Part shown: piece by piece, positions 1 through 64,000 of the stretch | How the letters are laid out: every line of letters starts with the position of its first letter | Numbering within the stretch: the stretch's first letter is position 1 | Assembly (NCBI GenBank): GCA_040776945.1 | Contig: JAXGZN010000001.1 | Coordinates: forward strand, 1 to 64,000 | DNA length: 64,000 bases | From: Methanomassiliicoccaceae archaeon | GTDB taxonomy: Archaea; Thermoplasmatota; Thermoplasmata; Methanomassiliicoccales; Methanomassiliicoccaceae | Reading direction: 5' to 3' | Translations under genes and position numbers: made by a program | Notes under the pieces: generated by a model | What the model was told of the DNA's origin: nothing | The model's input: the letters and a program-made list of their open reading frames with translations, nothing else | Database searches by the model: none

Positions 1-101
1 CCAGGCAGTATCACTCTGATGCACCCGGAAAGTGCTCCTTTTCGGGGAAGTGGTGGAGAACGGACAGGATTATGGAAGAGGTCCTGCGTTTGATGAATAC
101 C

Positions 102-137
102 GATCATATGCAATTCGGACGTGTGTTAAGCCGACAC
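102..137 (+). other. 5' arm of the 23S pre-rRNA processing stem (bulge-helix-bulge-like); pairs with 3064-3099
   Basis: GATCATATGCAATTCG-GAC-gtg-TGTTAAGCCGACAC is complementary to GTGTCGGCTTAACA-GTC-aat-CGAATTGCGTATGATC, with two 3-nt bulges on opposite strands. Confidence 0.85.
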
Positions 138-143
138 AAGTAG

Positions 144-3058
<2,915 letters not shown>

Positions 3059-3543
3059 TGACAGTGTCGGCTTAACAGTCAATCGAATTGCGTATGATCT
3101 TAACTCTTCCAAATTTTACATTTTCTATACTCCAGCGTGAGCTGGAAAAATTCAAGGTGGATGGCATAAATCAGCGTAAGCTATGTTTCTTCACCATGGT
3201 TTTTGTAGATTTCTGGGAGGCCATAGGGCTTTCCTGAAAGTAGGTTATGTTCTTGAACGGCCTTTTCGAGATGGCCGGGCACATCGATCAGCGTAAGCTT
3301 TGAGCACGGGCGGCCAGATGATCGTTGGCTCTTATCTTCCAATTGCCGAGCATCCCGGGGATCGGCTCGACCCTGAATCTTGGCGAATCGCTGCACGTTC
3401 TGCGGCACAGGCCCGTACGGACGAGGAAGAGTGCGGCCATATGGCGATTATCGCGATCAAAGGGCCGCAGAATGCGCTTCTCGAAGGTCATCCCTAGGCC
3501 CGTCAGTAACCTAATTATCGTCACCTGTGGCAATTATTACTCG

Positions 3544-4548
3544 ATGATCGCATCGAGGAGCCTTCTAATGGCGTTGTTCGTGGTCATGTCATTTTCGGCA
3601 TCTTTCGCCCTTATCTCACCGGCCGACGCCGAAGGTGCATCCCCCGATCTCCCCCTTGCCCAAGACGAGGATGCCTCCGAAGCCCCGGTGGAAATGATGG
3701 TAGGCATATGGATCATCAACGCCTATGATTTCGACTATCCCTCGGGAAGGTACGTGTTCGACTTCTTCATCTACTTCCTTTGGTCGGACCCCGGCATCAG
3801 CGAGGTCAACTGGTACATCATGAACGGTTATCCCTCCACATCAGCGACGAAAGAGCTTGTGGATAGGAAGGAGATCGACGGCTTGTTCGTCGAGATCTAC
3901 AGAGTAAGGGCGAACCTCAGCTACTCGCTGGAAGCTGGCAACCATCCGTTCGAGGTCGTGAAACTGCCTATCAAGGTGGAGGTGACAAGCATCGACCGTC
4001 CGGTCCAATTGCTTTGGTCTACCCAGGAGAGCGGAGTGGACCCCAGCTTCAAGATCGTGGGCTGGAGAATGAAAGGGGTCGAATATGACGTTGAGCATCG
4101 GCAATACCCCTACGAGATCGGCTCCTACCAGGCCAGCATGAGCGTGTTAATAGAGCGGGAACTGCTTGTGGCCATTCCCCAGCTGGTCCTCCCGCCGATC
4201 ATATTCTGCATCGTTTCCGCGTTCTCTTACCTGCTCCGCATGGATGACGGCTCGGCCTTCGGGCTGAGGTTCGGGCTCAACACTTCCATGCTCATCTCTG
4301 CGGTGCTCTTCGCTGTCGCCGTGCAAAACATCCTTCCGCCGACATCCACCATCAACTTTTACACTGTTTTCGTGATCGGCGTGTTCATCTTCCTGGCCTC
4401 GAACATAGTGGTCACCATTCTGGGCTATGTCGAGTTCAACTACATGGACAACCCACAGGTCCTGAGGGCGATCAATCGGTACGGCGTCCTGGCCTCGGTC
4501 ATGATATCGCTTGCGGTCCTGGGAGTGGCGATCTATTCCATGATCTAG
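3544..4548 (+). CDS. Prokaryotic pentameric ligand-gated ion channel (GLIC/ELIC-like Pro-loop receptor)
   Basis: Signal peptide, then a beta-rich ectodomain (PVEMMVGIWI..., YVFDFFIYFLWSDP), Pro-loop HPFE (cf. YPFD), pre-M1 'IER', M1 proline (LVLPPII), M2-M3 'LPPTS' and four TM helices. Start set at ATG 3544. Confidence 0.75.
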   Translation: MIASRSLLMALFVVMSFSASFALISPADAEGASPDLPLAQDEDASEAPVEMMVGIWIINAYDFDYPSGRYVFDFFIYFLWSDPGISEVNWYIMNGYPSTSATKELVDRKEIDGLFVEIYRVRANLSYSLEAGNHPFEVVKLPIKVEVTSIDRPVQLLWSTQESGVDPSFKIVGWRMKGVEYDVEHRQYPYEIGSYQASMSVLIERELLVAIPQLVLPPIIFCIVSAFSYLLRMDDGSAFGLRFGLNTSMLISAVLFAVAVQNILPPTSTINFYTVFVIGVFIFLASNIVVTILGYVEFNYMDNPQVLRAINRYGVLASVMISLAVLGVAIYSMI

Positions 4549-4632
4549 CTTCCGATCGCACCGTCGGAATGCCGGTGCGGGCAGCAGGTCCGCATGTCCC
4601 TTGAGCACTCGTCCTACAGAGGGCGCGAGGAC

Positions 4633-5199
4633 CTATTCATCTCCAACGCCGTAGCGTTCCTTGATCTGCCTGATCATCTTGTCCAGCTCATGATAGTTCC
4701 GGCGGCCGAGGTCCAAGACCTTGCCGCTCGACAGTTCGAGCCTGAGGTTCGTTGGCATCCTCTCCATCTTTCCGTCGACGCTGACCTCGATCCTGCGGAC
4801 AATGAGCTTGGATATGTCCTCCTTCGGTATGAAACCAGGAAATCCCCGGACCTCCTCAAGGAATGACGTGTGCACCTCGATCCCCTTGGACCACACCTTC
4901 ACCGGATAGCTCATCCTGCGCCCGCGCGGACTGATGACCTCGGTGACGTACACCATCAACACCAGGGCTATGAACAGGAAGATGACGTTCGCCAAGCTGG
5001 ACATCGTCCCTAGGTCCGTTGAGGTCGCCAAGTGGACAATGTAGATGAACAGCCCGATCCCCGCAGCCCTGCCGAGGTTCTCAAAGATGCCCCATCTCTT
5101 GCCGGCCAGGATCTTCCTGGGCCTCAGCTTCTTCGGTATAGTCTCGGTGAACAGCAGTTCGCCTTTGGTCTCGTCGACCGGCCTTGGTCCTTTGGCCAT
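4633..5199 (-). CDS. Hypothetical membrane protein (2 TM helices)
   Basis: ORF with host-like codon usage and two hydrophobic segments. Start ATG 5199 chosen. Confidence 0.65.
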   Translation of the reverse strand: MAKGPRPVDETKGELLFTETIPKKLRPRKILAGKRWGIFENLGRAAGIGLFIYIVHLATSTDLGTMSSLANVIFLFIALVLMVYVTEVISPRGRRMSYPVKVWSKGIEVHTSFLEEVRGFPGFIPKEDISKLIVRRIEVSVDGKMERMPTNLRLELSSGKVLDLGRRNYHELDKMIRQIKERYGVGDE

Positions 5200-5238
5200 C
5201 GTCAAGGTGAAGTATAGGGAAATCAAGTACCTTTGCCT

Positions 5239-6351
5239 TCATCGCTCCTCGTCTGGCGGAATGAGCGATTGGAGCCGCTGCACTGCCTCCAGCTTCTCCC
5301 TCTTCTTGATCTTGGCTTCCGCCACCCCCCGCTCCAGGCATTCCACCGTCCGGCCCATGCCCTTGCGGTCCGCAGGATAGGGGACGCCGTCCTTTCCACC
5401 TACCGAGAAGGAGAACCTCACCGGGTCACGCCAGCTCGGCTCCGCACCATGGACCAGTTCCCCTGTCAAGGCCAGCGCGCGGACCGCGGACGGGCCCAGG
5501 CCCCTGATGGCAAGAAGCTCCTCGTAATCGGAGGGTTGGACCTCATAGGCGGCGCGCAGCGCCTTCCAGTTCACCGTGCGGGGCATGTGCAGCTTCATCG
5601 GCCGGAGTCCGCACCACTCGTCCAGAGTGCTCTGCCCCCGGGCCACAAGCAGTATGTCCTTCTCCAAATGCTGCACGCCGTCGCACACCAGGTCCACCGC
5701 CACCTTCCTGGACTCCCCAGAGTCCGGGGCGGTCATGTCCAAGGCCTCGTCGGTCCGCCGGCCGACGATTGCAGTGTGGGGTTCCTCGACGAAGCGGTGC
5801 ACCGAGCCGCTGTTCCACTGGTACCTCCTCGCGTACCCTGATGGATCGCACATGCCTTGCTGCACTACCGTCCAGTTGCCATCAGGATCGAAGATCAGAG
5901 CGTGGTGATACAGACTATGGCCGTCCTGTATCGCCGCACTGTCGACCTTGGCGCACATCCTGGACACGTAAACCAGGCGCCCCTGCTGCTCCTCAGAGAG
6001 ATCGCACAGATCGGCGTGGAAGACTATCTCTTCCGGCGTTCTGAGCGATGCCCTGCCCTTCCCCCCGACCATCAGCAGGTCCTTTCGGCCCTCCAATGAT
6101 CTCTTCAGAGCCCCGCAGGTGACCGTTGTAGAGCCGGAGGATAGCTGGTCGAAGCCCAGAACGCATGAGAAGGCCTGGAACCAGAAAGGGTCGGCCAGTT
6201 GCCGGAGGTACTCCTTGCTCCCGCATTCCCTCACCATCACGTCCGATATCGCGCCGGCCAGCTTCACCATCCGGTTGAACAGCCAACGGGGAACGCTGCC
6301 GGTTTGGAGGGGGAGGTCGGTGATGCCGGTGCGGGACACGCTCTCGCTCAC
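5239..6351 (-). CDS. DUF763 family protein
   Basis: DLPL..G.VPRWLF.RM, DPFWFQAFSCVLGFD..SSG.TT, AKVDSAAIQDG..LYHH, WTVVQQGM and FSFSVGGKDGVPYP motifs. Confidence 0.9.
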   Translation of the reverse strand: MSESVSRTGITDLPLQTGSVPRWLFNRMVKLAGAISDVMVRECGSKEYLRQLADPFWFQAFSCVLGFDQLSSGSTTVTCGALKRSLEGRKDLLMVGGKGRASLRTPEEIVFHADLCDLSEEQQGRLVYVSRMCAKVDSAAIQDGHSLYHHALIFDPDGNWTVVQQGMCDPSGYARRYQWNSGSVHRFVEEPHTAIVGRRTDEALDMTAPDSGESRKVAVDLVCDGVQHLEKDILLVARGQSTLDEWCGLRPMKLHMPRTVNWKALRAAYEVQPSDYEELLAIRGLGPSAVRALALTGELVHGAEPSWRDPVRFSFSVGGKDGVPYPADRKGMGRTVECLERGVAEAKIKKREKLEAVQRLQSLIPPDEER

Positions 6352-6540
6352 GACCGCTCAAGGCATAAACGTTTCCAGGGGTCAGGCGGTGAACGACGCC
6401 TTCTTCCAACGATCGTCCCAATGCCTCGGCGGTTCGCGCCGCCGGACAGCGCGTTCCGGTCCTTGGAGCGCTCCCCGGCAGGCGAAAGTCATCTCTCAGC
6501 GGCAGAAGTGACAGCAGTGCCACGGGGGTGGGGCGCCGGA

Positions 6541-6942
6541 TCAGGGCGAGAACATAGTGGTGGTCGCCGTCGGCAGCACGCTCCGCAGCCTCACCATGTG
6601 CGGATGGAACAGTCTCATTTGGTCGGGGAACTCCGGCTCCCGGCCGACGATCTTGGACACTGCCCTCACCTCGGCCCTGCCCATCACCTTCCACGAGCCT
6701 CCGCCCTCGTCCCCGGTGTCGGTCATGATTATGATAGGCAGCCTAAGCTTGGACCGGTCCGCGGGATCGACGATGGAGGCCAAATGCTCCAGCTCGCCTC
6801 GCTTGATGTGGTAGCGGATGCCGTCCTTCCCTTCATAACCTGCCTCCGCGGCCTTCAGGAGATCGGCCAGGGAGGCCCGCTTGGACGGAACGTGTCTGTT
6901 CATCATCTCCAGGAGCTTGCGTATCTGGGTCTCGTCCTGCAT
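6541..6942 (-). CDS. DUF61 / UPF0216 family protein
   Basis: MNRHVPSKRASLADLL...KDG..Y.I...ELE...LRLPIII pattern typical of archaeal DUF61. Confidence 0.75.
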   Translation of the reverse strand: MQDETQIRKLLEMMNRHVPSKRASLADLLKAAEAGYEGKDGIRYHIKRGELEHLASIVDPADRSKLRLPIIIMTDTGDEGGGSWKVMGRAEVRAVSKIVGREPEFPDQMRLFHPHMVRLRSVLPTATTTMFSP

Positions 6943-7069
6943 CGCTCTGCACTAGGTCAAGGGAAGGTATGAACCTTTGGCCGGGACGGTTCGAGCGCTC
7001 ATTTAGATCCCGGCCCATCCTGCTGAGGGCATTTCGCCCAGTTCAGGGAGAGCGATTAATATCGTTAAG

Positions 7070-8374
7070 GTGCATGTGATGACGAGAACGATGACCCTGG
7101 AAGACCGACCGGACCTGAAGGCCATGCTGGAGACGCATCCATGCTACAATGAGTGCGCCCACCGTAAGTTCGCCCGGATGCACCTGCCTATCGCGCCGAA
7201 GTGCAACATACAGTGCAATTTCTGCAACCGTAAGTACGACTGCACCAACGAGTCCAGGCCCGGCGTGACCTCGGAAGTGCTCACCCCGGAGGAAGCGGTG
7301 GAGAAGATACGCTTCGTCAAGACCAAGGTCCCGTACCTCAGCGTCATCGGCATTGCCGGACCAGGGGACCCGCTGGCCAACGAGGAAACGTTCCGCGCGC
7401 TGGAGCTGGTGGGGAAGGAGTTCCCAGAGCTCACCCTGTGCCTGAGCACCAATGGACTGAACCTGCCGAAAAGCGTGGACAGGCTGAGGGACCTCGGCGT
7501 TAGGTTCCTCACCGTCACCGTGAACGCCATCGAGCCCGAGGTCGGCGCCAAGGTCTATGACTTCGTGCACTATGAGGGCAAGAGCTATCACGGCAAGGAG
7601 GCCGCGGAGATTCTCCTCCGGAACCAGCAGGAGGGGATCAAGAGGGCGGTTGAAGCTGGGATGCTGGTCAAGGTGAACTCTGTGCTCATCCCGGGCATCA
7701 ATGCCGATCATCTGCCGGCGGTGGCGAAGAAGGCGAAGGAGCTCGGGGCGTACATCATCAACATCCTTCCGCTGATACCGGTTCCGGGCACCAAGTTCGA
7801 GAACCTCTCTGCGCCGACCGCCAAGCAGCGCAAGGAGCTTCAGGACCTGTGCGAGGTGGATATCAGACAGATGCGCCACTGCCGCCAATGCCGGGCGGAC
7901 GCCATCGGCCTTCTGGGGGAGGACCGTTCGGCGGAGTTCGCCCACTTCACCTGCGCCGCCTCGGCCAAGGGAGAGCAGAGCGGCCCCTTGATGATGGAGG
8001 TGGAGGGCGACACCAAGTACCGCATCGCAGTGGCCTCCAGCGACGGGAAGAACGTCGACCAGCACTTCGGCCAGTCCCCGGTGTTCCACGTGTTCATGGT
8101 CGAAGGACCTTCGATCCTCGAGCGCGAGGGCATCGATGTCAGCGAGCTGCAGGAGGTCCCGCTGTTCGGACCGGAGCATCGGGCCAAGCTGGAGAGCACG
8201 GCGGAGAAGCTGAGGGGCGTTGACGCCGTCATATCCACCCAGTTCGGGGAGATCGCCATCAAGGTTCTGAGGGACAGAGGCATCATACCGATCGAGGACG
8301 CTGGTGACGTCAAGTACGTGCTGCGCAAGGCGACCGAATCGATCTTCAAGGAGCGGTCGGCCACCTTCCAGTGA
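7070..8374 (+). CDS. nifB: NifB-type radical SAM protein with C-terminal NifX/NifB-like domain
   Basis: HPCY, ARMHLPIAPKCNIQCNFC (CxxxCxxC), ESRPGV, AGPGDPLAN and CRQCRADA, then IAVASSDG..VDQHFG (dinitrogenase FeMo-cofactor domain). Confidence 0.9.
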   Translation: MHVMTRTMTLEDRPDLKAMLETHPCYNECAHRKFARMHLPIAPKCNIQCNFCNRKYDCTNESRPGVTSEVLTPEEAVEKIRFVKTKVPYLSVIGIAGPGDPLANEETFRALELVGKEFPELTLCLSTNGLNLPKSVDRLRDLGVRFLTVTVNAIEPEVGAKVYDFVHYEGKSYHGKEAAEILLRNQQEGIKRAVEAGMLVKVNSVLIPGINADHLPAVAKKAKELGAYIINILPLIPVPGTKFENLSAPTAKQRKELQDLCEVDIRQMRHCRQCRADAIGLLGEDRSAEFAHFTCAASAKGEQSGPLMMEVEGDTKYRIAVASSDGKNVDQHFGQSPVFHVFMVEGPSILEREGIDVSELQEVPLFGPEHRAKLESTAEKLRGVDAVISTQFGEIAIKVLRDRGIIPIEDAGDVKYVLRKATESIFKERSATFQ

Positions 8375-8384
8375 AGTGATCGGC

Positions 8385-9983
8385 ATGAAGGGCTCGGAGC
8401 TGCTCGTCAGATGCCTGGAGGCTGAGGGCGTGGAGCGCGTGTTCGGCATACCAGGGGAGGAGAACCTCGACCTCATGGACTCTCTTCGGGATTCTAGCAT
8501 CGAGTTCGTTCTAACACGTCATGAGAGCAGCGCGGCGTTCATGGCCGGGATGACCGGCCGGCTGACCTCGAGGCCGGGGGTGTGCCTCACCACGCTGGGC
8601 CCGGGGGCGGCGAACATGGTCATCGGGGTGGGGGAGGCGTACCTGGGATATCAGCCCATGGTCGCCCTGAGCGGGCAGCTCAGTCGAGCGTGTCAGCGCG
8701 AGCCGAGGAAGCAGTTCTTGGACCTTATGTCGGTCTTCCGTCCGATCACCAAGGAGGCCATCTCCATCGGGACCGCTTCTGAGGTGCCCTCGGCGGCCAG
8801 GCGGGCGTTCGACGTGGCCTCCGGGGAGCGCCCGGGACCGGTATACCTGGAGCTGCCGGAGGACGTGATGAAGGCGAGCTGCGTGGGAGAGCCGTCTCTG
8901 GCAGTCAGGCCGGAGGCCTCGCGTCGCGCTCCGGACGTAAGCGGCGTCGCCGACCTCCTGTCAAGCGCTCAGCGCCCGATCGTCCTGGCCGGTGCGGGAG
9001 TGGTGCGTGCGCGCGCCTCCGCCGAGCTGGTGCGCTTCGTGGAGCGGTGGAACGTCCCGGTGGCGATGACGTGGCTGGGCTCCGGCGCCGTGCCGTTCGA
9101 TCACCCGCTGAGCCTGGGGACGGTGGGGTTGAGGAAGGCGGACATGGCGAGAGCGGCGTTCGAGGCCGCGGACCTCGTGGTCCTGGCCGGCTTCGACCTG
9201 ATAGAGTTCGAGCCGCAGTACTGGAACTTCGGAACGGCGAAGAAGGTGGCGTACATCGGGGCGGCGCCATGCGATTCCGTCCCGGGGTTCTCGCCGGACG
9301 TCCAAGTAGTGGGGGATTTGAACCGGTCGCTGCGGGATCTCGCCGGCATCGGAGGGGCGGGGACCAACTGGACCGAGGAGTTAAAGGCAAGGCTCTTGGA
9401 CCAGATCGAACAGGTGCCTCCGGAAGGACGAGGCGTCAAGCCGCAGGCCATCGTGCGCGCCATCCGGAACGCGCTGGGCCGTGAGGACGTCGCGGTCTCG
9501 GACGTCGGGGCGCACCTGCTGTGGATGGCGCAGCGGTATCCGGTGTACAAAGAGAACACGCTGCTGCTGAGCAACGGCCTAATACCGATGGGCGTAGGCG
9601 TGCCGTGGGCCATCGCCGCCAAACTGGCATGTCCGGAGCGGAAAGTGGTTGCATCCGTGGGTGATGGGAGCTTCGCCATGACCTCGATGGAACTGATGAC
9701 TGCGAAGGAGCAGGGGGCGCCTATCGTCACCGTAGTGTGGGACGACAATGAGCTCGCGCTCGTCCGGATAAAGCAGGAGAGGGCCTTCGGCCGCAGTCAC
9801 GGCATCGAGCTCGGTAATCCGGACATCGTCAGGTACGCGGAGTCACTGGGCGTCGCCGGCTACCGCGTCTCGACCGGTGTTGAGCTGGGCGAGGCGCTCG
9901 CGCGCTGCCTGCGGGACGATGAGATAGCGGTGATCGATGTCGCGGTGGACCGCAAGGAGGCGGCGAGGCTTATGCCCCCATGA
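8385..9983 (+). CDS. ilvB: Acetolactate synthase large subunit-like ThDP-dependent enzyme
   Basis: FGIPGEENL, RHESSAAFMA, TLGPGA, DVGAH and the ThDP motif GDGSF...DDN. ATG lies 10 nt after the nifB stop. Confidence 0.88.
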   Translation: MKGSELLVRCLEAEGVERVFGIPGEENLDLMDSLRDSSIEFVLTRHESSAAFMAGMTGRLTSRPGVCLTTLGPGAANMVIGVGEAYLGYQPMVALSGQLSRACQREPRKQFLDLMSVFRPITKEAISIGTASEVPSAARRAFDVASGERPGPVYLELPEDVMKASCVGEPSLAVRPEASRRAPDVSGVADLLSSAQRPIVLAGAGVVRARASAELVRFVERWNVPVAMTWLGSGAVPFDHPLSLGTVGLRKADMARAAFEAADLVVLAGFDLIEFEPQYWNFGTAKKVAYIGAAPCDSVPGFSPDVQVVGDLNRSLRDLAGIGGAGTNWTEELKARLLDQIEQVPPEGRGVKPQAIVRAIRNALGREDVAVSDVGAHLLWMAQRYPVYKENTLLLSNGLIPMGVGVPWAIAAKLACPERKVVASVGDGSFAMTSMELMTAKEQGAPIVTVVWDDNELALVRIKQERAFGRSHGIELGNPDIVRYAESLGVAGYRVSTGVELGEALARCLRDDEIAVIDVAVDRKEAARLMPP

Positions 9984-10344
9984 TGCAGGCCTCAACTCCG
10001 TGAAGTCCCTGCTCATTCATACTTTTTAAAGCAGAAGGCGATGAAAAGGGGTTGGCACTCATGATCGCTATTTATTTCCGCCTCTGATTATTTCTGTCTC
10101 AATCAGCTCTTAACTGGTCATCACATCAACAATGGATTGAACGATCTTCCTTGATGGAGAAAAATCCACTGGTTTCAATTTTCCTGGATCGCTGATATAA
10201 GCTATCTGAACAAATGCGCGTTCATGACTCACTTTCGGTCACGTCCGAATAAGTTCTTTAAATCCAATGTGCATTTCATTGATTGGGCATATGATCGCCA
10301 AAGGAAGAATATTGGCGATTTTCGGAGCAGACATCACTAGCAGC

Positions 10345-10420
10345 TAATATGCAATATTATATATATATTATCAATATAATAGAAATAAATAATTATTATA
10401 TACTTATTGAACTATTTCAT
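10345..10420 (+). promoter_or_regulatory. Extremely AT-rich region upstream of cas3; probable cas operon promoter
   Basis: TATTATATATATATTATCAATATAATAGAAATAAATAATTATTATATA directly before the GTG start. Several TATA-like boxes. Confidence 0.55.
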
Positions 10421-10432
10421 TCTGGGGATCTT

Positions 10433-12826
10433 GTGAGAACGAGATACGTAGATTTGTTCATACAAGCTACAGGTTTCAAGCCCTACCCATACCAAATCGA
10501 GCTAGCTACCTCAGAGCATTGGCCAGAGGTCATAGAGGTAGAGACCGGAGTTGGAAAGACGGCAGCGATCGTCACAGCATGGCTTTTTAAGCGAAGGTTC
10601 TCGACCTGTGAAGCAAAGGCATCCACTCCAAGGCGACTTATCATTTGTTTACCGACCAGAGTGCTTGTGGAGCAGACCTATCTGTCTGCAATGAGCATCC
10701 TGAGGAGGCTGGGCATTGGATCTGATTTTTATGATACCGAAGGCAGACGTGACGATGGTGTGCTGATCTCAGTTCTTTGGGGCGGCGATGTAGATAATGA
10801 CATTGATCATTTTCCAGAACGCGATATGATAATCGTCGGAACTCAAGACATGCTCCTATCGAGAGCCCTTAACCGAGGATATGCGATGAGCAAGTTCCGA
10901 TGGCCCGCCCATTTTGCAATATTGAACAACGATTGCCTTTGGGTCATGGATGAGGTCCAACTCATGGGGCCAGGACTGCAGACATCAGCTCAGCTTGAGG
11001 CATTTCGTTCTCGGATGGGCACGGTAGGAAACCATTTTACGATATGGATGAGCGCAACAATGGACCTGACGGGCATCAATACGGTGGATCATCCTTTGGA
11101 CATGAACTATGTTCGAACCCTTAGGCTCAGTTCCGAGGATAAGGTCAATATGCAGGTGTCGTCGATCCTCGAAGCGAAAAAGACCGTCCGTGTATCTCCT
11201 GTGAACCTTGAGAAGGATGAGAAGAAGAACGGAAAGGCCATAGCTGCCAGGATAAAGGAGATCCATGAACCCGAGTCCCTTACCTTGGTCATAGTGAACA
11301 CAGTTTCGAGAGCTAGAGCTATCTTTTCTGAGCTTGAGAGGATGGGCGATAAGACACCCATTGTTCTCTTGCATTCCCATTATCGCCCATCCGATAGATC
11401 CCTTCAGTATGAGAGAATAAAGCAAGAGGACGACCTCATAGTTGTAAGCACGCAGGTGGTGGAGGCAGGCGCGGACATTTCATCAAAGAACATGATCACG
11501 GACCTAGCGCCATGGCCCTCTATGGTCCAGAGGTTCGGCCGTTGTAATCGTCGCGGTGAGCATTCCGAAGCGACCATCGAGTGGTTGGACCCAGGAATCG
11601 AACTCGATCCGAAGGGGGTGCTCCCCTATGAGGTCGATGACCTGTCGCATTCCCGTGAATTGATCATGAATCAATCCGATGGTTCGCCATCGGCCATTTC
11701 CAGACTGAGTGCTCAGCGTCCATCCAAGATCTTACCGGTCATAAGGCGTAAGGACCTGGTGGATCTGTTCGATACGACGCCTGATCTGTTGGGGAACGAG
11801 CTGGACATCTCTAGGTTCATCAGAGCGAACGACAACAAGGATGTTTTCGTGTTCTGGAGGACTATCATAGATGGAACGCCGAATGTGACAGCGGCGCCTT
11901 CTCCTGAGGAGCTGTGCAGCGTACCCATAGGCGATATATCAAAATTCGTGGATAAGAACGATGCATGGATCTGGGACCATGTGGTTGGGAAATGGTCAAA
12001 GATCTTGCAAGGTGAGGCACGGTCGGTCCGTCCGGGTCAAATAATCCTTCTTGATCGAGAAAAAGGAGGCTATTCGGCTTCAAGGGGATGGACAGGGTCC
12101 GAAAAGGATATCCCGACCGCCATCGAGAATCGAGAGGGGTTGAGGTCCGATAGTTTGAACTCCGATGCTTGGTCCGACACGGGGTGGATCACGCTTATGG
12201 ACCACACCGAACATGTGATCAAAGAGGTCGAAGGGCTTGGAACGGTGATTCCCCCTGAACACATGGATGTCCTTAAAGAGGCAGCCAAGTGGCATGACAT
12301 AGGTAAGGCCCATGAAGCTTTCCAGAACATGATCCTAATGGATGAGGGGAGGAGAGATGCAGTGTGGGGGAAAGCACCAAGACAGAACGGTGCTCAATTC
12401 TTCACGACCTCCAAAGAAGGAAGGAAAATCCTCAGGCCATATTTCCGTCATGAGCTGGCATCCGCTTTGGCATATATGGCCAGACAAGGGAGGAGTCCCA
12501 CGAACGACCTCATTGCATATCTGATCGCTGCGCATCACGGCAAGGTTAGAGTTACTCTTAGGTCGGTGCCATCTGAAAATGGACCGGATACCAGCACTCT
12601 GTTCGCACGAGGCGTATGGGATGGGGACGTGATAAGCTTCCCTGACATGATCGGCACCGATATAATTCTAGATCTAACCCCCATCCGCTTGGGAACCTCG
12701 AGCTGGTCAAACATGTCAATAAGGTTGCGTGATAGGATCGACATGGGCCCTTTTAGATTGGCCTATTTGGAAACGATGTTGCGCATTGCCGATTGGAGGG
12801 CTTCGAAGAAGGAGGCCATGGCATGA
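10433..12826 (+). CDS. cas3: Cas3 helicase-nuclease, type I-G arrangement (HD domain C-terminal)
   Basis: Walker A ETGVGKT, DEVQL, SAT and QRFGRCNR, with C-terminal WHDIGKA, HELAS and AHHGK. Likely start GTG 10433. Confidence 0.95.
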   Translation: MRTRYVDLFIQATGFKPYPYQIELATSEHWPEVIEVETGVGKTAAIVTAWLFKRRFSTCEAKASTPRRLIICLPTRVLVEQTYLSAMSILRRLGIGSDFYDTEGRRDDGVLISVLWGGDVDNDIDHFPERDMIIVGTQDMLLSRALNRGYAMSKFRWPAHFAILNNDCLWVMDEVQLMGPGLQTSAQLEAFRSRMGTVGNHFTIWMSATMDLTGINTVDHPLDMNYVRTLRLSSEDKVNMQVSSILEAKKTVRVSPVNLEKDEKKNGKAIAARIKEIHEPESLTLVIVNTVSRARAIFSELERMGDKTPIVLLHSHYRPSDRSLQYERIKQEDDLIVVSTQVVEAGADISSKNMITDLAPWPSMVQRFGRCNRRGEHSEATIEWLDPGIELDPKGVLPYEVDDLSHSRELIMNQSDGSPSAISRLSAQRPSKILPVIRRKDLVDLFDTTPDLLGNELDISRFIRANDNKDVFVFWRTIIDGTPNVTAAPSPEELCSVPIGDISKFVDKNDAWIWDHVVGKWSKILQGEARSVRPGQIILLDREKGGYSASRGWTGSEKDIPTAIENREGLRSDSLNSDAWSDTGWITLMDHTEHVIKEVEGLGTVIPPEHMDVLKEAAKWHDIGKAHEAFQNMILMDEGRRDAVWGKAPRQNGAQFFTTSKEGRKILRPYFRHELASALAYMARQGRSPTNDLIAYLIAAHHGKVRVTLRSVPSENGPDTSTLFARGVWDGDVISFPDMIGTDIILDLTPIRLGTSSWSNMSIRLRDRIDMGPFRLAYLETMLRIADWRASKKEAMA

Positions 12827-14964
12827 GCGGTGTACGGGAAATGGTAAAACTAGAAGGATGCTCGCTTCAGCCTCTTGGTTCTTACTTAAAAGCACTGGGC
12901 ATATTCAGGATCATCGCGGAACAGGTCGACCCGGAAGCCGAGCTTTTTTTCAATGGAAATCGCTTCTGCATTAGATCGCTACTGAATGATGAGAACCTTC
13001 TCTCCTTTCTTGAGGAAAAATACCAACCTACGCCTATTATGGCGCCGTGGAACGGAGGCAGCGGTTTCTATCCAAAGGACAACTTAACCGCCATCAATTG
13101 GATACGAGAGAGCAAAGGAGATAGGTTGGCGAATTATCGCGAAGGGCTTCAAATCGCCACTCAACTCATGGCGTCTTGGAGCGACAAGCCTAAAAAGGAT
13201 GATAAGGAAATGTTGTTGCAGGCCTGCAGAGCTTCTTTGCCTGATAAGACTGTGGAATGGCTTGACGCAGCGTTTGTGCTTGGCACCGAAAGTCCTCGGT
13301 ACCCTCCTTTACTGGGAACAGGCGGGAATGATGGTAGATTGGAGTTTACCAATAATTTTATGCAAAGGTTGACCGACATAATGCATGATGATGGTAGACC
13401 GACCGTTCCTTCGATCGATTGGCTTCGTTCATCATTGATGGGAGATATCAGGCCGGGTCTATTAAAAGGACAGCCGATTGGCCAGTTCGATCCTGCTGGA
13501 GCAGGTGGGGCAAATATTTCATCAGGCTTCGAAGGGGATTCCCTGGTCAACCCCTGGGATTACATCTTGATGATCGAGGGATCTCTTTTCTTCGCCTCGG
13601 GCGTTGTTAAAAGGGGAGAGATCAACCTCCGCGGGGAGCTCTCCTTTCCATTCAGCGTTAGATCGTCGGGCGTTGGATATGGCTCAGCGTCCCGTTCTGA
13701 CGAGAGTTCCGCGAGGGCAGAGATATGGTTGCCTATTTGGAGCACCCCGTCGCAGTACCCAGAACTGCGGGCCCTTTTCTCAGAAGGACGTTCAAATGTA
13801 GAAAGGAGGCGATCTGCTGATGGTGTGGACTTCGCCCGAGCTGTCGCCACCCTGGGAGTTGACAGGGGCATCGATTCCTTCCAGAGGTACGGATTCCTCG
13901 AGAGGAATGGAAGGGCCTTCTTCGCCGTTCCATTGGGGAGACATCACGTGAGAAGGAACCCTCAAGCCGACCTTTTATCCGGCATCGACGATTGGCTATC
14001 AAGCTTCAGGTCTAAAGCATCTGGGGATCAAACGCCTGCCTCAATAAAGAGGGCCTTAAATGGGCTTGACAGGATGCTATTGCGGCTATGCTCTGAAGAG
14101 AGCCCACGGACCGTTCAGTCAATGCTCATTGCATTAGGGGCATGCGAAAGAGCCATGTGTAAGAGCATCAAATGGGCTAAAGACCAGCATCTGCGGCCGG
14201 TCCCAGCCCTGCCGCCAGAATGGTTCGATAAGGGAGATGATGGCTCTGCTGAGTTCAGAATAGCGGCGGCCATAGCCCTGATTTCTGCTGACCTCTCGAA
14301 GACACCGACCTTTACCAAACAACCGATGAGAGCAACGGTCGAGCCAGTCGATGTCGTACGACGGTCCAGCGTAACGAGGGTGAACTGGGCAGATGAAGGG
14401 AGATTGCTGGATATCGGGGGCGGGCCTATCGATCTTCTTAACGGCCTCATGAAGGCTCGCATCAAGGAACACCTAAAGGCAGGAGCGGAGGGATATGTGG
14501 ACAGTTCCCCGATTAAAGCTAGCCTTACCGATCTTACCGCATTTCTCGACGGCAGTCTGGATGAGGGCCGAATCATAGATCTGTTCTGGGGTTGTGTGCT
14601 CCTTGACCCATTCGATGGATACAAGATGACCATTGACCGGCCACCGCTCGGGGATTATCCCGGCGCCGCATATTCTCTCCTTAAGCTCTGCCATGTCCGT
14701 CCCGCCCGGCAGAGCAAGGAGTTTGGTAAGGACCGGGTCCCACTGGTGCCTGAGATACATCATCGTGCCTCTTGCGGAAACATGATGGCCAGTACTAGAA
14801 TGGCAAGCCGACGGCTACGCGGCAGTGGGCTAGCGCCGAAGATCGATGAATTCGCTCTTTCTCCCAAACAGAGCGCTCGTGTAGCCGCGTCATTGCTCAT
14901 CCCTTTGGATGAGCATGGTGTTCGGATCATATCTGATAAAATATTGTTGGAGATGAAAGAATGA
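12823..14964 (+). CDS. csx17: Type I-G large subunit Csx17 (Cas8g/Cas8u2)
   Basis: L.GC...PLGSYLKALG, PTPIMAPWNGGSGFY, PPLLGTGGNDGRLEFTNNFM, NPWDYILMIEG. ATGA overlap with cas3. Confidence 0.9.
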   Translation: MSGVREMVKLEGCSLQPLGSYLKALGIFRIIAEQVDPEAELFFNGNRFCIRSLLNDENLLSFLEEKYQPTPIMAPWNGGSGFYPKDNLTAINWIRESKGDRLANYREGLQIATQLMASWSDKPKKDDKEMLLQACRASLPDKTVEWLDAAFVLGTESPRYPPLLGTGGNDGRLEFTNNFMQRLTDIMHDDGRPTVPSIDWLRSSLMGDIRPGLLKGQPIGQFDPAGAGGANISSGFEGDSLVNPWDYILMIEGSLFFASGVVKRGEINLRGELSFPFSVRSSGVGYGSASRSDESSARAEIWLPIWSTPSQYPELRALFSEGRSNVERRRSADGVDFARAVATLGVDRGIDSFQRYGFLERNGRAFFAVPLGRHHVRRNPQADLLSGIDDWLSSFRSKASGDQTPASIKRALNGLDRMLLRLCSEESPRTVQSMLIALGACERAMCKSIKWAKDQHLRPVPALPPEWFDKGDDGSAEFRIAAAIALISADLSKTPTFTKQPMRATVEPVDVVRRSSVTRVNWADEGRLLDIGGGPIDLLNGLMKARIKEHLKAGAEGYVDSSPIKASLTDLTAFLDGSLDEGRIIDLFWGCVLLDPFDGYKMTIDRPPLGDYPGAAYSLLKLCHVRPARQSKEFGKDRVPLVPEIHHRASCGNMMASTRMASRRLRGSGLAPKIDEFALSPKQSARVAASLLIPLDEHGVRIISDKILLEMKE

Positions 14965-15899
14965 GCTATGATAAGCTGGCAAATGAGAACAGACTGTTGA
15001 TCGAAGCCCGGCTGCGTCCGATCCAAGGAACAAGGTTCCAGCCTACTGGATTTCCGAACCTGGGAGCCGCGGACTATGTGACCCATGACGGCACACAGAT
15101 GTTATTGGTTGAATCGAGCCAGAGCATGGCCAATCGTTTGGAGAAGGTCTGCTGGGACGATTCCAGGAACGAGTTGGTCCCGGCGCTAAGTGGGATACCA
15201 TATATTCGGGTCAGAGATAAGGCGGGGAATGTTTTGACCACCTCGATCGAGGAGGCCCATCGCATAAACAGCCCGTATATCCTTGAGGGCAAGGACAAGC
15301 AGTTCTTTGAACGATTGAAGAAGGACCTTGAGGCGGGCGAAAAAGGAAAGCCGGATTACCGACTTCTGGCAAAGGTTCTCCTTCATTATGATCCGGGTTC
15401 TCTTATACATGGCGTATTCTTGGCAAAGAAAGAACTGGCCAATGGTAGACTGAGATTGGCTAGGTGCCTATCTTCCTTCGTGGAAGCAAGGAACGTGACC
15501 GTGGCATCAAGCGGCGGGGTCAAGAAGGACGATCTGGATGTAAAGGGAGACGCATCTAAGGGCTTTGGACATGTGCCGTTCTCAAGAGAGGAGTATACAG
15601 GAGAGATAATCGCTTACTTCAACCTAGACCTCGCCCAGATTCGAGGATATGGTTTGGGCAAGAGGGTTGAGGAGCTTCTAGTGGCCATGTCCCAATACAA
15701 GATAAGAAAACTGCTCTCCGAGGGCCTAAGGTTCCGAACGGCCTGCGACCTAGAGCTAGTAGATATGGAGGTGAAAAGGCCGTCTGGATATTCCCTGCCG
15801 GGCCTTCATGAACTCGAAGCCTCTCTGCCGAGCCTTATCGCCAACGTCAAGGATAGGTTCGCTAACCCGCCTGTAACTGAGGTCGTCTACGAAGAGTGA
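14961..15899 (+). CDS. csb1: Type I-G Cas7 (Csb1)
   Basis: RFQPTGFP.LG, LLVESSQSMANRLE, EAHRINSPYI, LRFRTACDL. Confidence 0.92.
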   Translation: MSYDKLANENRLLIEARLRPIQGTRFQPTGFPNLGAADYVTHDGTQMLLVESSQSMANRLEKVCWDDSRNELVPALSGIPYIRVRDKAGNVLTTSIEEAHRINSPYILEGKDKQFFERLKKDLEAGEKGKPDYRLLAKVLLHYDPGSLIHGVFLAKKELANGRLRLARCLSSFVEARNVTVASSGGVKKDDLDVKGDASKGFGHVPFSREEYTGEIIAYFNLDLAQIRGYGLGKRVEELLVAMSQYKIRKLLSEGLRFRTACDLELVDMEVKRPSGYSLPGLHELEASLPSLIANVKDRFANPPVTEVVYEE

Positions 15900-15903
15900 T
15901 CCC

Positions 15904-17469
15904 ATGCTCGTCATCAAGATGGGCTTTCCAGGAGGTAGATATTATGCCACCCCTTGGGATAAACATGTCAATGAGGGCTTGGTCGAGTGGCCTCCCTCCC
16001 CTTGGCGGTTCCTAAGGGCCATTATCTCTACTTGGTACACCAAGGGCGACGGGGTCAGTTTCGAGGTCCTGCAGGCCCTTGTAGAGAGACTGGCGATCCC
16101 GCCCGAGTTCGTCCTGCCCCCTGCCACGCTGGCTTCGACCTGTCACTATATGCCCTCATATCGTTCCACTTTAGATGGGAAGACTGTCAACGTCTACGAT
16201 GCGTTCGCTCATATCGGTGATGGTGCGCTGTACATCATCTGGAACGATGTGAACTTGGACAACGAACAAAGACAGGGCCTTGATACTCTCATATCAAGGA
16301 TGGGGTATCTCGGGAGGTCGGAGTCATGGGTCGAGGGGGGCGTGGTCGATCTCGATATTGCTCCAAATACCAGACTGGTAGATGATGCTTCCACGACTGA
16401 AAGCGTTTCTCCCGCTCTGTGCTGCCTTACTCCCCTGGAATATCTGAGTTGGAGAGGCAATATGATATCCACTCTCTTGGCTCAGAGAGAGAAGGAAAAG
16501 AGAGCAAAGGCTGATGCATCAGGAAAGGGATTCAAAGGACTATCGGCCAAGGATAAAAAGGATGTTGAGGCCCTTGTTCCGGCCACATTGTTCGAGGCTC
16601 TCCTGGTGGATACATCTGTGATTAGAGGAGCAGGATGGAGCGGCCCGCCCGGAAGCAAATGGGTTGGTTATCGCCTTCCTGAGGGAGCATTCCTCGTTCG
16701 ACCATCTAGAAAGGTGATCTCAAGGGACCTTCCTACAGTCGCAAGGTACAAGGTCCGCTCCAAGGTCCCCTTCATGATATTCGATGCAGTATCCCTTGGA
16801 GAAATGGCCCATAATAGCCTGGTCCGCCTTACCAACGGTTCCCGGACCTTTACAGGATGCGATGAGGAAGGCCGTCCGCTAAAGGAAGACCATGCCATGA
16901 TTCTCTCACATGGCATTAGCTCGAAGATAAACGGAATGAGGATCTCTGACCTGACCATCTACAGCAAGAATGGCTTTACTCCAGAAGATGTGAAAGCCCT
17001 ACGGTCCCTGAGATATCTTAACTGGAACAAGGATGTGGAGGTTACTCTGATCGGTGTGGGCCAATCATCTACTTTCAGCTCAGAAGAGGGGATCATCGCT
17101 CGGTCATCGCGCTGGGTCTCTGTTACGCCTTTTGTGCCTCCGAGATGTCCCAAGTTCACAAAGGGCGGCGTCCCGAAGAAGGACGATAACGGATTGCATA
17201 TCGGGTCTGCCGAACATGAGCTCCGCCGCCTGCTGGCAGAGAACAACTACCCGCAGGTCGAGCACATTGCATCCATACCTCGTGCTACGGTCGGGGGTTC
17301 TAGCCGAAGCTGGCTTTCGTTTCGAAGGCGGAGAAGTTCATCTGACCGAGGGCCACTAAATGAAGCAGGCTTCGGTTTTGAGGTACAATTTGTAGAGCCG
17401 ATAGATGGACCTCTTGCTCTTGGGTATGGGTGTCATTTCGGTCTGGGGCTTTTCCGTCCATTGAGGTGA
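15904..17469 (+). CDS. csb2: Type I-G Cas5/Cas6 fusion (Csb2)
   Basis: GRYYATPW...EWPPSPWR, YLGRSESWV, WVSVTPF and the C-terminal Gly-rich GPLALGYGCHFGLGLF. Confidence 0.92.
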   Translation: MLVIKMGFPGGRYYATPWDKHVNEGLVEWPPSPWRFLRAIISTWYTKGDGVSFEVLQALVERLAIPPEFVLPPATLASTCHYMPSYRSTLDGKTVNVYDAFAHIGDGALYIIWNDVNLDNEQRQGLDTLISRMGYLGRSESWVEGGVVDLDIAPNTRLVDDASTTESVSPALCCLTPLEYLSWRGNMISTLLAQREKEKRAKADASGKGFKGLSAKDKKDVEALVPATLFEALLVDTSVIRGAGWSGPPGSKWVGYRLPEGAFLVRPSRKVISRDLPTVARYKVRSKVPFMIFDAVSLGEMAHNSLVRLTNGSRTFTGCDEEGRPLKEDHAMILSHGISSKINGMRISDLTIYSKNGFTPEDVKALRSLRYLNWNKDVEVTLIGVGQSSTFSSEEGIIARSSRWVSVTPFVPPRCPKFTKGGVPKKDDNGLHIGSAEHELRRLLAENNYPQVEHIASIPRATVGGSSRSWLSFRRRRSSSDRGPLNEAGFGFEVQFVEPIDGPLALGYGCHFGLGLFRPLR

Positions 17470-17471
17470 GC

Positions 17472-19121
17472 ATGCCGGAAGAAGCATCTATTGAGCTCAT
17501 ACCTGCTAGGATGCTGAACGAGTTCGTCTACTGCCCTAGACTTTTTCACATTGAGTATGTTCAAGGCGATTTTGTAGACAGCGCAGATACCATTTCTGGC
17601 CGCTGGGACCACCGACGGGTGGATAAACCATCGGAAGAACTGGACGATGATGGTGGCTTCGGTAAGATCAAGGCGGTAACGATGTCCAGCGAAAGGTTTG
17701 GCCTCATCGCTAAGATGGACCTGGTTGAGTTGCAGGAAGGTCAAGTACTTCCTGTCGACTATAAACATGGTAAAAAGCCAGGCATCGAGGGGGGCGCGTG
17801 GCTCGCTGACAAGGTCCAACTTTGCGCCCAGGCCCTTGTGCTCCGAGAAAATGGATTCGACTGTAAGCAGGGTGCCATATATTATAAAGGTTCCAAGGAA
17901 CGTGTCTACATCGACATCTCCGACGAATTGATAGATAAGACACTTGATTTTGCTTCTCGGGCAAGAGAGGCCATTCATGGACCGCCTCCCAAACCCCTTG
18001 AGGACAGCCCCAAATGCGTAGGTTGCTCGCTTGCTGGCATTTGCCTTCCAGATGAGACCTCTCTCCTCGGAGAAAGCGAGAAAGATTTGGATGATCGCGT
18101 TAGGAGGCTTTACCCAGCAAGAGATGATGCCGCTCCTGCTTATGTGATCGAGCAGGGGGCCGTGGTGACAAAGAGTGGGGAAGAGCTTGTCATCAAGAAG
18201 AGCGGAGAGAAATTAGGCTCCATCAGATTGATGGAGCTTTCGCACCTATCCGTAATGGGCAATGTTCAGATAACCACTCAGACCGTCCATGAGCTCTGCG
18301 GAAGAGGAATACCGATCTGCTACCTCTCCACTGGTGGTTGGTTCTATGGGACCGCCCAAGGAATGGGCCACAAGAACGTTCAACTGCGCATCGCGCAATT
18401 TCGGAGGGCCGAGAATCCAGAGCGATCGCTGGAACTCGCACGGCGGTTTATTCAGGGCAAGATCAAGAACTGCCGGACCATGTTGCGCAGGAACAGCGAG
18501 CCGCCATCGGCCGCGGCCCTCGAAGTACTGGCCGATCTGATCCAAAAGGTCGGTGCTGCCATGGACCATGGGGAGTTGCTTGGTTTGGAGGGTTCGGCGT
18601 CCCGAGTGTACTTCTCTCACTTTCGGGACATGTTGTCCATAAAGGAAATGACCTTCGATATGACAACTCGCAATCGCCGGCCACCTAAGGACCCTGTGAA
18701 TGCTATGCTCTCCCTTGTCTATTCTATGCTTGCTAAGGATTGTACAGTGACCTTGCTCTCGGTCGGGTTCGATCCTCACTTGGGCTTTCTTCACCGTCCC
18801 CGATATGGCAAGCCTGCCCTGGCGCTCGACCTCATGGAAGAGTTCAGGCCGATCATTGGAGATTCGGTGGTCATAGGAGCGATAAATAACAGAGAGATCA
18901 CTGGGAACGATTTTGTTAAAGCAGGCAAAGCGGTAAGCTTGAGCGATAAGGGTAGGAGGACCCTAATTGCTGCTTACGAGCGAAGGATGGATACCCTTAT
19001 AAGACATCCCATTTTCGGCTATACCATAAGCTACCGAAGGACTCTCGAGGTCCAGGCTCGGTTGATGTCGAGGTTCGTGCTGGGAGAGATCAAAGACTAC
19101 GTACCGTTTTGCACGAGGTGA
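17472..19121 (+). CDS. cas1: Cas4-Cas1 fusion
   Basis: Cas4: EFVYCPR, PVDYKHG, QLCAQ, C..CSL...C. Cas1: LGLEG, RNRRPPKDPVNAMLS, LALDLMEEFRP. Confidence 0.95.
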   Translation: MPEEASIELIPARMLNEFVYCPRLFHIEYVQGDFVDSADTISGRWDHRRVDKPSEELDDDGGFGKIKAVTMSSERFGLIAKMDLVELQEGQVLPVDYKHGKKPGIEGGAWLADKVQLCAQALVLRENGFDCKQGAIYYKGSKERVYIDISDELIDKTLDFASRAREAIHGPPPKPLEDSPKCVGCSLAGICLPDETSLLGESEKDLDDRVRRLYPARDDAAPAYVIEQGAVVTKSGEELVIKKSGEKLGSIRLMELSHLSVMGNVQITTQTVHELCGRGIPICYLSTGGWFYGTAQGMGHKNVQLRIAQFRRAENPERSLELARRFIQGKIKNCRTMLRRNSEPPSAAALEVLADLIQKVGAAMDHGELLGLEGSASRVYFSHFRDMLSIKEMTFDMTTRNRRPPKDPVNAMLSLVYSMLAKDCTVTLLSVGFDPHLGFLHRPRYGKPALALDLMEEFRPIIGDSVVIGAINNREITGNDFVKAGKAVSLSDKGRRTLIAAYERRMDTLIRHPIFGYTISYRRTLEVQARLMSRFVLGEIKDYVPFCTR

Positions 19122-19125
19122 TGCT

Positions 19126-19416
19126 CTGAGGAACAGATATCTCGTTTGCTACGATATCTGCGAACCGAAACGTCTAAGGAAAACACATAGGAAAATGAGG
19201 GGCTACGGTGAAGCGTTACAATACTCGGTATTCCTATGCGAACTCTCCCTGAAGGAACGGGCGATCATGTTGACGGAACTCGATGAGATAATAAATCATG
19301 ACGAGGATTGTGTAATGACCATTGACCTTGGCGGGATCGATAGGGACATAGATGTCCGCGTTACCTTCCTGGGAGTGAAAAAGGAGATGCCTGGTCGACA
19401 GACCTTGATAATCTGA
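19126..19416 (+). CDS. cas2: Cas2
   Basis: In-frame extension of the 19195 ORF gives (L/M)RNRYLVCYDICEPKRLRK...GYGEALQYSVFLC. Start appears to be CTG 19126 after GAGGTGA. Confidence 0.9.
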   Translation: MRNRYLVCYDICEPKRLRKTHRKMRGYGEALQYSVFLCELSLKERAIMLTELDEIINHDEDCVMTIDLGGIDRDIDVRVTFLGVKKEMPGRQTLII

Positions 19417-19737
19417 ATCGATTATAGGGACAGATGAAAAAGGCCCGGCGGCGGCAGGGATTGTCGAACTCATCCGTCTCTTACACGGAAAGCCCGCTTC
19501 GAGAGCTCCTGAGCTGAAACAATCACGGGAGGCTCTCGACTGACTAGGCGGTGTTTGCTGGACATCGACCTGATCAGATAGATAGTGAACGATGAGGCGA
19601 CAATAATCATGTTCAGATCGAGACCGCTCGAAAAGGACATATTAACTGAAAATGAATAAGGCGTTAGAAACGTTTACCCATTTATGATTCATGATCGGGT
19701 CCTGAAAACACCGCAAAATAAGGCCATATTTAAGGCC
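19417..19737 (+). promoter_or_regulatory. CRISPR leader
   Basis: Non-coding, AT-richer near the array. Inverted repeat TCGAGAGC (19499-19506) / GCTCTCGA (19532-19539) and a related CGCTCGAAAA at 19625. Confidence 0.8.
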
Positions 19738-22700
19738 GTTACCACGTTCAACGGAACGTGGACGAATTGAAGCGAGGGGTGCGACCCCGCGGAATCACCT
19801 TGGTTACCGTTCAACGGAACGCATGACGATTAACTTCAACTCGTTGCAGGCATCGTGTCCGTTACCACGTTCAACGGAACGTGGACGAATTGAAGCTTCT
19901 TCAAGCCCGATCACAGATTTTCGAGCACGGTTACCACGTTCAACGGAACGTGGACGAATTGAAGCTTATGACGCCGAAGAAGATGAGACGCCAAGATCCA
20001 GAGTTACCACGTTCAACGGAACGTGGACGAATTGAAGCGGATGGAGCCGGAGGACCGATTGTACGTCACGTTACCGTTCAACGGAACGTGGACGAATTGA
20101 AGCGCGCTGCGGAACGCCGAAGAAGGCCAAGGACGAGGGGTTACCACGTTCAACGGAACGTGGACGAATTGAAGCCTGATGCCGCTGGCAGACGGAAGCC
20201 GAGTTACGTTCAACGGAACGTGGACGAATTAAGCGCCCAACCCGAGTGGTCCCATCCGGTTACCACGTTCAACGGAACGTGGACGAATTGAAGCGGGGTG
20301 ACGGAGGGGACCATCGAGGACGGGGCGGTCGTGTTACCACGTTCAACGGAACGTGGACGAATTGAAGCTATTGCTCGGGCTACTGGACCGGGGTCGATTT
20401 TACCGGTTACCACGTTCAACGGAACGTGGACGAATTGAAGCTTGGTGAGCTTCGCCTTGGCTTGGGGGAACTCGTCGAGTGTTACCACGTTCAACGGAAC
20501 GTGGACGAATTGAAGCAACGCCCCCGAGCTGATGGAGCTCATCCTCATGATGGTTACCACGTTCAACGGAACGTGGACGAATTGAAGCATCTCACTGCCA
20601 GGCCTGATCTTGTAGCTCTCTTTTGTTACCACGTTCAACGGAACGTGGACGAATTGAAGCACGCCTTCCGGGGCGGTATCGGGGCGCTCGCCTCCTCGTT
20701 ACCACGTTCAACGGAACGTGGACGAATTGAAGCCCGATCCGACGCTCTCCGACTATAAATGCAATATTGGGTTACCACGTTCAACGGAACGTGGACGAAT
20801 TGAAGCAGCCGTGAGCTGCGCGTGCTGTCCCTTCAGCGCCTGTTACCACGTTCAACGGAACGTGGACGAATTGAAGCCAGTTCGGACGATTCCAGAGCAA
20901 GGACCGGGACTAGTTACCACGTTCAACGGAACGTGGACGAATTGAAGCGATACGATGGCGGATGCCCCGGTGATGACGACGAAGTTACCACGTTCAACGG
21001 AACGTGGACGAATTGAAGCGGTGGACCGGGGGCGGCCCTCCAGCGCCAGGTACATGTTACCACGTTCAACGGAACGTGGACGAATTGAAGCAGGCCGGTG
21101 GCGAGGACGGCGTTGTGCGCCTCGCGGAGTTACCACGTTCAACGGAACGTGGACGAATTGAAGCTCGGGCAGGGTCCGTTCATAGCTTGAGGCCAACCTG
21201 ACCGGTTACCACGTTCAACGGAACGTGGACGAATTGAAGCTTTATCCAGCTCCAAATGGTCATCGTCGGTCACCTCGTTACCACGTTCAACGGAACGTGG
21301 ACGAATTGAAGCCTTCGAGACGGGGAAGGGCATGATGGGGCACAACATGTTACCACGTTCAACGGAACGTGGACGAATTGAAGCATGGACGGGGCGAACC
21401 TCCCCGAGATCCTGTCAGGCGTTACCACGTTCAACGGAACGTGGACGAATTGAAGCGCGGCCGGCATTGTGTGCAGCGTGCTGATCGTCAAGTTACCACG
21501 TTCAACGGAACGTGGACGAATTGAAGCCAGGCGGCCATCGCCGCGTTGATTATCCCCTGGATCAGTTACCACGTTCAACGGAACGTGGACGAATTGAAGC
21601 CACGCCGCCCAGGCGAAGGTCGAGCAAGTCGGCCCGTTACCACGTTCAACGGAACGTGGACGAATTGAAGCGTCGAGGGGCGCGACGGATGAACGAGGAC
21701 GAGCTCAGTTACCACGTTCAACGGAACGTGGACGAATTGAAGCTAGAAGGCCCCCCGCCCGCCGCGCAGGTGCTTAAAGTGTTACCACGTTCAACGGAAC
21801 GTGGACGAATTGAAGCCTGAAGTTCCTGGCAATCCTCCATCGCCTCGTTTGCCAGTTACCACGTTCAACGGAACGTGGACGAATTGAAGCACCTTTGTCC
21901 ATTGCCAATTCAACGGTGGCTGGGAAAGGTTACCACGTTCAACGGAACGTGGACGAATTGAAGCCTGGGAATAGACCGGGAATCTATTGTTGAATTTGTC
22001 GAGTTACCACGTTCAACGGAACGTGGACGAATTGAAGCCTCTGTCAACATTGCCATCATGTAGTGCATGGTAAGGGTTACCACGTTCAACGGAACGTGGA
22101 CGAATTGAAGCAGTACCCCTTGAGCGCCCCGATCCTCGGGACAGGGGGGTTACCACGTTCAACGGAACGTGGACGAATTGAAGCTTCGGGAGCGCGTACC
22201 ATCCATCGCCCAGGACGTCCCGGTTACCACGTTCAACGGAACGTGGACGAATTGAAGCCGTACCCAGACCGTTGACGAACGCGATGCTCACCGAGTTACC
22301 ACGTTCAACGGAACGTGGACGAATTGAAGCTTCTTCATCTCTCGATCCTCTTCGTGAGTAGCCATGTTGTTACCACGTTCAACGGAACGTGGACGAATTG
22401 AAGCTTCCTCCCATTCGTCATCTTGCGTATTTTTCTTCACTGTTACCACGTTCAACGGAACGTGGACGAATTGAAGCTTTGTTTGTTTCTTTACATACTC
22501 CGCTGGAACTCGGGGGTTACCACGTTCAACGGAACGTGGACGAATTGAAGCGGGGATGGTCTCAGGGGGGCCAGGGCACTAAAGGCCGTTACCACGTTCA
22601 ACGGAACGTGGACGAATTGAAGCACGCTCTCCGTCGCCCCGGCGTACATCATGACCCAGGTTACCACGTTCAACGGAACGTGGACGAATTGAAGCCTCAC

Positions 22701-25700
22701 CGGCTCGGTGATGAACACCGGACCGTCAGCGGCCAGGTTACCACGTTCAACGGAACGTGGACGAATTGAAGCCTTCCCGCTTGGCCTCGTAAGCGGCCCT
22801 GGCCTGGCTGAGTTACCACGTTCAACGGAACGTGGACGAATTGAAGCCAGACCACCCCCGGAGACAGGGCCCGACCGAAATCCCGTTACCACGTTCAACG
22901 GAACGTGGACGAATTGAAGCATTGTCATCGTATAAGCTTCTTGCACTGCCCTAACAGGTTACCACGTTCAACGGAACGTGGACGAATTGAAGCTTGGTGT
23001 AGCCGTCCACGCACTTCGGGCACCTCGCGTCGTTACCACGTTCAACGGAACGTGGACGAATTGAAGCATGGCGTTCCAGGCGGCCTCGAAGATGCCCTTG
23101 AGCGGTTACCACGTTCAACGGAACGTGGACGAATTGAAGCTTCTCTCATAATGTGAAACCTCCTTCGATGAACGCCTGTTACCACGTTCAACGGAACGTG
23201 GACGAATTGAAGCAGGACCTCCGCTGGCACGAAGTTCGTCCCGGCGATGGATGGTTACCACGTTCAACGGAACGTGGACGAATTGAAGCTAAACCAATAA
23301 TCCACGTCCTTTTGCAGGTAAAAGGTTCGTTACCACGTTCAACGGAACGTGGACGAATTGAAGCTGGTGATAACCTCCCCCTCCATCGACACGCGCAACG
23401 GTTACCACGTTCAACGGAACGTGGACGAATTGAAGCGGAGCGGCCAGCAGGGAGCGGGCGAACAGACCTGGAGGTTACCACGTTCAACGGAACGTGGACG
23501 AATTGAAGCATCGCATTGCTGGACTTCCCAGGTCTTCGATTCAAGTTACCACGTTCAACGGAACGTGGACGAATTGAAGCATCACAGCCGCCGCCCCCCC
23601 AGCGCCTCGATCAGCTGTTACCACGTTCAACGGAACGTGGACGAATTGAAGCTTCAAGCTCCAAGATTCCTTCGAGAAAATCTCGCTGGTTACCACGTTC
23701 AACGGAACGTGGACGAATTGAAGCTGATGGATGAAGCGGACCTCGGCCGGCAGCAGGCGGGTTACCACGTTCAACGGAACGTGGACGAATTGAAGCCTAA
23801 AGACCTCCCTATATATTTCGCTGAAATCTACTGTTACCACGTTCAACGGAACGTGGACGAATTGAAGCCAGGCAAATAATATTGCCAGTATAAAAGCGGA
23901 TAAGACGTTACCACGTTCAACGGAACGTGGACGAATTGAAGCGTCGGAAATGGCGACGGGTCGTCCATAACATACTCCGGTTACCACGTTCAACGGAACG
24001 TGGACGAATTGAAGCGTTTCATGTATATTCGTCAGGTCCAACGCTCTAGCACGTTACCACGTTCAACGGAACGTGGACGAATTGAAGCAACCCACATACC
24101 TGTAGGTATATTGTTCACACTCTTTTGTTACCACGTTCAACGGAACGTGGACGAATTGAAGCATAAAGGAGGCGATCTTGGTTGATATTCATCATTTTGC
24201 GTTACCACGTTCAACGGAACGTGGACGAATTGAAGCTATGTAGGAATGAAATGATACAAGCGACAAGACCAAAGTTACCACGTTCAACGGAACGTGGACG
24301 AATTGAAGCCGGACCGAACGAGAGATACCACGCCAGGCGGTATTGCCGTTACCACGTTCAACGGAACGTGGACGAATTGAAGCGAGGAATTCATCAGCTT
24401 CTCGGCCTTATCAAGCCAGTAGTTACCACGTTCAACGGAACGTGGACGAATTGAAGCGTCTAAGAGATATTATGCATTGACGCAATATTTCAGTTACCAC
24501 GTTCAACGGAACGTGGACGAATTGAAGCCTGTCGGGCGAGTGAGTTGTTACGAAAAGGAAAAAATAGTTACCACGTTCAACGGAACGTGGACGAATTGAA
24601 GCTAGCCCTGGTTCGAGCCGGTGGTGTCCCATTCCTGACCGGTTACCACGTTCAACGGAACGTGGACGAATTGAAGCCGAGTTAATTTATTCTTCGACTT
24701 CACTGGAGCATTAGGTTACCACGTTCAACGGAACGTGGACGAATTGAAGCTGATGGGTCGAAAACTCCCGTACCAGACGATTGATTTGTTACCACGTTCA
24801 ACGGAACGTGGACGAATTGAAGCGTGTCGCCCCTGCCGCGACCAGGATACAATCTCCACGTTACCACGTTCAACGGAACGTGGACGAATTGAAGCATCGT
24901 TTTTTAAGGGGTGTTTAGGCATGTCTGGCTCGTTACCACGTTCAACGGAACGTGGACGAATTGAAGCTTGGCCTCCGGGTATTCATCGAGGATGTCCAGG
25001 ACGTTACCACGTTCAACGGAACGTGGACGAATTGAAGCGGCTTTACGGTATGCCAATATACCAGCCCATTTTTATAGTTACCACGTTCAACGGAACGTGG
25101 ACGAATTGAAGCAATCTCAGGGCTGTGGATGAAAATGTTGGATATGGCGTTACCACGTTCAACGGAACGTGGACGAATTGAAGCATTGACACAGAAATTC
25201 TCTATTCCCAGAACATTGTTGTTACCACGTTCAACGGAACGTGGACGAATTGAAGCGACGAGCGGATCGACGCGATGAAGCGCCGCCTCGGGTTACCACG
25301 TTCAACGGAACGTGGACGAATTGAAGCGAGCTGGAAGGCCAAGAGGAAATGCTGGAAAAGCTGTTACCACGTTCAACGGAACGTGGACGAATTGAAGCCG
25401 TCAGATCGTCGGTGGAACACCAGCTCATAACTTGAGTTACCACGTTCAACGGAACGTGGACGAATTGAAGCATCGCGCTCTTGGGCATCGCTTACGTCGG
25501 TTATGCCGTTACCACGTTCAACGGAACGTGGACGAATTGAAGCTTTTTCAAAACTAGCGCCGTGGACCCAGACGATAGTAAGGTTACCACGTTCAACGGA
25601 ACGTGGACGAATTGAAGCGACGATCCCTGATTGTTACGGTATATGTATTGACTGGGTTACCACGTTCAACGGAACGTGGACGAATTGAAGCTGCTGGAAC

Positions 25701-27651
25701 ACCACGCGGTCGGCGGCTGGCGTGTTGGGTTACCACGTTCAACGGAACGTGGACGAATTGAAGCATGACCGACCCATACTGCCACGCCGACGTCCACCTG
25801 GTTACCACGTTCAACGGAACGTGGACGAATTGAAGCAACATAGCGACGGCATAGAACAACATGAACATCACAGTTACCACGTTCAACGGAACGTGGACGA
25901 ATTGAAGCTCATAAGCGGTAGATAATGGGTTGGCCCCTGTATAACGTTACCACGTTCAACGGAACGTGGACGAATTGAAGCCCGGCGAAGCCCTTGAGGA
26001 TGGAGGAGCGGCACACCAGTTACCACGTTCAACGGAACGTGGACGAATTGAAGCTCGCCTGATATGGTAGTATTTTAGTGCAGACGCCATGTTACCACGT
26101 TCAACGGAACGTGGACGAATTGAAGCTTTTCGAACGACTGTAAATCTGAACCTACAGACTCGTGTTACCACGTTCAACGGAACGTGGACGAATTGAAGCC
26201 TCATTGTGAAGCACTAGACGCTGGTCCTCATAATAGGTTACCACGTTCAACGGAACGTGGACGAATTGAAGCTCGGACGGGACCGGAACGGGAGCCTGCG
26301 GTGGGGGGTTACCACGTTCAACGGAACGTGGACGAATTGAAGCTCGGTATCTCCGGAAAGAGGCTATCGAGCGCTCTCCTAGTTACCACGTTCAACGGAA
26401 CGTGGACGAATTGAAGCTGCGACCGCAGCTCCGCCAACCATTCCTCTGACCTCGTTACCACGTTCAACGGAACGTGGACGAATTGAAGCGACTTCATGGG
26501 ACAGAGGATTGCACCCTTCGGTTGGTTACCACGTTCAACGGAACGTGGACGAATTGAAGCTTGATCTCTCTGTTCCCGCAGGTAGGGCATCGGTCCCGTT
26601 ACCACGTTCAACGGAACGTGGACGAATTGAAGCAATCTTACCTTGCCCCCGCCCATAAGCTGGATGGCTAGTTACCACGTTCAACGGAACGTGGACGAAT
26701 TGAAGCCTTCTCTCTCGCCGAGCGCTCGCCGGCGCTCATGGCCGTTACCACGTTCAACGGAACGTGGACGAATTGAAGCAAATATGGCCTTGTTTCGGGC
26801 ATACATTACAGCCAATGTTACCACGTTCAACGGAACGTGGACGAATTGAAGCCAACATCGCCAGGTATGTCTTGAGAGGCGTGAGCATGTTACCACGTTC
26901 AACGGAACGTGGACGAATTGAAGCTTATCACCTCAGGACGCATTGGGCTGTATGACCTGCGTTACCACGTTCAACGGAACGTGGACGAATTGAAGCATGA
27001 TGTAGTCCTGGATGATGCTCATGGCCGCGTTGATGGTTACCACGTTCAACGGAACGTGGACGAATTGAAGCCCCTCCTAGCTGGGACTTGTAGACCTCCA
27101 TGTGATGTTACCACGTTCAACGGAACGTGGACGAATTGAAGCCTTTTAGGCTTACCTAATTAGGCTTACCTAAATCATAGTTACCACGTTCAACGGAACG
27201 TGGACGAATTGAAGCTTTTCTGATATTAGTAACGGGAAGCGAATGAAAACCGGGTTACCACGTTCAACGGAACGTGGACGAATTGAAGCGGTATTTCCTG
27301 ATGAGGAATGACAAGACCAATAGGAGTTACCACGTTCAACGGAACGTGGACGAATTGAAGCGCTGTGGATGGACGGTTATCTCACCATGTTGGACTCGTT
27401 ACCACGTTCAACGGAACGTGGACGAATTGAAGCTCTTTGCTCAGGTCACTTCCTCCTCTTCTTTCCGGGTTACCACGTTCAACGGAACGTGGACGAATTG
27501 AAGCAATGCAGACGCCATAGTTACAATAATTGCAACCTAAGGTTACCACGTTCAACGGAACGTGGACGAATTGAAGCCAGCTCTGGGTGCTCAACGACGT
27601 GGTTGACCTGCCGGCGTTACCACGTTCAACGGAACGTGGACGAATTGAAAC
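19738..27651 (+). CRISPR. CRISPR array, ~110 repeats of GTTACCACGTTCAACGGAACGTGGACGAATTGAAGC (36 bp), spacers mostly 34-41 bp
   Basis: Direct reading and manual count. Internal hairpin CCACGTTC-aacg-GAACGTGG, 3' ATTGAAGC handle. The last canonical repeat (27616-27651) ends GAAAC. Confidence 0.99.
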
Positions 27652-27810
27652 TTGAAGCAACCGGAGCAAGGCCTGATGCGCCGTTGTTTCAAAGAAAATA
27701 ACATCACCAAACCCAATAGGACGTGGACATATGGGACTGAGGAACACGGACACGGGCGGGTACACCGCTATCCCATTGCCACATTAATCGGATGCAGGTG
27801 AAGTGAGACC
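27652..27810 (+). CRISPR. Cryptic degenerate tail of the array: two atypical repeats (27703-27738, 27775-27810) with alaS-derived spacers
   Basis: Ungapped identity to the consensus repeat is 21/36 and 19/36. They start exactly 72 bp apart and enclose a 36-bp spacer. Confidence 0.8.
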
Positions 27811-27887
27811 TGATGTAATGACATAGAATACAAGGTGGATTCAACAAATCAAAACAATTAAATGAATCGCCATGTTACTCACCCAGC

Positions 27888-30572
27888 ATGTCCGAGTTCG
27901 ACCTTTCATTTTTCAAGGATAATAATTTCATACGTCATGTCTGCCCCAAGTGCGGCCGGGCGTTCTGGTCCCAGGGAGACTGGGAGACATGCGGTGAGCC
28001 TCCCTGCGAAGAATACACCTTCATCGGCCATTCCCCAATGACCAAGCCGATGAGCGTGCATGAAATGAGAGAAGCGTATCTTTCATTTTTCGAGTCCAAT
28101 GGTCATGGCCGCGTACGCCGCTATCCCATTGTTGCGCGATGGAGAGATGATGTCTTCTTCGTGCAAGCCAGCATCTATGATTTTCAACCATGGGTGATTT
28201 CTGAAGTTGTCGAACCCCCCCATAATCCTCTCGTCATCTCTCAGACATGCGTACGATTTAACGACATCGACAACGTCGGGAAGACTGGCCGCCATTTCAC
28301 TTTTTTTGAAATGTGCGCACATCATGTCTTTAACAAGCCTGGCCATGAGATTTATTTCAAGGACGGAACCGTCGAGCTCTGTCATCAGCTACTGACCGAG
28401 CGCCTTGGAGTAGACCCTAAAAGGATCAGGTATATCGAGGAGTGGTGGGAGGGAGGAGGTAACTCTGGACCATGTGTCGAGGTCATTCTCGAGGGAGTCG
28501 AGATCGCCACGCTAGTGTTCATGCAATATCGCGAAACCCCTGAGGGGCGTGTGTCCATGGACATGAAGGTAGTGGACACCGGCTATGGCCTTGAGAGACT
28601 GACCTGGGTCTCCCAGGCCACGCCCTCAGCCTACGATGCGATCTTCGGCCCGGTGGTCCGAGACTTGAAGGACCGGTTGGGGATCGAGACCAACGACCGC
28701 ATAATGGAACAATATAGCAAGATCGCCGGCGCGATGAACATGAAGACCGCCGCCGATGTACGCCTGCTGAGAGAACGGACCGCCGAGCGAATCGGCATAT
28801 CGTACGACGAGCTCATGCGCAACGTCGCGCCTCTCGAAGATATATATGTGGTCTGCGACCACTCCCGCGCGCTCGCCTTCATGCTCAATGACGGCGTCGT
28901 TCCGTCCAACGTCCGAGAGGGCTACTTCGCCCGCATGCTGGTGCGCAGGGCCCTCAGGTCGATGCGCTCTCTCGATCTCAAGATGCCGCTGGCCGACATC
29001 GTCGCCATGCAGATCGATTACTTCTCGCCGCACTTCCCCGAACTCGTGGAGAACCGCGAGGACATCATGTCCCTGGTCGAGGTCGAGGAGCAGCGCTACT
29101 ATGAGACGCTGGATCGCGGCCGCTCCATCGTCCAGCGCATGACCAAGGACCTGAAGGGCGCCCCCATCACCCTGGACATGCTCATCGAGCTGTACGACTC
29201 CCACGGCCTCAACCCAGAGATAGTCAAGGAGTTCTCCGATGTTCCGGTGGAGATCCCTGACAACTTCTACATGCAGGTCGCAAAGAGGCACGAGACCGCC
29301 AAGATGGCCGAGGACGAAGGGCCGAAGGACGAGGAATACCCACTGGACATGCCGGAGACGGTGATGTCCTACTATGATGACCCTGAGGTCATGGCCTTCG
29401 AGGCCGAGGTCGTAGCCGTCATCAACGGCGCGGTGGTGCTCGATCACACCTACTTCTATCCCGAGGGCGGCGGCCAGGAGGCGGACTACGGCACCATGGA
29501 CGGCCGCGAGGTCGTCAACGCGCAGAAGGTCCGCAACACCATCCTGCACTTCCTGGACGGCAAGCACGGCATCAAGGTGGGCGACCGCGTCACCTGCGCC
29601 ATCAACGAGGCGCGCCGCCGGCAGCTGATGCGCCACCACACCGCGGCCCACATCATCAACGGCTCCGCCCGCGACATGCTGGGCAACCACGTGTGGCAGT
29701 CAGGCGCGCACAAGAGCGTGGACGAGGCCCGCTTGGACATCACTCACTTCGAGAACCTGTCCGAAGAGCAGCGCGCCCAGCTGGAAAAGAGGTGCAACGA
29801 GGTCGTGCTCGAGGACCATCCTGTGGAGATCAAGTTCATGCGGCGCGACGAGGCCGAGGCCAAGTTCGGCTTCCGGCTGTACCAGGGCGGCGTCGTGCCG
29901 GGCAAGATCATCCGTGTGGTCAACACCACCGGGGTGGACGTGGAGGCGTGCGGGGGGCTGCATTGCGACCGCACCTCAAGGGTCGGGCCGATACGCATCC
30001 TGCGCACGAAGAGGATCCAGGACGGCGTGGTAAGGATCGAGTACTCGGCGGGCCTTGCGGCGGTCAGCGGGATGCAGTCGGACAAGGCATGCGTGGACCA
30101 ATTGGCAGACAAGATGAACGTCGGGCGGGAGGCGCTCCTTCCCGCGGCGGTGAAGCTGCTCAGCGAGGTCAAGGAGGACCGCAAGCGCATGGAGGCCATG
30201 GCCGCCAAGCTCAACCGGATCATGGCCGACAGTCTGCTGGACAAGGCCCCTCAAGTCGACGGAGCGAAGGCGGTGGTGTACCTGGCCGCCGAGGACGAGG
30301 ACCCTCAGGCCCTATCGCTCGCCTTGACCTCACGCCCCGGAGTCATTGCCGTCCTGGGCCTTGCGAACAAGAGCCCCAAGCTGTTCGTGTCCCGCTCTCA
30401 TGACGTAAATCTGGACTGCAGGCCAGTGCTCAAGGAGATCATGAAACTGGTCGGCGGCGGGGGCGGCGGAAAGCCGGACTTCGCGCAGGGAGGGGGCGGC
30501 GACCCGGAAAAGCTGCCTGCGGCAATGGACAGGGCGCTGGACATCATCAGGGCGGCAATGGCCAAGAAGTGA
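27888..30572 (+). CDS. alaS: Alanine--tRNA ligase (archaeal type)
   Basis: RYPIVARWRDD, ASIYDFQP, NPLVISQ.C.R..DIDNVG.TGRH, VDTGYGLER, DHSRAL, editing motif HHTAAH...CGGLH and C-Ala GGGGG. Confidence 0.98.
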   Translation: MSEFDLSFFKDNNFIRHVCPKCGRAFWSQGDWETCGEPPCEEYTFIGHSPMTKPMSVHEMREAYLSFFESNGHGRVRRYPIVARWRDDVFFVQASIYDFQPWVISEVVEPPHNPLVISQTCVRFNDIDNVGKTGRHFTFFEMCAHHVFNKPGHEIYFKDGTVELCHQLLTERLGVDPKRIRYIEEWWEGGGNSGPCVEVILEGVEIATLVFMQYRETPEGRVSMDMKVVDTGYGLERLTWVSQATPSAYDAIFGPVVRDLKDRLGIETNDRIMEQYSKIAGAMNMKTAADVRLLRERTAERIGISYDELMRNVAPLEDIYVVCDHSRALAFMLNDGVVPSNVREGYFARMLVRRALRSMRSLDLKMPLADIVAMQIDYFSPHFPELVENREDIMSLVEVEEQRYYETLDRGRSIVQRMTKDLKGAPITLDMLIELYDSHGLNPEIVKEFSDVPVEIPDNFYMQVAKRHETAKMAEDEGPKDEEYPLDMPETVMSYYDDPEVMAFEAEVVAVINGAVVLDHTYFYPEGGGQEADYGTMDGREVVNAQKVRNTILHFLDGKHGIKVGDRVTCAINEARRRQLMRHHTAAHIINGSARDMLGNHVWQSGAHKSVDEARLDITHFENLSEEQRAQLEKRCNEVVLEDHPVEIKFMRRDEAEAKFGFRLYQGGVVPGKIIRVVNTTGVDVEACGGLHCDRTSRVGPIRILRTKRIQDGVVRIEYSAGLAAVSGMQSDKACVDQLADKMNVGREALLPAAVKLLSEVKEDRKRMEAMAAKLNRIMADSLLDKAPQVDGAKAVVYLAAEDEDPQALSLALTSRPGVIAVLGLANKSPKLFVSRSHDVNLDCRPVLKEIMKLVGGGGGGKPDFAQGGGGDPEKLPAAMDRALDIIRAAMAKK

Positions 30573-30740
30573 GGGGCGGGCATGCTCACGTCCCGGTGCC
30601 TGGCGGGGCCGCCAGCAGGGCTGAGGGACCGGTCCGAAGGCAGGGAAATGGTTAAATATGGACTTGCGTGTAGGGGAGACGCTCCATAAACTATATACAT
30701 AGAATGGATAAAGTTCACATGATTCATTGGAGGTAGCAGT

Positions 30741-31319
30741 TTGGCGCAACCTGAAGGACAGGAAAAACCACAAAAGGGCGAGAAGAAGGAGAGGGCGAAG
30801 AAGGATAAGGTAGAGAAGGCCGCTGAGAAGAAGGTCGACGAGAACTTCCGCTACATCGTCCGCATCATGAACACCGATATCGACGGGAACCGGACCGTCG
30901 GGATGGGCATCCAGAACGTGAAGGGCGTCGGCCCCCGCGTTGCCGCTGTTGTCGCCAAGAGAACCGGCATCAAGCCCTCGGAGAAGATGGGGAACCTGTC
31001 CGAAGCGCAGACCGATGAGATCACCAAGATCATTGCCAGCTACCCGGAGTTCGCTCCTCACTGGGCCGTCAACCGTCAGAACGACATCGAGACCGGCGAG
31101 GACACGCACATTTTCGGCGTCGACCTCGACATCGTACGGAAGGACGACATTAACAGGATGAAGATGATACGCTGCTATAAGGGCGTAAGGCACGAGCAGG
31201 GACAGAAGGTTCGTGGTCAAAAGACCCGGTCCAACGGACGGACTGGCCTTACCATGGGCGTCAGCAGGCAGAAGGCTCAGCCTGGTGCCGGCGGGTCCTC
31301 GGGCGATTCGAAGAAGTAA
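30741..31319 (+). CDS. rps13: 30S ribosomal protein S13 (uS13)
   Basis: FRYIVRIMNTDIDG, YKGVRHEQGQKVRGQKTRSNGR. TTG start after GGAGGT. Confidence 0.96.
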   Translation: MAQPEGQEKPQKGEKKERAKKDKVEKAAEKKVDENFRYIVRIMNTDIDGNRTVGMGIQNVKGVGPRVAAVVAKRTGIKPSEKMGNLSEAQTDEITKIIASYPEFAPHWAVNRQNDIETGEDTHIFGVDLDIVRKDDINRMKMIRCYKGVRHEQGQKVRGQKTRSNGRTGLTMGVSRQKAQPGAGGSSGDSKK

Positions 31320-31340
31320 GATAGATGAGCAGGTGTTAAA

Positions 31341-32030
31341 ATGGGAGATCCGAAGTTCCCTCGGCGGTCGTATGACACTCCTTCTCACCCCTGGAGAGGA
31401 GAAAGGATCAAGGCCGAGACCGAGATATGCAATGCCTACGGTTTGAAGAACAAGCGCGAGCTGTGGAAGGCCCAAGCGTTCCTAAGGAACCTGAGGAACC
31501 AGTCCAAGCTCCTGCAGGCCCGCGTCCGCGTCAATGACGAACAGGCCAAGCTGGAGGCCTCCCTTCTGCTGAAGAAGTGCGCGCGCCTCGGCCTCCTGCC
31601 TCTCGAGGGCAGCACCCTGGACGACATCCTGGGCCTGACGCAGGAGACCGTCCTGAACCGGAGGCTGCAGACCCTGGTGCACCGAAGAGGGCTCGCGTCC
31701 ACCCCCAAGCAGGCGCGTCAGTTCATCGCCCACGGCCATGTGTCCATTGACGGCCGCAAGGTCACCATACCGGGATACATAGTCAAGAGGAGCGAGGAGG
31801 AGAAGATCGCCTTCAACTCGCTATCTCCCATATCCAACGAGCTCCACCCCCTGAGAACCTCCGCCCAGCCTGCTGGAAAGGTCCCAGAGGCCCCGGCCGC
31901 CAGGAGCGCGGAGCATTTGAACTCCCAGGCGGAGAAGGTCGAGAAGACCCTGAGAAAGGTCGCTGCCGACGCCGACATCGCGGAGGACTCCGACCTCCCC
32001 GAAGTGGCGCCTGATGTAAAGGAGGAGTGA
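31341..32030 (+). CDS. rps4: 30S ribosomal protein S4 (uS4)
   Basis: [45 protein letters not shown]. Confidence 0.97.
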
Positions 32031-32032
32031 AC

Positions 32033-32416
32033 ATGGGAAAATGGGGCATCGCTCACATATACGCAAGCTACAACAACATCATCATCACCCTGACCGACAT
32101 CACCGGCGCTGAGACCATCACCAAGGCCACCGGGGGCATGGTGGTCAAAGCGGCCAAGGACGAGTCCTCACCATACGCGGCCATGAGGGCCGCGGAGAGG
32201 GTAGCGGAGATCGCCAGGGAGAAGGGCATCGAGGGGATCCACGTCAAGGTCCGCGCTCCCGGCGGGAACAAGGCCACTTCCCCGGGACCAGGCGCTCAGG
32301 CCGCCATCAGGGCCCTCGCCCGCGCGGGCATGAAGATAGGGCGCATCGAGGACGTCACTCCCATCCCGCACGACGGCACCAAGAAGAAGGGCGGCAGAAG
32401 AGGCCGGAGAGTTTAG
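32033..32416 (+). CDS. rps11: 30S ribosomal protein S11 (uS11)
   Basis: [44 protein letters not shown]. Confidence 0.97.
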
Positions 32417-32427
32417 AGGCTGCATAC

Positions 32428-33267
32428 ATGGACCTGAAGATCATCGACCTGACCGATACCCATGCTAAGTTCGTCGTCTCGGGCACGCGCCCGGACATGG
32501 CCAACGCCCTTAGGCGGACGCTCATGGTAGGGGTGCCCAAGATGGCCATCGAGACCGTCGAGTTCCACCTGGGTCCAATCAGGGACGAGGACGGCAAGGA
32601 GTGCGAGAGCGTCAGCCCGCTGTTCGATGAGATGATCGCTCACCGCCTGGGCCTCGTTCCCGTTCCTACCGATCCAGACCTCTACGTCTTCAAGGACAAG
32701 TGCGTCTGCGACGGCGAGGGCTGCCCGAACTGCACCATCATGTACTCCCTCAACAAGAAGGGCCCGGCGGAGGTGTACTCCGGAGACCTGGAGCCCCTTG
32801 GAGGGAAGGAGCTTAGGGTGAAGGACGAGCTCATTCCCATCGTCAAGCTGGGTCCCAAGCAGGCACTGCTCATCTACGCGTCCGCCGAACTCGGCACCGC
32901 TGAGAGGCACATCAAGTGGCAGGGCACCTCCGGAACCGCGTATCGCTACTACCCCACGGTCACCATCGACGTGTCTAAGTGCGACCTTTGCGAGGAGTGC
33001 GTGAAGGCCTGCCCGCGGCACGTGCTCGGCAGCAAGGACAAGAAGATCGTCGCGGTGAACCTGGAGGAGTGCATCCTGTGCACCTCCTGCGTGAAGGCCT
33101 GCCCGAGGGATGCCATCACCACGAGCGGTGACGACACCAAGTTCATCTTTGAGTTCGAGACCGACGGCTCGCTCACCGCCCGCGACACCCTGAGAAAGGC
33201 GCTGGAGGTTCTCGAGCAGAGGTTCGACGACTTCCGCGAGAACCTCGGCCAGCTCGTTGAAGGCTGA
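32428..33267 (+). CDS. rpoD: DNA-directed RNA polymerase subunit D (Rpo3) with ferredoxin-like Fe-S domain
   Basis: ANALRRTLM..VP.MAI, DEMIAHRLGLVP, two CxxCxxCxxxCP motifs. Confidence 0.95.
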   Translation: MDLKIIDLTDTHAKFVVSGTRPDMANALRRTLMVGVPKMAIETVEFHLGPIRDEDGKECESVSPLFDEMIAHRLGLVPVPTDPDLYVFKDKCVCDGEGCPNCTIMYSLNKKGPAEVYSGDLEPLGGKELRVKDELIPIVKLGPKQALLIYASAELGTAERHIKWQGTSGTAYRYYPTVTIDVSKCDLCEECVKACPRHVLGSKDKKIVAVNLEECILCTSCVKACPRDAITTSGDDTKFIFEFETDGSLTARDTLRKALEVLEQRFDDFRENLGQLVEG

Positions 33268-33451
33268 ACTGAAAGGACAACGCTCTGAGATGGCAGAGCA
33301 CCTTCCCCGTTTCTTTACTGACCTCTTGCCTCGTCCGATCTTGATTTTAGGTCGCCTCCCGAGCTTTGAATTCTCAGGGCCGCCTATGCTTTCATGGCAA
33401 GTTATCAAATATCCTGCCCGAAATGTGAGCTTCATAATGGAGATGTGAACG

Positions 33452-33643
33452 ATGCAGAAGGAACTGGAAAAGTATGTATGCCCCATCTGCGGCTACGTCT
33501 ATGACCCTGAGGTGGGGGACCCGGACCACGGGATCCCGCCCGGGACAGCGTTCGAGGACCTGCCGGATGACTGGACCTGCCCGTACTGCAATGCTCCCAA
33601 GAGCATCTGCCGGAAGGTCTCCGAGGTCAAAGGCGGCATCTGA
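33452..33643 (+). CDS. Rubredoxin
   Basis: [14 protein letters not shown]...[20 protein letters not shown]. Confidence 0.95.
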
Positions 33644-33682
33644 ACCTTGCGGCGGCCGGCCTCCATCTCCAACTCGGCCGGC

Positions 33683-36600
33683 TCACATGAAATCGGTGAG
33701 CTTGCACCTCTTGATCTTATATGACTGGAACAGCGAGTTCATCGACTCCTCCACTATGCCTATGCGCTGCTGGGTGTAGGAGTCGAGATCGAACCTCTCG
33801 CTGATCTCCTTGGTGATCTCGAGATATTTCTTCACGCTCTTCTCATGGACCGTTAGAGTGAGGTTGTTCCCGCAATAGCATCGCCCTTTGAGCGGTATGC
33901 GCCGGTACTTGGCGCCGCACTTGGTGCACCGGAGCGATTGAGAGGAGAAGGATTTCAGGTTGCCGATCATGTCCGGGAGGAAATGCTTGGTGATGACCCG
34001 GTAGACGACATCCTTGGCATCCACTGCCCGGATGGTCCTGGCCAGCTCGAGCTGGGCGTTCATCTTGTCGATCATCGTCTCCAAGGTCTTGTACGCTGAT
34101 TCGTCCGGCCCCTCGGATATGTCCCTGGTGTCATGGGTATATCCGAAGCCCTCGTACTGCAGGGCCGAGCCTATCCTCCCGGCGACCTGGTCCATGATCC
34201 CGTCGATCTCCTTGGGATGCTTGTACTCCATGGTCGCCTGGTAGAACTCCAAGGGGTATTCCCAGCGCAGATCGATGTTGTGCGCCTCCTTGTCTATCTC
34301 GTTGGGATCGAGCCGGGTCGTTAGGACAAGGGGGGCATCCATGAGGCCTCCGCGGCTGCGGGGGAGGAACTCCTTGGAGAAGTTAAGCAGGCCGTCGAGC
34401 AGCAGGATCACCGAGTCCTCGTCCCCGTCGGCGTTGCGGCGCTTGGCCGCGTGGAAGAACGGGTGCCCGTACCCCACGTTCGTTCTGGTGTAACCAATGA
34501 TGCGGCATAGGATCCCGCCGGATGTGTGCGGCGCAAGACCTATTGCCAGCTGACCGATCAGGTCGCTGCGGTCGCGCGAGCTGTAGAAACTTGCCAGGCC
34601 GTAGTATCTTTCCAGGAGGTCATCGACGAAGTTGGCGACCTTGACCAGGTAGTCGCCGCAGCTCTCCGAAGGTATGATGTCCTGGACCCTGAGCTCGCAC
34701 ACCTGGTCAGGGGACGTTAGGTCGTCGTTGTGCACGTCCTTAAGATAGCCCAGCGCCCTGGCCTTTTCCACGCTCAGTCCGATCTCCCGTGGCCGGAAGT
34801 GCGTTACCGGCACGTCGGTCATGTCGAACCGGATGGTGCCGTCCTTGAACACGAAGATGTCGTGGACGGCGCGGAGGAGCCCCTTCTCCAGCGCCTCAGG
34901 GGTCTTGTTCTTCGAGATCATTCCCTGGACGCCCTTTATCTCCGGCGCGACGGTCACGCCCACGCGGGCCATGGCGCTCTCCAGCAGCTTGTTGAGGTCG
35001 ATGCGCTGGACGGTCGGGCGGTTCACGGTAAAGGTGTGCGCGCCGCACTCGGCGCAGGAGCACTGGAAGGTGTTCTTCCCGCATTCCGGGCATTGCCGGA
35101 GGCCCATCTCCGCCTCCACTCTCGATTCGGCCGCCGCCGTGGACACCAACCGCTGCATGCCGCCGCTCTGTCCCAGGGGGAACAGCGCATGGGGAGGGGG
35201 CTTCATCTTCCTCTCCTTGGCCTTCTCCGGTCGAGCCATCCTAGACCCGATTCGGGTGATGGCCCTGGCACGTACCTCAACCCCCATGGCTCTGGAGACC
35301 GCCCTCAAGCTGGGCGACGAGAACGCCTCCGCGGCCGGGGCCCCTGGATCGGCCAGCGGGGCGCTCTCTATGATCTTGGACCCGTCTCGTCCGAGCCCCA
35401 GGCCGTCCAGCAGAGGTCGCGCATAGAACTCGACTATGATCTCATGAGGCGTCGCCCTGTGCAGCGCTCCGAGCGTCTCCAATGTGTGCTTCGACGCCGG
35501 CTCCCGCCTCAGGTGCAGCGCGTCCTCTTTCCACGCGCCGGTCGCGAGGATCTGGGCCCTAAGAGCCGCCAGCTCCTCGAGCGGAACGTCGGACCAGAAA
35601 AGATTGAACCTAGGGTGCAGGGGCACATTGAAAGACCGGGAGGTCTCCTTCGCACGCTCATAGCTCGGCTCCCTCCAGTCCGGAGGCATCTCCGAGGCCC
35701 TGGAGGCCAGCTCGGCCTTGTGCCATTCAAGGGCGTACCCGGCAGGTGCGAGAAGGTGGTTGTTCTCCATGAACTCACCGTATGGCAGGAGCACCTCTCC
35801 CAGATCGACTATCTCGGCGATGTCCGGCCGGTAACGCTTGGCCTCCTTGACTGTGTTGGCCTGCACCAGGTCGCCGTTCTTCAGCAGGAGGATGGGGCCT
35901 TCGATGCTGTCGCAGGGCGTGACCGCTCCGGCCTTGCCCGGCCGTTCGATCTTGATCTGGGTCCCCACAGCCAGGAAGTCGTTCAGCGCATACATGGTCG
36001 CAGGATTGATGGCCAGGGCGGCCAGCCCTGTTGTCCGCCCCCGGCCGTAGCGCAGGCGCAGGCCGCCGACCCTCGATGGATGGCATATCACTGGCCGTCC
36101 GGCCACCATGTCCTTGAGGAACTTGGAGTCGGGCACGATCTTCTTGGCCGACCTGTCGTCACCCTTGTCGTGGCGCTTCTTCCACTCCATGTACTCGTCG
36201 ATGAACTCCCAGCCGTCGATGCCCAGCTTCTTGACGTGCTTTTGGATCTTGGGGGCCTTCAGGCACATGCCCTCGGATATCACCAGGCAAGCCCCGCCCC
36301 GCACCCTGTTGGTCTCGATGCGCGGCAGGTCCCGGTAGCCGGATATCTCCGTTTCCTCGGTCCCCTCCCCGTCAACGCAAACCGGGCAGCTGCGGGCGAT
36401 TATCTCGATCTCCTCGTTGCCGGGAGTGTACTGGAGATGCTGGCACTGCTTGTACAGCGGTATCTCCTCCATGAACCTCTGGACCTCGGCCTCGGTCGGT
36501 ATGTACCTCCCCAGCCCCAACTCTCGGCGCACAACGTCCCCGATGAGCACGCTCAGCGCCTGTCCAGTGCCTCCCGCCGCCCGGATGGGGCCAGCGAAGG

Positions 36601-37027
36601 AGATCGATAGGTACTCGCTCCCGTCGGAGTTGCGCCCGATCTTGCAGCCAGCGATCCCTTCCAGGGGCGCGACCAGGATGCCTTCCGTCAGCACCGCGAG
36701 GCCCACCCGCACGGCGCGGTCGATCGCCTCCTCGCGGGTCTTCGCCGGCTGGCCCGCCATCTCCTTGGCCACCAGCAGAGAGACCTCTTCACGGTTGTGG
36801 CCCTTGGACAGTTCGCGGATGCGCTCCGCCACGCCCTCGACGTGCCAGTCCTCCAAGAGCTTCTCGCACCTCGATGCCAGGTCCTCAGCCCTGGGGATCT
36901 CCACGAATACTTCTGGATCAAGGCCTCTGGAGCGGGCCCGGCGGGCGATGCCGTAGCATCTGTCCGCTTCCGAGAACAGTCCATTGAAGTACTCTTCCAT
37001 GGCCTTGCTGCACGCTACCCCCGCCAT
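33683..37027 (-). CDS. polC: DNA polymerase D large subunit (DP2)
   Basis: AGPIRAAGGT, GGLRLRYGR, RMARPEKA, FKDGTIRFD, HAAKRRN.DGDED and a C-terminal Zn finger. No intein. Confidence 0.97.
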   Translation of the reverse strand: MAGVACSKAMEEYFNGLFSEADRCYGIARRARSRGLDPEVFVEIPRAEDLASRCEKLLEDWHVEGVAERIRELSKGHNREEVSLLVAKEMAGQPAKTREEAIDRAVRVGLAVLTEGILVAPLEGIAGCKIGRNSDGSEYLSISFAGPIRAAGGTGQALSVLIGDVVRRELGLGRYIPTEAEVQRFMEEIPLYKQCQHLQYTPGNEEIEIIARSCPVCVDGEGTEETEISGYRDLPRIETNRVRGGACLVISEGMCLKAPKIQKHVKKLGIDGWEFIDEYMEWKKRHDKGDDRSAKKIVPDSKFLKDMVAGRPVICHPSRVGGLRLRYGRGRTTGLAALAINPATMYALNDFLAVGTQIKIERPGKAGAVTPCDSIEGPILLLKNGDLVQANTVKEAKRYRPDIAEIVDLGEVLLPYGEFMENNHLLAPAGYALEWHKAELASRASEMPPDWREPSYERAKETSRSFNVPLHPRFNLFWSDVPLEELAALRAQILATGAWKEDALHLRREPASKHTLETLGALHRATPHEIIVEFYARPLLDGLGLGRDGSKIIESAPLADPGAPAAEAFSSPSLRAVSRAMGVEVRARAITRIGSRMARPEKAKERKMKPPPHALFPLGQSGGMQRLVSTAAAESRVEAEMGLRQCPECGKNTFQCSCAECGAHTFTVNRPTVQRIDLNKLLESAMARVGVTVAPEIKGVQGMISKNKTPEALEKGLLRAVHDIFVFKDGTIRFDMTDVPVTHFRPREIGLSVEKARALGYLKDVHNDDLTSPDQVCELRVQDIIPSESCGDYLVKVANFVDDLLERYYGLASFYSSRDRSDLIGQLAIGLAPHTSGGILCRIIGYTRTNVGYGHPFFHAAKRRNADGDEDSVILLLDGLLNFSKEFLPRSRGGLMDAPLVLTTRLDPNEIDKEAHNIDLRWEYPLEFYQATMEYKHPKEIDGIMDQVAGRIGSALQYEGFGYTHDTRDISEGPDESAYKTLETMIDKMNAQLELARTIRAVDAKDVVYRVITKHFLPDMIGNLKSFSSQSLRCTKCGAKYRRIPLKGRCYCGNNLTLTVHEKSVKKYLEITKEISERFDLDSYTQQRIGIVEESMNSLFQSYKIKRCKLTDFM

Positions 37028-37131
37028 ACCTGGTCACCATGTCCGCCGGGAAGTTTTCCCGGCCATCGGGCATAGCGGGGACATGGAGATAAATAGTTCG
37101 TTCAAATCGACGGCAGCGGCGAACCTTATGC

Positions 37132-38127
37132 CTAGGTCGGCAGTTTGTCGAAGTCGTTCACCCGCTGGGCCTTGAGCGTTCTCTCGATCAAGGCCACGAG
37201 CTCGTCCACTCCCTCTCCAGTGAGCGCTGATATCCGCGGCCGACCGGTGAAGCGGCCCTCCAGGTCCGACTTGCTGTCAACCTCGATGATCGGCATGTCG
37301 TGGAAGTTCGCCTTTACCGAGGCGAGAAGGGCCAGTTGGCGCTCCAGAGCGTACCCGCAGGTCTCCGATGGATCGATGAGGAAGACTATCAGGTCGGCGA
37401 GGTACTTGAGGGCCAGGACGGCCTGCAGCTCGATGGAGTTCCGCTTCTCCAGCTCCCGGTCCAGCAACCCGGGGGTGTCGATGACCTGATAGGTCCGCCA
37501 TCCGCTCCGCAAATGGCCGATGATGATTCCCTTGGTGGTGAACGGATAGGGGGCGATGGTCGGCTTGGCGGTGGATATGCGCTCCACTAGCTGGCTCTTC
37601 CCTACGTTGGGGTAACCGGCGATCACCACGGTCTGCACCGCAGTGTCCACAGCAGGCAGCTGTCTCAGCTTGTCACGGGCCTTCTGGCAGAACTCGAGGT
37701 CCGGCCCTACTCGGTTGATCACGGAAGAGAACCTCCCGTAGAACTCCCTGGTCGCTTTGGCCACCTCGTCGATGTTGGGGGCCCTCCGCACCTTGAGCAG
37801 ATATTTGCGCTGGAGGTCGGAGCACTTCTCGGCGCACCATGATAGGTTCGCCAGCGCCTTCTTCAGATTGTCATGACCGATGATGACGTCGATGAGCTGG
37901 GAATAGAACTCCTCCTCCTTCTCCATCCGGGGGAACGAGCGGACGTACTTCAACAGCGTGGTGGTGGTCATGTCCCCTATGGTGGTGATCTTGGCGATGT
38001 TGGTCTTCTTGACCGTGTCGAAGGCGGCCGCCCCGCTAACCTCCGCCCTGGAGGCCCGGGCGAAGGCCCGGTCCAGTAGCTCCTGGGCCGTCATTATGGT
38101 CGGTATCTGCCGCTTCCAGTCCTGCAT
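37132..38127 (-). CDS. NOG1-family GTP-binding protein
   Basis: IPTIMTAQELLDRAF, GYPNVGKS, YPFTTKG, DTPGLLDR. Start ATG 38127. Confidence 0.92.
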   Translation of the reverse strand: MQDWKRQIPTIMTAQELLDRAFARASRAEVSGAAAFDTVKKTNIAKITTIGDMTTTTLLKYVRSFPRMEKEEEFYSQLIDVIIGHDNLKKALANLSWCAEKCSDLQRKYLLKVRRAPNIDEVAKATREFYGRFSSVINRVGPDLEFCQKARDKLRQLPAVDTAVQTVVIAGYPNVGKSQLVERISTAKPTIAPYPFTTKGIIIGHLRSGWRTYQVIDTPGLLDRELEKRNSIELQAVLALKYLADLIVFLIDPSETCGYALERQLALLASVKANFHDMPIIEVDSKSDLEGRFTGRPRISALTGEGVDELVALIERTLKAQRVNDFDKLPT

Positions 38128-38184
38128 GGGCGGCCATAGGAGAGAGCAAGTTATTAAGTTATCATCCGCCGATGGTCCGCGACG

Positions 38185-38889
38185 ATGAGCCCCGGGATCG
38201 CGTTCCAGTTCTGGTTGACCGACGGAGACCGCCGCATCCTGGGCGAGGAGGACGCGAGACTGCTCGCTGCCATCTCGAGGCTCGGCTCCCTCGAGTCCGT
38301 GGCGATGGAGCTGTCTATCGGCGTCGAGGACGTCAGAGAGGCGCTGGCCCGCATCAGGGACGATTGCGGAAAGAAGATCGCCGGCGGCCCGGAGACAAGA
38401 TGCCACCTGACCGAGTACGGAAAGGCGCTCCTTGACGAGTTCAGCAACAAACGGAGGCGGGCCGCGGAGCAGTTGGCCAACGCTTTCAGGAACCCGGCCC
38501 CCGCTGCCGACGGGATCGTGTTGGTTGACGGGAGGATCGTGCTCATAAGGCGCGGGCGGGAGCCAGAGAAGGGGAAATACGCCCTGCCGGGCGGCTTCGT
38601 GGAGCATGGGGAGCGCGTCGAGGAGTGTGTGGTGCGCGAGGTGCGTGAGGAGACCGGCCTGCGTACCGAGCCCCTTGAGCTGATGGGCGTGTACTCGGAC
38701 CCTTCGAGGGACCCACGGGGGCATATCCTCAGCATGGTATTCCGAATGAGGGTCCTGGGCGGCGAGCTTGGGGCCGGCGATGATGCCGAGGGGGCTTCGC
38801 TCTTCGACCTCGACGCGCTGCCAGAGCTGGCCTTCGACCACGCCAGGATCATCGCGGACTACCTGAAGGCCTCTGGCCGAGGCCGCTGA
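38185..38889 (+). CDS. ModE-like winged HTH fused to a Nudix (ADP-ribose pyrophosphatase-like) hydrolase
   Basis: N-terminus FWL.....ILG....RLLAAI...GSL...A.EL...LTEYGKALL. Nudix box GGFVEHGERVEECVVREVREETGL, SDPSRDPRGH, LAFDH. Confidence 0.82.
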   Translation: MSPGIAFQFWLTDGDRRILGEEDARLLAAISRLGSLESVAMELSIGVEDVREALARIRDDCGKKIAGGPETRCHLTEYGKALLDEFSNKRRRAAEQLANAFRNPAPAADGIVLVDGRIVLIRRGREPEKGKYALPGGFVEHGERVEECVVREVREETGLRTEPLELMGVYSDPSRDPRGHILSMVFRMRVLGGELGAGDDAEGASLFDLDALPELAFDHARIIADYLKASGRGR

Positions 38890-38959
38890 TCCGCCCCATC
38901 TCAGAACCTGACCCCAGGCTGGAAAGCTTTTTTACCGACGGCAAGCGTACAAAGGAACG

Positions 38960-39400
38960 ATGCTGCAGGACGATCTTGACACCAGGATACTCCGACTGTT
39001 GCAGCGCAACGGCAAGCTTACCTATGAGGAGATAGGCGCGATCGTCGACCGGTCTCCGTCGACCATACGCGACCGCATCAAGAAGCTGGAGGAGAACAAG
39101 ACCATAATGGGCTACTCCGCCATCGTGAACCACGAGCGGATGGGCATAAGCTGCGACGCGTACATAGCTGCGGACATACCGCCGGACAAGGCGCAGACAG
39201 CGATCGCCTCCCTGTTCTCCATGGAGAGCGTTTCCGAGATCCTCAGGGTCACCGGGGAGCGGAGGATAATGTTCCGGGTGCGGGCCGCCAACAACGCTGA
39301 GATGATCGACCTAATAGACCGCAAGATACGGCCCCTGGGTTTCCACAACATCGAGGTGACCGTGGTCCTGGAGCCGGTGGTCCGTTATCCCGGGCTTTGA
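38960..39400 (+). CDS. Lrp/AsnC family transcriptional regulator
   Basis: DDLDTRILRLLQRNGKLTYEEIG...SPSTIRDRIKKLEE plus a C-terminal RAM-like domain. Confidence 0.92.
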   Translation: MLQDDLDTRILRLLQRNGKLTYEEIGAIVDRSPSTIRDRIKKLEENKTIMGYSAIVNHERMGISCDAYIAADIPPDKAQTAIASLFSMESVSEILRVTGERRIMFRVRAANNAEMIDLIDRKIRPLGFHNIEVTVVLEPVVRYPGL

Positions 39401-40030
39401 TCAGCGGACCCCGGCGGCCTCGTCGGGAACCGCCAGAAGAAGGCGGCGGCCGTCCTTGGATGCCTTGCCCACGGAGCTCTTGGACACGACCCAGAACTTC
39501 CTGGTCAACAGGCCGCTCTCGAGGACCATCGGGCTCACCCGGAGTATTCTCTCCAACTGCTCCGGGGAATAGTGGGGGGTGCCGTACTGGCCCACCAGCG
39601 TCACGTGAGGGTTGGAAGGGGCCAGGGACAGAGATGATATCTGTACGATGTGGGCCTCGAAGGCCGGCTCGTCATCCCCCAGCCAGTCCAGGTCCCACAT
39701 AAGGACCAGGTCCGATGCTCCGTTCTCGACGGCGGCCTCGGCCTCTGCCAGCATGATCGCCTCCAGAGCATCGGGGCAATAGTCCCCTGCCGGACAGAGC
39801 GTCTCCCTCCCCGGCACGATCGTCAGGTGGCCATCGTCAATGGCCGCGTCCAGAATCCGTGACCGCGGCGCCTTGGCATCCTTGTCCCACCTATCGCTCA
39901 GCAAGATAAGACGCTGGGACTCGTTCATCCAAGATATCATTTCGGTGACCACGCGGACCTGCTCGGAATCACTGCGGTAGATGTGCGCCGCGTGGTCCCC
40001 CTTGCTTAGCCCCTCATACCATCGCTTCAT
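39401..40030 (-). CDS. Stand-alone MEDS (DcmR-type sensory) domain protein
   Basis: GDHAAHIYRSDSEQ N-terminal motif and 'LVGQY....SPEQLERILRVSP' C-terminal pattern. Confidence 0.65.
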   Translation of the reverse strand: MKRWYEGLSKGDHAAHIYRSDSEQVRVVTEMISWMNESQRLILLSDRWDKDAKAPRSRILDAAIDDGHLTIVPGRETLCPAGDYCPDALEAIMLAEAEAAVENGASDLVLMWDLDWLGDDEPAFEAHIVQISSLSLAPSNPHVTLVGQYGTPHYSPEQLERILRVSPMVLESGLLTRKFWVVSKSSVGKASKDGRRLLLAVPDEAAGVR

Positions 40031-40088
40031 CTCATTCCCCCGGCCTCATGTCGGCCCAAGGGCGGGTCCGAGAACCCGCCCGCCGGCC

Positions 40089-40718
40089 CTATCTCTTGCC
40101 TCCCAACGCTCTTTCCAACCTATGGTCGATCACTTCCCAGTTGACGACGTTCCAGAAGCTGGCAGTGTACTTGGCCTTTTCGTTTTTATAGTCCAGGTAA
40201 TATGCGTGCTCCCACGCGTCCATCGCCATGAGGACCTTGAACCCAGGGATCGCGTATAGGTCATGGTCCTTTATCTGGACAAGGAGCGGCCGCTCTAACT
40301 GGCCGCACCAGACCAACGTGGCCCAGCCCGACGACTCCACGGAGTTGGCCAGCTCGGTGAACTCTTTCTGGAACCGCTCGAAGCTGCCGAACTCCTTGTT
40401 GAGGACATCGGCGAGCATGCCTCCCGGCCTCCCCCCTCCTCCGGAGGAGGCGGGGCGCATGTTGTCCCAATAGAGCGAGTGGAGCATGTGGCCCCCCACG
40501 TTGAACGCGAGGGCCTGGGCCTCGCACCTCATGTTCGGCATGGCATCGCCGGCCCTTGCCTTCTCCATCCTCTCCAGGGCAGCGTTGGCCTGATCGACGT
40601 ATTTCTTATGATGGCCGTCGTGATGGAGCCTCAACAGTTGTTCTGAAATGCTTGGCGCAAGGTCCCCGTACCCGTAATGCAGGGCGGGGAGCGAATAGCG
40701 TCCCTTGCCATTGGTCAT
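40089..40718 (-). CDS. sod: Fe/Mn superoxide dismutase
   Basis: YSLPALHYGY..LAP.IS...LHHDGHHKKYV, FNVGGH.LHSLYW, DAWEHAYY. Confidence 0.96.
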   Translation of the reverse strand: MTNGKGRYSLPALHYGYGDLAPSISEQLLRLHHDGHHKKYVDQANAALERMEKARAGDAMPNMRCEAQALAFNVGGHMLHSLYWDNMRPASSGGGGRPGGMLADVLNKEFGSFERFQKEFTELANSVESSGWATLVWCGQLERPLLVQIKDHDLYAIPGFKVLMAMDAWEHAYYLDYKNEKAKYTASFWNVVNWEVIDHRLERALGGKR

Positions 40719-40906
40719 GGTACATCGCCTTCTGGGAGCCACGACTATAATTTACTTTTGACAGATGTCGGCGCGTATAGGCGCTGGGAACGATCTCAAG
40801 GGACAAGGCGGCGCCTGTTGGTCCCTGCCTTCCGGTGCAGGCATGGGCTCGCGTGCGGGCTGCTGGGTACCTTTTTACCGTAGGACCCGCAGTTTTCTAG
40901 GGGGAC

Positions 40907-41368
40907 CTATCTCGCGTTCTCGGAGGACAGCGGACGCAGCAAGCGTTCTTCGACCTTCAGGCCGCAGCTGTCGCAGTAGCGCGCATCGTCCATGATCAGA
41001 TGCGAGCACCGGGGGCAGCGTCCTCGCAGCAGCACCTTGCCGTTGACCATGGCCTGAACCGGGAGGTCCTCGCATCTCGAGGGCATCTCTATGTGCAGCC
41101 TGTCATCGTTAGGGGGGATGATAGGCACGATGACATGGCCGCAGTAGGCGCAGGCGTTCCAGTTGAGAGCGATGTGCCTCCGGCAGGAGGGGCACTCCTT
41201 CTTGAGAACCAGGGCGCAGTACGGGCAGACGATATAGTCATCGTGGACGAACACGCCGCATCTTGGGCACCGTCCGTTCTTCTGCCCAATGCGCAGACGC
41301 GCGTCCAGGCCGGCAAGTCCGCCGTCATCAGCCATCACCTCGTGTTCGATCCTGCCCTCTGCTCTCAT
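40907..41368 (-). CDS. Double zinc-ribbon domain protein
   Basis: Six CxxC pairs (CPRC, CPYC, CPSC, CAYC, CPRC, CDSC). Confidence 0.7.
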   Translation of the reverse strand: MRAEGRIEHEVMADDGGLAGLDARLRIGQKNGRCPRCGVFVHDDYIVCPYCALVLKKECPSCRRHIALNWNACAYCGHVIVPIIPPNDDRLHIEMPSRCEDLPVQAMVNGKVLLRGRCPRCSHLIMDDARYCDSCGLKVEERLLRPLSSENAR

Positions 41369-41508
41369 CTAGGTCACGGCCTTCTTACCGAGGGCAGATT
41401 AAATATCTTTTTCGACATATTTATCAATGGTGGACACCCAGCATATGTCCCATCATGCTTATCTAGGCCTTAGCCCCTTTTTGACCGCCTTCATGGCGGG
41501 GGCCGGCA

Positions 41509-42972
41509 ATGGCGGTGATGATGCAGAGGAGAGAGCGCTGGATCGTCCTACTCATTACCAGCGTGGGCGCTATGATGGGGCCTCTGGACTCCACCATAGT
41601 CAGCGTTACCCTTCCTACCATCTCCAGCGATCTGGAGATGGATTACGCGGCCTCGATATGGATACCTACCTCATACCTACTGGCGGTCGCCAGCCTGCTC
41701 CTGACCATGGGCCGCTTGTCGGACCTCCGAGGCAGGAAGATCATCTTTGAACTGGGATTTGCCGTTTTCATAATCGGTTCCTTCCTGTGCAGCGTGTCGG
41801 CGACCGGAGGGCAGATGATCGCCTTCCGCTTCCTGCAGGGGACCGGAGCGGCCATGATGATGTCCACCTCGCCTGCCATAATCACAGCGGCCTTCCCTCC
41901 CCATGAGAGGGGGAAGGCCTTGGGCATCAATGCCATGTCCGTTTACATCGGCCTCAGCCTAGGTCCTCCGCTGGGGGGCTTTCTCACGGCATCCTTTGGC
42001 TGGCCTTCGATATTCCTTGTGAACGTTCCGATCGGCCTGATCGTCATAGCCCTTTCCATCCTGATGCTGAAGGAGCCTTCCCGGAGCGCTCGCCCCCGCC
42101 CTTTCGACCTGGCCGGCGCCCTGACCTTCGCCGTGGGGCTCTCCGCGCTTCTGACCGCTCTCACCCTGGGCGAGGGGATGGGGTGGACGTCCCCGGGATC
42201 TATTGCGCTCTTGACCGTGGCGGCCCTCTCCTTGGCGGCGTTCCTTTTCATTGAGCACCGGAAGGCCCGGGAGGCGATGCTGGACCTTGAACTGCTCACG
42301 GGCAACCGCTTGTTCGCCATGGCGAACATGTCCGCTCTGCTGAACTACACCTCTTACTTCGGTGTGTCCTTCCTGCTGTCGTTCTACATGCAGCGGGTGC
42401 TCGGTCTCTCCCTGTACCTCACGGGGATGGTCCTTTTGTCTATGCCGCTGGTCATGAGCATCCTGTCCCCGGCCATGGGCTGGGCCTCGGACAGGATAGG
42501 GTCCAGGGTCCTTGCCTCAGGGGGCATGCTCCTCATTTCCGCCGGCCTGCTGCTGCTGGGCACGGTGGACGGCTCGACCTCGGTGCACAATCTTGTCTTG
42601 TACCTGGTGATCATGGGAATAGGCATGGGGATGTTCTCGTCGCCCAACACCAGCGCGGTCATGGGGTGCGTGACCGGAGACCAGCTGGGGGTCGCATCGG
42701 GGACCTTGTCGACCATGCGAGTTGTCGGCCAGTCGCTTAGCTTGGTGATCATGGGCGCCCTTGTCGCCACCGTGGCCTCCACCACTCTGCTGACCGAGCT
42801 GTTCTCAGGCAGCCTCGGGGCGGGCGCCCCGTCCGATGTGGAGGGCTTCGTAGATGGGATGAGGCTTGCGTTCACCGTCTCGGCAGGGATCGCGTTCGCC
42901 GGGGCCATCACCTCCCTGGCACGCGGGAAGGTGATACGATGCGAGGGGCTGGAGGACCAGGCTGGTCTTTGA
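41509..42972 (+). CDS. MFS transporter, DHA2/EmrB-QacA family
   Basis: LDSTIVSVTLP, GRLSDLRGRK, RFLQG.G, GPPLGGFL, IFLVNVPIG; about 14 TM helices. Confidence 0.93.
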   Translation: MAVMMQRRERWIVLLITSVGAMMGPLDSTIVSVTLPTISSDLEMDYAASIWIPTSYLLAVASLLLTMGRLSDLRGRKIIFELGFAVFIIGSFLCSVSATGGQMIAFRFLQGTGAAMMMSTSPAIITAAFPPHERGKALGINAMSVYIGLSLGPPLGGFLTASFGWPSIFLVNVPIGLIVIALSILMLKEPSRSARPRPFDLAGALTFAVGLSALLTALTLGEGMGWTSPGSIALLTVAALSLAAFLFIEHRKAREAMLDLELLTGNRLFAMANMSALLNYTSYFGVSFLLSFYMQRVLGLSLYLTGMVLLSMPLVMSILSPAMGWASDRIGSRVLASGGMLLISAGLLLLGTVDGSTSVHNLVLYLVIMGIGMGMFSSPNTSAVMGCVTGDQLGVASGTLSTMRVVGQSLSLVIMGALVATVASTTLLTELFSGSLGAGAPSDVEGFVDGMRLAFTVSAGIAFAGAITSLARGKVIRCEGLEDQAGL

Positions 42973-43041
42973 TGTCGACGACGGACCCTGCCCATTGGCG
43001 AATGACAAAACCTATATGCCGAGCCTTTTTTATCGCCCATC

Positions 43042-44001
43042 ATGGCCAACCTTAACGTGGCGGTCATCGGCCCGAACGACTTCGCCAAGGACCTCGGCAA
43101 GAAGGGCACCGTTTCGGACATCACGCTCTACGACCTGAAGCAGGGCGCCGATACCGTCACCTTCATAGAGCCCACCAAGTATCCCGACCGCCTTGCTCCG
43201 CTGTTCTATGCCGCCTCCTTGGCCGACCGCGCCCTGATAGTGGTGGACGCCATCAACGCCCAGCTAGGCGAGTGCATCGTCATGCTGCAGTGCGCCGGGG
43301 TGAGGGATGGCCACATCGTACTTCGCAACTATCTGGCACAGGAACAGCTGGCCCCCTTGATCAAGGGGACCGTTCTGGAGGGATATAGGTACGTCGATGA
43401 GGACAAGGCCGCGTTGAGGGAGATGCTGTTGGAGGAGGCAAGGAGCAGGCCATCGGCCAAAGAACTGGGAAAGGGCGCGGTGCCCATTGACCATTTCTTC
43501 AACGTGAAAGGCGTGGGCACGGTCGTCCTTGGCTGCGTCGCGTATGGGCGGATCGAGAAGCATGACGAGCTTAAGGTCCTGCCCACTGCCCGCACGGCCT
43601 TGGTCCGCTCGATCCAGAAGCATGACGATGACTTCAGCGACGCGGTGCATGGTGACCGGGTAGGGCTCGCCTTGAAGAACATCGATGTGGAGCAGCTTGA
43701 CCGCGGGTACGTGCTCACGGCCGATGAGCGGGTAAAGAGCGACAGCGCCATTACCGCAGAGGCCGAGCTGGTAAGCTACTGGAAGACGCCGCTGAAGCAG
43801 GGCATGGTCCTGCATCTGGGACACTGGATGCAGTTCGTCGCCGCCCGTGTGGAGAGTGTCGACGACAGTGGCGACCCCCGCCGGCCGACCGTCACCCTAT
43901 CCCTCGATAAGCCGGTGGTGCACCCTCCGGGCTCACGCGCCGTCCTCATGTACCTCGAGGGGGGCAAGCTCAGGGTCGCCGGGTCCATGGCCTTGCCGTA
44001 G
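43042..44001 (+). CDS. Archaeal SelB/EF-Tu-like protein with degenerate G domain
   Basis: PIDHFFNVKGVGTVVLG, VRSIQKHD, GDRVGLALK...LDRGYVL (EF-Tu domain II). No canonical GxxxxGKS/T. Confidence 0.8.
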   Translation: MANLNVAVIGPNDFAKDLGKKGTVSDITLYDLKQGADTVTFIEPTKYPDRLAPLFYAASLADRALIVVDAINAQLGECIVMLQCAGVRDGHIVLRNYLAQEQLAPLIKGTVLEGYRYVDEDKAALREMLLEEARSRPSAKELGKGAVPIDHFFNVKGVGTVVLGCVAYGRIEKHDELKVLPTARTALVRSIQKHDDDFSDAVHGDRVGLALKNIDVEQLDRGYVLTADERVKSDSAITAEAELVSYWKTPLKQGMVLHLGHWMQFVAARVESVDDSGDPRRPTVTLSLDKPVVHPPGSRAVLMYLEGGKLRVAGSMALP

Positions 44002-44047
44002 GCGACAGTTGGATGAACCATGACCGAGATACGGTCAGGCGAGACAT

Positions 44048-44374
44048 ATGGACTTCGAGAGGTTCATAATCGATCTTAACGCGAAGTGCTTGTGCGGGTG
44101 CATGGAGGGGGACCGCATCCATAAGATCTACCGATTCCCCAACGACTACGGCGCATCGGTGGTCTCTGCACCAAAGGCGGACCTCGAGGCCCGAGGCACC
44201 TTCAGGCTGTACGTGCTGCATTATGAGAGCCCGGCCCCGGAGCACGAGTGCGAGATCGTCCGCGACAGCGATCTTACCGACGACCACATTGTGTGCCGGG
44301 ACTGGAACGACGCGGAGAGATGGCTGCGGAGGGTCTACGATCTCGCGCCGGGCAGGCACTCTCATTGCCATTGA
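44048..44374 (+). CDS. Hypothetical protein
   Basis: 108-aa ORF following the SelB-like gene; YRFPNDYGASVV motif. Confidence 0.55.
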   Translation: MDFERFIIDLNAKCLCGCMEGDRIHKIYRFPNDYGASVVSAPKADLEARGTFRLYVLHYESPAPEHECEIVRDSDLTDDHIVCRDWNDAERWLRRVYDLAPGRHSHCH

Positions 44375-44514
44375 TGGTCTCGGCGGGAAACATCGCGCCT
44401 CGGCCCGAACGATGTTCACGATCGCAGGACCCAGGCCTACCGGCTCACGGCCTCGCTCGACGAGATCGGCCGCGGGAACCGCAGATATGCCGCCCTTGCC
44501 CTCCGGCCGCCCAC

Positions 44515-45444
44515 TTACTGTTTTCGCACCAGGTACTCAGCGATGCCGTAGCCCTTCTGACCGTTGAGATCGAACTCGGCCAAGGCCTCGTGCAGAACGG
44601 ACATCGTCCTGCCGTCCCGGCTGGGGAACGGTATCGCCACCATTCGCAGCACCTCGGCCGTGATCTTATGCTTGCCCTTGGCCTCATCTACCAGGGACAT
44701 CGCCATGGAGCATGGCGTGCCGTCAGGGTCGAGCACTGTCCTCACGTTCGCCTTCACCACGGGCAGGTCCTTTCCATACATGTGGAAATAGCCTCCTGAC
44801 GCCTCGCGCTGCTCAGTGAACTTCTTGGTGACGCTGAACGCTACATTGTCGGAGAACTGGCCGGTCAGCCGGAACCACATCTTGTACCTGCTCCAGTCCA
44901 AGGTCCCCCAGGTATGGTTCCTACCTCCTCGCCCGGAAATGTCGAACTGCTCGGTGCCCACCATAAGGGACCCGCTGACCTTGCCGAACTGCCCGAGATG
45001 TTCCAAGACCGCCTTCTGCGCGGGACCGTCGCCCTTCCCGTCGGCGTGCTCGATGAAGCCTGTGGCCTGGTTGCGTGCCTCGAAATCCAGCTCGAACGAT
45101 ACCGGGGTCGGAACGGGATCTCCCTCCGTAAGCCGGCCCATGTGCCCGTTGAACTTCAGCAACCATCTCTTCTCCGGCTCCACCGTCCTGATCGACAGAC
45201 CCATGGCATACAGTGAGATGGGGCCGCACGGCTCGTTGCCGCTCATTCCCACCACCGAACCGTCCGGCATCAGGAAGAAGCAGAACGCCGAACGCTCGTT
45301 CATGTTCGGCTTCAGCCCAACGCGCATGAAGGCGCATATATCGTTATCCTGGTCGTAGACGTTGAAGTACAAGCTCTCGCCCCACTCCCTGCCCGGACCC
45401 GCCGGGTGCAACAGATCGACGCTCATGTCCCTTGCCTCTCCCAT
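44515..45444 (-). CDS. Hypothetical beta-barrel protein (lipocalin/AttH-like fold suspected)
   Basis: W.ESLYFN.YD, VEPEKRW.L.F.G, H.GQFG.V.G, G.G.RNHTWG..DW, GYGIAEYL. Confidence 0.7.
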   Translation of the reverse strand: MGEARDMSVDLLHPAGPGREWGESLYFNVYDQDNDICAFMRVGLKPNMNERSAFCFFLMPDGSVVGMSGNEPCGPISLYAMGLSIRTVEPEKRWLLKFNGHMGRLTEGDPVPTPVSFELDFEARNQATGFIEHADGKGDGPAQKAVLEHLGQFGKVSGSLMVGTEQFDISGRGGRNHTWGTLDWSRYKMWFRLTGQFSDNVAFSVTKKFTEQREASGGYFHMYGKDLPVVKANVRTVLDPDGTPCSMAMSLVDEAKGKHKITAEVLRMVAIPFPSRDGRTMSVLHEALAEFDLNGQKGYGIAEYLVRKQ

Positions 45445-45717
45445 GACATATTTGGTCCTCTCGACATCGCATTGAGGGTTCGCTTCCGATCGGCGCCTGC
45501 GGCGCCGATCTGTTTATTCCCGCGGCCGTCGCGATGATGCCCAGGTCCCGTCCCATCGTTGAGATGTTCGCGGCCCTATTATAAATGACGATGAATGGGG
45601 TGTGTCCTTCGAACAATTCTAGCCGCCGTTGTACCCGCCCTACCTGCCCTTGTTGACGATGGCGGCTCACGTAACGCCCTGGGTCATGTTTATATGCTGA
45701 CCGGCAATGCTTCGGGC

Positions 45718-47775
45718 ATGGAGGGACGTTTCTGCGAGTGCGGCTGCCTCCTCGACCCTGCATCCGGCGTCTGTCCGGGCTGCGGGGAGGCATCGAGGCG
45801 GGAGCGGAGGACATCGGCCCGCATGGCCGCGCCGCGGACGGACGCCTCGGACCGGAGAAAGGAGGTGGAGAGGCCTCCTCTCTTCCCCTATCATCCGAGG
45901 CCATCCCAGATAGAGATCGTGAACGCCGTGCAAAGCGCCATGGACCTCGGGAAGCACCTGATCATGGAATCAGGGACCGGGACTGGCAAGACCGTCTGCT
46001 CGCTCGTCGGCGCGCTGCAGCATGCCAAGGCCAACAAGAAGAAGGTGCTCTATCTTACCAGGACGATATCTCAGAGCGACCAGGTTATGAAGGAGCTGCG
46101 CTCCGTCTCGCGGCGCCAGAGGGTGTCGGGATTGGCCATGCAGGGGCGCAGGCGCTCCTGCCTCCTTCTGCGCACTCTCGAGGAGCTCGAGGACATCCCC
46201 CCGCACGCGCTGTCCAAGATCTGCGAGGAGCGCAAGGCCAGGACAGTGGCAAGGCAGCATGGGGGCTGTCCTCACTATGCGGACCTCCTTGCCATCGGGG
46301 AGATGGGCTTCCTGAAATATTGCGCCGACGAGCTGCCGACCGCGGCGGAGTTCGACCGCTTCTGCGAGAAGCAGGGTGCCTGCCCATACGAGGCGAGAAA
46401 GGCGATCGTCCCGCTCGTGGATGTAGTGGCCGTTCCATATGTCCAGGTTTTGTCCAAGGAGATCCGCTCCCAGCTGTTCGACCGGCTGCAGCTCACCATG
46501 GACGATGTGATCATCATCGTGGACGAGGCCCATAATCTTATCGACGCAGCCAGGGACCAGGAGAGCTTCGACATCACCATGCATGACATCCAGGCGGCCG
46601 AGGATGAGACCCGGGAGCTTGGGAACCCGCGGTTAGCGACAGGAGTAGACCATGGTCTGCTCTGCTCCACGCTTCGCCGCATCATCGACGACGCGGTCCG
46701 CGAGCAGGTACCCCGCGGCTCTTACGAGGCCCGCCTGGGCCGGAGGTTCTTGGAAGGCAAGCTCAGGACTGAACTGAAGCTTGACGAGGAGGAGCTCCGC
46801 TCGATGTGCGCCAATATGGTGAACGCCGGTCAAAAGCAGGTTGAGATGAGGCTGGAGCAAGGAAAGGAGCCCACCTCTGCCACCCTTCGGCTTGGCTCTC
46901 TGCTGGAGATCTGGTTCCGGGCCGAGGACGCGAGGTTCGTGAAGATGGTGTCGTCCGATGACCTCGGTTCCCTCAAGGCCTGCTGCCTGGACCCTCAGGA
47001 GACCACCTCGTTCCTCCGTGAGGTCAAAGGCGTGGTCCACATGTCGGGCACGATGCAGCCGCTGAGGCAGTATGCGGACATACTCGACCTGCCGGAGAAC
47101 CGCGAGCTCCGCATTTTCCCATCCCCTTTCCCGCCGGAGAACCGCCTGGTGCTTTACGCAGAGGACGTAAGCGCCGGGCAGCGGGAGATGCGGGATGACC
47201 CCTCGATGAAGGGGCGCATAGAGGACCATATTATCAACATCTGTCAAGCCACCGACCGCAACACCATGGTGTTCTTCCGCTCCTACGAGATGCTGAGGAC
47301 CATGCGCCCCCGGATCGAGGAATGCGTCGATCGCCAGCTCTACTGGGAGGAGTCCGGAGCGTCCCGCCGGCTGGCATCGAGCATCCAGGCCTTCAAGCGA
47401 GGCCGAGGAGGGGTGTTCTTCACTGTAATGGGCGGTAAGGTCGCCGAGGGCCTGGACTTCCCGGGGCAGGAACTGGACATAGCGATCGTGGTCGGCCTTC
47501 CCTATCCGCCGCCATCGCTGCTCCTTGATGAGCTGAAGCAGCGCTATGATCGCAAGTACGGACCGGGAAAGGGATGGGAGTACGCCTCAGCGGTGCCCGC
47601 GGTGCGCAAGGTCCAGCAGGCCATCGGCCGGCTCATCAGGACAGAGACGGATCGGGGGATCGCGATCGTCCTGGATAACCGGATGTCGAGATATCGCGAG
47701 CATGTCGGCGCCATCCCCACCAAGGACCCGGTGGCCGAGGTGACGCGCTTCTTCGGATGGAGCAAACGGTTCTGA
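45718..47775 (+). CDS. XPD/Rad3/DinG-family Fe-S DNA helicase with N-terminal Zn-ribbon
   Basis: SGTGTGKT, Fe-S cysteines (SCLL, KIC, GCPHY, ACPYE), DEAHNL, SGT, AEGLDF, QAIGRLIR. Confidence 0.92.
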   Translation: MEGRFCECGCLLDPASGVCPGCGEASRRERRTSARMAAPRTDASDRRKEVERPPLFPYHPRPSQIEIVNAVQSAMDLGKHLIMESGTGTGKTVCSLVGALQHAKANKKKVLYLTRTISQSDQVMKELRSVSRRQRVSGLAMQGRRRSCLLLRTLEELEDIPPHALSKICEERKARTVARQHGGCPHYADLLAIGEMGFLKYCADELPTAAEFDRFCEKQGACPYEARKAIVPLVDVVAVPYVQVLSKEIRSQLFDRLQLTMDDVIIIVDEAHNLIDAARDQESFDITMHDIQAAEDETRELGNPRLATGVDHGLLCSTLRRIIDDAVREQVPRGSYEARLGRRFLEGKLRTELKLDEEELRSMCANMVNAGQKQVEMRLEQGKEPTSATLRLGSLLEIWFRAEDARFVKMVSSDDLGSLKACCLDPQETTSFLREVKGVVHMSGTMQPLRQYADILDLPENRELRIFPSPFPPENRLVLYAEDVSAGQREMRDDPSMKGRIEDHIINICQATDRNTMVFFRSYEMLRTMRPRIEECVDRQLYWEESGASRRLASSIQAFKRGRGGVFFTVMGGKVAEGLDFPGQELDIAIVVGLPYPPPSLLLDELKQRYDRKYGPGKGWEYASAVPAVRKVQQAIGRLIRTETDRGIAIVLDNRMSRYREHVGAIPTKDPVAEVTRFFGWSKRF

Positions 47776-47863
47776 GCCGATCCTCCGCGCTCAAGGCTTC
47801 GTTCTAGCTAGGGACGCAGCAACAGAAATGAATAAATAGGAGGTTCTCATCAGTGGTTTCGGT

Positions 47864-47982
47864 GTGACGGCCATAGCGGCGGGGATACACCCGGTCCCAT
47901 TCGAACCCGGCAGTTAAGCCCGCCTGCGTTCCACGCTGTACTGCGGTGCGCGAGCCCGCGGGAACCGTGGAACGCTGTCAGC
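47864..47982 (+). rRNA. rrf: 5S rRNA
   Basis: TGACGGCCATAGCGGCGGGGATACACCCGGTCCCATTCGAACCCGGCAGTTAAGCCCGCC...GGGAACC...GCTGTCA, followed by a T-rich tract. Confidence 0.95.
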
Positions 47983-47993
47983 CACTTTTCCTC

Positions 47994-48581
47994 TCATTTC
48001 AATGCTTGCTTGATGACATTGGAAACGGCTTCGGTGTTCACCGCAGTACCGCAGTATTGACAGTACTTGACCCCACTGTCGCCCATATTGCTGTGCACCG
48101 TCAGCGCCGCACCGCAGTTGGGGCACTTGTACGGGACGTTGAGGCTCCCGGAGCTCATCTGGTCTATGAGGTCGTTCACGTCCACGTTGATGTTCTTCAC
48201 CACCTGGCGGTTCGCGCGGTTCCTGACCTGACCGGCCTGTACGAGATACCCGAAGTCCTCGTAGAGCTGGGCCAGTTCATCATAGCGGGCAGTGACCTCG
48301 AGCCTATGGGCCATCGGTCCGATGAACTGGTTGTCGAGAACGTTCCTGCAGCGGGGACAGAACGAGTAGTAATAACGGCCATAGTGGACGAACTGGTTGA
48401 GCCGGTAGCTGCGCCTGAACCACTCGATCTGCTGAGGTGTGTGCCTGCTCACGTTGTTCAGCCCGCAATGTTGGTGCATTCCATAGCCGCACATGGAGCA
48501 AGCTATCTGAAGCTCCTTCTCGGTGATGGGGCCATTGCAGCATATGCAGTTGTACAGTACCTTGGGCTTGAACATGGCCAT
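47994..48581 (-). CDS. Cys-rich zinc-ribbon protein
   Basis: CICC, CSMC, CPRC, YKCPNCGA, CQYCGT. Confidence 0.75.
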   Translation of the reverse strand: MAMFKPKVLYNCICCNGPITEKELQIACSMCGYGMHQHCGLNNVSRHTPQQIEWFRRSYRLNQFVHYGRYYYSFCPRCRNVLDNQFIGPMAHRLEVTARYDELAQLYEDFGYLVQAGQVRNRANRQVVKNINVDVNDLIDQMSSGSLNVPYKCPNCGAALTVHSNMGDSGVKYCQYCGTAVNTEAVSNVIKQALK

Positions 48582-48709
48582 CAAACTAGTATCGACTCGT
48601 CGATATAATTTGATGTCGGGATGCGGCGCGGCCTTCCGTCGTCCGGGAACCGGTGCCCTTGATCACCGGCCAGAGAGAGGCGCTTGACAGCATCCCCACG
48701 CGCCGATGG

Positions 48710-49660
48710 TCAAGGCCGGTAGTTGAGACGGATGTTGATGCCGCCGGCGCTGGCGTTGGAGCGTACGTCCAGGACGTGGTCCGATGGATAGTTCGTGGAA
48801 ACCAGGTCCTCATCGGTCCCGTTGAACCCGCTGCGATGGCCGACGCGCACCCCTCCCAGCTCGGCATGCGATTGAACGCGGGCGGAAGTATTGCCTACTA
48901 CGTCAAGGTTCAGATCTATCCCGCCCAGGGATGCGGTGGACCGCACCGTCAAGTTGCTGCCCAGTTCGCTGGACTGCATGATGATGAGCCTTACGCCTCC
49001 GGCCGATGCCGTCAGGTCAACGCTCGCGTTGTTCGTCGCCCTGAGGTCTGTCCATCCAAAGTCCACTCCGCCAAGGGAGGTGTTTATCCTCAGCGGCCCG
49101 TCCAGGGTCGTACCGCTCGCGAGATCGGCCTTGATCCCTCCGGCGGAAGCTCTGATGTTCAGGCCGGTCAGGACAACGCCGTCAGCGGTCGTTACGTTCA
49201 CCGCTCCCAGAGAATTTTTCACCGTCAGAGAGGTGATAAGTCGGTTGGAGATGTTAAGGTCACACCTTACATCATTGCTTCCGAACCACCCAATGTTCCG
49301 GCCCATGCTGACGTTGAGCTCGATGGATATGCTGTCCGTGCCGTTGGCCACGGCCCAGCTCACGTTAACCGGACGCTCTGGGCCGAAGAGGCCGGAGCGA
49401 TGGGTTCCCACAAGGGACATGGATGCGGCCTCAGAGCTGTCATTGACGAACCTTATGGTCATGCTCCCGATGTCCATGGATGCGTTCACTGTCAACGATC
49501 GAACGCCTGGGGCAAGCTCTACCTGCCGCGATTCGTTCACATTGACGGTCTTGAACGGCACAAGGAACAGCGCGATCGCCGCGATTATGATCAAGATCAT
49601 GATCAGTATGGCGATCAGGACCCCCGTCAGCCCAGAGCGGTCCCCGGACAATCGGTACAT
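48710..49660 (-). CDS. Membrane-anchored protein with DUF4097/adhesin-like beta repeats
   Basis: One N-terminal TM helix, repeated (S/A)(L/A)GG(V/I) turns, many NxS/T sequons. Confidence 0.75.
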   Translation of the reverse strand: MYRLSGDRSGLTGVLIAILIMILIIIAAIALFLVPFKTVNVNESRQVELAPGVRSLTVNASMDIGSMTIRFVNDSSEAASMSLVGTHRSGLFGPERPVNVSWAVANGTDSISIELNVSMGRNIGWFGSNDVRCDLNISNRLITSLTVKNSLGAVNVTTADGVVLTGLNIRASAGGIKADLASGTTLDGPLRINTSLGGVDFGWTDLRATNNASVDLTASAGGVRLIIMQSSELGSNLTVRSTASLGGIDLNLDVVGNTSARVQSHAELGGVRVGHRSGFNGTDEDLVSTNYPSDHVLDVRSNASAGGINIRLNYRP

Positions 49661-50361
49661 GCCTGGAAATAAGGAACCTGCCCTTATTAGCTTTGTTTGC
49701 TCCCGCGGAGGTCAAGAGCTGGGGCAGAGGACCGACCTGCATTCACCCGGCAGAAAGAAAGGTTCCGGATCGACCGCGATGAGAAATGGGCGATCGTGAG
49801 AGTACCGGTAATCCGCTGGACCTGGCCTGGCGGCAGTGTCCCGCAGGCCACCTGATGTTGTGGAGCACCAGAAAGGCCTGGGCATGTTCCGGCGCATCGA
49901 CCCGAACGGCCTCCTCTCTACGCGATGTCCTTCTAGAAGGCCTTTGATGGGCCCTCCTCGGTCCGCATCACGGCCGATCCTGTGTCAGATCGGCAGAGCT
50001 GCGCTCATTGGACGATATGCCGGATGTCCAGCACCTGATACGAATAATGTAGTGTTTTTGATGTGAACTCTCATTTCAATGACGATAAATGAGGGACGAA
50101 CTACCTTGATAACACTGAATAACGGAACAAGCCGCAATTCATTTGAAATAGTGAATGATGCATGGAAACAGGCATTCCCGGTCGAACGAATGGACGCATT
50201 GGAAGTATGCAAAACGCGAGAACATGGATCCAGATGGGTCCTGGGCATAGGCCCTCCTGCTCCCAAGGCCGCGCTGGTCCCTCGAGGACGGCGGTTCCAA
50301 GCCATGACCACGTTCGAGAGCGCGGGCGCCGAGGGCTTCTGTTCGAGGAAGAGGTGAGGTC

Positions 50362-51054
50362 GTGGCGAGACGAAGGGGACGATTTGGGCTCGGGCACATA
50401 ACAGCGATCCTCTCAGCAGGTGAAAGAAGGACGTTCAACGACCTGTCGAGAATGATAGAGCTGGGCCGGAGGGCGAACGCCGTAATGATAGAGATGCTGT
50501 CCTCCAGCTCGTCATTGACCGCCCTTAACGAGGACATCAGGCTGCTGGAGAAGCAGGCAGACCAGCTTTCCTTCGCGATAAGGAGCGGGATCACCGGCGG
50601 AGCGGTCAACCCCAACGTTCTGGACAATCTGCTGGAATGCGTTGATCTGGCGGACTCGATCGTTGATGATTATTTTTGGGTCAGCAGGGAGCTCCTCAGG
50701 ATCTCGAAGGTCACCTTCAGCAACGGTCTTTCGGCTCAGACTGCGGAGATGGAGACGCTCCTCATCAAGTTCCTTGACCTTGCCGAGAAGGGGATGATGA
50801 TATTGTTGGAAATGCTGAGGGCATCGAACCTTGGCAAGATAACAGAGCTGAGAAATGACATCGAGCTTCTGGAAGAGGAGGGAGATAACATCAAGGACCA
50901 TGGGTTCGACATGCTGTATGCATCGGCCCAGGACATGCACTATCTGCAATTCGCGCATCTTTCGGAGATGCTGCAAAAGTTCGACGACATACTGGACTCG
51001 TGCGAGGACATGGCGGACCTCCTGGTCTCCATAACCACAACTATCTCGAGGTGA
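50362..51054 (+). CDS. DUF47 / PhoU-like phosphate transport regulator
   Basis: LEKQADQL, LEEEGDNIK, DDILDSCEDMAD. Coupled to a PiT gene. Confidence 0.85.
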   Translation: MARRRGRFGLGHITAILSAGERRTFNDLSRMIELGRRANAVMIEMLSSSSSLTALNEDIRLLEKQADQLSFAIRSGITGGAVNPNVLDNLLECVDLADSIVDDYFWVSRELLRISKVTFSNGLSAQTAEMETLLIKFLDLAEKGMMILLEMLRASNLGKITELRNDIELLEEEGDNIKDHGFDMLYASAQDMHYLQFAHLSEMLQKFDDILDSCEDMADLLVSITTTISR

Positions 51055-51959
51055 TGGTACAAACGATCCTTCTTCTCCCAGCGCTCTTCCTCTCGGCGGC
51101 CCTGGTCTCGGGCAATAATCTTGCAGCATGCATGGGTGCAGCCGTGGGGGCGAGGATGATCGACCGAAGAGCAGCCACGATCATGGGCATCTTCGGCTAT
51201 GTGCTCGGCCTCTTACTGCTGGGAGAAAATATGGTACGTTCGGCGCATGCTCTGTTCCCCGACGGCCTCGGAGCGGATCTGGCATCAGAGGTCCTGCTAT
51301 CGACCGTGGCCGTCTTCGTCCTAGGGAGCTTGCTGAGAGTGCCGCTTTCGGTCACATCCGCGCTGACCGGAATGCTCACAGGCATCTCGGTCGCCAAGGG
51401 GCTCCCCATCGACCTTCAGTTCCTAGGGTACATCATCATGGTGTGGATGGCCGTGCCCATTCTATCCATCATGATCGCTTATTTCTCTATGAGGCTGATC
51501 TCGAGGTCTGGGCCGAGGGATGTGTGGAAAAGGACCGAAAGGTACAAGCTCCTGGTTGTCGCGGCCTCGTTCCTTACCGCGGTTGCGGTAGGCGCGAACT
51601 CCCTTGCCTTGGTCGTCGCGGTCAGCGGGTTCGAGTCCGCGCAGACCTTGGTGGCCATCGCGGCCATTGTGTTCGGATCGTTCTTCCTGAGCTCGAGGCA
51701 GATGAAAAGGGTCGGTTCGGAAATGTACCTGATCGGCTATTCGAGCGCGTTCGTGACGTCGGCCACCTCCACGTTCATGATCTTCTTCGCGAGCGCGAAC
51801 GGGGTCCCTCTTTCCAGCACACAGACCCTCTCTGCCGCCATCTTCGGCGCTGGTCTTTCCCATAAGGAGAGGTTCATTGCCGTCAGGCCGTTCGTTATGA
51901 TCGTGCTGGGCTGGATCATCGCGCCGCTGGTGAGCTTCCTTGTCGGGCTGGCCCTCTGA
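51054..51959 (+). CDS. pit: Inorganic phosphate transporter, PiT family
   Basis: SGNNLAACMG, VPLSVT, GANSLA, GVPLSSTQ. Confidence 0.85.
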   Translation: MVQTILLLPALFLSAALVSGNNLAACMGAAVGARMIDRRAATIMGIFGYVLGLLLLGENMVRSAHALFPDGLGADLASEVLLSTVAVFVLGSLLRVPLSVTSALTGMLTGISVAKGLPIDLQFLGYIIMVWMAVPILSIMIAYFSMRLISRSGPRDVWKRTERYKLLVVAASFLTAVAVGANSLALVVAVSGFESAQTLVAIAAIVFGSFFLSSRQMKRVGSEMYLIGYSSAFVTSATSTFMIFFASANGVPLSSTQTLSAAIFGAGLSHKERFIAVRPFVMIVLGWIIAPLVSFLVGLAL

Positions 51960-52209
51960 CCGAGAGTGGCGCGCGGTTCTTGGGCCGAGTGGAGCGCATT
52001 GTGTCCTTCCACCAGCCTGTGACGATCGGCATCTGCGTGTTATCGGCGGACCGGCCGGGCCATCTTCTCTTGCGGTCCTGCCCTCATGGTCACGTTGATG
52101 CCGAAGGCGATGTATTGCCCCGGCATCTATGCGGACAGCATACCGGGATGGATGGTGCAGCTGGTGAAGGTGGAGAACGGGAAATGTCGAACGATGAAGG
52201 AAGAAAAGA

Positions 52210-52283
52210 TGGACGGACCGGGATTTGAACCCGGGGCCTCGTGATTGCAAATCACGCGATCTTCCGAGCTGATCTATCCGCCC
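52210..52283 (-). tRNA. tRNA-Ala(UGC)
   Basis: GGGCGGA-TAGATCAGCTCGGAAGATC-G-CGTGA-TT-TGC-AA-TCACG-AGGC-CCCGGGTTCAAATCCCGG-TCCGTCC-A. G3:U70 identity pair present; CCA not encoded. Confidence 0.97.
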
Positions 52284-52406
52284 TTGACCGACTCGTAACG
52301 CCATATCGAATAAATAGGTTCCCATGCGCCCAGCATTGCGCGGCCGCCTGAAGATCGTTCGGAACCCGCTTTTTGCGGCCTTCGGGCGCGCGGGGATGAT
52401 CGCGCC

Positions 52407-54056
52407 CTATCGCTCCATCACAGCCCCGCGGGCCGCGCTGCCGACCAGCTTGCGGTATTTGGCGAGTATCCCGGTGACCGGGCGCTCTACCGGCCTGACT
52501 TCCCTGAGCCGGGCCTCGATCTCCTGGTCCGTCACGTCCAGATGCAGCTTGCGGCCAGGTATGTCGATGGTGATCCTATCTCCTTCCCTCACCGCTGCGA
52601 TAGGCCCTCCGGCATACGCTTCCGGCGATACGTGACCTATGCAAGGACCTCTGGTGGCGCCTGAGAACCTTCCATCGGTGATCAGAGCGACATCGTCCGA
52701 CAGTCCCATCCCGGATATCAGGGAGGTCGGCGAGAGCATCTCCGCCATACCTGGGCCTCCCTGCGGCCCTTCATATCGTATCACGACCACGTCGCCCTTA
52801 ACAATTCTCCTGGCGACGATCGCCTCTATGGCCTTGCCCTCCGAATCGAAGACCCGGGCGCGGCCGGTGAAGTACATCATCCTCTCCGACACGGCCGCCT
52901 GCTTGACCACAGAGCCCTCCGGAGCGAGATTGCCATAAAGGACGGCGATGCCTCCCTGCTCGTGGAAGGGACGGCTGACTGGTCGAACGACCTCCTCGTC
53001 GTAGATTATCGCCGCCTCGGCGATGTCCAGAAGCTTGTGGCCGGACACCGTTCCTTCGTTCGACAGTTGGCCCTGGAGCCTCTTGAGGACGGCGGGTATG
53101 CCTCCGGCCCGGTCAAGGTCCGCGATATGGTACGGGCCGGACGGCCGAATGGATGTTATGTGCTTAACCTCCCGCGATATCTTGTCGAACGCTCGGAGGT
53201 CGATGTCGATCCCGAACTCATGAGCTATCGCCGGAAGATGCAGTGCGGTGTTGGTCGAGCCGCCTATGGCCATGTCCACCTTGATGGCGTTGAGCAGCGA
53301 TCCCTTGGTAACTATGTCCCTTGGGGCGATATGGTCCCGGACCAGTTCCACGATGCGGCGGCCGGAGGCCCGTGCGATCTCGCGCTTTCTCTTGCTGATC
53401 GCAAGTGAGGTGGCGCAACCCACCAAGCTCATGCCCATGGCCTCGGTCAGGCAGGCCATGGTGTTCGCCGTGAACAGGCCGGAGCAGGAGCCTTCGCCTG
53501 GGCAGGCGGCGCACTCCACTCTGAGCACCTCGGCCTCCGTCCGCTTGCCGGCGGCATGCTCCCCCAGCGCCTCGAAGACGTCCTGGAGATCGAGCTGACG
53601 CCCGTTCGAGGAACCGGCCTCCATTGCCCCTCCGGTCACCATTATCGCCGGGATATTGAGCCTTCCAGCGGCCATGAGCATCCCCGGGGTGACCTTGTCG
53701 CAGTTGGTGATCCCGACCCACCCGTCGAACATGTGCGCGTTGTCCATGATCTCAACGCAGTCGGCGATGGTCTCGCGGGACGGGAGCGAGTAGCGCATCC
53801 CCGAATGGCCCATGGCGATGCCGTCGCAGACGGCCGGCACGCCGAACACGAAAGGCACTCCGCCGGCCTCCACGATGCCCCGCTTGACCTCGTCCACCAG
53901 CTTGTTGAGGTGGACATGCCCGGGCACGACCTCGTTCCAGGAGTTGGCGATGCCTATGAACGGCTTGTCCATGTCCTCCGAGGTGACCCCCGATGCCCGT
54001 AGAAGGCTCCTGCTGGGTGCCTTGTCCAGTCCCTTCTTGACCTGATCGCTCCGCAT
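52407..54056 (-). CDS. ilvD: Dihydroxy-acid dehydratase
   Basis: KPFIGIANSW, CDGIAMGH, NCDKVTPG, CSGLFTANTM, GGSTN, TDGRFSG. Start ATG 54056. Confidence 0.97.
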   Translation of the reverse strand: MRSDQVKKGLDKAPSRSLLRASGVTSEDMDKPFIGIANSWNEVVPGHVHLNKLVDEVKRGIVEAGGVPFVFGVPAVCDGIAMGHSGMRYSLPSRETIADCVEIMDNAHMFDGWVGITNCDKVTPGMLMAAGRLNIPAIMVTGGAMEAGSSNGRQLDLQDVFEALGEHAAGKRTEAEVLRVECAACPGEGSCSGLFTANTMACLTEAMGMSLVGCATSLAISKRKREIARASGRRIVELVRDHIAPRDIVTKGSLLNAIKVDMAIGGSTNTALHLPAIAHEFGIDIDLRAFDKISREVKHITSIRPSGPYHIADLDRAGGIPAVLKRLQGQLSNEGTVSGHKLLDIAEAAIIYDEEVVRPVSRPFHEQGGIAVLYGNLAPEGSVVKQAAVSERMMYFTGRARVFDSEGKAIEAIVARRIVKGDVVVIRYEGPQGGPGMAEMLSPTSLISGMGLSDDVALITDGRFSGATRGPCIGHVSPEAYAGGPIAAVREGDRITIDIPGRKLHLDVTDQEIEARLREVRPVERPVTGILAKYRKLVGSAARGAVMER

Positions 54057-54245
54057 CTTATCAGCGCGGCATGTCGTTCTGCCTAGAAAACGGTTCCCAA
54101 GGTCGAGCTGAGACCTCTCCGCCCCATCCGCTGATATCGGGCGGGGGAGACGTCCTCTCGTTCCACATCGTGTTACGGGGGAAGCGGCGGAGCTGGGACG
54201 CCTGCTGTCCCGGGGCGATATGGGCGAGGTCATGCGTTCTTTCGC

Positions 54246-55124
54246 TCAAGGATCGCGCAGCTCGATGTTCTCTTGGGCCAGCCTCTTGCCCACCTCATAA
54301 AGGAACCGCGAGGCTATCTCCTCCCGCCGGCTTGGCTCCCGCAGCCATATCTTGATCATCATGCGGGCCCTGGTTCCCTGTATCTCGGCAATATTGACCT
54401 GAGGATCGAGAGCCCGGAGAGTGTTCTCATTGCCGAAAAGCAATCTCATCGACCTTTTCTCGAACAACCGAGCGAGGGCGCCCTTCTCTTCGCCATCGAC
54501 ATCGGGAAGGATGTAAGGGTCCTTATCGGCCTCCTCAAATACTATTTGCTGGATGCGCTCAAGGTCATTGATGTTGCCGACCCACAGCGGAATGTTGACC
54601 GCGGTGAAGCCGGCCCGCGTGTAGTTGATGACCTTTCCGTTCATTATCTGTGAGTTCGGCACAGTTATGATCCGGCCGTCCACCTCCCTTAGGACGGTGT
54701 TCATGAGGGTGATGTCCTTGACCCTGCTGATGCCGGTTAGGGGGATCGGCCCCACCTCCACCCAGTCCTCGAGCTGGATAGGCTTGATTATTGCGATGAG
54801 CACACCGGAGATGGCGTTTTGGATGATCTGCTGGGAGGCGAACGCCACCGCTATACCGGCCACGCCCAGAGATAGAACGATCGCCGAAAGGTCCAGGGCC
54901 AGGATCGAGTTGAACCCGATCAGAGCGGCGGTCATGAGGACCATGTACTGGAACACTCTGGCCACGCCCTTGGAGAGCCTTTTCCCCATCCTCTCGTCGA
55001 GATAATCGCGGATGACCATATTGCCCAGACGGGCTATGAGGACGGCCCCGATCAACAGCAGCAGGAAGGCGAGGATACTGATCGGCGTGATCTTGTCCAC
55101 TAGAGGCGTGTCGAGCCAGCTCAT
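54246..55124 (-). CDS. Small-conductance mechanosensitive channel (MscS family)
   Basis: LGVAGIAVAFASQQIIQNAISG...KPIQLEDWV, ITVPNSQI...VINYT. Confidence 0.9.
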   Translation of the reverse strand: MSWLDTPLVDKITPISILAFLLLLIGAVLIARLGNMVIRDYLDERMGKRLSKGVARVFQYMVLMTAALIGFNSILALDLSAIVLSLGVAGIAVAFASQQIIQNAISGVLIAIIKPIQLEDWVEVGPIPLTGISRVKDITLMNTVLREVDGRIITVPNSQIMNGKVINYTRAGFTAVNIPLWVGNINDLERIQQIVFEEADKDPYILPDVDGEEKGALARLFEKRSMRLLFGNENTLRALDPQVNIAEIQGTRARMMIKIWLREPSRREEIASRFLYEVGKRLAQENIELRDP

Positions 55125-55270
55125 GCATGCTGTATCGGGCAGGGGCTCATTAATCCGCTCATTGTGATTATCACCGGAAGATCGCGAACGGCCGAGAGGC
55201 CCCACCGCTCTGGCCTAACAACTAGATAAAAGAAGATGGATGAAAGTCGTTTGATAAGGGGTTTCGCCGC

Positions 55271-55582
55271 TTAGGACCTGAGGACGATCTCGATGTTGAC
55301 GCCGTCAGGGACCTGGATCCTCATGAGCTGGCGCAGTGCACGCTCGTCAGCGTCTAGATCTATCAGACGCTTATGGATCCTCATCTCCCACCTGTCCCAG
55401 GTCTCCGAGCCCTCTCCGTCGGGGCTCTTCCTCACCGGGACCACCAGTCGCTTGGTGGGCAGGGGGATAGGTCCGCGGATGGCGACACCGGTCCTCTGGG
55501 AGATCGACTTGATCTGTCCGCAGACACTGTCGACCTTCTTGGGGTCAGTGCCGCTCAGCGAAATTCTTGCTCTCTGTGCCAT
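55271..55582 (-). CDS. rps10: 30S ribosomal protein S10 (uS10)
   Basis: [33 protein letters not shown]. Confidence 0.97.
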
Positions 55583-55616
55583 AGTTCAATCCCCCAAAAT
55601 ATTGGGAGGAAGGGGT

Positions 55617-56894
55617 TTACATTACCCTCTTCTCGACATCCAGACAGACGCCCGCGGCAACGGTCTGGCCCATGTCCCTTACGGCGAACCTGCCGAGCTG
55701 GGGGAACTCCTTGGCCTTCTCGATCACCATGGGCTTGGAGGGCTGGACCTTGACGATCGCGGCGTCGCCGGTCTTCAGGAACTGAGGGTTCTCCTCCTTG
55801 ACGGCGCCGGTCGCGGGGTCCAGCTTCTTCTGGAGCTCCAGGAAGGTGCAGGCCACCTGAGCGGTGTGGATGTGGAACACCGGGGTGTATCCGACGGTGA
55901 TGACCGAGGGGTGGTTAAGGACCATGATCTGGGCGGTGAAGGTCTTGGCCACGGAGGGCGGGTTGTCGACCGGACCGGCCACGTCGCCGCGCTTGACATC
56001 GTTCTTGGCGATGCCGCGGACGTTGAAGCCGACGTTGTCACCGGGGTATGCGGCGGGAAGCTGCTCGTGGTGCATCTCCACGCTCTTGACCTCACCGACA
56101 ACGTGGGAGGGCTCGAACATGATCTTGGTGTCCGGCTTCAGCACGCCGCACTCGACGCGGCCGACCGGGACGGTCCCGATGCCGGTGATAGTGTAGACGT
56201 CCTGGATGGGCAGCCTGAGAGGCAGGTTGGTGGCCTTCGCGGGCTCCTTCAGATTGTTCAACGCTTCCAGGATGGTCGGCCCCTTGTACCAGGGAGTATT
56301 GGCGGACTGCTTGGTGGCGTTGTCGCCCTTGAACGCGGAGTACGGGACGAAGGGGATCTCGTCCACCTTATAGCCGATGGACTTCAGGATCTTGCTGACG
56401 TCCTCCTTGACCTTCTTGTACTGCTCCTCGGAGTAGGCGGGCTTCGTCGCATCCATCTTGTTGATGCCAACGATGATCTGCTTCACGCCTAGGGTCCTGG
56501 CCAGGAAGATGTGCTCCTTGGTCTGGGCCTGGGGTCCCTCGATGGCGGACACGACGAGAACGGCGGCGTCTGCCTGGGAGGTACCGGTGATCATGTTCTT
56601 GACGAAGTCCCTGTGTCCGGGGGCATCGATGACGGTGAAGTAATACTTGTCGGTGTTGAACCGCTTGTGGGCGACATCGATGGTCACTCCCCTCTCCCTC
56701 TCTTCCTTGAGAGAGTCCATGACCCATGCGAACTCAAAGGTCGCCTTTCCCTTCTCGTCTGCCATCTTCCTGTACTTCTCGATGAGGTACGCATCTACGT
56801 TTCCAGTGTCGGCAAGCATCCTGCCTACGGAGGTGGACTTGCCGTGGTCAACGTGACCGATAAAGACCAGATTCAAGTGTGGTTTCTCTGCCAT
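55617..56894 (-). CDS. tuf: Elongation factor 1-alpha
   Basis: [31 protein letters not shown]. Confidence 0.98.
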
Positions 56895-56975
56895 TTTTCT
56901 GCCTCCTACGTTTATATATACTTAGATTGGGTTTTTACTCCATACCGTTTTTCGTATTTAATCGTTATTCACTCC

Positions 56976-59174
56976 TCAGCCAGAGTAGTATGCCGCATCG
57001 TAAGGCTCTGGCTTCAGTCCCTTGCGGGTCCTGATCTCGGCCACGACCTTGGTCTGCAGTTCGTTCGGCACCGGGACGAACCCGGAGTTCTCGGTGGACC
57101 AAAGCGCACGGCCCTGGGTGGCGCCGCGGATGGCCGATGCGAACCCGAACATCTCGGCCACAGGGGCCTTGGCGACTATGATCGTTGCCTCGCCCTCCTG
57201 GTGGATGTCCTCGATGTTGCCCCGCCTCTGCTGCAGCTCGCGCAGAGCGTCGCCCATTACCGACTCAGGGCAGTTGATGTAGATCTTCGTGAGCGGTTCC
57301 AGCAATATCCTGCCACCCAGGCACATCGCGCCATAGACCGCGGAGCGGAACGCGGGGATTACCTGCGCTGGACCTCTGTGGATGGAGTCCTCGTGGAGCT
57401 TGGCATCCATCAGCTTCACCTTGAGGCCCATGACCTTCTCCTGCGCCAGAGGTCCTAGGTTCATTGCCTCCTCGAAGCCCTGCTTGCACAGCTCGATGGT
57501 CTCGTTCAGATACTGGATCCCCTTGGTGCCGTCTATGAAGACGTTGTTGTCCTTGAACATGACCACGCCACGGGCCTCTTCACGGTCCATGCCCAGGTCC
57601 TGGAGCTTCTTGGCCATCTCCTTGACGTCCTTTATCTTGCCCTCGACGACGAGATCGCCGGTCTTGATGGCGTCGACGATCGATTGCTCCAGGGGAGAGA
57701 CCTCAACGAAGAAGCGGTTGTGCTTGTTGGGGGACTTGCCCTCGAAGAGGGCGCTCCTTCCCTTCACGTTCTCGCGGTACACCACGATGGGCGGGGAAGA
57801 TTTGATCTCGACCCTGTGGTCGTTCACGATACGATAGGTCGTGATCTCGAGATGCAGCTCTCCCATGCCGGAAAGCAGGTGCTCGCCCGTCTCGTTGTTG
57901 ATCTCGACATGGATGGACGGATCGGCCTTGGCCACGGTCCTAAGCACATCGACCAGCTTGGGCAGGTCCTTCATGTGCTTGGCCTCGATGGCAACGGTGA
58001 CCACTGGCTCGGTATAGTGGGAGATCTTCTCGAACGGCTCCATGTCCTTGTCGGAGCTGATGGTCGAACCTGCGACCGCATCCTTGAGGCCGGCCACGGC
58101 GACAATGTTCCCAGCTTCCATGTGGTCGATGGGGATCCTGTCCGCGCCTACGCTGAGCGAGATCGTCTGGGACCTCTGCACGTTCGGCATGCCGGACACC
58201 CATAGCTCCATCCCCCTTGTGACCGTGCCGGAGAACAGGCGCCCCATGGCGACCTCGCCGGCATGTGGATCGACAATGATCTTGGTGATCATCAGGGCGA
58301 CCGGTCCGCTCGCGTCGCAGGCGAGCATGGACTTCCCCACTGCGGACTCCTTGTCTCCCTTCCAGATGACCGGGATACGTATCTTCTGGGCCTCCAGCGG
58401 GTTGGGCACGTGCTCGATGACCATGTTCAGCAGGACCTCGTGCACCGGGGCCTTCTTGGCAAGGGTCTTCTGATCGTTGTTCTTGCAGTACTCGTAGACC
58501 TTGGCGAAGTTGATGCCGGTCTTCTTCATCGACGGAACATTGACGGCCCAATTGTGGAACGCGCTGCCGAAGGCGACGGTCCCCTCCTCGGCCTTAACCT
58601 GCCATTCCTTGTTGAGCGGCTCGGGCAGCTGGGAGGCGATGCGTCGATTGACCTCGGTGATGATGGTCACAAACTTCTTCTGCATCTCCTCCGGGGTGAC
58701 CTTCAGCTCGTTTATCAGCCTGTCCACCTTGTTGATGAACAGGACAGGACGGACGCGCTCCTTGAGCGCCTGCCGGATGACGGTCTCGGTCTGAGGCATG
58801 ATGCCCTCGACCGCGCAGACCAGAATTATGCAGCCGTCCAGGGCGCGCATGGCCCTGGTTACGTCGCCGCCGAAGTCGACGTGGCCGGGAGTATCGATCA
58901 GATTGACCAGATACTCCTTGCCGCCGTACCTGTGGACCATCGAAGCATTGGCGGCGTTGATGGTGATGCCACGGGCCTGCTCCTGCTCATCGAAGTCCAG
59001 CATGAGCTGCTTCCCGGCAAGGTCCTCGGACATCATGCCGGCACCAGCGATGAGGTTGTCGCTCAACGTGGTCTTTCCGTGGTCGATGTGGGCCGCGGTC
59101 CCGATGTTCCTGATGAACTCAGGGTTCTTAGAGATCGCTTGTGCCCGTGCGATATTATCTTCCTTACGTCCCAT
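56976..59174 (-). CDS. fusA: Elongation factor 2
   Basis: AHIDHGKTT, RGITI, DTPGHVDF, NKVD and the diphthamide loop HEDSIHRGPAQ. Confidence 0.98.
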   Translation of the reverse strand: MGRKEDNIARAQAISKNPEFIRNIGTAAHIDHGKTTLSDNLIAGAGMMSEDLAGKQLMLDFDEQEQARGITINAANASMVHRYGGKEYLVNLIDTPGHVDFGGDVTRAMRALDGCIILVCAVEGIMPQTETVIRQALKERVRPVLFINKVDRLINELKVTPEEMQKKFVTIITEVNRRIASQLPEPLNKEWQVKAEEGTVAFGSAFHNWAVNVPSMKKTGINFAKVYEYCKNNDQKTLAKKAPVHEVLLNMVIEHVPNPLEAQKIRIPVIWKGDKESAVGKSMLACDASGPVALMITKIIVDPHAGEVAMGRLFSGTVTRGMELWVSGMPNVQRSQTISLSVGADRIPIDHMEAGNIVAVAGLKDAVAGSTISSDKDMEPFEKISHYTEPVVTVAIEAKHMKDLPKLVDVLRTVAKADPSIHVEINNETGEHLLSGMGELHLEITTYRIVNDHRVEIKSSPPIVVYRENVKGRSALFEGKSPNKHNRFFVEVSPLEQSIVDAIKTGDLVVEGKIKDVKEMAKKLQDLGMDREEARGVVMFKDNNVFIDGTKGIQYLNETIELCKQGFEEAMNLGPLAQEKVMGLKVKLMDAKLHEDSIHRGPAQVIPAFRSAVYGAMCLGGRILLEPLTKIYINCPESVMGDALRELQQRRGNIEDIHQEGEATIIVAKAPVAEMFGFASAIRGATQGRALWSTENSGFVPVPNELQTKVVAEIRTRKGLKPEPYDAAYYSG

Positions 59175-59207
59175 ATGAACTCACCTTGTTGATCTTGATC
59201 ACCGAGC

Positions 59208-59810
59208 TTACCGGGCCGATGATGCTACGCGCTCCAGCTCCTCCTTCTTGGCCACGGAGAATGAGTTCATGTCGCCCCTGGAAGCAAGTATAAGTTCGTC
59301 GGCGAGGCACTCCTCCACCGGCTTCTTGTTCTTGAAGGAGGCGTCCACGGTGCCCCTGGCGATGTTCCTTAGCGCTATGTCGAGACGCCTGCAAGGAGCG
59401 ATGTCTACAGCCTTGGGGACGGATATCCCACCGAACTGCAAACGAGTTATCTCCTCGCGGGGGGCGGCGTTCTCCAGGGCCTCGATGAGCACCTGCACCG
59501 GGTTCTTCTTGGTCTTGACGGCGATTATCTCGAAGGCGTCCTTTACCGTTCCAAGCGACTTTGCCTTCTTGCCGGTGTAGACCTCCGTTCTCATTAGATT
59601 GTTCACCAGGCGCTCGACGATGCTGACCTTTGACTTTCCGAACGACCGGTTAGCATGCTTGCCCCCGGTGTGGGGTATGGCGACGGGGGTGAGGTCTATG
59701 TATTTGGCTAGGCCACCGTCCCTGATGCCTATTCCGGTCATCTCGTACTTGCCGAAGAGCAGTACGCCGCTCGTGATTGGAACTTGAGTTTCTCCTTCCA
59801 CAGAATTCAC
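59208..59810 (-). CDS. rps7: 30S ribosomal protein S7 (uS7)
   Basis: [36 protein letters not shown]. Confidence 0.96.
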
Positions 59811-60235
59811 CTCACCGGCTTCTCCTTCCGGCCCCTGACAAGCTCGTTGAGGGACACATTGTTGACCTGTACGACCTTGTAGCGGACACCCGGAATGTCC
59901 CCATAGGACCTCCCCAGTCTGCCGCCGATGCCCTCCACCATTACCTCGTCGTGCTCGTCTATGAAGTTGATGGCGCCGTCACCGACCGCGAAGGCGGTGA
60001 TCTGGCGGCCGTTCTTGATAAGCTGGACCTTGACGCATTTCCTGATCGCGGAGTTCGGTTGCTTGGCCTCAATACCTACTTTCTCCAGTACGATGCCACG
60101 GGCCTGAGCCGATCCCTCTAGGGGGTCGGACTTCTCCCGGAGCTTCAACAATCTCCGCTTGTATGTGCTGTCGGACCATCTGAATTTCTGACGGTCGTCC
60201 TTGAGCTTCCTAGCCGTGTAAAGACCTCTAGCCAA
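59807..60235 (-). CDS. rps12: 30S ribosomal protein S12 (uS12)
   Basis: [31 protein letters not shown]. Start TTG 60235 or GTG 60244. Confidence 0.97.
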
Positions 60236-60553
60236 ATGATTCACCTTCTTTGTGAGAAGCGGGCTCCTTATTATGGTAGTTGTATTTAAGCGTTAAGGGT
60301 TTTTCAGAGACCGTTCGGGCTACTCTTATTAGAGAGGCCTATAAAAACCATTCGGTGGGTCAAAATGTATGCTGGCCATGATGAGCGGGCGATGGTCCCC
60401 CTCTCAGGGCGCGAGGGGGCTTGTTCACCTGTCGATCACCCTACTTGCCCGCATTTCCTTTATGTGCTCTCATCGTTGAAGGTGCCTCTTGCGTGAGCGA
60501 ACAAGGTCGAAAGAGATTTATCGGAAAGCCCCAATCCTCCGCTGGGATGGGAT

Positions 60554-61237
60554 ATGGGCAATGAAGGGGATGCGGCCCGGCGGCTCGATAAGGCACAGCG
60601 AAGTATCGAATATGGCCTGGCGTTCGCCGTGCCTTTGGTCCTCACCCTGATGCTCTATTCCTATGTGATCTATGATGAGCTTTTCACCCCGCTTTTCATT
60701 GTGGCGCTGGCGCTGGCGATAGTGATGACCGTCCCGGCGCACTTGGCCCTGAGGTCGCACTACGAGTGTTGGGCCCGGAACGTCATGCCGCAGAGGCTGG
60801 CCACAGGCTTGGTGGGCACCATATACATATCCGCCGCCTCGGTGTTCGGAGTGTCGCTGATGTCCAGCGCCCAAGGGCTGGACCCTGAGCAGCCGCTGAC
60901 GTTCACGGTGTTCGCCATGCTGGCGGTCCTGATGATCGCGGTCATGGCCTACAACTCCCGGTACAAGGCTCGGAACGAGAGGACCGACATACGGTTCTTC
61001 CGCAGAAGGCCCGAGCAATTGGCCGCCGAGATCAGAGCTGCATGCGGCGACAGGAAGATCGAGTGCAAGGTGATCGGGAACGGCCGGCTCACCACCATGG
61101 AGCTCCCGGACAACAAGGTCCTTATCACCTTGAGGAGACAGTCGGCGGCTGCCACTGAGGTCATGCTGGAATGCCGGGAACCATCGGCCAACGAGATATG
61201 CTCCGTTCTCAAGCATGCCCTGGACCAAGAGGTCTAG
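60554..61237 (+). CDS. Hypothetical membrane protein (4 TM helices plus soluble C-terminus)
   Basis: Long ORF with four hydrophobic segments and host-like codon usage. Confidence 0.7.
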   Translation: MGNEGDAARRLDKAQRSIEYGLAFAVPLVLTLMLYSYVIYDELFTPLFIVALALAIVMTVPAHLALRSHYECWARNVMPQRLATGLVGTIYISAASVFGVSLMSSAQGLDPEQPLTFTVFAMLAVLMIAVMAYNSRYKARNERTDIRFFRRRPEQLAAEIRAACGDRKIECKVIGNGRLTTMELPDNKVLITLRRQSAAATEVMLECREPSANEICSVLKHALDQEV

Positions 61238-61812
61238 GCCCGGCCGTGCGATTCCCCCCGCACCATCGCGCTCGAGATCAAGTGAGCGATGCGCAGCGGC
61301 TCCGGCAGGCGGCCCTGCACCGTGCTCTCCTCGAGGATCTGTCCCAGGGTCTCGGCCTCCATGCCTGAGATCGTGGCGTACAGCGAGCGGCGGCGCGTTC
61401 CGACCACGAACAACGGCTTCCTCCTGATCACCTCCAGGCGGTCCCGCCAATCTGGAAAGTGAGAACGAAGGGCCGCTTCCATCCGCTCGAAGTCTGGCAT
61501 CTCCCGGGTCACCGTTGCGCAGGGGATGCCGACACGCTTGTGCAGTGCGTCGACATCGATGACGTTGAAGCCGCCGACCGCGACGCCGTCGAACAGGATC
61601 AGGCGAAGCTGCTCGCGGTACCTTGAGCGTTCGACCATGGCCGCGATGGCCTCGTTGGCGTCCCGGCCGTCCACCTCCACTTCGGTGCGCATGATCCCCT
61701 CTATGTACATGGGCAGGCGGGCGACCACTCCTACCACCAGGGCCCTTCTTGAACGGAAATCGAAGGGCGAATCATCGATGCCGAGGATGCGTATGTGAGG
61801 CTTCAATCTCAT
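61234..61812 (-). CDS. DUF99 / UPF0215 family (endonuclease V-like) protein
   Basis: RILGIDDSPF, VDGRDA, DGVAVGGFNVID, PEPLRIAHLI. Confidence 0.88.
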   Translation of the reverse strand: MRLKPHIRILGIDDSPFDFRSRRALVVGVVARLPMYIEGIMRTEVEVDGRDANEAIAAMVERSRYREQLRLILFDGVAVGGFNVIDVDALHKRVGIPCATVTREMPDFERMEAALRSHFPDWRDRLEVIRRKPLFVVGTRRRSLYATISGMEAETLGQILEESTVQGRLPEPLRIAHLISSAMVRGESHGRA

Positions 61813-62168
61813 ACCAGCTTCAGATGTCCGGTTATTCTGTCCAACACGTCCGCCGGCCCCGGGCCTACGCCCAAGCAGGTCACGGTGTTGGGCGGGATCT
61901 CGGTCATGCCCGCGTCGGTGATGAGCGAGGTCACCAGGCGGAGAGCTTCAGCATTGCTCTTGACCTCGTAGAGGCCATCGAGCGCGGGCACCTTCACCAC
62001 CACCTTGCGCTGCCCCTCGGCGTACCACCGGTCGAACCATTCCGGCGTTCTCTTCTTGGCCGCGAAGGCGCAGTTCACCGCCGCGTGGGCGACCTGGGCG
62101 GCCATCTTCCCGGCCGAGAGCTTCAGGTCCCACCTGACCACGATGACCATCTTGTAATCCATCGTCAT
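61809..62168 (-). CDS. pth2: Peptidyl-tRNA hydrolase Pth2
   Basis: KMVIVVR.DL..SAGKMAAQVAHA, GQRKVVVK, DAGMTEI, GPGP...LD.ITG.LKL. Confidence 0.95.
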   Translation of the reverse strand: MTMDYKMVIVVRWDLKLSAGKMAAQVAHAAVNCAFAAKKRTPEWFDRWYAEGQRKVVVKVPALDGLYEVKSNAEALRLVTSLITDAGMTEIPPNTVTCLGVGPGPADVLDRITGHLKLV

Positions 62169-62382
62169 CACTACAGGCCAGGTTAGCGGGTGCCGGAATA
62201 TAATCCTGATGAGGGCGGTCAAGAGGGATGCGTCAGAACGTATTCCTCCCGGGCGTCAACGGCGTCGACGGCACCCATCGGTGAGATCCCGCCCTCTTGA
62301 TAATGTCCCGTGAACCCTTCCTGCGGCCGACCGGTCTCAAGCACCAGAGGATGCGCGGCCCTCCGGTCTCGCTTATTCGTTC

Positions 62383-62800
62383 CTTACACCGTCGAACCCG
62401 CGAGATCGAGGCTGAGGAAGAAAGAAGGCCCGGAGATGCTCGCCCCATGGATGGTCCTTGAATCGACGCCAGCGTACACGATGATGAATGCAGATATGCT
62501 CTCAGGCGATAGGCCATGAGCCCGATGCGCCTGGTGACGTGCCAATCTCCGTACTCCTTACAGATCACCTGCTGGCCTACGCGGGCTCCTATCGAGAGGG
62601 TGCTTACCGGTGCGCTCATGCCGGAACCTGTCCGGTCTCAAAGATCGATATGGTGACGTACGCTCACCGAGGAACCGTTCTTCGTCATGTTCACCGTTGT
62701 GAAATACCCCCAGGCCTCTCCGTTCGTCGGCGCTACGGTCCAGACCCCGAGACCTCGTAGGTCAGGTCATCGCCGTCCCCCACTGCCAAGCCTGCAAGCG
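62383..62800 (-). pseudogene. Possible degraded gene remnant
   Basis: Protein-like fragments in different frames (GDDLTYEVSG; WGYFTTVNMTKNGSSVSV; IVYAGVDSRTIHGASISGPSFFLSLDLAGSTV*), broken by stops. Confidence 0.25.
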
Positions 62801-63010
62801 CGTTCCATGCTTAGGCCGGTGGATCGAAAGTTATCAACAGCGCCGACGCCTCCAGTGCGATCGCGATGGCCGCGAACAGGACGGTATCTTTGTCCGGCCC
62901 CTCCTCATCGTTTGTAACTCTCGGAGATAGATGCTTGTGCGCCATTGACCATTATGAACGGTCTAGCGAACGAGCAAATTCTAATTAGCCGACCTGCCAT
63001 CCCTCTGACC

Positions 63011-64000
63011 ATGTTCGAGCTCATCAGGCGCGACGGCCTGGCCAGGATCGGAAAGCTGGACACACCACACGGACAGCTGGAAACGCCAGCGTTGTTGCCG
63101 GTGGTGAACCCCCGCCTGGTCACCGTCCCACCCCGGGAAATGCACGATACGTTCGGCTTTCGGGCGCTAATAACCAACTCCTACATCATCAGGAACGATG
63201 CGAAGCTTAACGCCCGGGCAATAGAGGTCGGCCTCCATGAGATGCTGGACTTCCCCGGGGTGATCATGACCGACTCCGGCACCTTCCAGTCGCACATGTA
63301 TGGCGAGGTGGAGGTGAAGAACGAGGACATCGTAAGCTTCCAGAGGGACATCGGCACCGACATAGGGACGGTGTTGGACATCTTCACCGAGCCTGACTGG
63401 AGCAAGGAGAGGACGGCCGGCGCCGTGGACGTGACGATGGAACGGACCATAGAGGCCACGAACCTGAAAGGGAACATGCTGCTGGCGGGCGTAGTGCAGG
63501 GCTCGATCTACGAAGACCTGAGGGAGGACTGCGCCCGCCGCCTCGCGCTCTTGAACGTTGACGTGCATCCCATCGGGGGCGTGGTGCCGCTCATGGAGCA
63601 GTATCGCTTCGCCGAGCTGGTGGACGTTATCGTGGCATCTAAGAAGGGATTGGACCCCAGCCGGCCGGTCCACCTTTTCGGCGCCGGACATCCCATGGTC
63701 TTCGCTCTTGCCACCCTGCTGGGCTGCGACATGTTCGATTCCGCGTCGTACGCGAAGTTCGCCCGAGACGACAGGTTCATGTTCCCCGAGGGGACCGCGA
63801 GCCTCGAGGACATGAAGGGCATCCACTGCCACTGTCCTGCGTGCCGGTCCCACACCTATGAGGAGATAAAGGCGATGGGGCCCGCCGACCGCGCATCGCT
63901 GATCGCCCGCCACAATCTGTGGGTGTCCATGGAGGAGGTGCAGCGCATCAGGAGGGCGGTCCTGGAGGGTGACCTGTGGGAGCTCGTGGAGAGGCGCTGC
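63011..64000 (+). CDS. tgtA: Archaeosine tRNA-guanine(15) transglycosylase; runs off the window end and is absent from the ORF track
   Basis: MFELIRRDGLARIGKLDTPHGQLETPALLPVVNP, ITNSYII, MTDSGTFQ, PIGGVVPLME, HLFGAGHP, GCDMFDSASY. Confidence 0.95.
   Translation, partial: MFELIRRDGLARIGKLDTPHGQLETPALLPVVNPRLVTVPPREMHDTFGFRALITNSYIIRNDAKLNARAIEVGLHEMLDFPGVIMTDSGTFQSHMYGEVEVKNEDIVSFQRDIGTDIGTVLDIFTEPDWSKERTAGAVDVTMERTIEATNLKGNMLLAGVVQGSIYEDLREDCARRLALLNVDVHPIGGVVPLMEQYRFAELVDVIVASKKGLDPSRPVHLFGAGHPMVFALATLLGCDMFDSASYAKFARDDRFMFPEGTASLEDMKGIHCHCPACRSHTYEEIKAMGPADRASLIARHNLWVSMEEVQRIRRAVLEGDLWELVERRC

What the first reader, a model, noticed from the sequence alone, without database searches (positions are those of the whole stretch)
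10433..28850. Candidate natural CRISPR 'cleave-and-rescue' homing / gene-drive element built on the essential alaS gene
Seen: (1) a complete type I-G system with intact-looking Cas3; (2) the three oldest spacers of the array, two of them among atypical repeats, all match the first ~450 bp of the gene next door, alaS, each beside a TTN triplet; (3) matches are only 55-72%, with many differences at third codon positions, so the guides derive from another alaS allele; (4) the resident alaS 5' region has foreign, A/T-ending codon usage; (5) no integrase or transposase. Known: type I-G systems use TTN PAMs, Cas3 degrades DNA processively, alaS is essential, and many Euryarchaeota are polyploid with efficient gene conversion. 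Inference: the cassette cuts island-free alaS alleles and supplies a recoded, immune 5' alaS as repair template. It would thereby copy itself, or prevent its own loss, like a homing endonuclease but RNA-guided and transposase-free. I know of engineered versions of this logic but not a described natural one. Alternatives: Cascade-mediated regulation of alaS by partial pairing, or an old autoimmunity event followed by escape.
Basis: partly seen in the sequence, partly recalled or inferred. Interest (0 to 1): 0.95.

Follow-up and report, generated by a model that had tools for sequence, protein, structure and literature searches.

The report
Fossil CRISPR spacers against neighbouring alaS
The oldest guides of a large archaeal CRISPR array were copied from an earlier or foreign version of the essential gene next door, whose targeted part has since been swapped for a divergent copy; this looks like the scar of an old conflict, not a working gene drive.

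Summary
A complete type I-G system (10349-19416) is followed by an array of 110 repeats (19738-27651) that abuts alaS (27888-30572).

- **Spacers.** The last canonical spacer (27578-27615) and a decayed one (27739-27774) derive from alaS. They reach 31/38 and 30/38 identity to relatives' alleles, against at most 70% for the other 107 spacers and for shuffles. A third (27668-27704) is borderline. All three map to alaS nt 205-443, each beside a TTN triplet.
- **Resident alaS.** Codons 31-320 form a foreign patch: GC3 is 56-77% against 89% downstream, and the trees are incongruent (AU p 0.015).

The gene-drive reading is not supported as a working device:
- No allele in 261 genomes of the order matches the live guide better than 31/38.
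- All listed alleles differ from it at guide position 5.
- The other two guides lie between decayed repeats that no longer fold.
- The patch is not contiguous with the island and is shared with species G002.
- Species G007 keeps a relic repeat beside a native alaS.

My best reading is an old burst of acquisition from array-adjacent alaS, after which the target was replaced. New here: the site between the TPP-enzyme gene and alaS is this family's recurrent CRISPR site, and an unrelated I-C array beside alaS also holds one alaS-derived spacer.

The parts
8304..9983 (+). Left flank: gene for a thiamine-pyrophosphate enzyme (acetolactate-synthase-like). In many relatives it lies directly upstream of alaS.
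   Evidence: Pfam TPP_enzyme N, M and C domains. It is adjacent to alaS in G004, G005, G001, G008, G003 and many relatives of the order. GC3 is 82%.
10349..12826 (+). cas3g, with the helicase first and the HD nuclease at the C-terminus. The true start may lie a little downstream.
   Evidence: NCBIfam cas3_GSU0051 at 721 bits, matching from residue 33. Pfam DEAD, Helicase_C, Cas3-like_C_2 and Cas3_HD. GC3 is 55%.
12793..14964 (+). cas8g1/csx17, the large subunit
   Evidence: NCBIfam cas_csx17 at 644 bits
14961..15899 (+). cas7g/csb1
   Evidence: Pfam Cas_GSU0053; NCBIfam cas7_GSU0053
15904..17469 (+). csb2, the Cas5-Cas6 fusion that processes the crRNA
   Evidence: NCBIfam cas5_6_GSU0054 at 150.8 bits. 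Its role is described in PMC9638904 (passages read).
17430..19121 (+). cas4g/cas1g fusion
   Evidence: NCBIfam cas4g_cas1g at 754 bits. The closest relative among species-representative genomes is 60% identical.
19123..19416 (+). cas2
   Evidence: Pfam CRISPR_Cas2; NCBIfam cas2
19417..19737 (+). Leader (inferred)
   Evidence: AT-rich stretch between cas2 and the first repeat. Where my repeat finder saw an array in the other I-G loci, it mostly lies in the same position.
19738..27651 (+). CRISPR array of 110 repeats of 36 nt and 109 spacers
   Evidence: The repeat forms an 8-bp hairpin of -11.1 kcal/mol.
27578..27615 (+). sp109, the last canonical spacer, derived from alaS nt 298-335 in the sense orientation. 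A perfect repeat precedes it, and a repeat with one mismatch follows.
   Evidence: 21/38 to the resident gene; 31/38 to G009; 30/38 to G007, G004 and G008. A Phe-codon TTN stands directly 5' of the protospacer. The spacer has CTN where the alleles have CCN.
27668..27704 (+). T1, a borderline alaS-like segment matching alaS nt 407-443 on the antisense strand
   Evidence: 25/37 to the resident gene, which 0 of 1000 shuffles reached. With other boundaries it is 23/38, the background median.
27703..27738 (+). Candidate decayed repeat 111
   Evidence: 21/36 to the consensus; no hairpin. MAFFT placed the G007 solo repeat opposite it.
27739..27774 (+). T2, a decayed oldest spacer derived from alaS nt 205-240 in the sense orientation
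   Evidence: 26/31 core match, E 3e-5. The 38-mer 27742-27779 is 27/38 to the resident gene and 30/38 to G001 and G021.
27775..27810 (+). Candidate decayed repeat 112, 72 nt after candidate 111
   Evidence: 19/36 to the consensus; no hairpin
27888..30572 (+). alaS, encoding alanyl-tRNA synthetase of 894 aa, intact
   Evidence: Pfam tRNA-synt_2c, tRNA_SAD and DHHA1
27978..28847 (+). Foreign recombinant patch in alaS (codons 31-320). It holds the three protospacer sites at 28092-28132, 28185-28222 and 28294-28330.
   Evidence: GC3 is 56% and 77% against 89% downstream. Identity to same-genus alleles is 67-72% here and 77-87% downstream. Trees are incongruent, AU p 0.0149.

Best explanation
These are fossils of an old CRISPR attack on the neighbouring gene, not a working device.

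Proposed history:
1. A type I-G locus sat in the family's usual CRISPR site, between the TPP-enzyme gene and alaS.
2. While the array was still short, its integration site lay only a few hundred bases from the 5' part of a native, GC-rich alaS.
3. DNA beside an active array is a known hot spot for spacer capture. One self-derived spacer was taken beside a TTN PAM. Priming then added one or two more from the same 240 bp.
4. The lineage survived. In the branch leading to G000 and G002, codons 31-320 were replaced by a divergent allele through homologous recombination. That allele pairs with none of the guides.
5. In G007 the CRISPR locus shrank to a single repeat and alaS stayed native.
6. The array then grew by 108 further spacers, which pushed the alaS-derived ones to the trailer. 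Two of them decayed together with their repeats.

Shown: the origin of the spacers, their PAMs, their position in the array, the mosaic gene, and the relic in G007.
Inferred: the order of events, capture from the cell's own copy, and that replacement of the target was selected as an escape.
For: - **Real alaS origin.** sp109 and T2 are clear outliers against 17 alleles. sp109 starts exactly after the Phe-codon TTN. This fits the PAM processing by Cas4-Cas1 and the priming reported for this subtype (PMC6547450, passages).
- **Source allele is of the genus type.** sp109 matches same-genus alleles that lack the patch at 29-31/38, and the resident at 21/38.
- **Position.** All three are the last units of the array, and none of the other 107 spacers matches alaS. 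With the array as a DNA query against 24 family genomes, the only hit in a known core gene is sp109 on G007 alaS. Three weaker hits were not identified.
- **Hot spots at active arrays.** These were shown experimentally in Pyrococcus furiosus and are cited there for E. coli (PMC5737086, passages).
- **Self-targeting can be tolerated.** It induces adaptation and is tolerated in Haloferax volcanii (PMC7521656, abstract only).
- **The patch is internal and covers all three protospacers.** Codons 1-30 are 82-87% identical to G002, G007, G001 and G009 and 59-66% to three genomes outside the genus. Codons 30-320 are 67-72% identical to everything except G002.
- **The patch is old.** G000 and G002 are sisters within it at 99% support, and the AU test rejects monophyly of the genus there.
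- **Alternative outcome in G007.** A solo repeat of the same family lies about 175 nt upstream of a native alaS, and there are no cas genes.
- **No present function.** See the mismatches and the unfoldable flanking repeats.
Against: - A point mutation in the seed would be a far easier escape than importing an allele that differs by about 30%. The patch may therefore be unrelated to the spacers. It covers 32% of the gene, so the overlap with the protospacers could be chance.
- The GC3 of the patch (56%) equals that of the cas genes (54-60%). That would also fit arrival of cassette and patch together.
- G000 and G002 differ more inside the patch (77-82% identity) than downstream (86%). This hints at separate imports from related donors.
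- The repeats around sp109 carry 0 and 1 changes, so the spacer has probably not decayed much. Its source is then an allele not sampled here, which may be foreign and not the cell's own.
- A trailer that survives since before a species split is unusually old for a CRISPR array.
- The flanks of the G007 solo repeat are not demonstrably homologous to T1, T2 or sp109. One alignment reached p about 0.01.
- Ploidy and tolerance of self-targeting are unknown for this order.
Confidence: 0.5

Rival explanations
1. Record of a recombination event with incoming DNA. CRISPR cassettes at this site are exchanged between lineages by homologous recombination, with one crossover inside alaS. The spacers were captured from the non-resident allele, either the displaced native 5' segment or DNA of a related species recombining at this locus. 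The resident patch was already immune, so no autoimmunity ever occurred.
For: - The site is a recurrent CRISPR locus holding different subtypes: I-G in G000; I-C-like in G015, L126, L127 and L131; other arrays in G009, G021 and G023.
- GC3 at the 5' end of alaS is lowered beside such cassettes in G000, G002, G015 and L127.
- The GC3 of the patch equals that of the cas genes.
- In P. furiosus, regions where a plasmid recombined with the chromosome were acquisition hot spots (PMC5737086).
- L127's I-C array holds an alaS-derived spacer that matches other alleles (27/33) better than its own (25/33).
- In 4 of 10 same-genus assemblies, contigs break within or next to the 5' part of alaS or the 3' end of the TPP gene.
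Against: - Spacers taken on arrival would sit at the leader end, in front of the donor's older spacers. Here they are the very last.
- The foreign tract is not contiguous with the cassette: codons 1-30 resemble the genus, and the promoter does so more loosely.
- The G007 relic suggests that the array predates the patch.
- No donor was found. The closest Cas4/Cas1 is 60% identical. No protein is closer than 89% to patch residues 30-225, apart from one near-identical hit at 99%.
Confidence: 0.2
2. One reading: a selected, RNA-guided cleave-and-rescue or homing element. Guides cut alaS alleles of chromosomes that lack the cassette. Cas3 resects towards the insertion site. Repair from the cassette-bearing chromosome copies the cassette together with an immune alaS 5' part.
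For: - The guides come from the allele type of cassette-free genomes, and the resident allele is immune.
- The two firm protospacers lie on the sense strand. By the known 3'-to-5' movement of Cas3 on the non-target strand (PMC9638904), degradation would run towards the insertion site. This step is inference.
- In Haloferax, CRISPR targeting of a mating partner biased recombination towards the targeting strain and raised the share of CRISPR-positive recombinants (bioRxiv 10.1101/2025.06.18.660351, abstract and section 7).
- A second array of another subtype beside alaS also carries an alaS-derived spacer.
Against: - The best match of the only processable guide is 31/38 among 261 genomes of the order, and all 18 alleles listed by the relaxed pattern mismatch at position 5.
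- Two guides are dead.
- There is no sign of selection to keep the guides matched. Both CCN-to-CTN differences fall on proline codons that are invariant in every allele I saw.
- The cassette was found in 1 of 11 genomes of the genus.
- Patch and cassette are not contiguous.
- Deletion of the cassette would not restore a cleavable allele, so the design gives no protection against loss.
- L126 (12 spacers), L131 (36), G015 (113) and G009 (63) have no alaS spacer.
- Fifteen other I-G arrays show no match to their own flank.
Confidence: 0.1
3. Regulation. crRNA-like transcripts from the trailer guide Cascade to the resident alaS by partial pairing and tune its expression, as CreA-type RNAs do for other genes.
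For: Degenerate repeat-like units flank a spacer that is 71% identical to the resident gene, beside a TTN.
Against: - Pairing is poor at the PAM-proximal end. For T2 only the first 3 bases pair before a run of mismatches, and the identity sits at the far end. sp109 mismatches the resident gene at positions 3, 5 and 6.
- The targets lie inside the coding region, not in a promoter.
- The flanking units do not fold, so processing by Csb2 is unlikely.
Confidence: 0.03
4. Chance resemblance, or a remnant of a duplicated alaS 5' end and not spacers at all.
For: T1 is borderline, and the decayed 'repeats' are not significant individually.
Against: - sp109 lies between two good repeats and is a clear outlier.
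- The three segments are not collinear with the gene and lie on both strands.
- The sp109 match begins exactly at a PAM.
Confidence: 0.02

Closest known systems
Self-targeting CRISPR spacers (autoimmunity followed by escape). The general literature is recalled, not read here. Adaptation induced by self-targeting in Haloferax: PMC7521656, abstract only.
   Same: Spacers copied from the host's own kind of chromosome beside a correct PAM. The present target no longer matches. A sister lineage (G007) has lost the CRISPR locus.
   Different: The target is an essential gene directly beside the array. The spacers are the oldest of the array, not recent ones. The mismatch comes from an imported tract of about 870 nt, not from a point mutation, a deletion or loss of cas genes.
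Spacer-acquisition hot spots around active CRISPR arrays (Shiimori et al. 2017, PMC5737086, passages read; Levy et al. 2015 as cited there)
   Same: It explains why DNA next to an array is sampled, and why only the earliest spacers, taken while the array was short, come from alaS.
   Different: Those are laboratory snapshots of spacers that are normally lost. Here such spacers would have been kept over evolutionary time.
CRISPR targeting that biases recombination during archaeal mating (Choudhary et al. 2025, bioRxiv 10.1101/2025.06.18.660351, abstract and section 7 read)
   Same: Cas3-dependent damage to a partner's chromosome favours the CRISPR-bearing genome among recombinants.
   Different: That work used engineered targets in Haloferax with a type I-B system. 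There was no linked immune copy of an essential gene and no natural guides against a neighbour gene.
Synthetic Cleave-and-Rescue drive (Oberhofer et al. 2019, PMC6442612, search listing and start of abstract only)
   Same: The layout is the same: a nuclease with guides against an essential gene, next to a version of that gene which the guides cannot cut.
   Different: The guides here match no known allele well enough. The 'rescue' is a natural foreign allele shared with a species in which no cassette was found. Spread has not been shown.
Homing spacers of CRISPR-associated transposons, flanked by atypical repeats (PMC9723613, search listing only; details recalled)
   Same: A spacer at the end of an array, between atypical repeats, that matches the conserved gene beside the element.
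   Different: There are no Tn7-like genes. Cas3 is present and looks intact. Identity to the resident gene is only 55-71%.

Membership tests
Type I-G (formerly I-U) CRISPR-Cas | Signature genes cas3g, cas8g/csx17, csb1/cas7g, csb2 (Cas5-Cas6 fusion), the cas4-cas1 fusion and cas2 | tested here: met
   All six score above the NCBIfam cut-offs. Pfam agrees, except for cas8, which has no Pfam hit, and csb2, which falls just below its cut-off.
Type I-G (formerly I-U) CRISPR-Cas | TTN PAM 5' of the protospacer | tested here: met
   TTT or TTC stands directly before the sp109 and T2 protospacers in 17 of 17 alleles. The PAM itself is established in PMC6547450. Only 2-3 protospacers are known for this array.
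Type I-G (formerly I-U) CRISPR-Cas | 36-nt hairpin repeat of the I-G family, with the array downstream of cas2 | tested here: met
   The repeat forms an 8-bp stem. Nearly all arrays that my finder detected downstream of cas2 in the other I-G loci have repeats with the same 3' motif.
Cleave-and-rescue / homing gene drive | Guides that can cleave the wild-type allele of the essential gene | tested here: not met
   The best match is 31/38 among 261 genomes of the order, and all 18 listed alleles mismatch at guide position 5. T1 and T2 lack functional repeats. Cleavage itself was not testable.
Cleave-and-rescue / homing gene drive | A tightly linked copy of the essential gene that resists cleavage | tested here: met
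   The resident alaS is 236 nt from the array and differs from the guides at 17/38, 12/37 and 11/38 positions. The divergent tract starts only at codon 31.
Cleave-and-rescue / homing gene drive | Evidence of spread: the cassette always linked to the immune allele, and over-represented among relatives | tested here: inconclusive
   The cassette occurs in 1 of 11 genomes of the genus. The patch also occurs in G002, whose locus is unassembled.
CRISPR-associated transposon (homing spacer) | Tn7-like transposition genes and a CRISPR effector without nuclease | tested here: not met
   Only cas genes lie between 9984 and 27887, and Cas3g with its HD domain is present.
CreA-like or crRNA-like regulatory RNA | A spacer whose PAM-proximal part pairs with a promoter target, flanked by repeat-like units | tested here: not met
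   The PAM-proximal bases mismatch the resident gene, and the targets lie in the coding region. That PAM-proximal pairing is required is recalled from the literature.
Self-targeting spacer with escape | A spacer derived from the host's own locus, with the target later altered or the system lost | tested here: inconclusive
   Origin from the genus-type allele and the altered target are shown. That the source was the cell's own copy is inference.

The most novel reading that the evidence does not exclude
In Methanomassiliicoccaceae, CRISPR cassettes at the site between the TPP-enzyme gene and alaS act as drive-like elements. They carry guides against the alaS alleles of cassette-free relatives or chromosome copies. 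After DNA exchange, or within a polyploid cell, Cas3 damage to those alleles would be repaired from the cassette-bearing chromosome. That repair would co-convert the cassette and an immune alaS 5' tract. The fossil guides in G000 (I-G) and the alaS-derived spacer in L127 (I-C) would be two traces of this process. The AT-shifted 5' ends of alaS in G000, G002, G015 and L127 would be its footprints.
Probability: 0.1. Interest if true: 0.9.

Novelty: new variant of a known kind. Interest (0 to 1): 0.5.

Why it matters
If the favoured reading is right, this is a rare natural record of CRISPR turned against an essential neighbour gene, and of how a lineage resolved it. One branch replaced the target, and another lost the CRISPR locus.

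It also shows that one intergenic site serves as the CRISPR locus of a whole archaeal family. Cassettes of different subtypes are exchanged there, and the flanking essential gene becomes a mosaic.

A second alaS-derived spacer sits in an unrelated I-C array at the same site. This makes a testable question of whether CRISPR targeting of flanking alleles promotes exchange of cassettes. That effect has so far been seen only with engineered targets in Haloferax.

The organism occurs in anaerobic digesters and sludge: 20 runs from 6 studies hold this stretch. Material for experiments should therefore exist.

Tried and rejected
- **Gene remnant.** I first took the alaS-like segment at 27748-27778 for a remnant of a displaced alaS 5' end. 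I rejected this because the segments are not collinear, lie on both strands, have spacer length, and sp109 lies between good repeats.
- **G007 flanks.** I tested whether the sequences beside the G007 solo repeat are orthologues of T1, T2 or sp109. They are not significant (p 0.27-0.99). One alignment of the upstream flank to alaS reached p about 0.01, favoured AT-rich alleles, and is left as a hint.
- **Survey of other I-G arrays.** Fifteen arrays (about 420 spacers) were compared with their own 3.2-kb downstream flank. None exceeded 0.66, and the null maximum was 0.65. This test cannot detect spacers from non-resident alleles.
- **G015 and G009 arrays against alaS and TPP alleles.** Maxima were 0.70 and 0.74. 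The two G009 hits at 0.74 did not hold up on inspection.
- **Donor search.** No protein is closer than 89% to patch residues 30-225, apart from one near-identical hit at 99%. No Cas4/Cas1 is closer than 60%.
- **Population variants.** Contigs of 4 runs from 3 studies, laid on 27578-30600, showed no other letters and no form without the cassette. In two runs, contigs join the leader directly to the last repeat. I take that for collapse of the array during assembly, not a real deletion. Parts without cover in runs X17 and X20 say nothing.
- **Viral contigs.** A relaxed sp109 pattern found 0 matches.
- **Metagenome scan.** It returned only 7 loci, none like G000 or G002.
- **Not available or not used.** I ran no structure or complex predictions, since no claim needed them. 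Supplementary files were not consulted.

Full report
**What is there.** The window is the first 64 kb of contig 1 of a 2.17-Mb genome. Protein names among the hits place it in the Methanomassiliicoccales. One same-genus genome is labelled Methanomassiliicoccus sp.

Between a TPP-enzyme gene (8304-9983) and alaS (27888-30572) lies a block of lower G+C, about 0.50-0.55 against 0.62-0.68 in the flanks. It holds a complete type I-G operon. NCBIfam names cas3g, cas8g1/csx17, csb1/cas7g, csb2, cas4g/cas1g and cas2, all above their cut-offs (Pfam).

After a 320-nt leader comes an array of 110 repeats of 36 nt with 109 spacers, at 19738-27651. The repeat folds into an 8-bp hairpin. In most of the 80 other I-G loci where my repeat finder saw an array, it follows cas2 and its repeat ends in the same 8-nt motif. 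No ORF with a mobility domain lies in the block.

**The spacers.** I compared every spacer, without gaps and on both strands, with 17 full-length alaS alleles from relatives.
- The last canonical spacer, sp109 (27578-27615), reaches 31/38.
- A segment behind the last good repeat, T2 (38-mer 27742-27779), reaches 30/38.
- The other 107 spacers, and shuffled spacers, stay at or below 70%.
- sp109 corresponds to alaS nt 298-335 and T2 to nt 205-245. Both are in the sense orientation and in frame.
- Both protospacers follow a Phe codon, that is TTT or TTC, in all 17 alleles. sp109 starts exactly after it. TTN is the PAM shown for this subtype, and priming was shown for it too (PMC6547450, passages).
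- The third segment, T1 (27668-27704), matches resident alaS nt 407-443 on the other strand at 25/37. None of 1000 shuffles reached that. With other boundaries it is no better than background, and part of the match is A/T-rich. I call it borderline.
- Two repeat-like units at 27703-27738 and 27775-27810 bracket T2 at the canonical spacing of 72 nt. They match the repeat at only 21/36 and 19/36, are not significant alone and do not fold.

Three consecutive trailer units map within 240 nt of the neighbouring gene.

**The source allele.** sp109 is 21/38 identical to the resident gene but 29-31/38 to the same-genus alleles that lack the patch. A relaxed pattern with up to 3 mismatches, run over 261 genomes of the order, listed 18 alaS alleles and found none better than 31/38. 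In every allele seen there and in the family, two proline codons (CCN) stand where the spacer has CTN. One of them falls on guide position 5. In other type I systems that position belongs to the seed. This is recalled knowledge and has not been established for I-G.

The repeats around sp109 carry 0 and 1 changes. The spacer has therefore probably changed little, and it comes from a genus-type allele that is not sampled. One candidate is this lineage's own former allele.

**The mosaic gene.** GC3 by segment:

| Segment | GC3 |
|---|---|
| alaS codons 31-220 | 56% |
| alaS codons 221-320 | 77% |
| alaS codons 321-894 | 89% |
| cas genes | 54-60% |
| TPP-enzyme gene | 82% |

Pairwise identities show three zones.
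- Codons 1-30 of G000 are 82-87% identical to G002, G007, G001 and G009, and 59-66% to three genomes outside the genus.
- In codons 30-320, G000 is 67-72% identical to every genome except G002. Other members of the genus are 73-86% identical to each other there.
- After codon 320, G000, G002 and G007 are 86-87% identical.

The trees agree. In codons 321-890 the genus is one clade. In codons 31-320, G000 and G002 are sisters (99%) and fall outside a clade, supported at 100%, that holds the rest of the genus and two other genera of the family. Holding the genus together costs 48.5 log-likelihood units (AU p 0.0149).

The patch is therefore real. It is internal to the gene, it covers all three protospacer sites, and either it predates the split of G000 and G002 or it was imported twice from related donors. 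Identity inside the patch is 77-82% against 86% downstream.

**The neighbourhood in relatives.**
- The TPP-enzyme gene lies directly upstream of alaS in G004 and G005 (a gap of about 100 nt or less), G001, G008 and G003 (360-580 nt), and in many genomes of the order.
- I-G Cas7 and the repeat were found in none of 10 other genomes of the genus.
- G007 has 1.4 kb at this site, with one repeat of the same family about 175 nt upstream of alaS, and its alaS is native.
- Other cassettes occupy the same site: an I-C-like system in G015 and another array with a cas1 in G009.
- Repeats lie within 1 kb upstream of alaS in G021 and G023. I-C arrays abut alaS on three metagenome contigs, L126, L127 and L131.
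- In G002 the contigs end inside the TPP gene and 41 nt before alaS, so its state is unknown.

**A second case.** On L127 an I-C array of 72 repeats points towards alaS. One of its 71 spacers, in mid-array, matches alaS nt 750-782 on the minus strand. Identity is 27/33 to two alleles and 25/33 to its own, and the peptide matches in frame. All its other spacers stay at or below 0.71. GC3 of L127's alaS is 52-68% in codons 1-240 and 80-98% further on. That 5' part is also more divergent than expected. L126 (12 spacers), L131 (36), G015 (113) and G009 (63) hold no convincing alaS spacer.

**Weighing the readings.**

Against a working drive:
- The only guide that can be processed matches no known allele well.
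- The other two guides are dead.
- Nothing indicates selection to keep the guides matched.
- The cassette is rare in the genus.
- The immune tract is separated from the cassette by a promoter and first 30 codons that resemble the genus.
- The patch is shared with G002.
- G007 shows an array relic beside a native gene.

In favour of the drive:
- The guides come from the allele type of cassette-free genomes.
- The strand of the two firm protospacers would send Cas3 towards the insertion site. This is inference from the 3'-to-5' polarity stated in PMC9638904.
- In Haloferax, CRISPR targeting biased recombination towards the CRISPR-bearing strain (bioRxiv 10.1101/2025.06.18.660351, abstract and section 7).

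The reading that explains the most facts with known mechanisms runs as follows. Active arrays are acquisition hot spots (PMC5737086, passages). A young, short array would sample the 5' part of alaS. Priming would give a burst of spacers. The lineage then either replaced the target (G000, G002) or lost the system (G007). I give this 0.5.

A variant holds that the spacers were taken from incoming or displaced DNA during exchange of cassettes at this hot spot. It gets 0.2. It explains the equal GC3 of patch and cas genes, but not the trailer position of the spacers.

The drive gets 0.1, regulation 0.03 and chance 0.02.

**Limits.**
- Most relatives are draft assemblies from metagenomes, in which arrays and islands are often missing.
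- The donor of the patch and the source allele of the spacers are unsampled.
- Expression, ploidy and interference could not be tested.

Noticed in passing
window 9984-27887; L035, L036, L037, L010, L013, L126, L127, L131: The gap between the TPP-enzyme gene and alaS is a recurrent CRISPR site in this family. It holds I-G in G000, a solo repeat in G007, I-C-like systems in G015, L126, L127 and L131, and other arrays in G009, G021 and G023. It is empty in G001, G003, G004, G005 and G008.
   Followed up: partly
L127 (reverse complement), spacer at about 2637-2669: An I-C array next to alaS on a metagenome contig holds one mid-array spacer derived from alaS nt 750-782. Identity is 27/33 to other alleles and 25/33 to its own. 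The 5' 240 codons of that alaS also have low GC3.
   Followed up: yes
window 19803-19836, 20070-20103, 20203-20235: Three repeats near the leader end are variants: one is strongly degenerate and two carry deletions of 2-3 nt. Decay is normally expected at the trailer end, not here.
   Followed up: no
run X17, laid on window 27616-27649: A contig of repeat, spacer and repeat at depth 31 carries a 40-nt spacer that is absent from the window. Arrays of this organism therefore differ between samples, which suggests continuing acquisition.
   Followed up: partly
G002, G003, G006, G010: In 4 of 10 same-genus assemblies, contigs break within or next to the 5' third of alaS or the 3' end of the TPP gene. 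This could reflect strain-level heterogeneity at this locus.
   Followed up: no
window about 10040-10050: At the left junction a 9-nt word equals the start of the conserved alaS promoter block of G002 and G007. It may be a trace of the original intergenic region. A chance match is not excluded (roughly 1 in 20).
   Followed up: no
G000 C1:945770-945800 and C2:453729-453762: Two further partial matches of the array to the organism's own genome: a leader-end spacer at 26/28 identity, and a stretch that spans a spacer end and part of a repeat at 88% over 34 nt. I did not identify the targets.
   Followed up: no
P0007: In one public record a protein of 1114 aa joins a TPP-enzyme C-terminal domain to AlaS. 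The two genes are therefore called as one ORF there, which fits an empty site with no gap.
   Followed up: no
L127 (reverse complement), about 4219 and 4417: The same 35-nt spacer occurs twice in this I-C array, so part of the array has been duplicated.
   Followed up: no

What the first reader, a model, noticed from the sequence alone, without database searches (positions are those of the whole stretch)
27578..27774. Three consecutive trailer spacers are fragments of a different alaS allele, each next to a TTN PAM
A) 27578-27615 reads CAG CTC TGG GTG CTC AAC GAC GTG GTT GAC CTG CCG GC (QLWVLNDVVDLPA) versus alaS 28185-28222 (QPWVISEVVEPPH): 21/38 nt, 5' flank TTT. B) 27668-27702, reverse-complemented, reads VIFFETTAHQA versus alaS 28296-28330 FTFFEMCAHHV: 23/35 nt, opposite strand, 5' flank TTA. 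C) 27739-27774 reads GAG GAA CAC GGA CAC GGG CGG GTA CAC CGC TAT CCC (EEHGHGRVHRYP) versus 28092-28127 (ESNGHGRVRRYP): 26/36 nt, 5' flank TTC. All three align without gaps and in codon register. At some sites the spacers are closer to the usual archaeal AlaRS motifs (PPANP, AHHAF) than the resident gene (PPHNP, AHHVF). The resident gene has PAM-proximal mismatches to all three, so it should escape cleavage. Some spacer changes (P>L twice in A) look like later decay. Three hits within 240 bp of the adjacent gene, on both strands, are very unlikely by chance.
Basis: seen in the sequence. Interest (0 to 1): 0.9.

Follow-up and report, generated by a model that had tools for sequence, protein, structure and literature searches.

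The report
Oldest CRISPR spacers copy neighbouring gene
The three oldest memory units of this archaeon's CRISPR array are worn copies of pieces of the alanyl-tRNA synthetase gene next door, taken from a version of that gene the cell no longer carries. Arrays of other CRISPR types at the same spot in sister genomes show the same habit, which hints at how arrays begin and how they reshape their neighbours.

Summary
A type I-G CRISPR-cas island (cas 10349-19416, array 19738-27651, 107 repeats) lies between an acetolactate-synthase-like (ALS-like) gene and alaS. The last spacer, A, and the two decayed units after it, B and C, are spacer-sized pieces of alaS codons 69-147. Each starts just after a TTN PAM.

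A and C match relatives' alaS far better than the resident gene: 31/38 and 30/36, against 21/38 and 26/36. None of 2000 shuffles reached these values, and 102 other spacers peaked at 0.70 identity. B is weaker (24-25/35; 1 of 2000 shuffles).

The source looks like the GC-rich allele typical of the genus. The resident alaS carries a low-GC3 recombinant patch (codons ~41-225) across all three target sites.

The pattern recurs at the same locus. A type I-C-like array (G019), a type I-E-like array (G021) and a type I-C array (G015) each have a trailer-most spacer from the gene that flanks their trailer. G019's spacer matches another genus's alaS at 33/35 and its own at 22/35. That makes 4 of 5 arrays.

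Best reading (0.5): these are founder spacers, captured from flanking DNA when each array was young and later made harmless by allele replacement and decay. This is a new variant of a known kind.

The parts
8304..9983 (+). Acetolactate-synthase-like (ALS-like) TPP enzyme gene, the left flank of the island. In many relatives it lies directly next to alaS.
   Evidence: NF006187, E 1.3e-167. ALS-like gene found within 1.5 kb upstream of alaS in 11 of 17 relatives tested. GC3 stays at 0.72-0.97 through to the 3' end.
10349..19416 (+). Type I-G cas operon: cas3g, cas8g/csx17, cas7g, csb2, cas4g/cas1g fusion, cas2.
   Evidence: NCBIfam hits, E 3e-34 to 8e-227. cas2 read from the ORF at 19121-19416. 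GC3 0.51-0.60, against a genome median of 0.80.
19417..19737 (+). Leader. It makes the cas-proximal end the young end of the array.
   Evidence: Sequence. The repeat ends in ATTGAAGC on the + strand. Metagenome contig L088 has the same leader with different leader-end spacers.
19738..27651 (+). CRISPR array of 107 repeats of 36 nt. The last repeat has one change (GAAAC).
27578..27615 (+). Spacer A, the last spacer between intact repeats. It corresponds to alaS codons 100-112 of a non-resident allele.
   Evidence: 31/38 to L013 against 21/38 to the resident gene. 0 of 2000 shuffles reached this. The flank is TTY in 22 of 22 alleles.
27652..27702 (-). Unit B. A 7-nt insertion after the last repeat, then 9 unexplained bases, then 27668-27702, which is the reverse complement of alaS codons 137-147.
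   Evidence: 24-25/35 to relatives and 23/35 to the resident gene. 1 of 2000 shuffles and 0 of 102 other spacers reached this. The flank is TTG or TTA in 22 of 22 alleles.
27703..27738 (+). Decayed repeat.
   Evidence: 21/36 to the repeat, the best position in 27652-27887. 12 of 2000 shuffles did as well.
27739..27776 (+). Unit C, corresponding to alaS codons 69-80 of a non-resident allele.
   Evidence: 30/36 to L005 and L011, 26/36 to the resident gene. Local alignments start at 27739 in 7 of the 8 relatives shown (27738 in L002) and end at 27776 in 6 of 8. The flank is TTC or TTT in 22 of 22 alleles.
27775..27810 (+). Possible second decayed repeat (uncertain).
   Evidence: 19/36, in phase at +72 nt, but 184 of 2000 shuffles did as well.
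27888..30572 (+). Resident alaS. The homologous target sites are C 28092-28127, A 28185-28222 and B 28296-28330.
28008..28562 (+). Low-GC3 recombinant patch in alaS (codons ~41-225, possibly reaching codon 350). It covers all three target sites.
   Evidence: GC3 is 0.562 here, 0.80 for codons 226-350 and 0.89 for codons 351-894. Identity to the closest relatives drops here. Segment trees place WIN+L002 outside the genus for this part. Codons 47-57 are L003-like.

Best explanation
A, B and C are genuine, very old, PAM-selected spacers, the first three this array ever kept. They were taken from the 5' part of the alaS gene that flanks the trailer.

Most likely mechanism:
1. The array was new, or had collapsed to one or a few repeats. 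The leader-proximal repeat, where Cas4/1-Cas2 nicks and integrates, then lay only about 0.3-0.7 kb from alaS codons 69-147.
2. DNA ends near an active array are a known source of prespacers, so flanking DNA was captured in a burst from both strands within 240 bp.
3. The source was the GC-rich, genus-typical alaS allele then present at this locus.
4. Such spacers aim at the cell's own essential gene. The lineage that survived carries a foreign, low-GC3 recombinant patch over exactly this stretch. The spacers and their repeats have also decayed.

Today all three units are inert fossils.

Shown: spacer identity, PAM, the non-resident source, the mosaic resident gene, and recurrence in other arrays. 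Inferred: capture at array birth, a self origin, and the causal link to allele replacement.
For: - A and C are strong outliers against 102 other spacers and against shuffles. They are spacer-sized with sharp starts after the PAM.
- TTN precedes all three sites in 22 of 22 alleles, against a 4.4% background. Type I-G uses TTN (PMC9638904). Viral protospacers of this array have flanks TTC and TTG, and a third reads TTC after a 2-nt slip, out of 4.
- The three units sit at the trailer end, opposite the leader.
- At the amino-acid level, A equals the genus-typical QPWVLNGVVDPP apart from 3 changes, and C equals EEHGHGRVRRYP apart from 1.
- The resident alaS patch at codons 41-225 has GC3 0.562 against 0.89 downstream, and its phylogeny is discordant.
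- Recurrence at the same ALS|alaS interval:
  - G019, last spacer: 33/35 to G001's alaS, 22/35 to its own, flank TTC, blastn E 6.7e-11. G019's alaS also has low GC3 over codons 1-400.
  - G021, last spacer of a type I-E-like array: 24/27 to alaS codons 22-31. The match ends 32 nt after an AAG codon. Local score 39 against a null maximum of 31 in 100 shuffles.
  - G015, type I-C array, whose trailer faces the ALS-like gene: its last spacer matches that gene at 26/35, and 0 of 1000 shuffles reached this.
  - That makes 4 of the 5 arrays seen at this locus.
- G007 keeps only a solitary, degenerate I-G repeat upstream of a genus-typical alaS.
- In Pyrococcus furiosus and E. coli, protospacer hot spots lie around active arrays (PMC5737086, passages read).
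Against: - No sampled allele matches A, B or C better than 83%, so a self origin is not shown.
- G019's spacer is closest to an allele from another genus (33/35, against 31/35 in its own genus), which fits a foreign source equally well.
- The patch has the same GC3 as the cas genes (0.56 against 0.51-0.60). The island and patch may therefore have arrived together, making the spacers target a displaced allele rather than a self allele.
- Codons 1-40 look genus-typical, so the patch does not adjoin the island. This cuts both ways.
- G002 shares the patch type, yet no island was found in its assembly.
- G009's trailer spacers match nothing in 3 kb of its own flank.
- The repeats beside C are about 42-47% diverged, while C is at most 17% diverged from living alleles. 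This needs the extra assumption that the repeat consensus itself has changed.
- The G021 and G015 matches are modest and were found by scanning.
Confidence: 0.5

Rival explanations
1. The spacers were taken from foreign or displaced alleles during cassette exchange. CRISPR-cas cassettes at this hot spot are swapped by homologous recombination, with one crossover inside alaS. On this view the spacers came from the other parent's alaS allele, or from the displaced native one, while both were in the same cell. They survived because their target is the one chromosomal stretch that travelled with, or was replaced alongside, the array. Spacers against any other part of the recipient's genome would kill the recombinant.
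For: - Five different arrays or cassettes, plus one remnant, occupy the same ALS|alaS interval.
- The alaS patch has cas-like GC3. Codons 47-57 carry an L003-like signature from another genus.
- G019's spacer is 33/35 identical to an alaS from another genus.
- G019 also holds a 20/21 match to the window-type alaS allele and a 16-nt match to the window's I-G leader-repeat junction. This shows traffic between these lineages at this locus.
- Spacers against chromosomal genes of related archaea, acquired during mating, are reported by Turgeman-Grott et al. 2019. I saw that paper only as a reference in PMC11434293; it is not held.
Against: - It does not by itself explain why the units are the very oldest in four arrays, unless each cassette arrived with an almost empty array.
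- The ALS-like flank in the window shows no donor-like tract.
- None of the other 102 spacers matches alaS or the ALS-like gene of relatives beyond the null.
- BLAST of the whole array against 40 relatives gave only noise-level hits outside alaS and the G007 repeat.
Confidence: 0.28
2. The spacers have a selfish function. Spacers against the 'empty-site' or rival alaS allele cut that allele in a newly entered cell, or destroy incoming island-free DNA. Repair from the island-linked, immune alaS segment then drags the cassette in (homing) or protects it from being recombined out (anti-eviction).
For: - The spacers match the common genus-typical allele, while the island-linked allele is immune.
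- The patch spans exactly the three target sites.
- The same feature recurs in three alaS-facing arrays.
- Spacer A still sits between one intact repeat and one with a single change.
Against: - B and C have lost their repeats, and A carries 2 changes at invariant columns, so nothing suggests selection is maintaining them.
- A has at least 7 mismatches to every sampled allele.
- G015's flank-derived spacer comes from the ALS-like gene rather than alaS, in a convergent arrangement. This fits passive capture of whatever lies next to the trailer better than a dedicated alaS drive.
Confidence: 0.08
3. The units are not spacers but debris of a duplicated alaS 5' end, left by an insertion and later interrupted by repeats.
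For: G007 has a collinear, decayed alaS 5' fragment (alaS nt 193-215 at 20/22, and nt 250-313) about 420-520 nt upstream of its solitary repeat. The scores were 34 and 33, against a shuffle maximum of 31 in 200.
Against: - In the window the pieces are not collinear. Their order is A, B, C, corresponding to codons 100, 137 and 69, and B is inverted.
- Each piece is spacer-sized and starts right after a PAM.
- A is bounded exactly by repeats.
- There is no alaS debris at the island's left end, 9984-10349.
Confidence: 0.04
4. The resemblance is chance.
For: Against the resident gene alone, A (0.55) is at the null mean and B (0.66) only just above the null maximum.
Against: A and C lie more than 5 sd above 102 other spacers, and 0 of 2000 shuffles reached them. 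All three sites fall within 240 bp, all have a PAM, and independent arrays repeat the pattern.
Confidence: 0.01

Closest known systems
Protospacer hot spots around active CRISPR arrays in naive adaptation (P. furiosus, Shiimori et al. 2017, PMC5737086, passages read; E. coli type I-E, Levy et al. 2015, as cited there)
   Same: Spacers are taken from the cell's own DNA within about 1 kb of the array. They are PAM-compliant and come from both strands.
   Different: That work is laboratory deep sequencing of new, leader-end spacers. Here the evidence is a natural fossil: the oldest, trailer-most spacers of four natural arrays of different subtypes come from the trailer-flanking gene, and they no longer match the resident allele.
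Self-targeting spacers and autoimmunity (Stern et al. 2010, as summarised in the review PMC6990116, passages read)
   Same: A spacer derived from a chromosomal, non-mobile gene. The known ways of surviving it are target change, spacer or repeat mutation, and loss of cas, and examples of each can be read here (window and G019; B, C and G021; G007).
   Different: The defining high-identity match to the cell's own genome is absent (21/38, 23/35, 26/36). The target is an essential housekeeping gene. The apparent escape is replacement of a 0.55-0.9 kb gene segment by a foreign allele, not a point mutation.
Spacers against chromosomal genes of related archaea, acquired during inter-species mating (Turgeman-Grott et al. 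2019; seen only as a reference in PMC11434293; content recalled)
   Same: Archaeal type I system. The spacers match a housekeeping gene allele of relatives rather than the resident one (G019: 33/35 to another genus).
   Different: Acquisition here is not genome-wide. Only the gene touching the trailer is represented, and only at the oldest positions. This is a different archaeal family and involves types I-G, I-C and I-E-like.

Membership tests
CRISPR spacer of a type I-G array | Lies between repeats at the array's period | tested here: met
   A lies between an intact repeat and one with a single change. C lies after a decayed repeat (21/36; 12 of 2000 shuffles did as well), with a weak one in phase after it. 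B lies between the last repeat and that decayed repeat, but its unit is 44 nt.
CRISPR spacer of a type I-G array | Spacer length (33-41 nt in this array) | tested here: met
   A is 38 nt. C's homology spans 36-38 nt with a sharp start. B's homology is 35 nt inside a 44-nt unit.
CRISPR spacer of a type I-G array | Protospacer preceded by the subtype's PAM (TTN) | tested here: met
   22 of 22 alleles have TTY, TTC/T or TTG/A at the three sites, against a 4.4% background. PAM from PMC9638904 and from 2 of 4 viral protospacers, plus 1 slipped.
CRISPR spacer of a type I-G array | Adaptation genes present | tested here: met
   Cas4g/Cas1g fusion, E 8e-227, and a cas2 ORF.
Self-targeting spacer (autoimmunity) | Full or near-full match to the cell's own genome | tested here: not met
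   21/38, 23/35 and 26/36 to the resident alaS. No second alaS in the genome: only an AlaX-like 27% match.
Array-adjacent protospacer hot spot | Source DNA within about 1 kb of the array | tested here: met
   Target sites lie 440-680 nt beyond the last repeat. In G019 the distance is ~670 nt, in G021 ~520 nt and in G015 ~950 nt.
Array-adjacent protospacer hot spot | Source is the cell's own flanking DNA at the time of capture | tested here: inconclusive
   The best matches are non-resident alleles. This fits a former resident allele and a foreign one equally.
Mating-driven spacers against relatives' chromosomes | Near-perfect matches to relatives, spread over many chromosomal genes | tested here: not met
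   Window spacers reach at most 83% identity to any sampled allele. Other spacers give only noise-level hits in 40 relatives. G019's 33/35 is the only near-perfect case.

The most novel reading that the evidence does not exclude
CRISPR arrays routinely start by taking spacers from the gene beside them, and this self-aimed memory then forces that gene's targeted segment to be replaced by a foreign allele. In a polyploid archaeon the cut copies would be repaired from any immune allele. Arrays would thus drive allele turnover at their own borders and lock a cassette to its immune flank allele. That would explain why one locus collects many CRISPR types alongside a mosaic alaS.
Probability: 0.25. 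Interest if true: 0.85.

Novelty: new variant of a known kind. Interest (0 to 1): 0.7.

Why it matters
How CRISPR arrays are born, and what their first spacers are, is hardly documented in nature. Here four natural arrays of different subtypes (type I-G, I-C-like, I-E-like and I-C) at one chromosomal hot spot each keep, at their oldest position, a PAM-compliant piece of the gene next to the trailer.

This gives a testable rule: the oldest spacer comes from the flanking DNA. The rule can be checked across thousands of genomes. It also offers a dating mark for array birth or reset.

In addition, it ties an essential housekeeping gene's mosaic structure to the neighbouring immune system. If the link is causal, CRISPR autoimmunity is a force for recombination and allele replacement in core genes.

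My searches of the held library found no paper describing oldest or trailer-end spacers derived from the adjacent gene. Supplementary files were not consulted.

Tried and rejected
Exact source allele. A metagenome scan for spacer A, with four positions left open, found nothing. The family holds only 24 genomes, and none gave a better match than those already in hand. One scan of genome contigs for a repeat end followed by a degenerate alaS motif returned only G019's own contig.

Other protospacers for the PAM. BLAST of the whole array against the phage collection gave no match. The repeat was not found in viral contigs or genome contigs. A search for relatives of a virus ORF in viral contigs found none. 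The PAM therefore rests on 4 protospacers in two near-identical metagenome contigs plus the literature.

Co-transfer of the island with both flanks. The ALS-like gene shows no low-GC3 or divergent 3' tract, so this simple version was dropped.

alaS debris at the island's left end (9984-10349). Nothing rose above noise.

C as part of a longer pseudogene. Local alignments stop at 36-38 nt.

Other spacers. The remaining spacers of the G015 and G009 arrays against the alaS and ALS-like allele sets gave nothing beyond the null. In one search the apparent perfect hits for G015 were the array matching itself inside locus L071; this was corrected. G009's last four spacers against 3 kb of its own flank gave nothing. 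That test used only the resident sequence, so its power is low.

Read laying. Contigs from two studies join the leader directly to the last repeat at 27615. With 36-nt repeats and contigs only, this may be an assembly collapse, so I draw nothing from it. Parts of the stretch without cover are not interpreted.

Trees. The segment trees are FastTree topologies whose support values I did not inspect. I use them only together with the identity and GC3 tables.

Turgeman-Grott 2019 is not held, and what I say of it is recalled. The AAG PAM of type I-E is recalled; I saw only a search listing. The TTC PAM of type I-C comes from an abstract in that listing.
Full report
ANATOMY. The window is the first 64 kb of contig C1 of a 2.17-Mb, 59.6% GC genome. 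Its ribosomal proteins and AlaRS are of archaeal type. By the tool's kinship labels it belongs to the same family as a MAG whose record title reads Methanomassiliicoccus sp. UBA386.

Between an acetolactate-synthase-like (ALS-like) gene (8304-9983) and alaS (27888-30572) lies a type I-G CRISPR-cas island. It holds cas3g, cas8g/csx17, cas7g, csb2, a cas4g/cas1g fusion and cas2 (10349-19416). A 320-nt leader follows, then an array of 107 repeats of 36 nt (19738-27651). The repeat ends in ATTGAAGC on the + strand and the leader adjoins cas2, so the alaS end is the trailer, the old end. A metagenome contig (L088) with 100% identical Cas4/1 and Cas2 has the same leader but mostly different leader-end spacers: 1 of its 8 spacers is found verbatim in the window array, and blastn shows two more shared in part. 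This confirms the polarity.

THE OBSERVATION.

Against the resident alaS alone the case is thin. A's 21/38 (0.55) equals the mean of 102 other spacers (0.546, maximum 0.649). B's 23/35 (0.66) is just above that maximum. Only C's 26/36 (0.72) stands out.

The case becomes strong with relatives. I fetched alaS from 29 related genomes. The best ungapped match of A, B and C fell at the homologous alaS position in 26, 26 and 28 of the 29 loci (my reading; the loci are kin). The best values were 31/38, 25/35 and 30/36.

Against 21 of these alleles, the 102 other spacers gave a mean of 0.598, sd 0.038 and maximum 0.703, while A reached 0.82 and C 0.83. L020 and L024-L030 were not carried into this alignment, and three irregular long units were dropped. 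In shuffles restricted to codons 41-230, 0 of 2000 reached A, 1 of 2000 reached B and 0 of 2000 reached C. None of the 102 other spacers reached B's fraction. For B the region was chosen after A and C were seen.

C's homology starts at 27739 in 7 of the 8 relatives shown (27738 in L002) and ends at 27776 in 6 of them. That is spacer size. A is bounded by repeats. The repeat before C is decayed but real (21/36; 12 of 2000 shuffles). The one after C is supported only by its 72-nt phase (19/36; 184 of 2000). B's unit is 44 nt and follows a 7-nt insertion in the last repeat.

Contigs from two independent studies bridge 27615-28700 without a single difference, so the junction is not an assembly artefact of this genome.

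PAM. TTN precedes the three sites in all 22 alleles (TTY, TTG/A and TTC/T). The background frequency of TT-N in that region is 988 of 22344 positions, or 4.4%. Type I-G is reported to use TTN (PMC9638904, introduction, citing Almendros 2019).

For this array itself, two near-identical virus-like metagenome contigs (L089 and L090; connector and tail protein families) carry four distinct protospacers for spacers of the window or of L088. Their flanks are TTC, TTG, TCT and CTG. TCT reads as TTC if the 40-nt spacer slipped by two bases. That gives 2 of 4 canonical flanks.

SOURCE AND DECAY. Translated, A reads QLWVLNDVVDLP against the genus-typical QPWVLNGVVDPP, while the resident gene has QPWVISEVVEPP. 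C reads EEHGHGRVHRYP against EEHGHGRVRRYP (resident ESNGHGRVRRYP). B reads VIFFETTAHQA against YTFFEMLAHHA.

A and C are 66-67% GC, like the genome and unlike the island. At columns invariant in all 22 alleles the spacers differ at 2 of 18 (A), 3 of 18 (B) and 0 of 11 (C). All five changes are transitions. This fits neutral decay after capture.

No sampled allele is the exact source.

THE RESIDENT GENE IS A MOSAIC. GC3 is 0.675 for alaS codons 1-40, 0.562 for 41-225, 0.80 for 226-350 and 0.89 for 351-894. The genome median for long ORFs is 0.80, and only 6% of 185-codon windows are at or below 0.60. The cas genes are at 0.51-0.60.

Identity to the closest relatives drops in the same stretch. 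Segment trees put the window next to L007 inside its genus for codons 351-780. For codons 41-225 and 226-350 they put it, together with L002, outside the genus cluster. Codons 47-57 carry an L003-like signature from another genus. The three target sites (codons 69-147) lie inside this patch. The ALS-like gene on the other flank shows no such tract.

THE LOCUS IS A CRISPR HOT SPOT, AND THE PATTERN RECURS. The ALS-like gene lies within 1.5 kb upstream of alaS in 11 of 17 relatives tested, across the order. Between the two genes I found the following.
- G000: the 17.9-kb type I-G island.
- G015: an 18.7-kb type I-C island with 114 repeats.
- G009: 22.7 kb with a 64-repeat array of another repeat type.
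- G007: 1.4 kb holding a solitary, degenerate I-G repeat about 170 nt upstream of alaS.
- G019 and G021: contigs that break inside arrays just upstream of alaS.

In G019 the repeat's 3' end differs at 1 of 21 positions from G015's type I-C repeat. The last spacer before a degenerate repeat corresponds to alaS codons 124-135. It matches G001's alaS at 33/35, G021's at 31/35 and G019's own alaS at only 22/35. The flank is TTC or TTT in 22 of 22 alleles, and the blastn E-value is 6.7e-11. G019's alaS also has a low-GC3 5' part, codons 1-400.

In G021 the repeat looks like type I-E (a resemblance I recall, not one I tested). The last spacer region holds 24 of 27 bases of alaS codons 22-31. The match ends exactly 32 nt after an AAG codon and abuts a degenerate repeat. 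The local score is 39, against a null maximum of 31 in 100 shuffles.

In G015 the trailer faces the ALS-like gene. The true last spacer lies after the last good repeat and before a degenerate one. It matches that gene at the homologous site in nearly all relatives, at best 26/35 and 23/35 to its own copy. None of 1000 shuffles reached this; their maximum was 24. The flank is CTT, which reads TTC with a one-base offset.

G009's last spacers match nothing in its own 3-kb flank.

So 4 of the 5 arrays at this interval have trailer-most spacers from the gene that touches the trailer. The other spacers of the G000, G015 and G009 arrays do not.

MECHANISM. Four independent acquisitions by different adaptation machineries, all at the oldest position and all from the trailer-side neighbour, argue for a general and passive cause.

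The best candidate is known from the laboratory. In P. furiosus and E. coli, protospacer hot spots surround active arrays, attributed to nicking at the leader-proximal repeat (PMC5737086). When an array has one or a few repeats, the trailer-flanking gene lies inside that hot spot. Once the array is long, it does not. Hence these are founder spacers.

Such spacers would aim at an essential gene. The known ways out are target change, spacer or repeat mutation, and loss of cas (review PMC6990116). Each can be read here:
- Target change: recombinant alaS patches across the targets in G000 and G019.
- Spacer or repeat mutation: the decayed units B and C, and those of G021 and G015.
- Loss of cas: the solitary repeat with an intact genus-typical alaS in G007.

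I give this reading 0.5.

The main rival (0.28) holds that the spacers were taken from the other parent's allele, or from the displaced native one, during recombinational cassette exchange, and survived because only the replaced flank is a harmless target. It fits the cas-like GC3 of the patch and G019's 33/35 match to another genus. It explains the oldest-position rule less well.

A selfish homing or anti-eviction function (0.08) is not excluded. The decay of B and C, and G015's spacer from the ALS-like gene, speak against it.

Debris of a duplicated gene (0.04) and chance (0.01) are largely refuted by the order, strand, size, PAM and statistics of the pieces.

COMPARISON AND NOVELTY. The parts are known: type I-G arrays, the TTN PAM, array-adjacent hot spots, self-targeting and its escapes, and archaeal spacers against relatives' housekeeping genes.

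Three things appear to be new. First, the natural, recurrent rule that the oldest spacers copy the trailer-flanking gene. Second, the pairing of that rule with a recombinant patch in an essential gene. Third, a single locus that collects at least four CRISPR subtypes.

Two full-text searches for oldest or trailer-end spacers derived from adjacent genes found nothing relevant. This covers the held library only, and no supplementary files were seen.

CAVEATS. The relatives are kin, and the MAG loci are fragmentary. The G021 and G015 matches are modest. The type labels for G019 and G021 rest on how their repeats look.

Noticed in passing
L090 953-988 (and L089 4651-4686, minus strand): Two 93%-identical virus-like metagenome contigs (upper collar connector and tail protein families) each carry one solitary, exact copy of this array's 36-nt repeat. 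It sits in an intergenic spot just before an 87-aa ORF. The same contigs are targeted by spacers of the window and of L088. This looks like a virus-borne solitary repeat unit.
   Followed up: partly
L007 (G007), about 420-520 nt upstream of its solitary repeat; L007 reverse strand ~3125-3015: A collinear, decayed copy of alaS nt 193-313 lies upstream of the solitary I-G repeat, on the same strand as the intact alaS (scores 34 and 33 against a shuffle maximum of 31). It suggests a past duplication or displacement of the alaS 5' end at this hot spot.
   Followed up: partly
L003 (G019) 210-256: Just upstream of G019's alaS, a 21-nt piece matches the window-type (low-GC) alaS allele at 20/21. Ten bases further on, 16 nt are identical to the window's I-G leader-repeat junction. 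These look like remnants of an I-G array below a type I-C-like array.
   Followed up: partly
window 19774-20258: Three of the first eight repeats next to the leader carry 2-4-nt deletions or several changes. Degenerate repeats are expected at the trailer, not the leader end.
   Followed up: no
window 20295-20332 versus G000:C1:945765-945802: A leader-proximal spacer matches a membrane-protein gene of the same genome at 28/38 (a 26/28 core, blastn E 4.5e-5), with a GAC flank rather than TTN. It may come from a homologue elsewhere.
   Followed up: partly
window 27615 (runs X2, X4) and 27397 (run X18): Public contigs join the end of the leader directly to the last repeat and trailer (X2, X4) or to an inner repeat (X18). 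This is either assembly collapse through the repeats or real minimal-array variants in the population.
   Followed up: no
window 21165-21204: A 40-nt spacer whose viral protospacer has a TTC PAM only if the spacer includes two PAM-side bases. An L088 spacer targets the same viral site on the other strand, with a CTG flank.
   Followed up: no

Follow-up and report, generated by a model that had tools for sequence, protein, structure and literature searches.

Organization of the locus

The window, that is, the entire stretch of 64,000 nucleotides analyzed here from a Methanomassiliicoccaceae archaeon (genome G000), harbors a type I-G (formerly I-U) CRISPR-Cas locus, the array of which points with its trailer side towards alaS, the gene specifying alanyl-tRNA synthetase. 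The features of this region are as follows:

10349-19121, forward strand: type I-G cas operon, assigned by Pfam matches
10349-12826, forward strand: Cas3 (DEAD, residues 61-239; Helicase_C/Cas3-like_C, 306-403; Cas3_HD, 645-745)
12793-14964, forward strand: large ORF of 723 aa without a Pfam match
14961-15899, forward strand: Cas7, GSU0053 family (E = 2e-42)
15904-17469, forward strand: GSU0054-like protein (20.8 bits, below the 21-bit cut-off)
17430-19121, forward strand: Cas4-Cas1 fusion of 563 aa (Cas4, residues 28-206; Cas1, 238-517)
~19500-19737: array leader
19738-27651, forward strand: CRISPR array, with 108 copies of a 36-nt repeat and 107 spacers
27703-27738, forward strand: decayed CRISPR repeat
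27775-27810, forward strand: possible decayed repeat
27888-30572, forward strand: alaS, an 894-aa ORF without stops

The domain order of Cas3, in which the helicase precedes a C-terminal HD domain, and the fusion of Cas4 to Cas1 are both as expected of type I-G. The cas operon is situated in an insert of ~18 kb and ~52% GC, flanked by a gene for a TPP enzyme (8304-9983) and by alaS. The last repeat of the array (27616-27651) carries a single change and is followed by decayed repeats, of which that at 27703-27738 agrees with the consensus at 21 of 36 positions, a value of at least 21 being attained in 0.6% of cases when the 236-nt trailer was shuffled 1000 times, while that at 27775-27810 is marginal (19/36, with 19 reached by 6.9% of shuffles). 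Logan contigs were encountered in which the leader is joined straight to the last repeat; we read this junction as repeat collapse by the assembler and not as a spacer-less variant, and array bins that Logan contigs leave uncovered are without meaning.

Identity and codon composition of alaS

The 894-aa product was assigned as an archaeal-type AlaRS from an ORF that is intact over its full length and from the catalytic, editing (second additional domain) and DHHA1 domains (PF01411, PF07973 and PF02272) precomputed on P0002, which is 99% identical over residues 1-325, and on other matches. A whole-genome search identified alaS as the single full-length copy, accompanied by a 400-aa paralogue (C1:174113-175252) with 28% identity over residues 492-881; as the sole full-length copy, alaS is presumed to be essential.

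The GC content around alaS is 0.50 in the upstream 5 kb and 0.61 downstream, and the GC3 of the gene itself is uneven, amounting to 0.68 over codons 1-37, 0.54 over codons 38-200, 0.76 over codons 201-323 and 0.89 over codons 324-894. In windows of 40 codons, GC3 falls to 0.45-0.57 across codons 41-200 (~28008-28490), lies at 0.72-0.85 for codons 200-320 and, beginning with codon 321 (~28848), amounts to 0.88-1.00. The extent of this dip, expressed as GC3 of codons 321 onwards minus that of codons 41-240, is 0.317, which ranks fifth among 524 non-overlapping G000 ORFs of at least 400 aa (median, 0.012; 95th percentile, 0.12; 99th percentile, 0.24), and it is therefore not a feature of most long genes of this genome. 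The four ORFs that outrank alaS have Arg/Gly/Pro-rich N termini and no low-GC flank, and on our own reading they look like probable wrong-frame 5′ extensions.

Among relatives, dips of 0.26 (G015), 0.15 (G021), 0.14 (G019) and 0.11 (G009) accompany a CRISPR locus upstream of alaS. In six genomes with the TPP-enzyme gene directly upstream the dip is small (0.05, 0.02, 0.14, −0.03, −0.02 and 0.06). The first-pass annotation had named as refuting its reading a like dip in relatives without an adjacent CRISPR locus or in most long genes of this genome; both were checked, and the reading was not refuted. The alaS of G002 displays a dip of 0.29 on a contig that stops 40 nt upstream of the gene.

Mosaic structure of alaS

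Two allele classes of alaS were distinguished, of which class A is the genus type and class B is carried by G000, G002 and G019, the latter belonging to another genus. The resident gene divides as follows:

27811-27998, forward strand: alaS promoter region and codons 1-37, genus-type and class A-like by alignment
27999-28856, forward strand: class B patch, codons ~38-323, with an overall GC3 of 0.64 and holding the sites 28092-28127 and 28185-28222
28857-30572, forward strand: codons 324-894, the 3′ two-thirds of alaS, typical of the genus

As judged by alignment, phylogeny and breakpoint analysis, alaS is a natural recombinant in which an internal class B tract (~28000-28860) lies between genus-type (class A) ends. 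At the nucleotide level, codons 1-37 are 0.86, 0.84 and 0.79 identical to those of G002, G001 and G007, respectively, versus 0.66 for G019, and ~40 nt upstream of alaS can be aligned to G002, G007 and G001. Across the patch, amino acid identity is 0.92 to G002 and 0.87 to G019 (class B) versus 0.76 to both G001 and G007 (class A), and across codons 324-894 it is 0.92 to G007 and 0.89 to each of G001 and G002 versus 0.76 to G019. Nucleotide identity between the patches of G000 and G002 is 0.79.

The N-terminal tree united G000, G002 and G019 (SH-aLRT, 96) and placed the other six full-length g1 genomes, together with G015 and G021, in a clade that excludes these three (99), while the C-terminal tree placed G000 with G007, G001 and G002 (95) and G019 with G021. 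Approximately unbiased (AU) tests, for which the groups were named only after the trees had been seen, rejected congruence of the N-terminal partition with the other grouping (P = 0.0005 and 0.0008) as well as that of the C-terminal partition (P = 5e-6). Maximum chi-square analysis with G007 and G019 as parents positioned the 3′ breakpoint at codons 321-326 (28848-28863), with none of 500 permutations (0/500) performing as well; 18 A-like and 45 B-like sites lie to its left and 42 A-like and 6 B-like sites to its right. The GC3 shift occurs at the same position. The left boundary of the patch falls at about codons 34-42.

The first-pass annotation of this DNA had described a low-GC3 5′ stretch with a gradual transition and a mosaic alaS with a breakpoint at ~28850, and both descriptions, including the coordinates of the stretch, were borne out by the 40-codon windows and the breakpoint analysis. 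Its wording requires amendment in three respects. The atypical stretch does not begin at the start of the gene, as the first ~37 codons are not atypical; the replaced portion is internal and not the 5′ end, given the genus-type promoter and codons 1-37; and the segment is a different natural allele and not a recoded one, since its 76% amino acid identity to class A (87-92% to class B) precludes a synonymous rewrite.

Between 27615/27620 and 29400, zero differences were found in contigs from four runs of four studies, one of which may be the source sample, and as these cross-study contigs are identical over the breakpoint, the mosaic is not an assembly chimera. The same architecture is present in the independent assemblies P0002 and P0003-P0006. 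Among 80 loci of genome contigs, further class B alleles were confined to G002 and G019, and none was detected in metagenome contigs, where the best identity was 74%; P0007-P0012 are likewise counted among the class B carriers.

Other irregularities of alaS ancestry were observed in the family: the N terminus of G015 alaS is nested in a g1 subgroup (96), G021 and G019 carry different alaS classes in one genus, and an A-like block is present inside the B region of G002 (alignment columns 40-100).

Spacers derived from alaS

The trailer end of the array contains three elements of relevance to alaS:

27578-27615, forward strand: sp107, the last regular spacer, with its source in class A alaS codons 100-112
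27652-27702, forward strand: spacer-like stretch of 51 nt, probably the candidate third protospacer match of the first-pass annotation
27739-27774, forward strand: trail2, the oldest spacer, between decayed repeats, with its source in alaS codons 69-80

The spacer sp107 reads QLWVLNDVVDLP, for which class A has QPWVLNGVVDPP, and corresponds to 28185-28222 of the resident alaS. It matches class A alleles at 29-31 of 38 positions, with the exceptions of G015 (21) and G021 (26), and the resident gene at 21; in local alignment it scores 42, where shuffles reach no more than 27 (E = 0.02 per genome). The older unit, trail2, reads EEHGHGRVHRYP, compared with EEHGHGRVRRYP in relatives and ESNGHGRVRRYP in the resident gene, where its homologous site is 28092-28127 (blastx E = 4e-6; alignment score, 42; shuffle maximum, 29). 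It is identical at 30/36 positions to G001 and G021 (class A) and at 26/36 to the resident gene, and, as it also scores 29/36 against the class B allele of G002, trail2 is weak at telling the classes apart.

TTN is given as the PAM of type I-U/I-G systems in PMC6547450. A TTY codon lies 5′ of the source sites of both G000 spacers in 17 of 17 tabulated alleles, and TTY precedes the source site of all three alaS spacers recovered (two from G000 and one from G019, described below), as against 3.7% of positions. Scores and adjoining motifs together indicate that sp107 and trail2 were copied from class A alaS with the correct TTN PAM.

The resident class B sequence, with mismatches at 17/38 and 10/36 positions, cannot be targeted, and neither spacer is self-targeting at present; this accords with the first-pass proposal of a CRISPR-immune replacement. 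That annotation had further placed three protospacers in the atypical stretch, of which the two alaS-derived sites stand, and the third falls within the range of shuffles: the reversed 27652-27702 stretch scored 25 against the region encoding the FFEM-AHH motif of alaS (~28296-28330), the null maximum being 27. Both G000 protospacers lie inside the patch, which makes up 32% of the gene, an arrangement with a chance expectation of about 0.1. The best matches of the spacers to any sampled allele are inexact (31/38 and 30/36, i.e., 79-83%, for the two G000 spacers and 33/35 for that of G019), and so the source could equally have been foreign class A DNA and not self.

When all 107 spacers were compared with the resident alaS, only chance words of 12-15 nt were found, and the other 106 array spacers yielded nothing comparable to the alaS matches in 40 relatives' genomes. 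The remaining matches to the array comprise a solo repeat in G007, one match of 27 nt in G015 and two of 31-34 nt inside G000 itself.

Corresponding loci of relatives

The G019 contig begins with the end of an I-C-type repeat, followed by a 35-nt spacer and a decayed repeat located ~290 nt upstream of a class B alaS. This spacer reads NDIDNVGRTGR, in which the R is diagnostic of class A; it is identical at 33/35 positions (94%; E = 1e-8) to G001 and at 31/35 to G021, compared with 22/35 for the G019 alaS itself, and a TTC codon precedes its source site. To judge from this contig end, G019 is an independent repetition of the G000 pattern, in which an array adjoins a class B alaS and its terminal spacer matches class A. 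Among 124 inter-repeat segments of other relatives (58 from G015, 64 from G009 and 2 from G021), matches to 29 alaS genes did not exceed words of 13-17 nt; the arrays of G015 and G009 are 9-11 kb away from alaS.

The TPP-enzyme gene is located directly upstream of alaS in seven relatives (G007, G001, G005, G004, G008, G011 and G003). In G007, which has a class A alaS, a solo I-G repeat is retained ~175-210 nt before the gene, which shows that array and class A once coexisted or that class A was regained. In the class B carriers G002 and G019, neither an I-G repeat nor an I-G Cas7 was found, and no array was seen at the Cas1 contig end of G002. No mosaic was apparent in the TPP-enzyme gene on the left flank, which is devoid of any compositional or identity break.

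The trailer of G000 and the upstream region of G019 showed no significant homology, the score being reached by 22 of 300 shuffles, and the corresponding MAFFT alignment was set aside as evidence. A tblastn search for alaS fragments upstream of alaS at 87 loci recovered just the G000 fragment, the other output being low-complexity noise (nine matches in reversed controls).

Proposed history and its alternatives

It is proposed that the class A tract of alaS was targeted by CRISPR and, in connection with this, replaced by a mismatched class B allele, a reading to which we assign a probability of about 0.5, its causal order being inferred from the end state. The interval between the TPP-enzyme gene and alaS would represent a hotspot at which CRISPR-Cas loci of several types have been gained and lost. 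An array beside alaS would have taken up spacers from class A alaS, either that of its own lineage or that of a close relative, and targeting of this essential gene would then have selected cells with a mismatched foreign allele in the targeted tract, the ~0.86-kb internal tract having been converted by homologous recombination to the lower-GC3 class B, which may stem from a more deeply branching lineage within the family. In sister lineages, G007 among them, the array would instead have been lost and a solo repeat kept. Spacers and patch are both likely to be old, the former having decayed and the latter being near saturation at synonymous sites. Chromosomal CRISPR targeting in Haloferax is described as triggering homologous recombination biased to the targeting strain (10.1101/2025.06.18.660351). 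The oldest position in the array implies that the alaS spacers were recorded first here, an order that the replacement model does not require.

It is also conceivable, if on balance unlikely, that patch and alaS spacers are two unrelated results of frequent DNA exchange that involve no CRISPR selection, with alaS being recombination-prone at a variable locus and the array having recorded chromosomal DNA that entered from related species. There is precedent for spacers with matches in chromosomal and housekeeping genes of other archaea (PMC3285040; PMC12612501), alaS N termini have been swapped repeatedly in the family (G015, G021/G019 and the G002 block), and an exact source is available for no spacer. 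Moreover, MAG contigs of G002, G003, G010, G013, G019 and G021 end within alaS or the TPP gene or next to one of them, a sign that strains may vary at this locus. Against such coincidence, alaS is the sole gene matched, and it is matched only by the trailer-most units of arrays that abut it, a pattern present in two genera and two CRISPR subtypes; the 106 other spacers lack any comparable match in the 40 relatives' genomes, none of the 124 spacers of more distant arrays matches alaS, and both spacer-bearing genomes hold the non-matching class over exactly the region sampled.

A bolder version of the link, which we regard as improbable, casts the array-adjacent anti-class A spacers as allele guards, forming a natural gene-drive-like unit beside alaS. 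If true, incoming DNA of CRISPR-free relatives would be destroyed before its recombination over the TPP-alaS interval could remove the CRISPR locus, and, in a multi-copy genome, gene conversion would be biased to the chromosome bearing the array and the immune class B patch. This would account for movement of the class B patch between genera, for the presence of class B beside two subtypes (I-G in G000 and I-C-type in G019) and for the anti-class A spacer at the alaS-proximal end of each array.

Passive entry of the patch as a flank of the CRISPR locus is a very unlikely explanation. The low-GC island would have arrived by double crossover, with the 5′ part of the donor alaS serving as the right homology arm, in line with the ~52% GC island ending 237 nt from alaS and with the larger GC3 dips of those relatives whose alaS is preceded by a CRISPR locus. 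Between array and patch, however, ~190 nt of promoter and codons 1-37 are of the genus type, so that island and foreign tract do not adjoin. Furthermore, the TPP gene on the left flank lacks a compositional or identity break, the other class B carriers have no I-G system (neither repeat nor Cas7 in G002 and G019), and a relic I-G repeat persists at this position in the class A genome G007, all of which speaks against the earlier suggestion that the replacement was cassette-borne.

Explanations without recombination, namely, codon or mRNA-structure selection, mutational bias near AT-rich DNA, or a chimeric assembly, can draw on the mild GC3 dip over the first 50 codons of many relatives but are scarcely credible in view of protein-level incongruence (AU P ≤ 0.0008 both ways), a sharp breakpoint, a dip that begins past codon 37 and not at the start codon, and identical sequence over the breakpoint in contigs from four studies.

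Comparison with known systems

Chromosomal-gene spacers are commonly taken for lethal accidents or for traces of DNA exchange. At this locus, both sides of such an event are preserved, one allele being remembered in the array and the foreign one that took its place being carried by the essential gene next to it. Provided that the connection is causal, CRISPR targeting is able to drive the replacement of alleles within core genes and to influence which of them spread between species, and CRISPR loci gain a way of protecting their own chromosomal site. Relatives' chromosomal spacers are reportedly linked to inter-species mating in Haloferax by work of Turgeman-Grott et al. from 2019.

Archaeal spacers with an origin in relatives' chromosomal or housekeeping genes are described by Brodt et al. 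2011 (PMC3285040) and Sures et al. 2025 (PMC12612501). The alaS spacers resemble these in that their source is a core gene of close relatives, as opposed to a virus or plasmid, with a proper PAM. They differ in being derived from the alternative allele of the gene adjoining the array, in being the oldest units, in that a foreign patch occupies the resident copy exactly over the sampled region, and in that the arrangement is seen again with a different CRISPR subtype in another genus. A thin literature search retrieved no report of spacers against an alternative allele of an array-adjacent essential gene, and the tables of PMC3285040, in which matches to housekeeping genes are listed, might hold similar cases.

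CRISPR-induced homologous recombination and biased gene conversion are described in polyploid Haloferax (10.1101/2025.06.18.660351; PMC7521656). As presented in those sources, this system provides a tested mechanism, in which Cas3-dependent targeting of the chromosome is survived, repair proceeds from a non-matching template and the CRISPR-bearing genotype is favored. It is a laboratory type I-B system; for G000, polyploidy and an active I-G system would be assumptions.

Self-targeting spacers and their resolution are reportedly a theme of Stern et al. in 2010. A review describes such spacers as being resolved by loss of cas genes or array or by mutation of the target (PMC6990116). The situation at alaS is similar insofar as a spacer against an essential gene coincides with signs of resolution, the array having been lost in G007 and the target altered in G000. 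The G000 spacers are, in contrast, not self-targeting today, and the change in the G000 target is neither a point mutation nor a deletion but the substitution of a divergent natural allele over ~0.86 kb.

Mosaic aminoacyl-tRNA synthetase genes arise by horizontal transfer and intragenic recombination. The alaS gene of G000 conforms to this type in being an essential synthetase gene with segments of differing ancestry, and departs from it in having, on one side of the foreign tract, a CRISPR locus with a record of the replaced allele.

The alaS gene and its CRISPR neighborhood

The source genome (G000; 2.17 Mb in two contigs) harbors alaS as a sole full-length copy, located 3′ of an insert of approximately 52% GC in a genome of approximately 60% GC. 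The source labels of homologous sequences assign the organism to a Methanomassiliicoccus-like genus of the Methanomassiliicoccales. The features of this region are as follows:

8304-9983: TPP-enzyme gene, left neighbor of the CRISPR insert
10349-19121: type I-G (I-U) cas operon, inside the low-GC insert
19738-27651: CRISPR array, 108 repeats of 36 nt, leader on the cas side
27703-27738: decayed repeat after the last array repeat (21/36; P = 0.006 versus shuffles)
27888-30572, forward strand: alaS, an 894-aa open reading frame encoding an archaeal-type alanyl-tRNA synthetase (AlaRS)

With one change in the last array repeat and a decayed copy beyond it, the old end of the array is deduced to face alaS, 237 nt away. 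In Logan contigs of sequencing runs X2, X3, and X13, the leader runs straight into the last repeat and the trailer (27615), which we read as repeat collapse by the assembler, a short-array variant being a possible alternative. The 23S (139-3063) and 5S (47863-47983) rRNA genes of the window are 45 kb apart, with no 16S rRNA gene within it; such unlinked rRNA genes are consistent with a Thermoplasmata-type genome.

Recombinant origin of the alaS patch

Comparison of alaS across 29 loci from 40 relatives distinguished a genus-typical allele (class A) from a divergent allele (class B), the latter being common to a patch of the G000 gene and to G002 and G019. In the N-terminal tree (first 322 alignment columns), G000 grouped with G002, of the same genus, and G019, of another genus (SH-aLRT 96), outside a clade (support 99) of the other six full-length congeners with G015 and G021. 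In the C-terminal tree (remaining columns), G000 grouped with G007, G001, and G002 (95), and G019 with G021. AU tests, run on groups chosen post hoc from these trees, rejected the N- and C-terminal groupings each on the other partition (p = 0.0005, 0.0008, and 5e-6). Sliding identity across columns 240 to 320 was 0.95-0.97 between G000 and G002 versus 0.60-0.72 between G000 and G007, rising to 0.80-1.00 for the latter pair past column 320, and maximum chi-square analysis placed the 3′ breakpoint at codons 321-326 (28848-28863; 0/500 permutations as good), the point at which the first-pass annotation had seen GC3 become host-like. Genus-type sequence extends over the promoter and codons 1-37 (nucleotide identity of 0.84-0.86 to G001/G002 versus 0.66 to G019), with the change to class B at about codons 34-42; the foreign tract is thus internal, spanning ~0.86 kb (about 28000-28860).

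Four sequencing runs, each from a different study and one possibly from the source sample, gave contigs with 0 differences across 27615/27620-29400; the mosaic is therefore no assembly chimera. Within a large protein collection, the class-B N-terminus occurred in three settings, namely, G000-like proteins (P0002), G002-like proteins (P0003-P0006), and proteins with C-termini resembling those of genus g5 or others (P0007-P0012), all remaining proteins being ≤80% identical to it.

The GC3 of alaS is 0.68 across codons 1-37, 0.54 across 38-200, 0.76 across 201-323, and 0.89 across 324-894; the partly raised value at codons 201-323 may reflect amelioration or a second tract. The 5′-low difference of 0.317 (GC3 of codons 321+ minus that of codons 41-240) ranks fifth among 524 non-overlapping G000 ORFs of ≥400 aa (median, 0.012; 99th percentile, 0.24), and the dip reported earlier is therefore genuine and no habit of long genes in this genome. 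The four higher-ranked ORFs (C1:606638-608248, C2:211832-213718, C1:599273-600712, and C2:857045-858472) have flanks of normal GC, none being low-GC, and N-termini that look like wrong-frame 5′ extensions. The dip in alaS was 0.32, 0.26, 0.15, 0.14, and 0.11 in five CRISPR-context genomes (G000 among them), 0.05, 0.02, 0.14, -0.03, -0.02, and 0.06 in six TPP-adjacent genomes, and 0.29 in G002; its size tracks CRISPR context, a trend rather than a test, as the genomes are kin.

alaS-derived spacers

None of the 107 spacers matched the resident alaS. When array units were compared with the 29 alaS genes, two at the trailer end stood out:

27578-27615: last regular spacer; alaS codons 100-112; class A matched at 29-31/38, with lower values for G015 (21) and G021 (26)
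27739-27774: unit between decayed repeats; alaS codons 69-80; 30/36 to G001 and G021, 29/36 to G002

The former reads QLWVLNDVVDLP, the class-A sequence at that site being QPWVLNGVVDPP, and matches class B at 21-24/38 and the resident gene at 21/38; the latter reads EEHGHGRVHRYP and matches the resident gene at 26/36. Both source sites fall within the patch, and each comes immediately after a TTY codon in all alleles. TTN, the documented I-U/I-G PAM (PMC6547450), stands before just 3.7% of the positions of class-A N-termini. Both spacers carry changes found in no allele and the patch is only 0.79 identical to G002 at the nucleotide level; patch and spacers are both old. The third protospacer proposed previously, probably 27652-27702 in reverse, scored within shuffles. 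Separately, spacer 7 (20295-20332) has a 31-nt match of 90% identity in the chromosome of G000 itself (C1:945770-945800), and a second, weak own-genome match (C2:453729-453762) overlaps spacer 10 and part of a repeat, making these possible further chromosome-derived spacers.

An independent replicate was found in G019. Its contig opens with the final 21 nt of a repeat that shares a family with the G015 repeats, and the genes of the G015 locus (cas3, cas5d, csd1, cas7, cas4, and cas1) identify it as type I-C. The 35-nt spacer directly following reads NDIDNVGRTGR, in which the arginine is a class-A marker, lysine being the residue of class B and of most other lineages. It matches alaS of G001 at 33/35 (94%; E = 1e-8 for the genome), that of G021 at 31/35, and the class-B gene of G019 itself at 22/35. 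The source site comes directly after a TTC codon, which is GAA, the I-C PAM, on the other strand, and a decayed repeat follows the spacer about 290 nt 5′ of alaS. The 124 inter-repeat segments of G015 (58), G009 (64), and G021 (2) yielded no alaS match beyond 13- to 17-nt words, the G015 and G009 control arrays lying 9-11 kb from alaS. In G015 (locus L038), a DDE transposase gene (3931-4767) separates alaS from the type I-C cas operon.

The TPP-alaS interval as a CRISPR hotspot

In G007, G001, G005, G004, G008, G011, and G003, alaS has the TPP-enzyme gene as its immediate 5′ neighbor. The interval is a CRISPR hotspot, occupied by CRISPR loci in G000 (I-G), G019 (I-C-type repeat), G021 (an I-E-like repeat lying 430 nt upstream), and G009 and G015 (cas1 plus arrays). 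In G007, which carries class-A alaS, the otherwise CRISPR-free 1.4-kb interval (locus L032, contig C35) contains a solo I-G repeat at 175-210 nt 5′ of alaS (30/36 positions by our own count; E = 7e-4 per genome for 85% identity over 41 nt) and, by eye, a reverse-oriented I-C-like solo repeat ~500 nt upstream. At least two CRISPR systems have left relics at this single site, and since sequence 3′ of the I-G repeat aligns with the G000 trailer, the I-G array is either older than the divergence of G000 and G007 or was shared at one time.

Contigs of metagenome-assembled genomes G002, G003, G010, G013, G019, and G021 repeatedly break off inside alaS, within 40-1000 nt of it, or in the 3′-terminal part of the TPP-enzyme gene, as strain-level variation or repeats there would produce. 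The alaS open frame of G011 (loci L012/L039, contig C17) extends to 1114-1133 aa, and protein P0014 carries a TPP_enzyme_C domain (PF02775) ahead of AlaRS, an apparent read-through or fusion with the upstream gene. Full-length archaeal-type AlaRS had no match in genera g3, g12, and g15 and most of family f7 (the N-terminal query gave hits at E ≤ 1e-30 in just 4 of 114 genomes of f7); a ~604-aa open frame matching piecewise at 24-41% identity (e.g., G012:C1:762310-764100) points to a different or shortened form there.

Interpretation

The data establish the mosaic and where it begins and ends, the derivation of the spacers from alaS with their PAM, the mismatch between them and the resident allele, and the G019 replicate; the selective role of targeting is an inference from these. 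We propose, with a probability of approximately 0.5, that CRISPR targeting drove conversion of the alaS patch: targeting of class-A alaS would have selected for genomes in which the targeted tract had been converted to class B. This reading is preferred because only alaS was sampled, because such spacers occur only in the alaS-proximal (oldest) units of arrays abutting alaS, because the pattern recurs in two genera and two subtypes, and because, across the region sampled, both genomes have the allele that the spacers do not match, whereas a sister lineage whose allele does match has lost the array. Its main rival, in which alaS recombination and the capture of relatives' DNA are parallel, unconnected products of gene flow, is considered less likely. 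The cassette-borne, recoded 5′ segment (or hitchhiking) envisaged by the first-pass annotation fits poorly, as genus-type DNA separates array from patch, the TPP flank shows no mosaic, this I-G system is absent from other class-B carriers, and the patch differs as a protein allele rather than by synonymous recoding. The capture invoked by the gene-flow explanation has precedent, since spacers derived from the chromosomal DNA of relatives are known in archaea (PMC3285040, PMC12612501).
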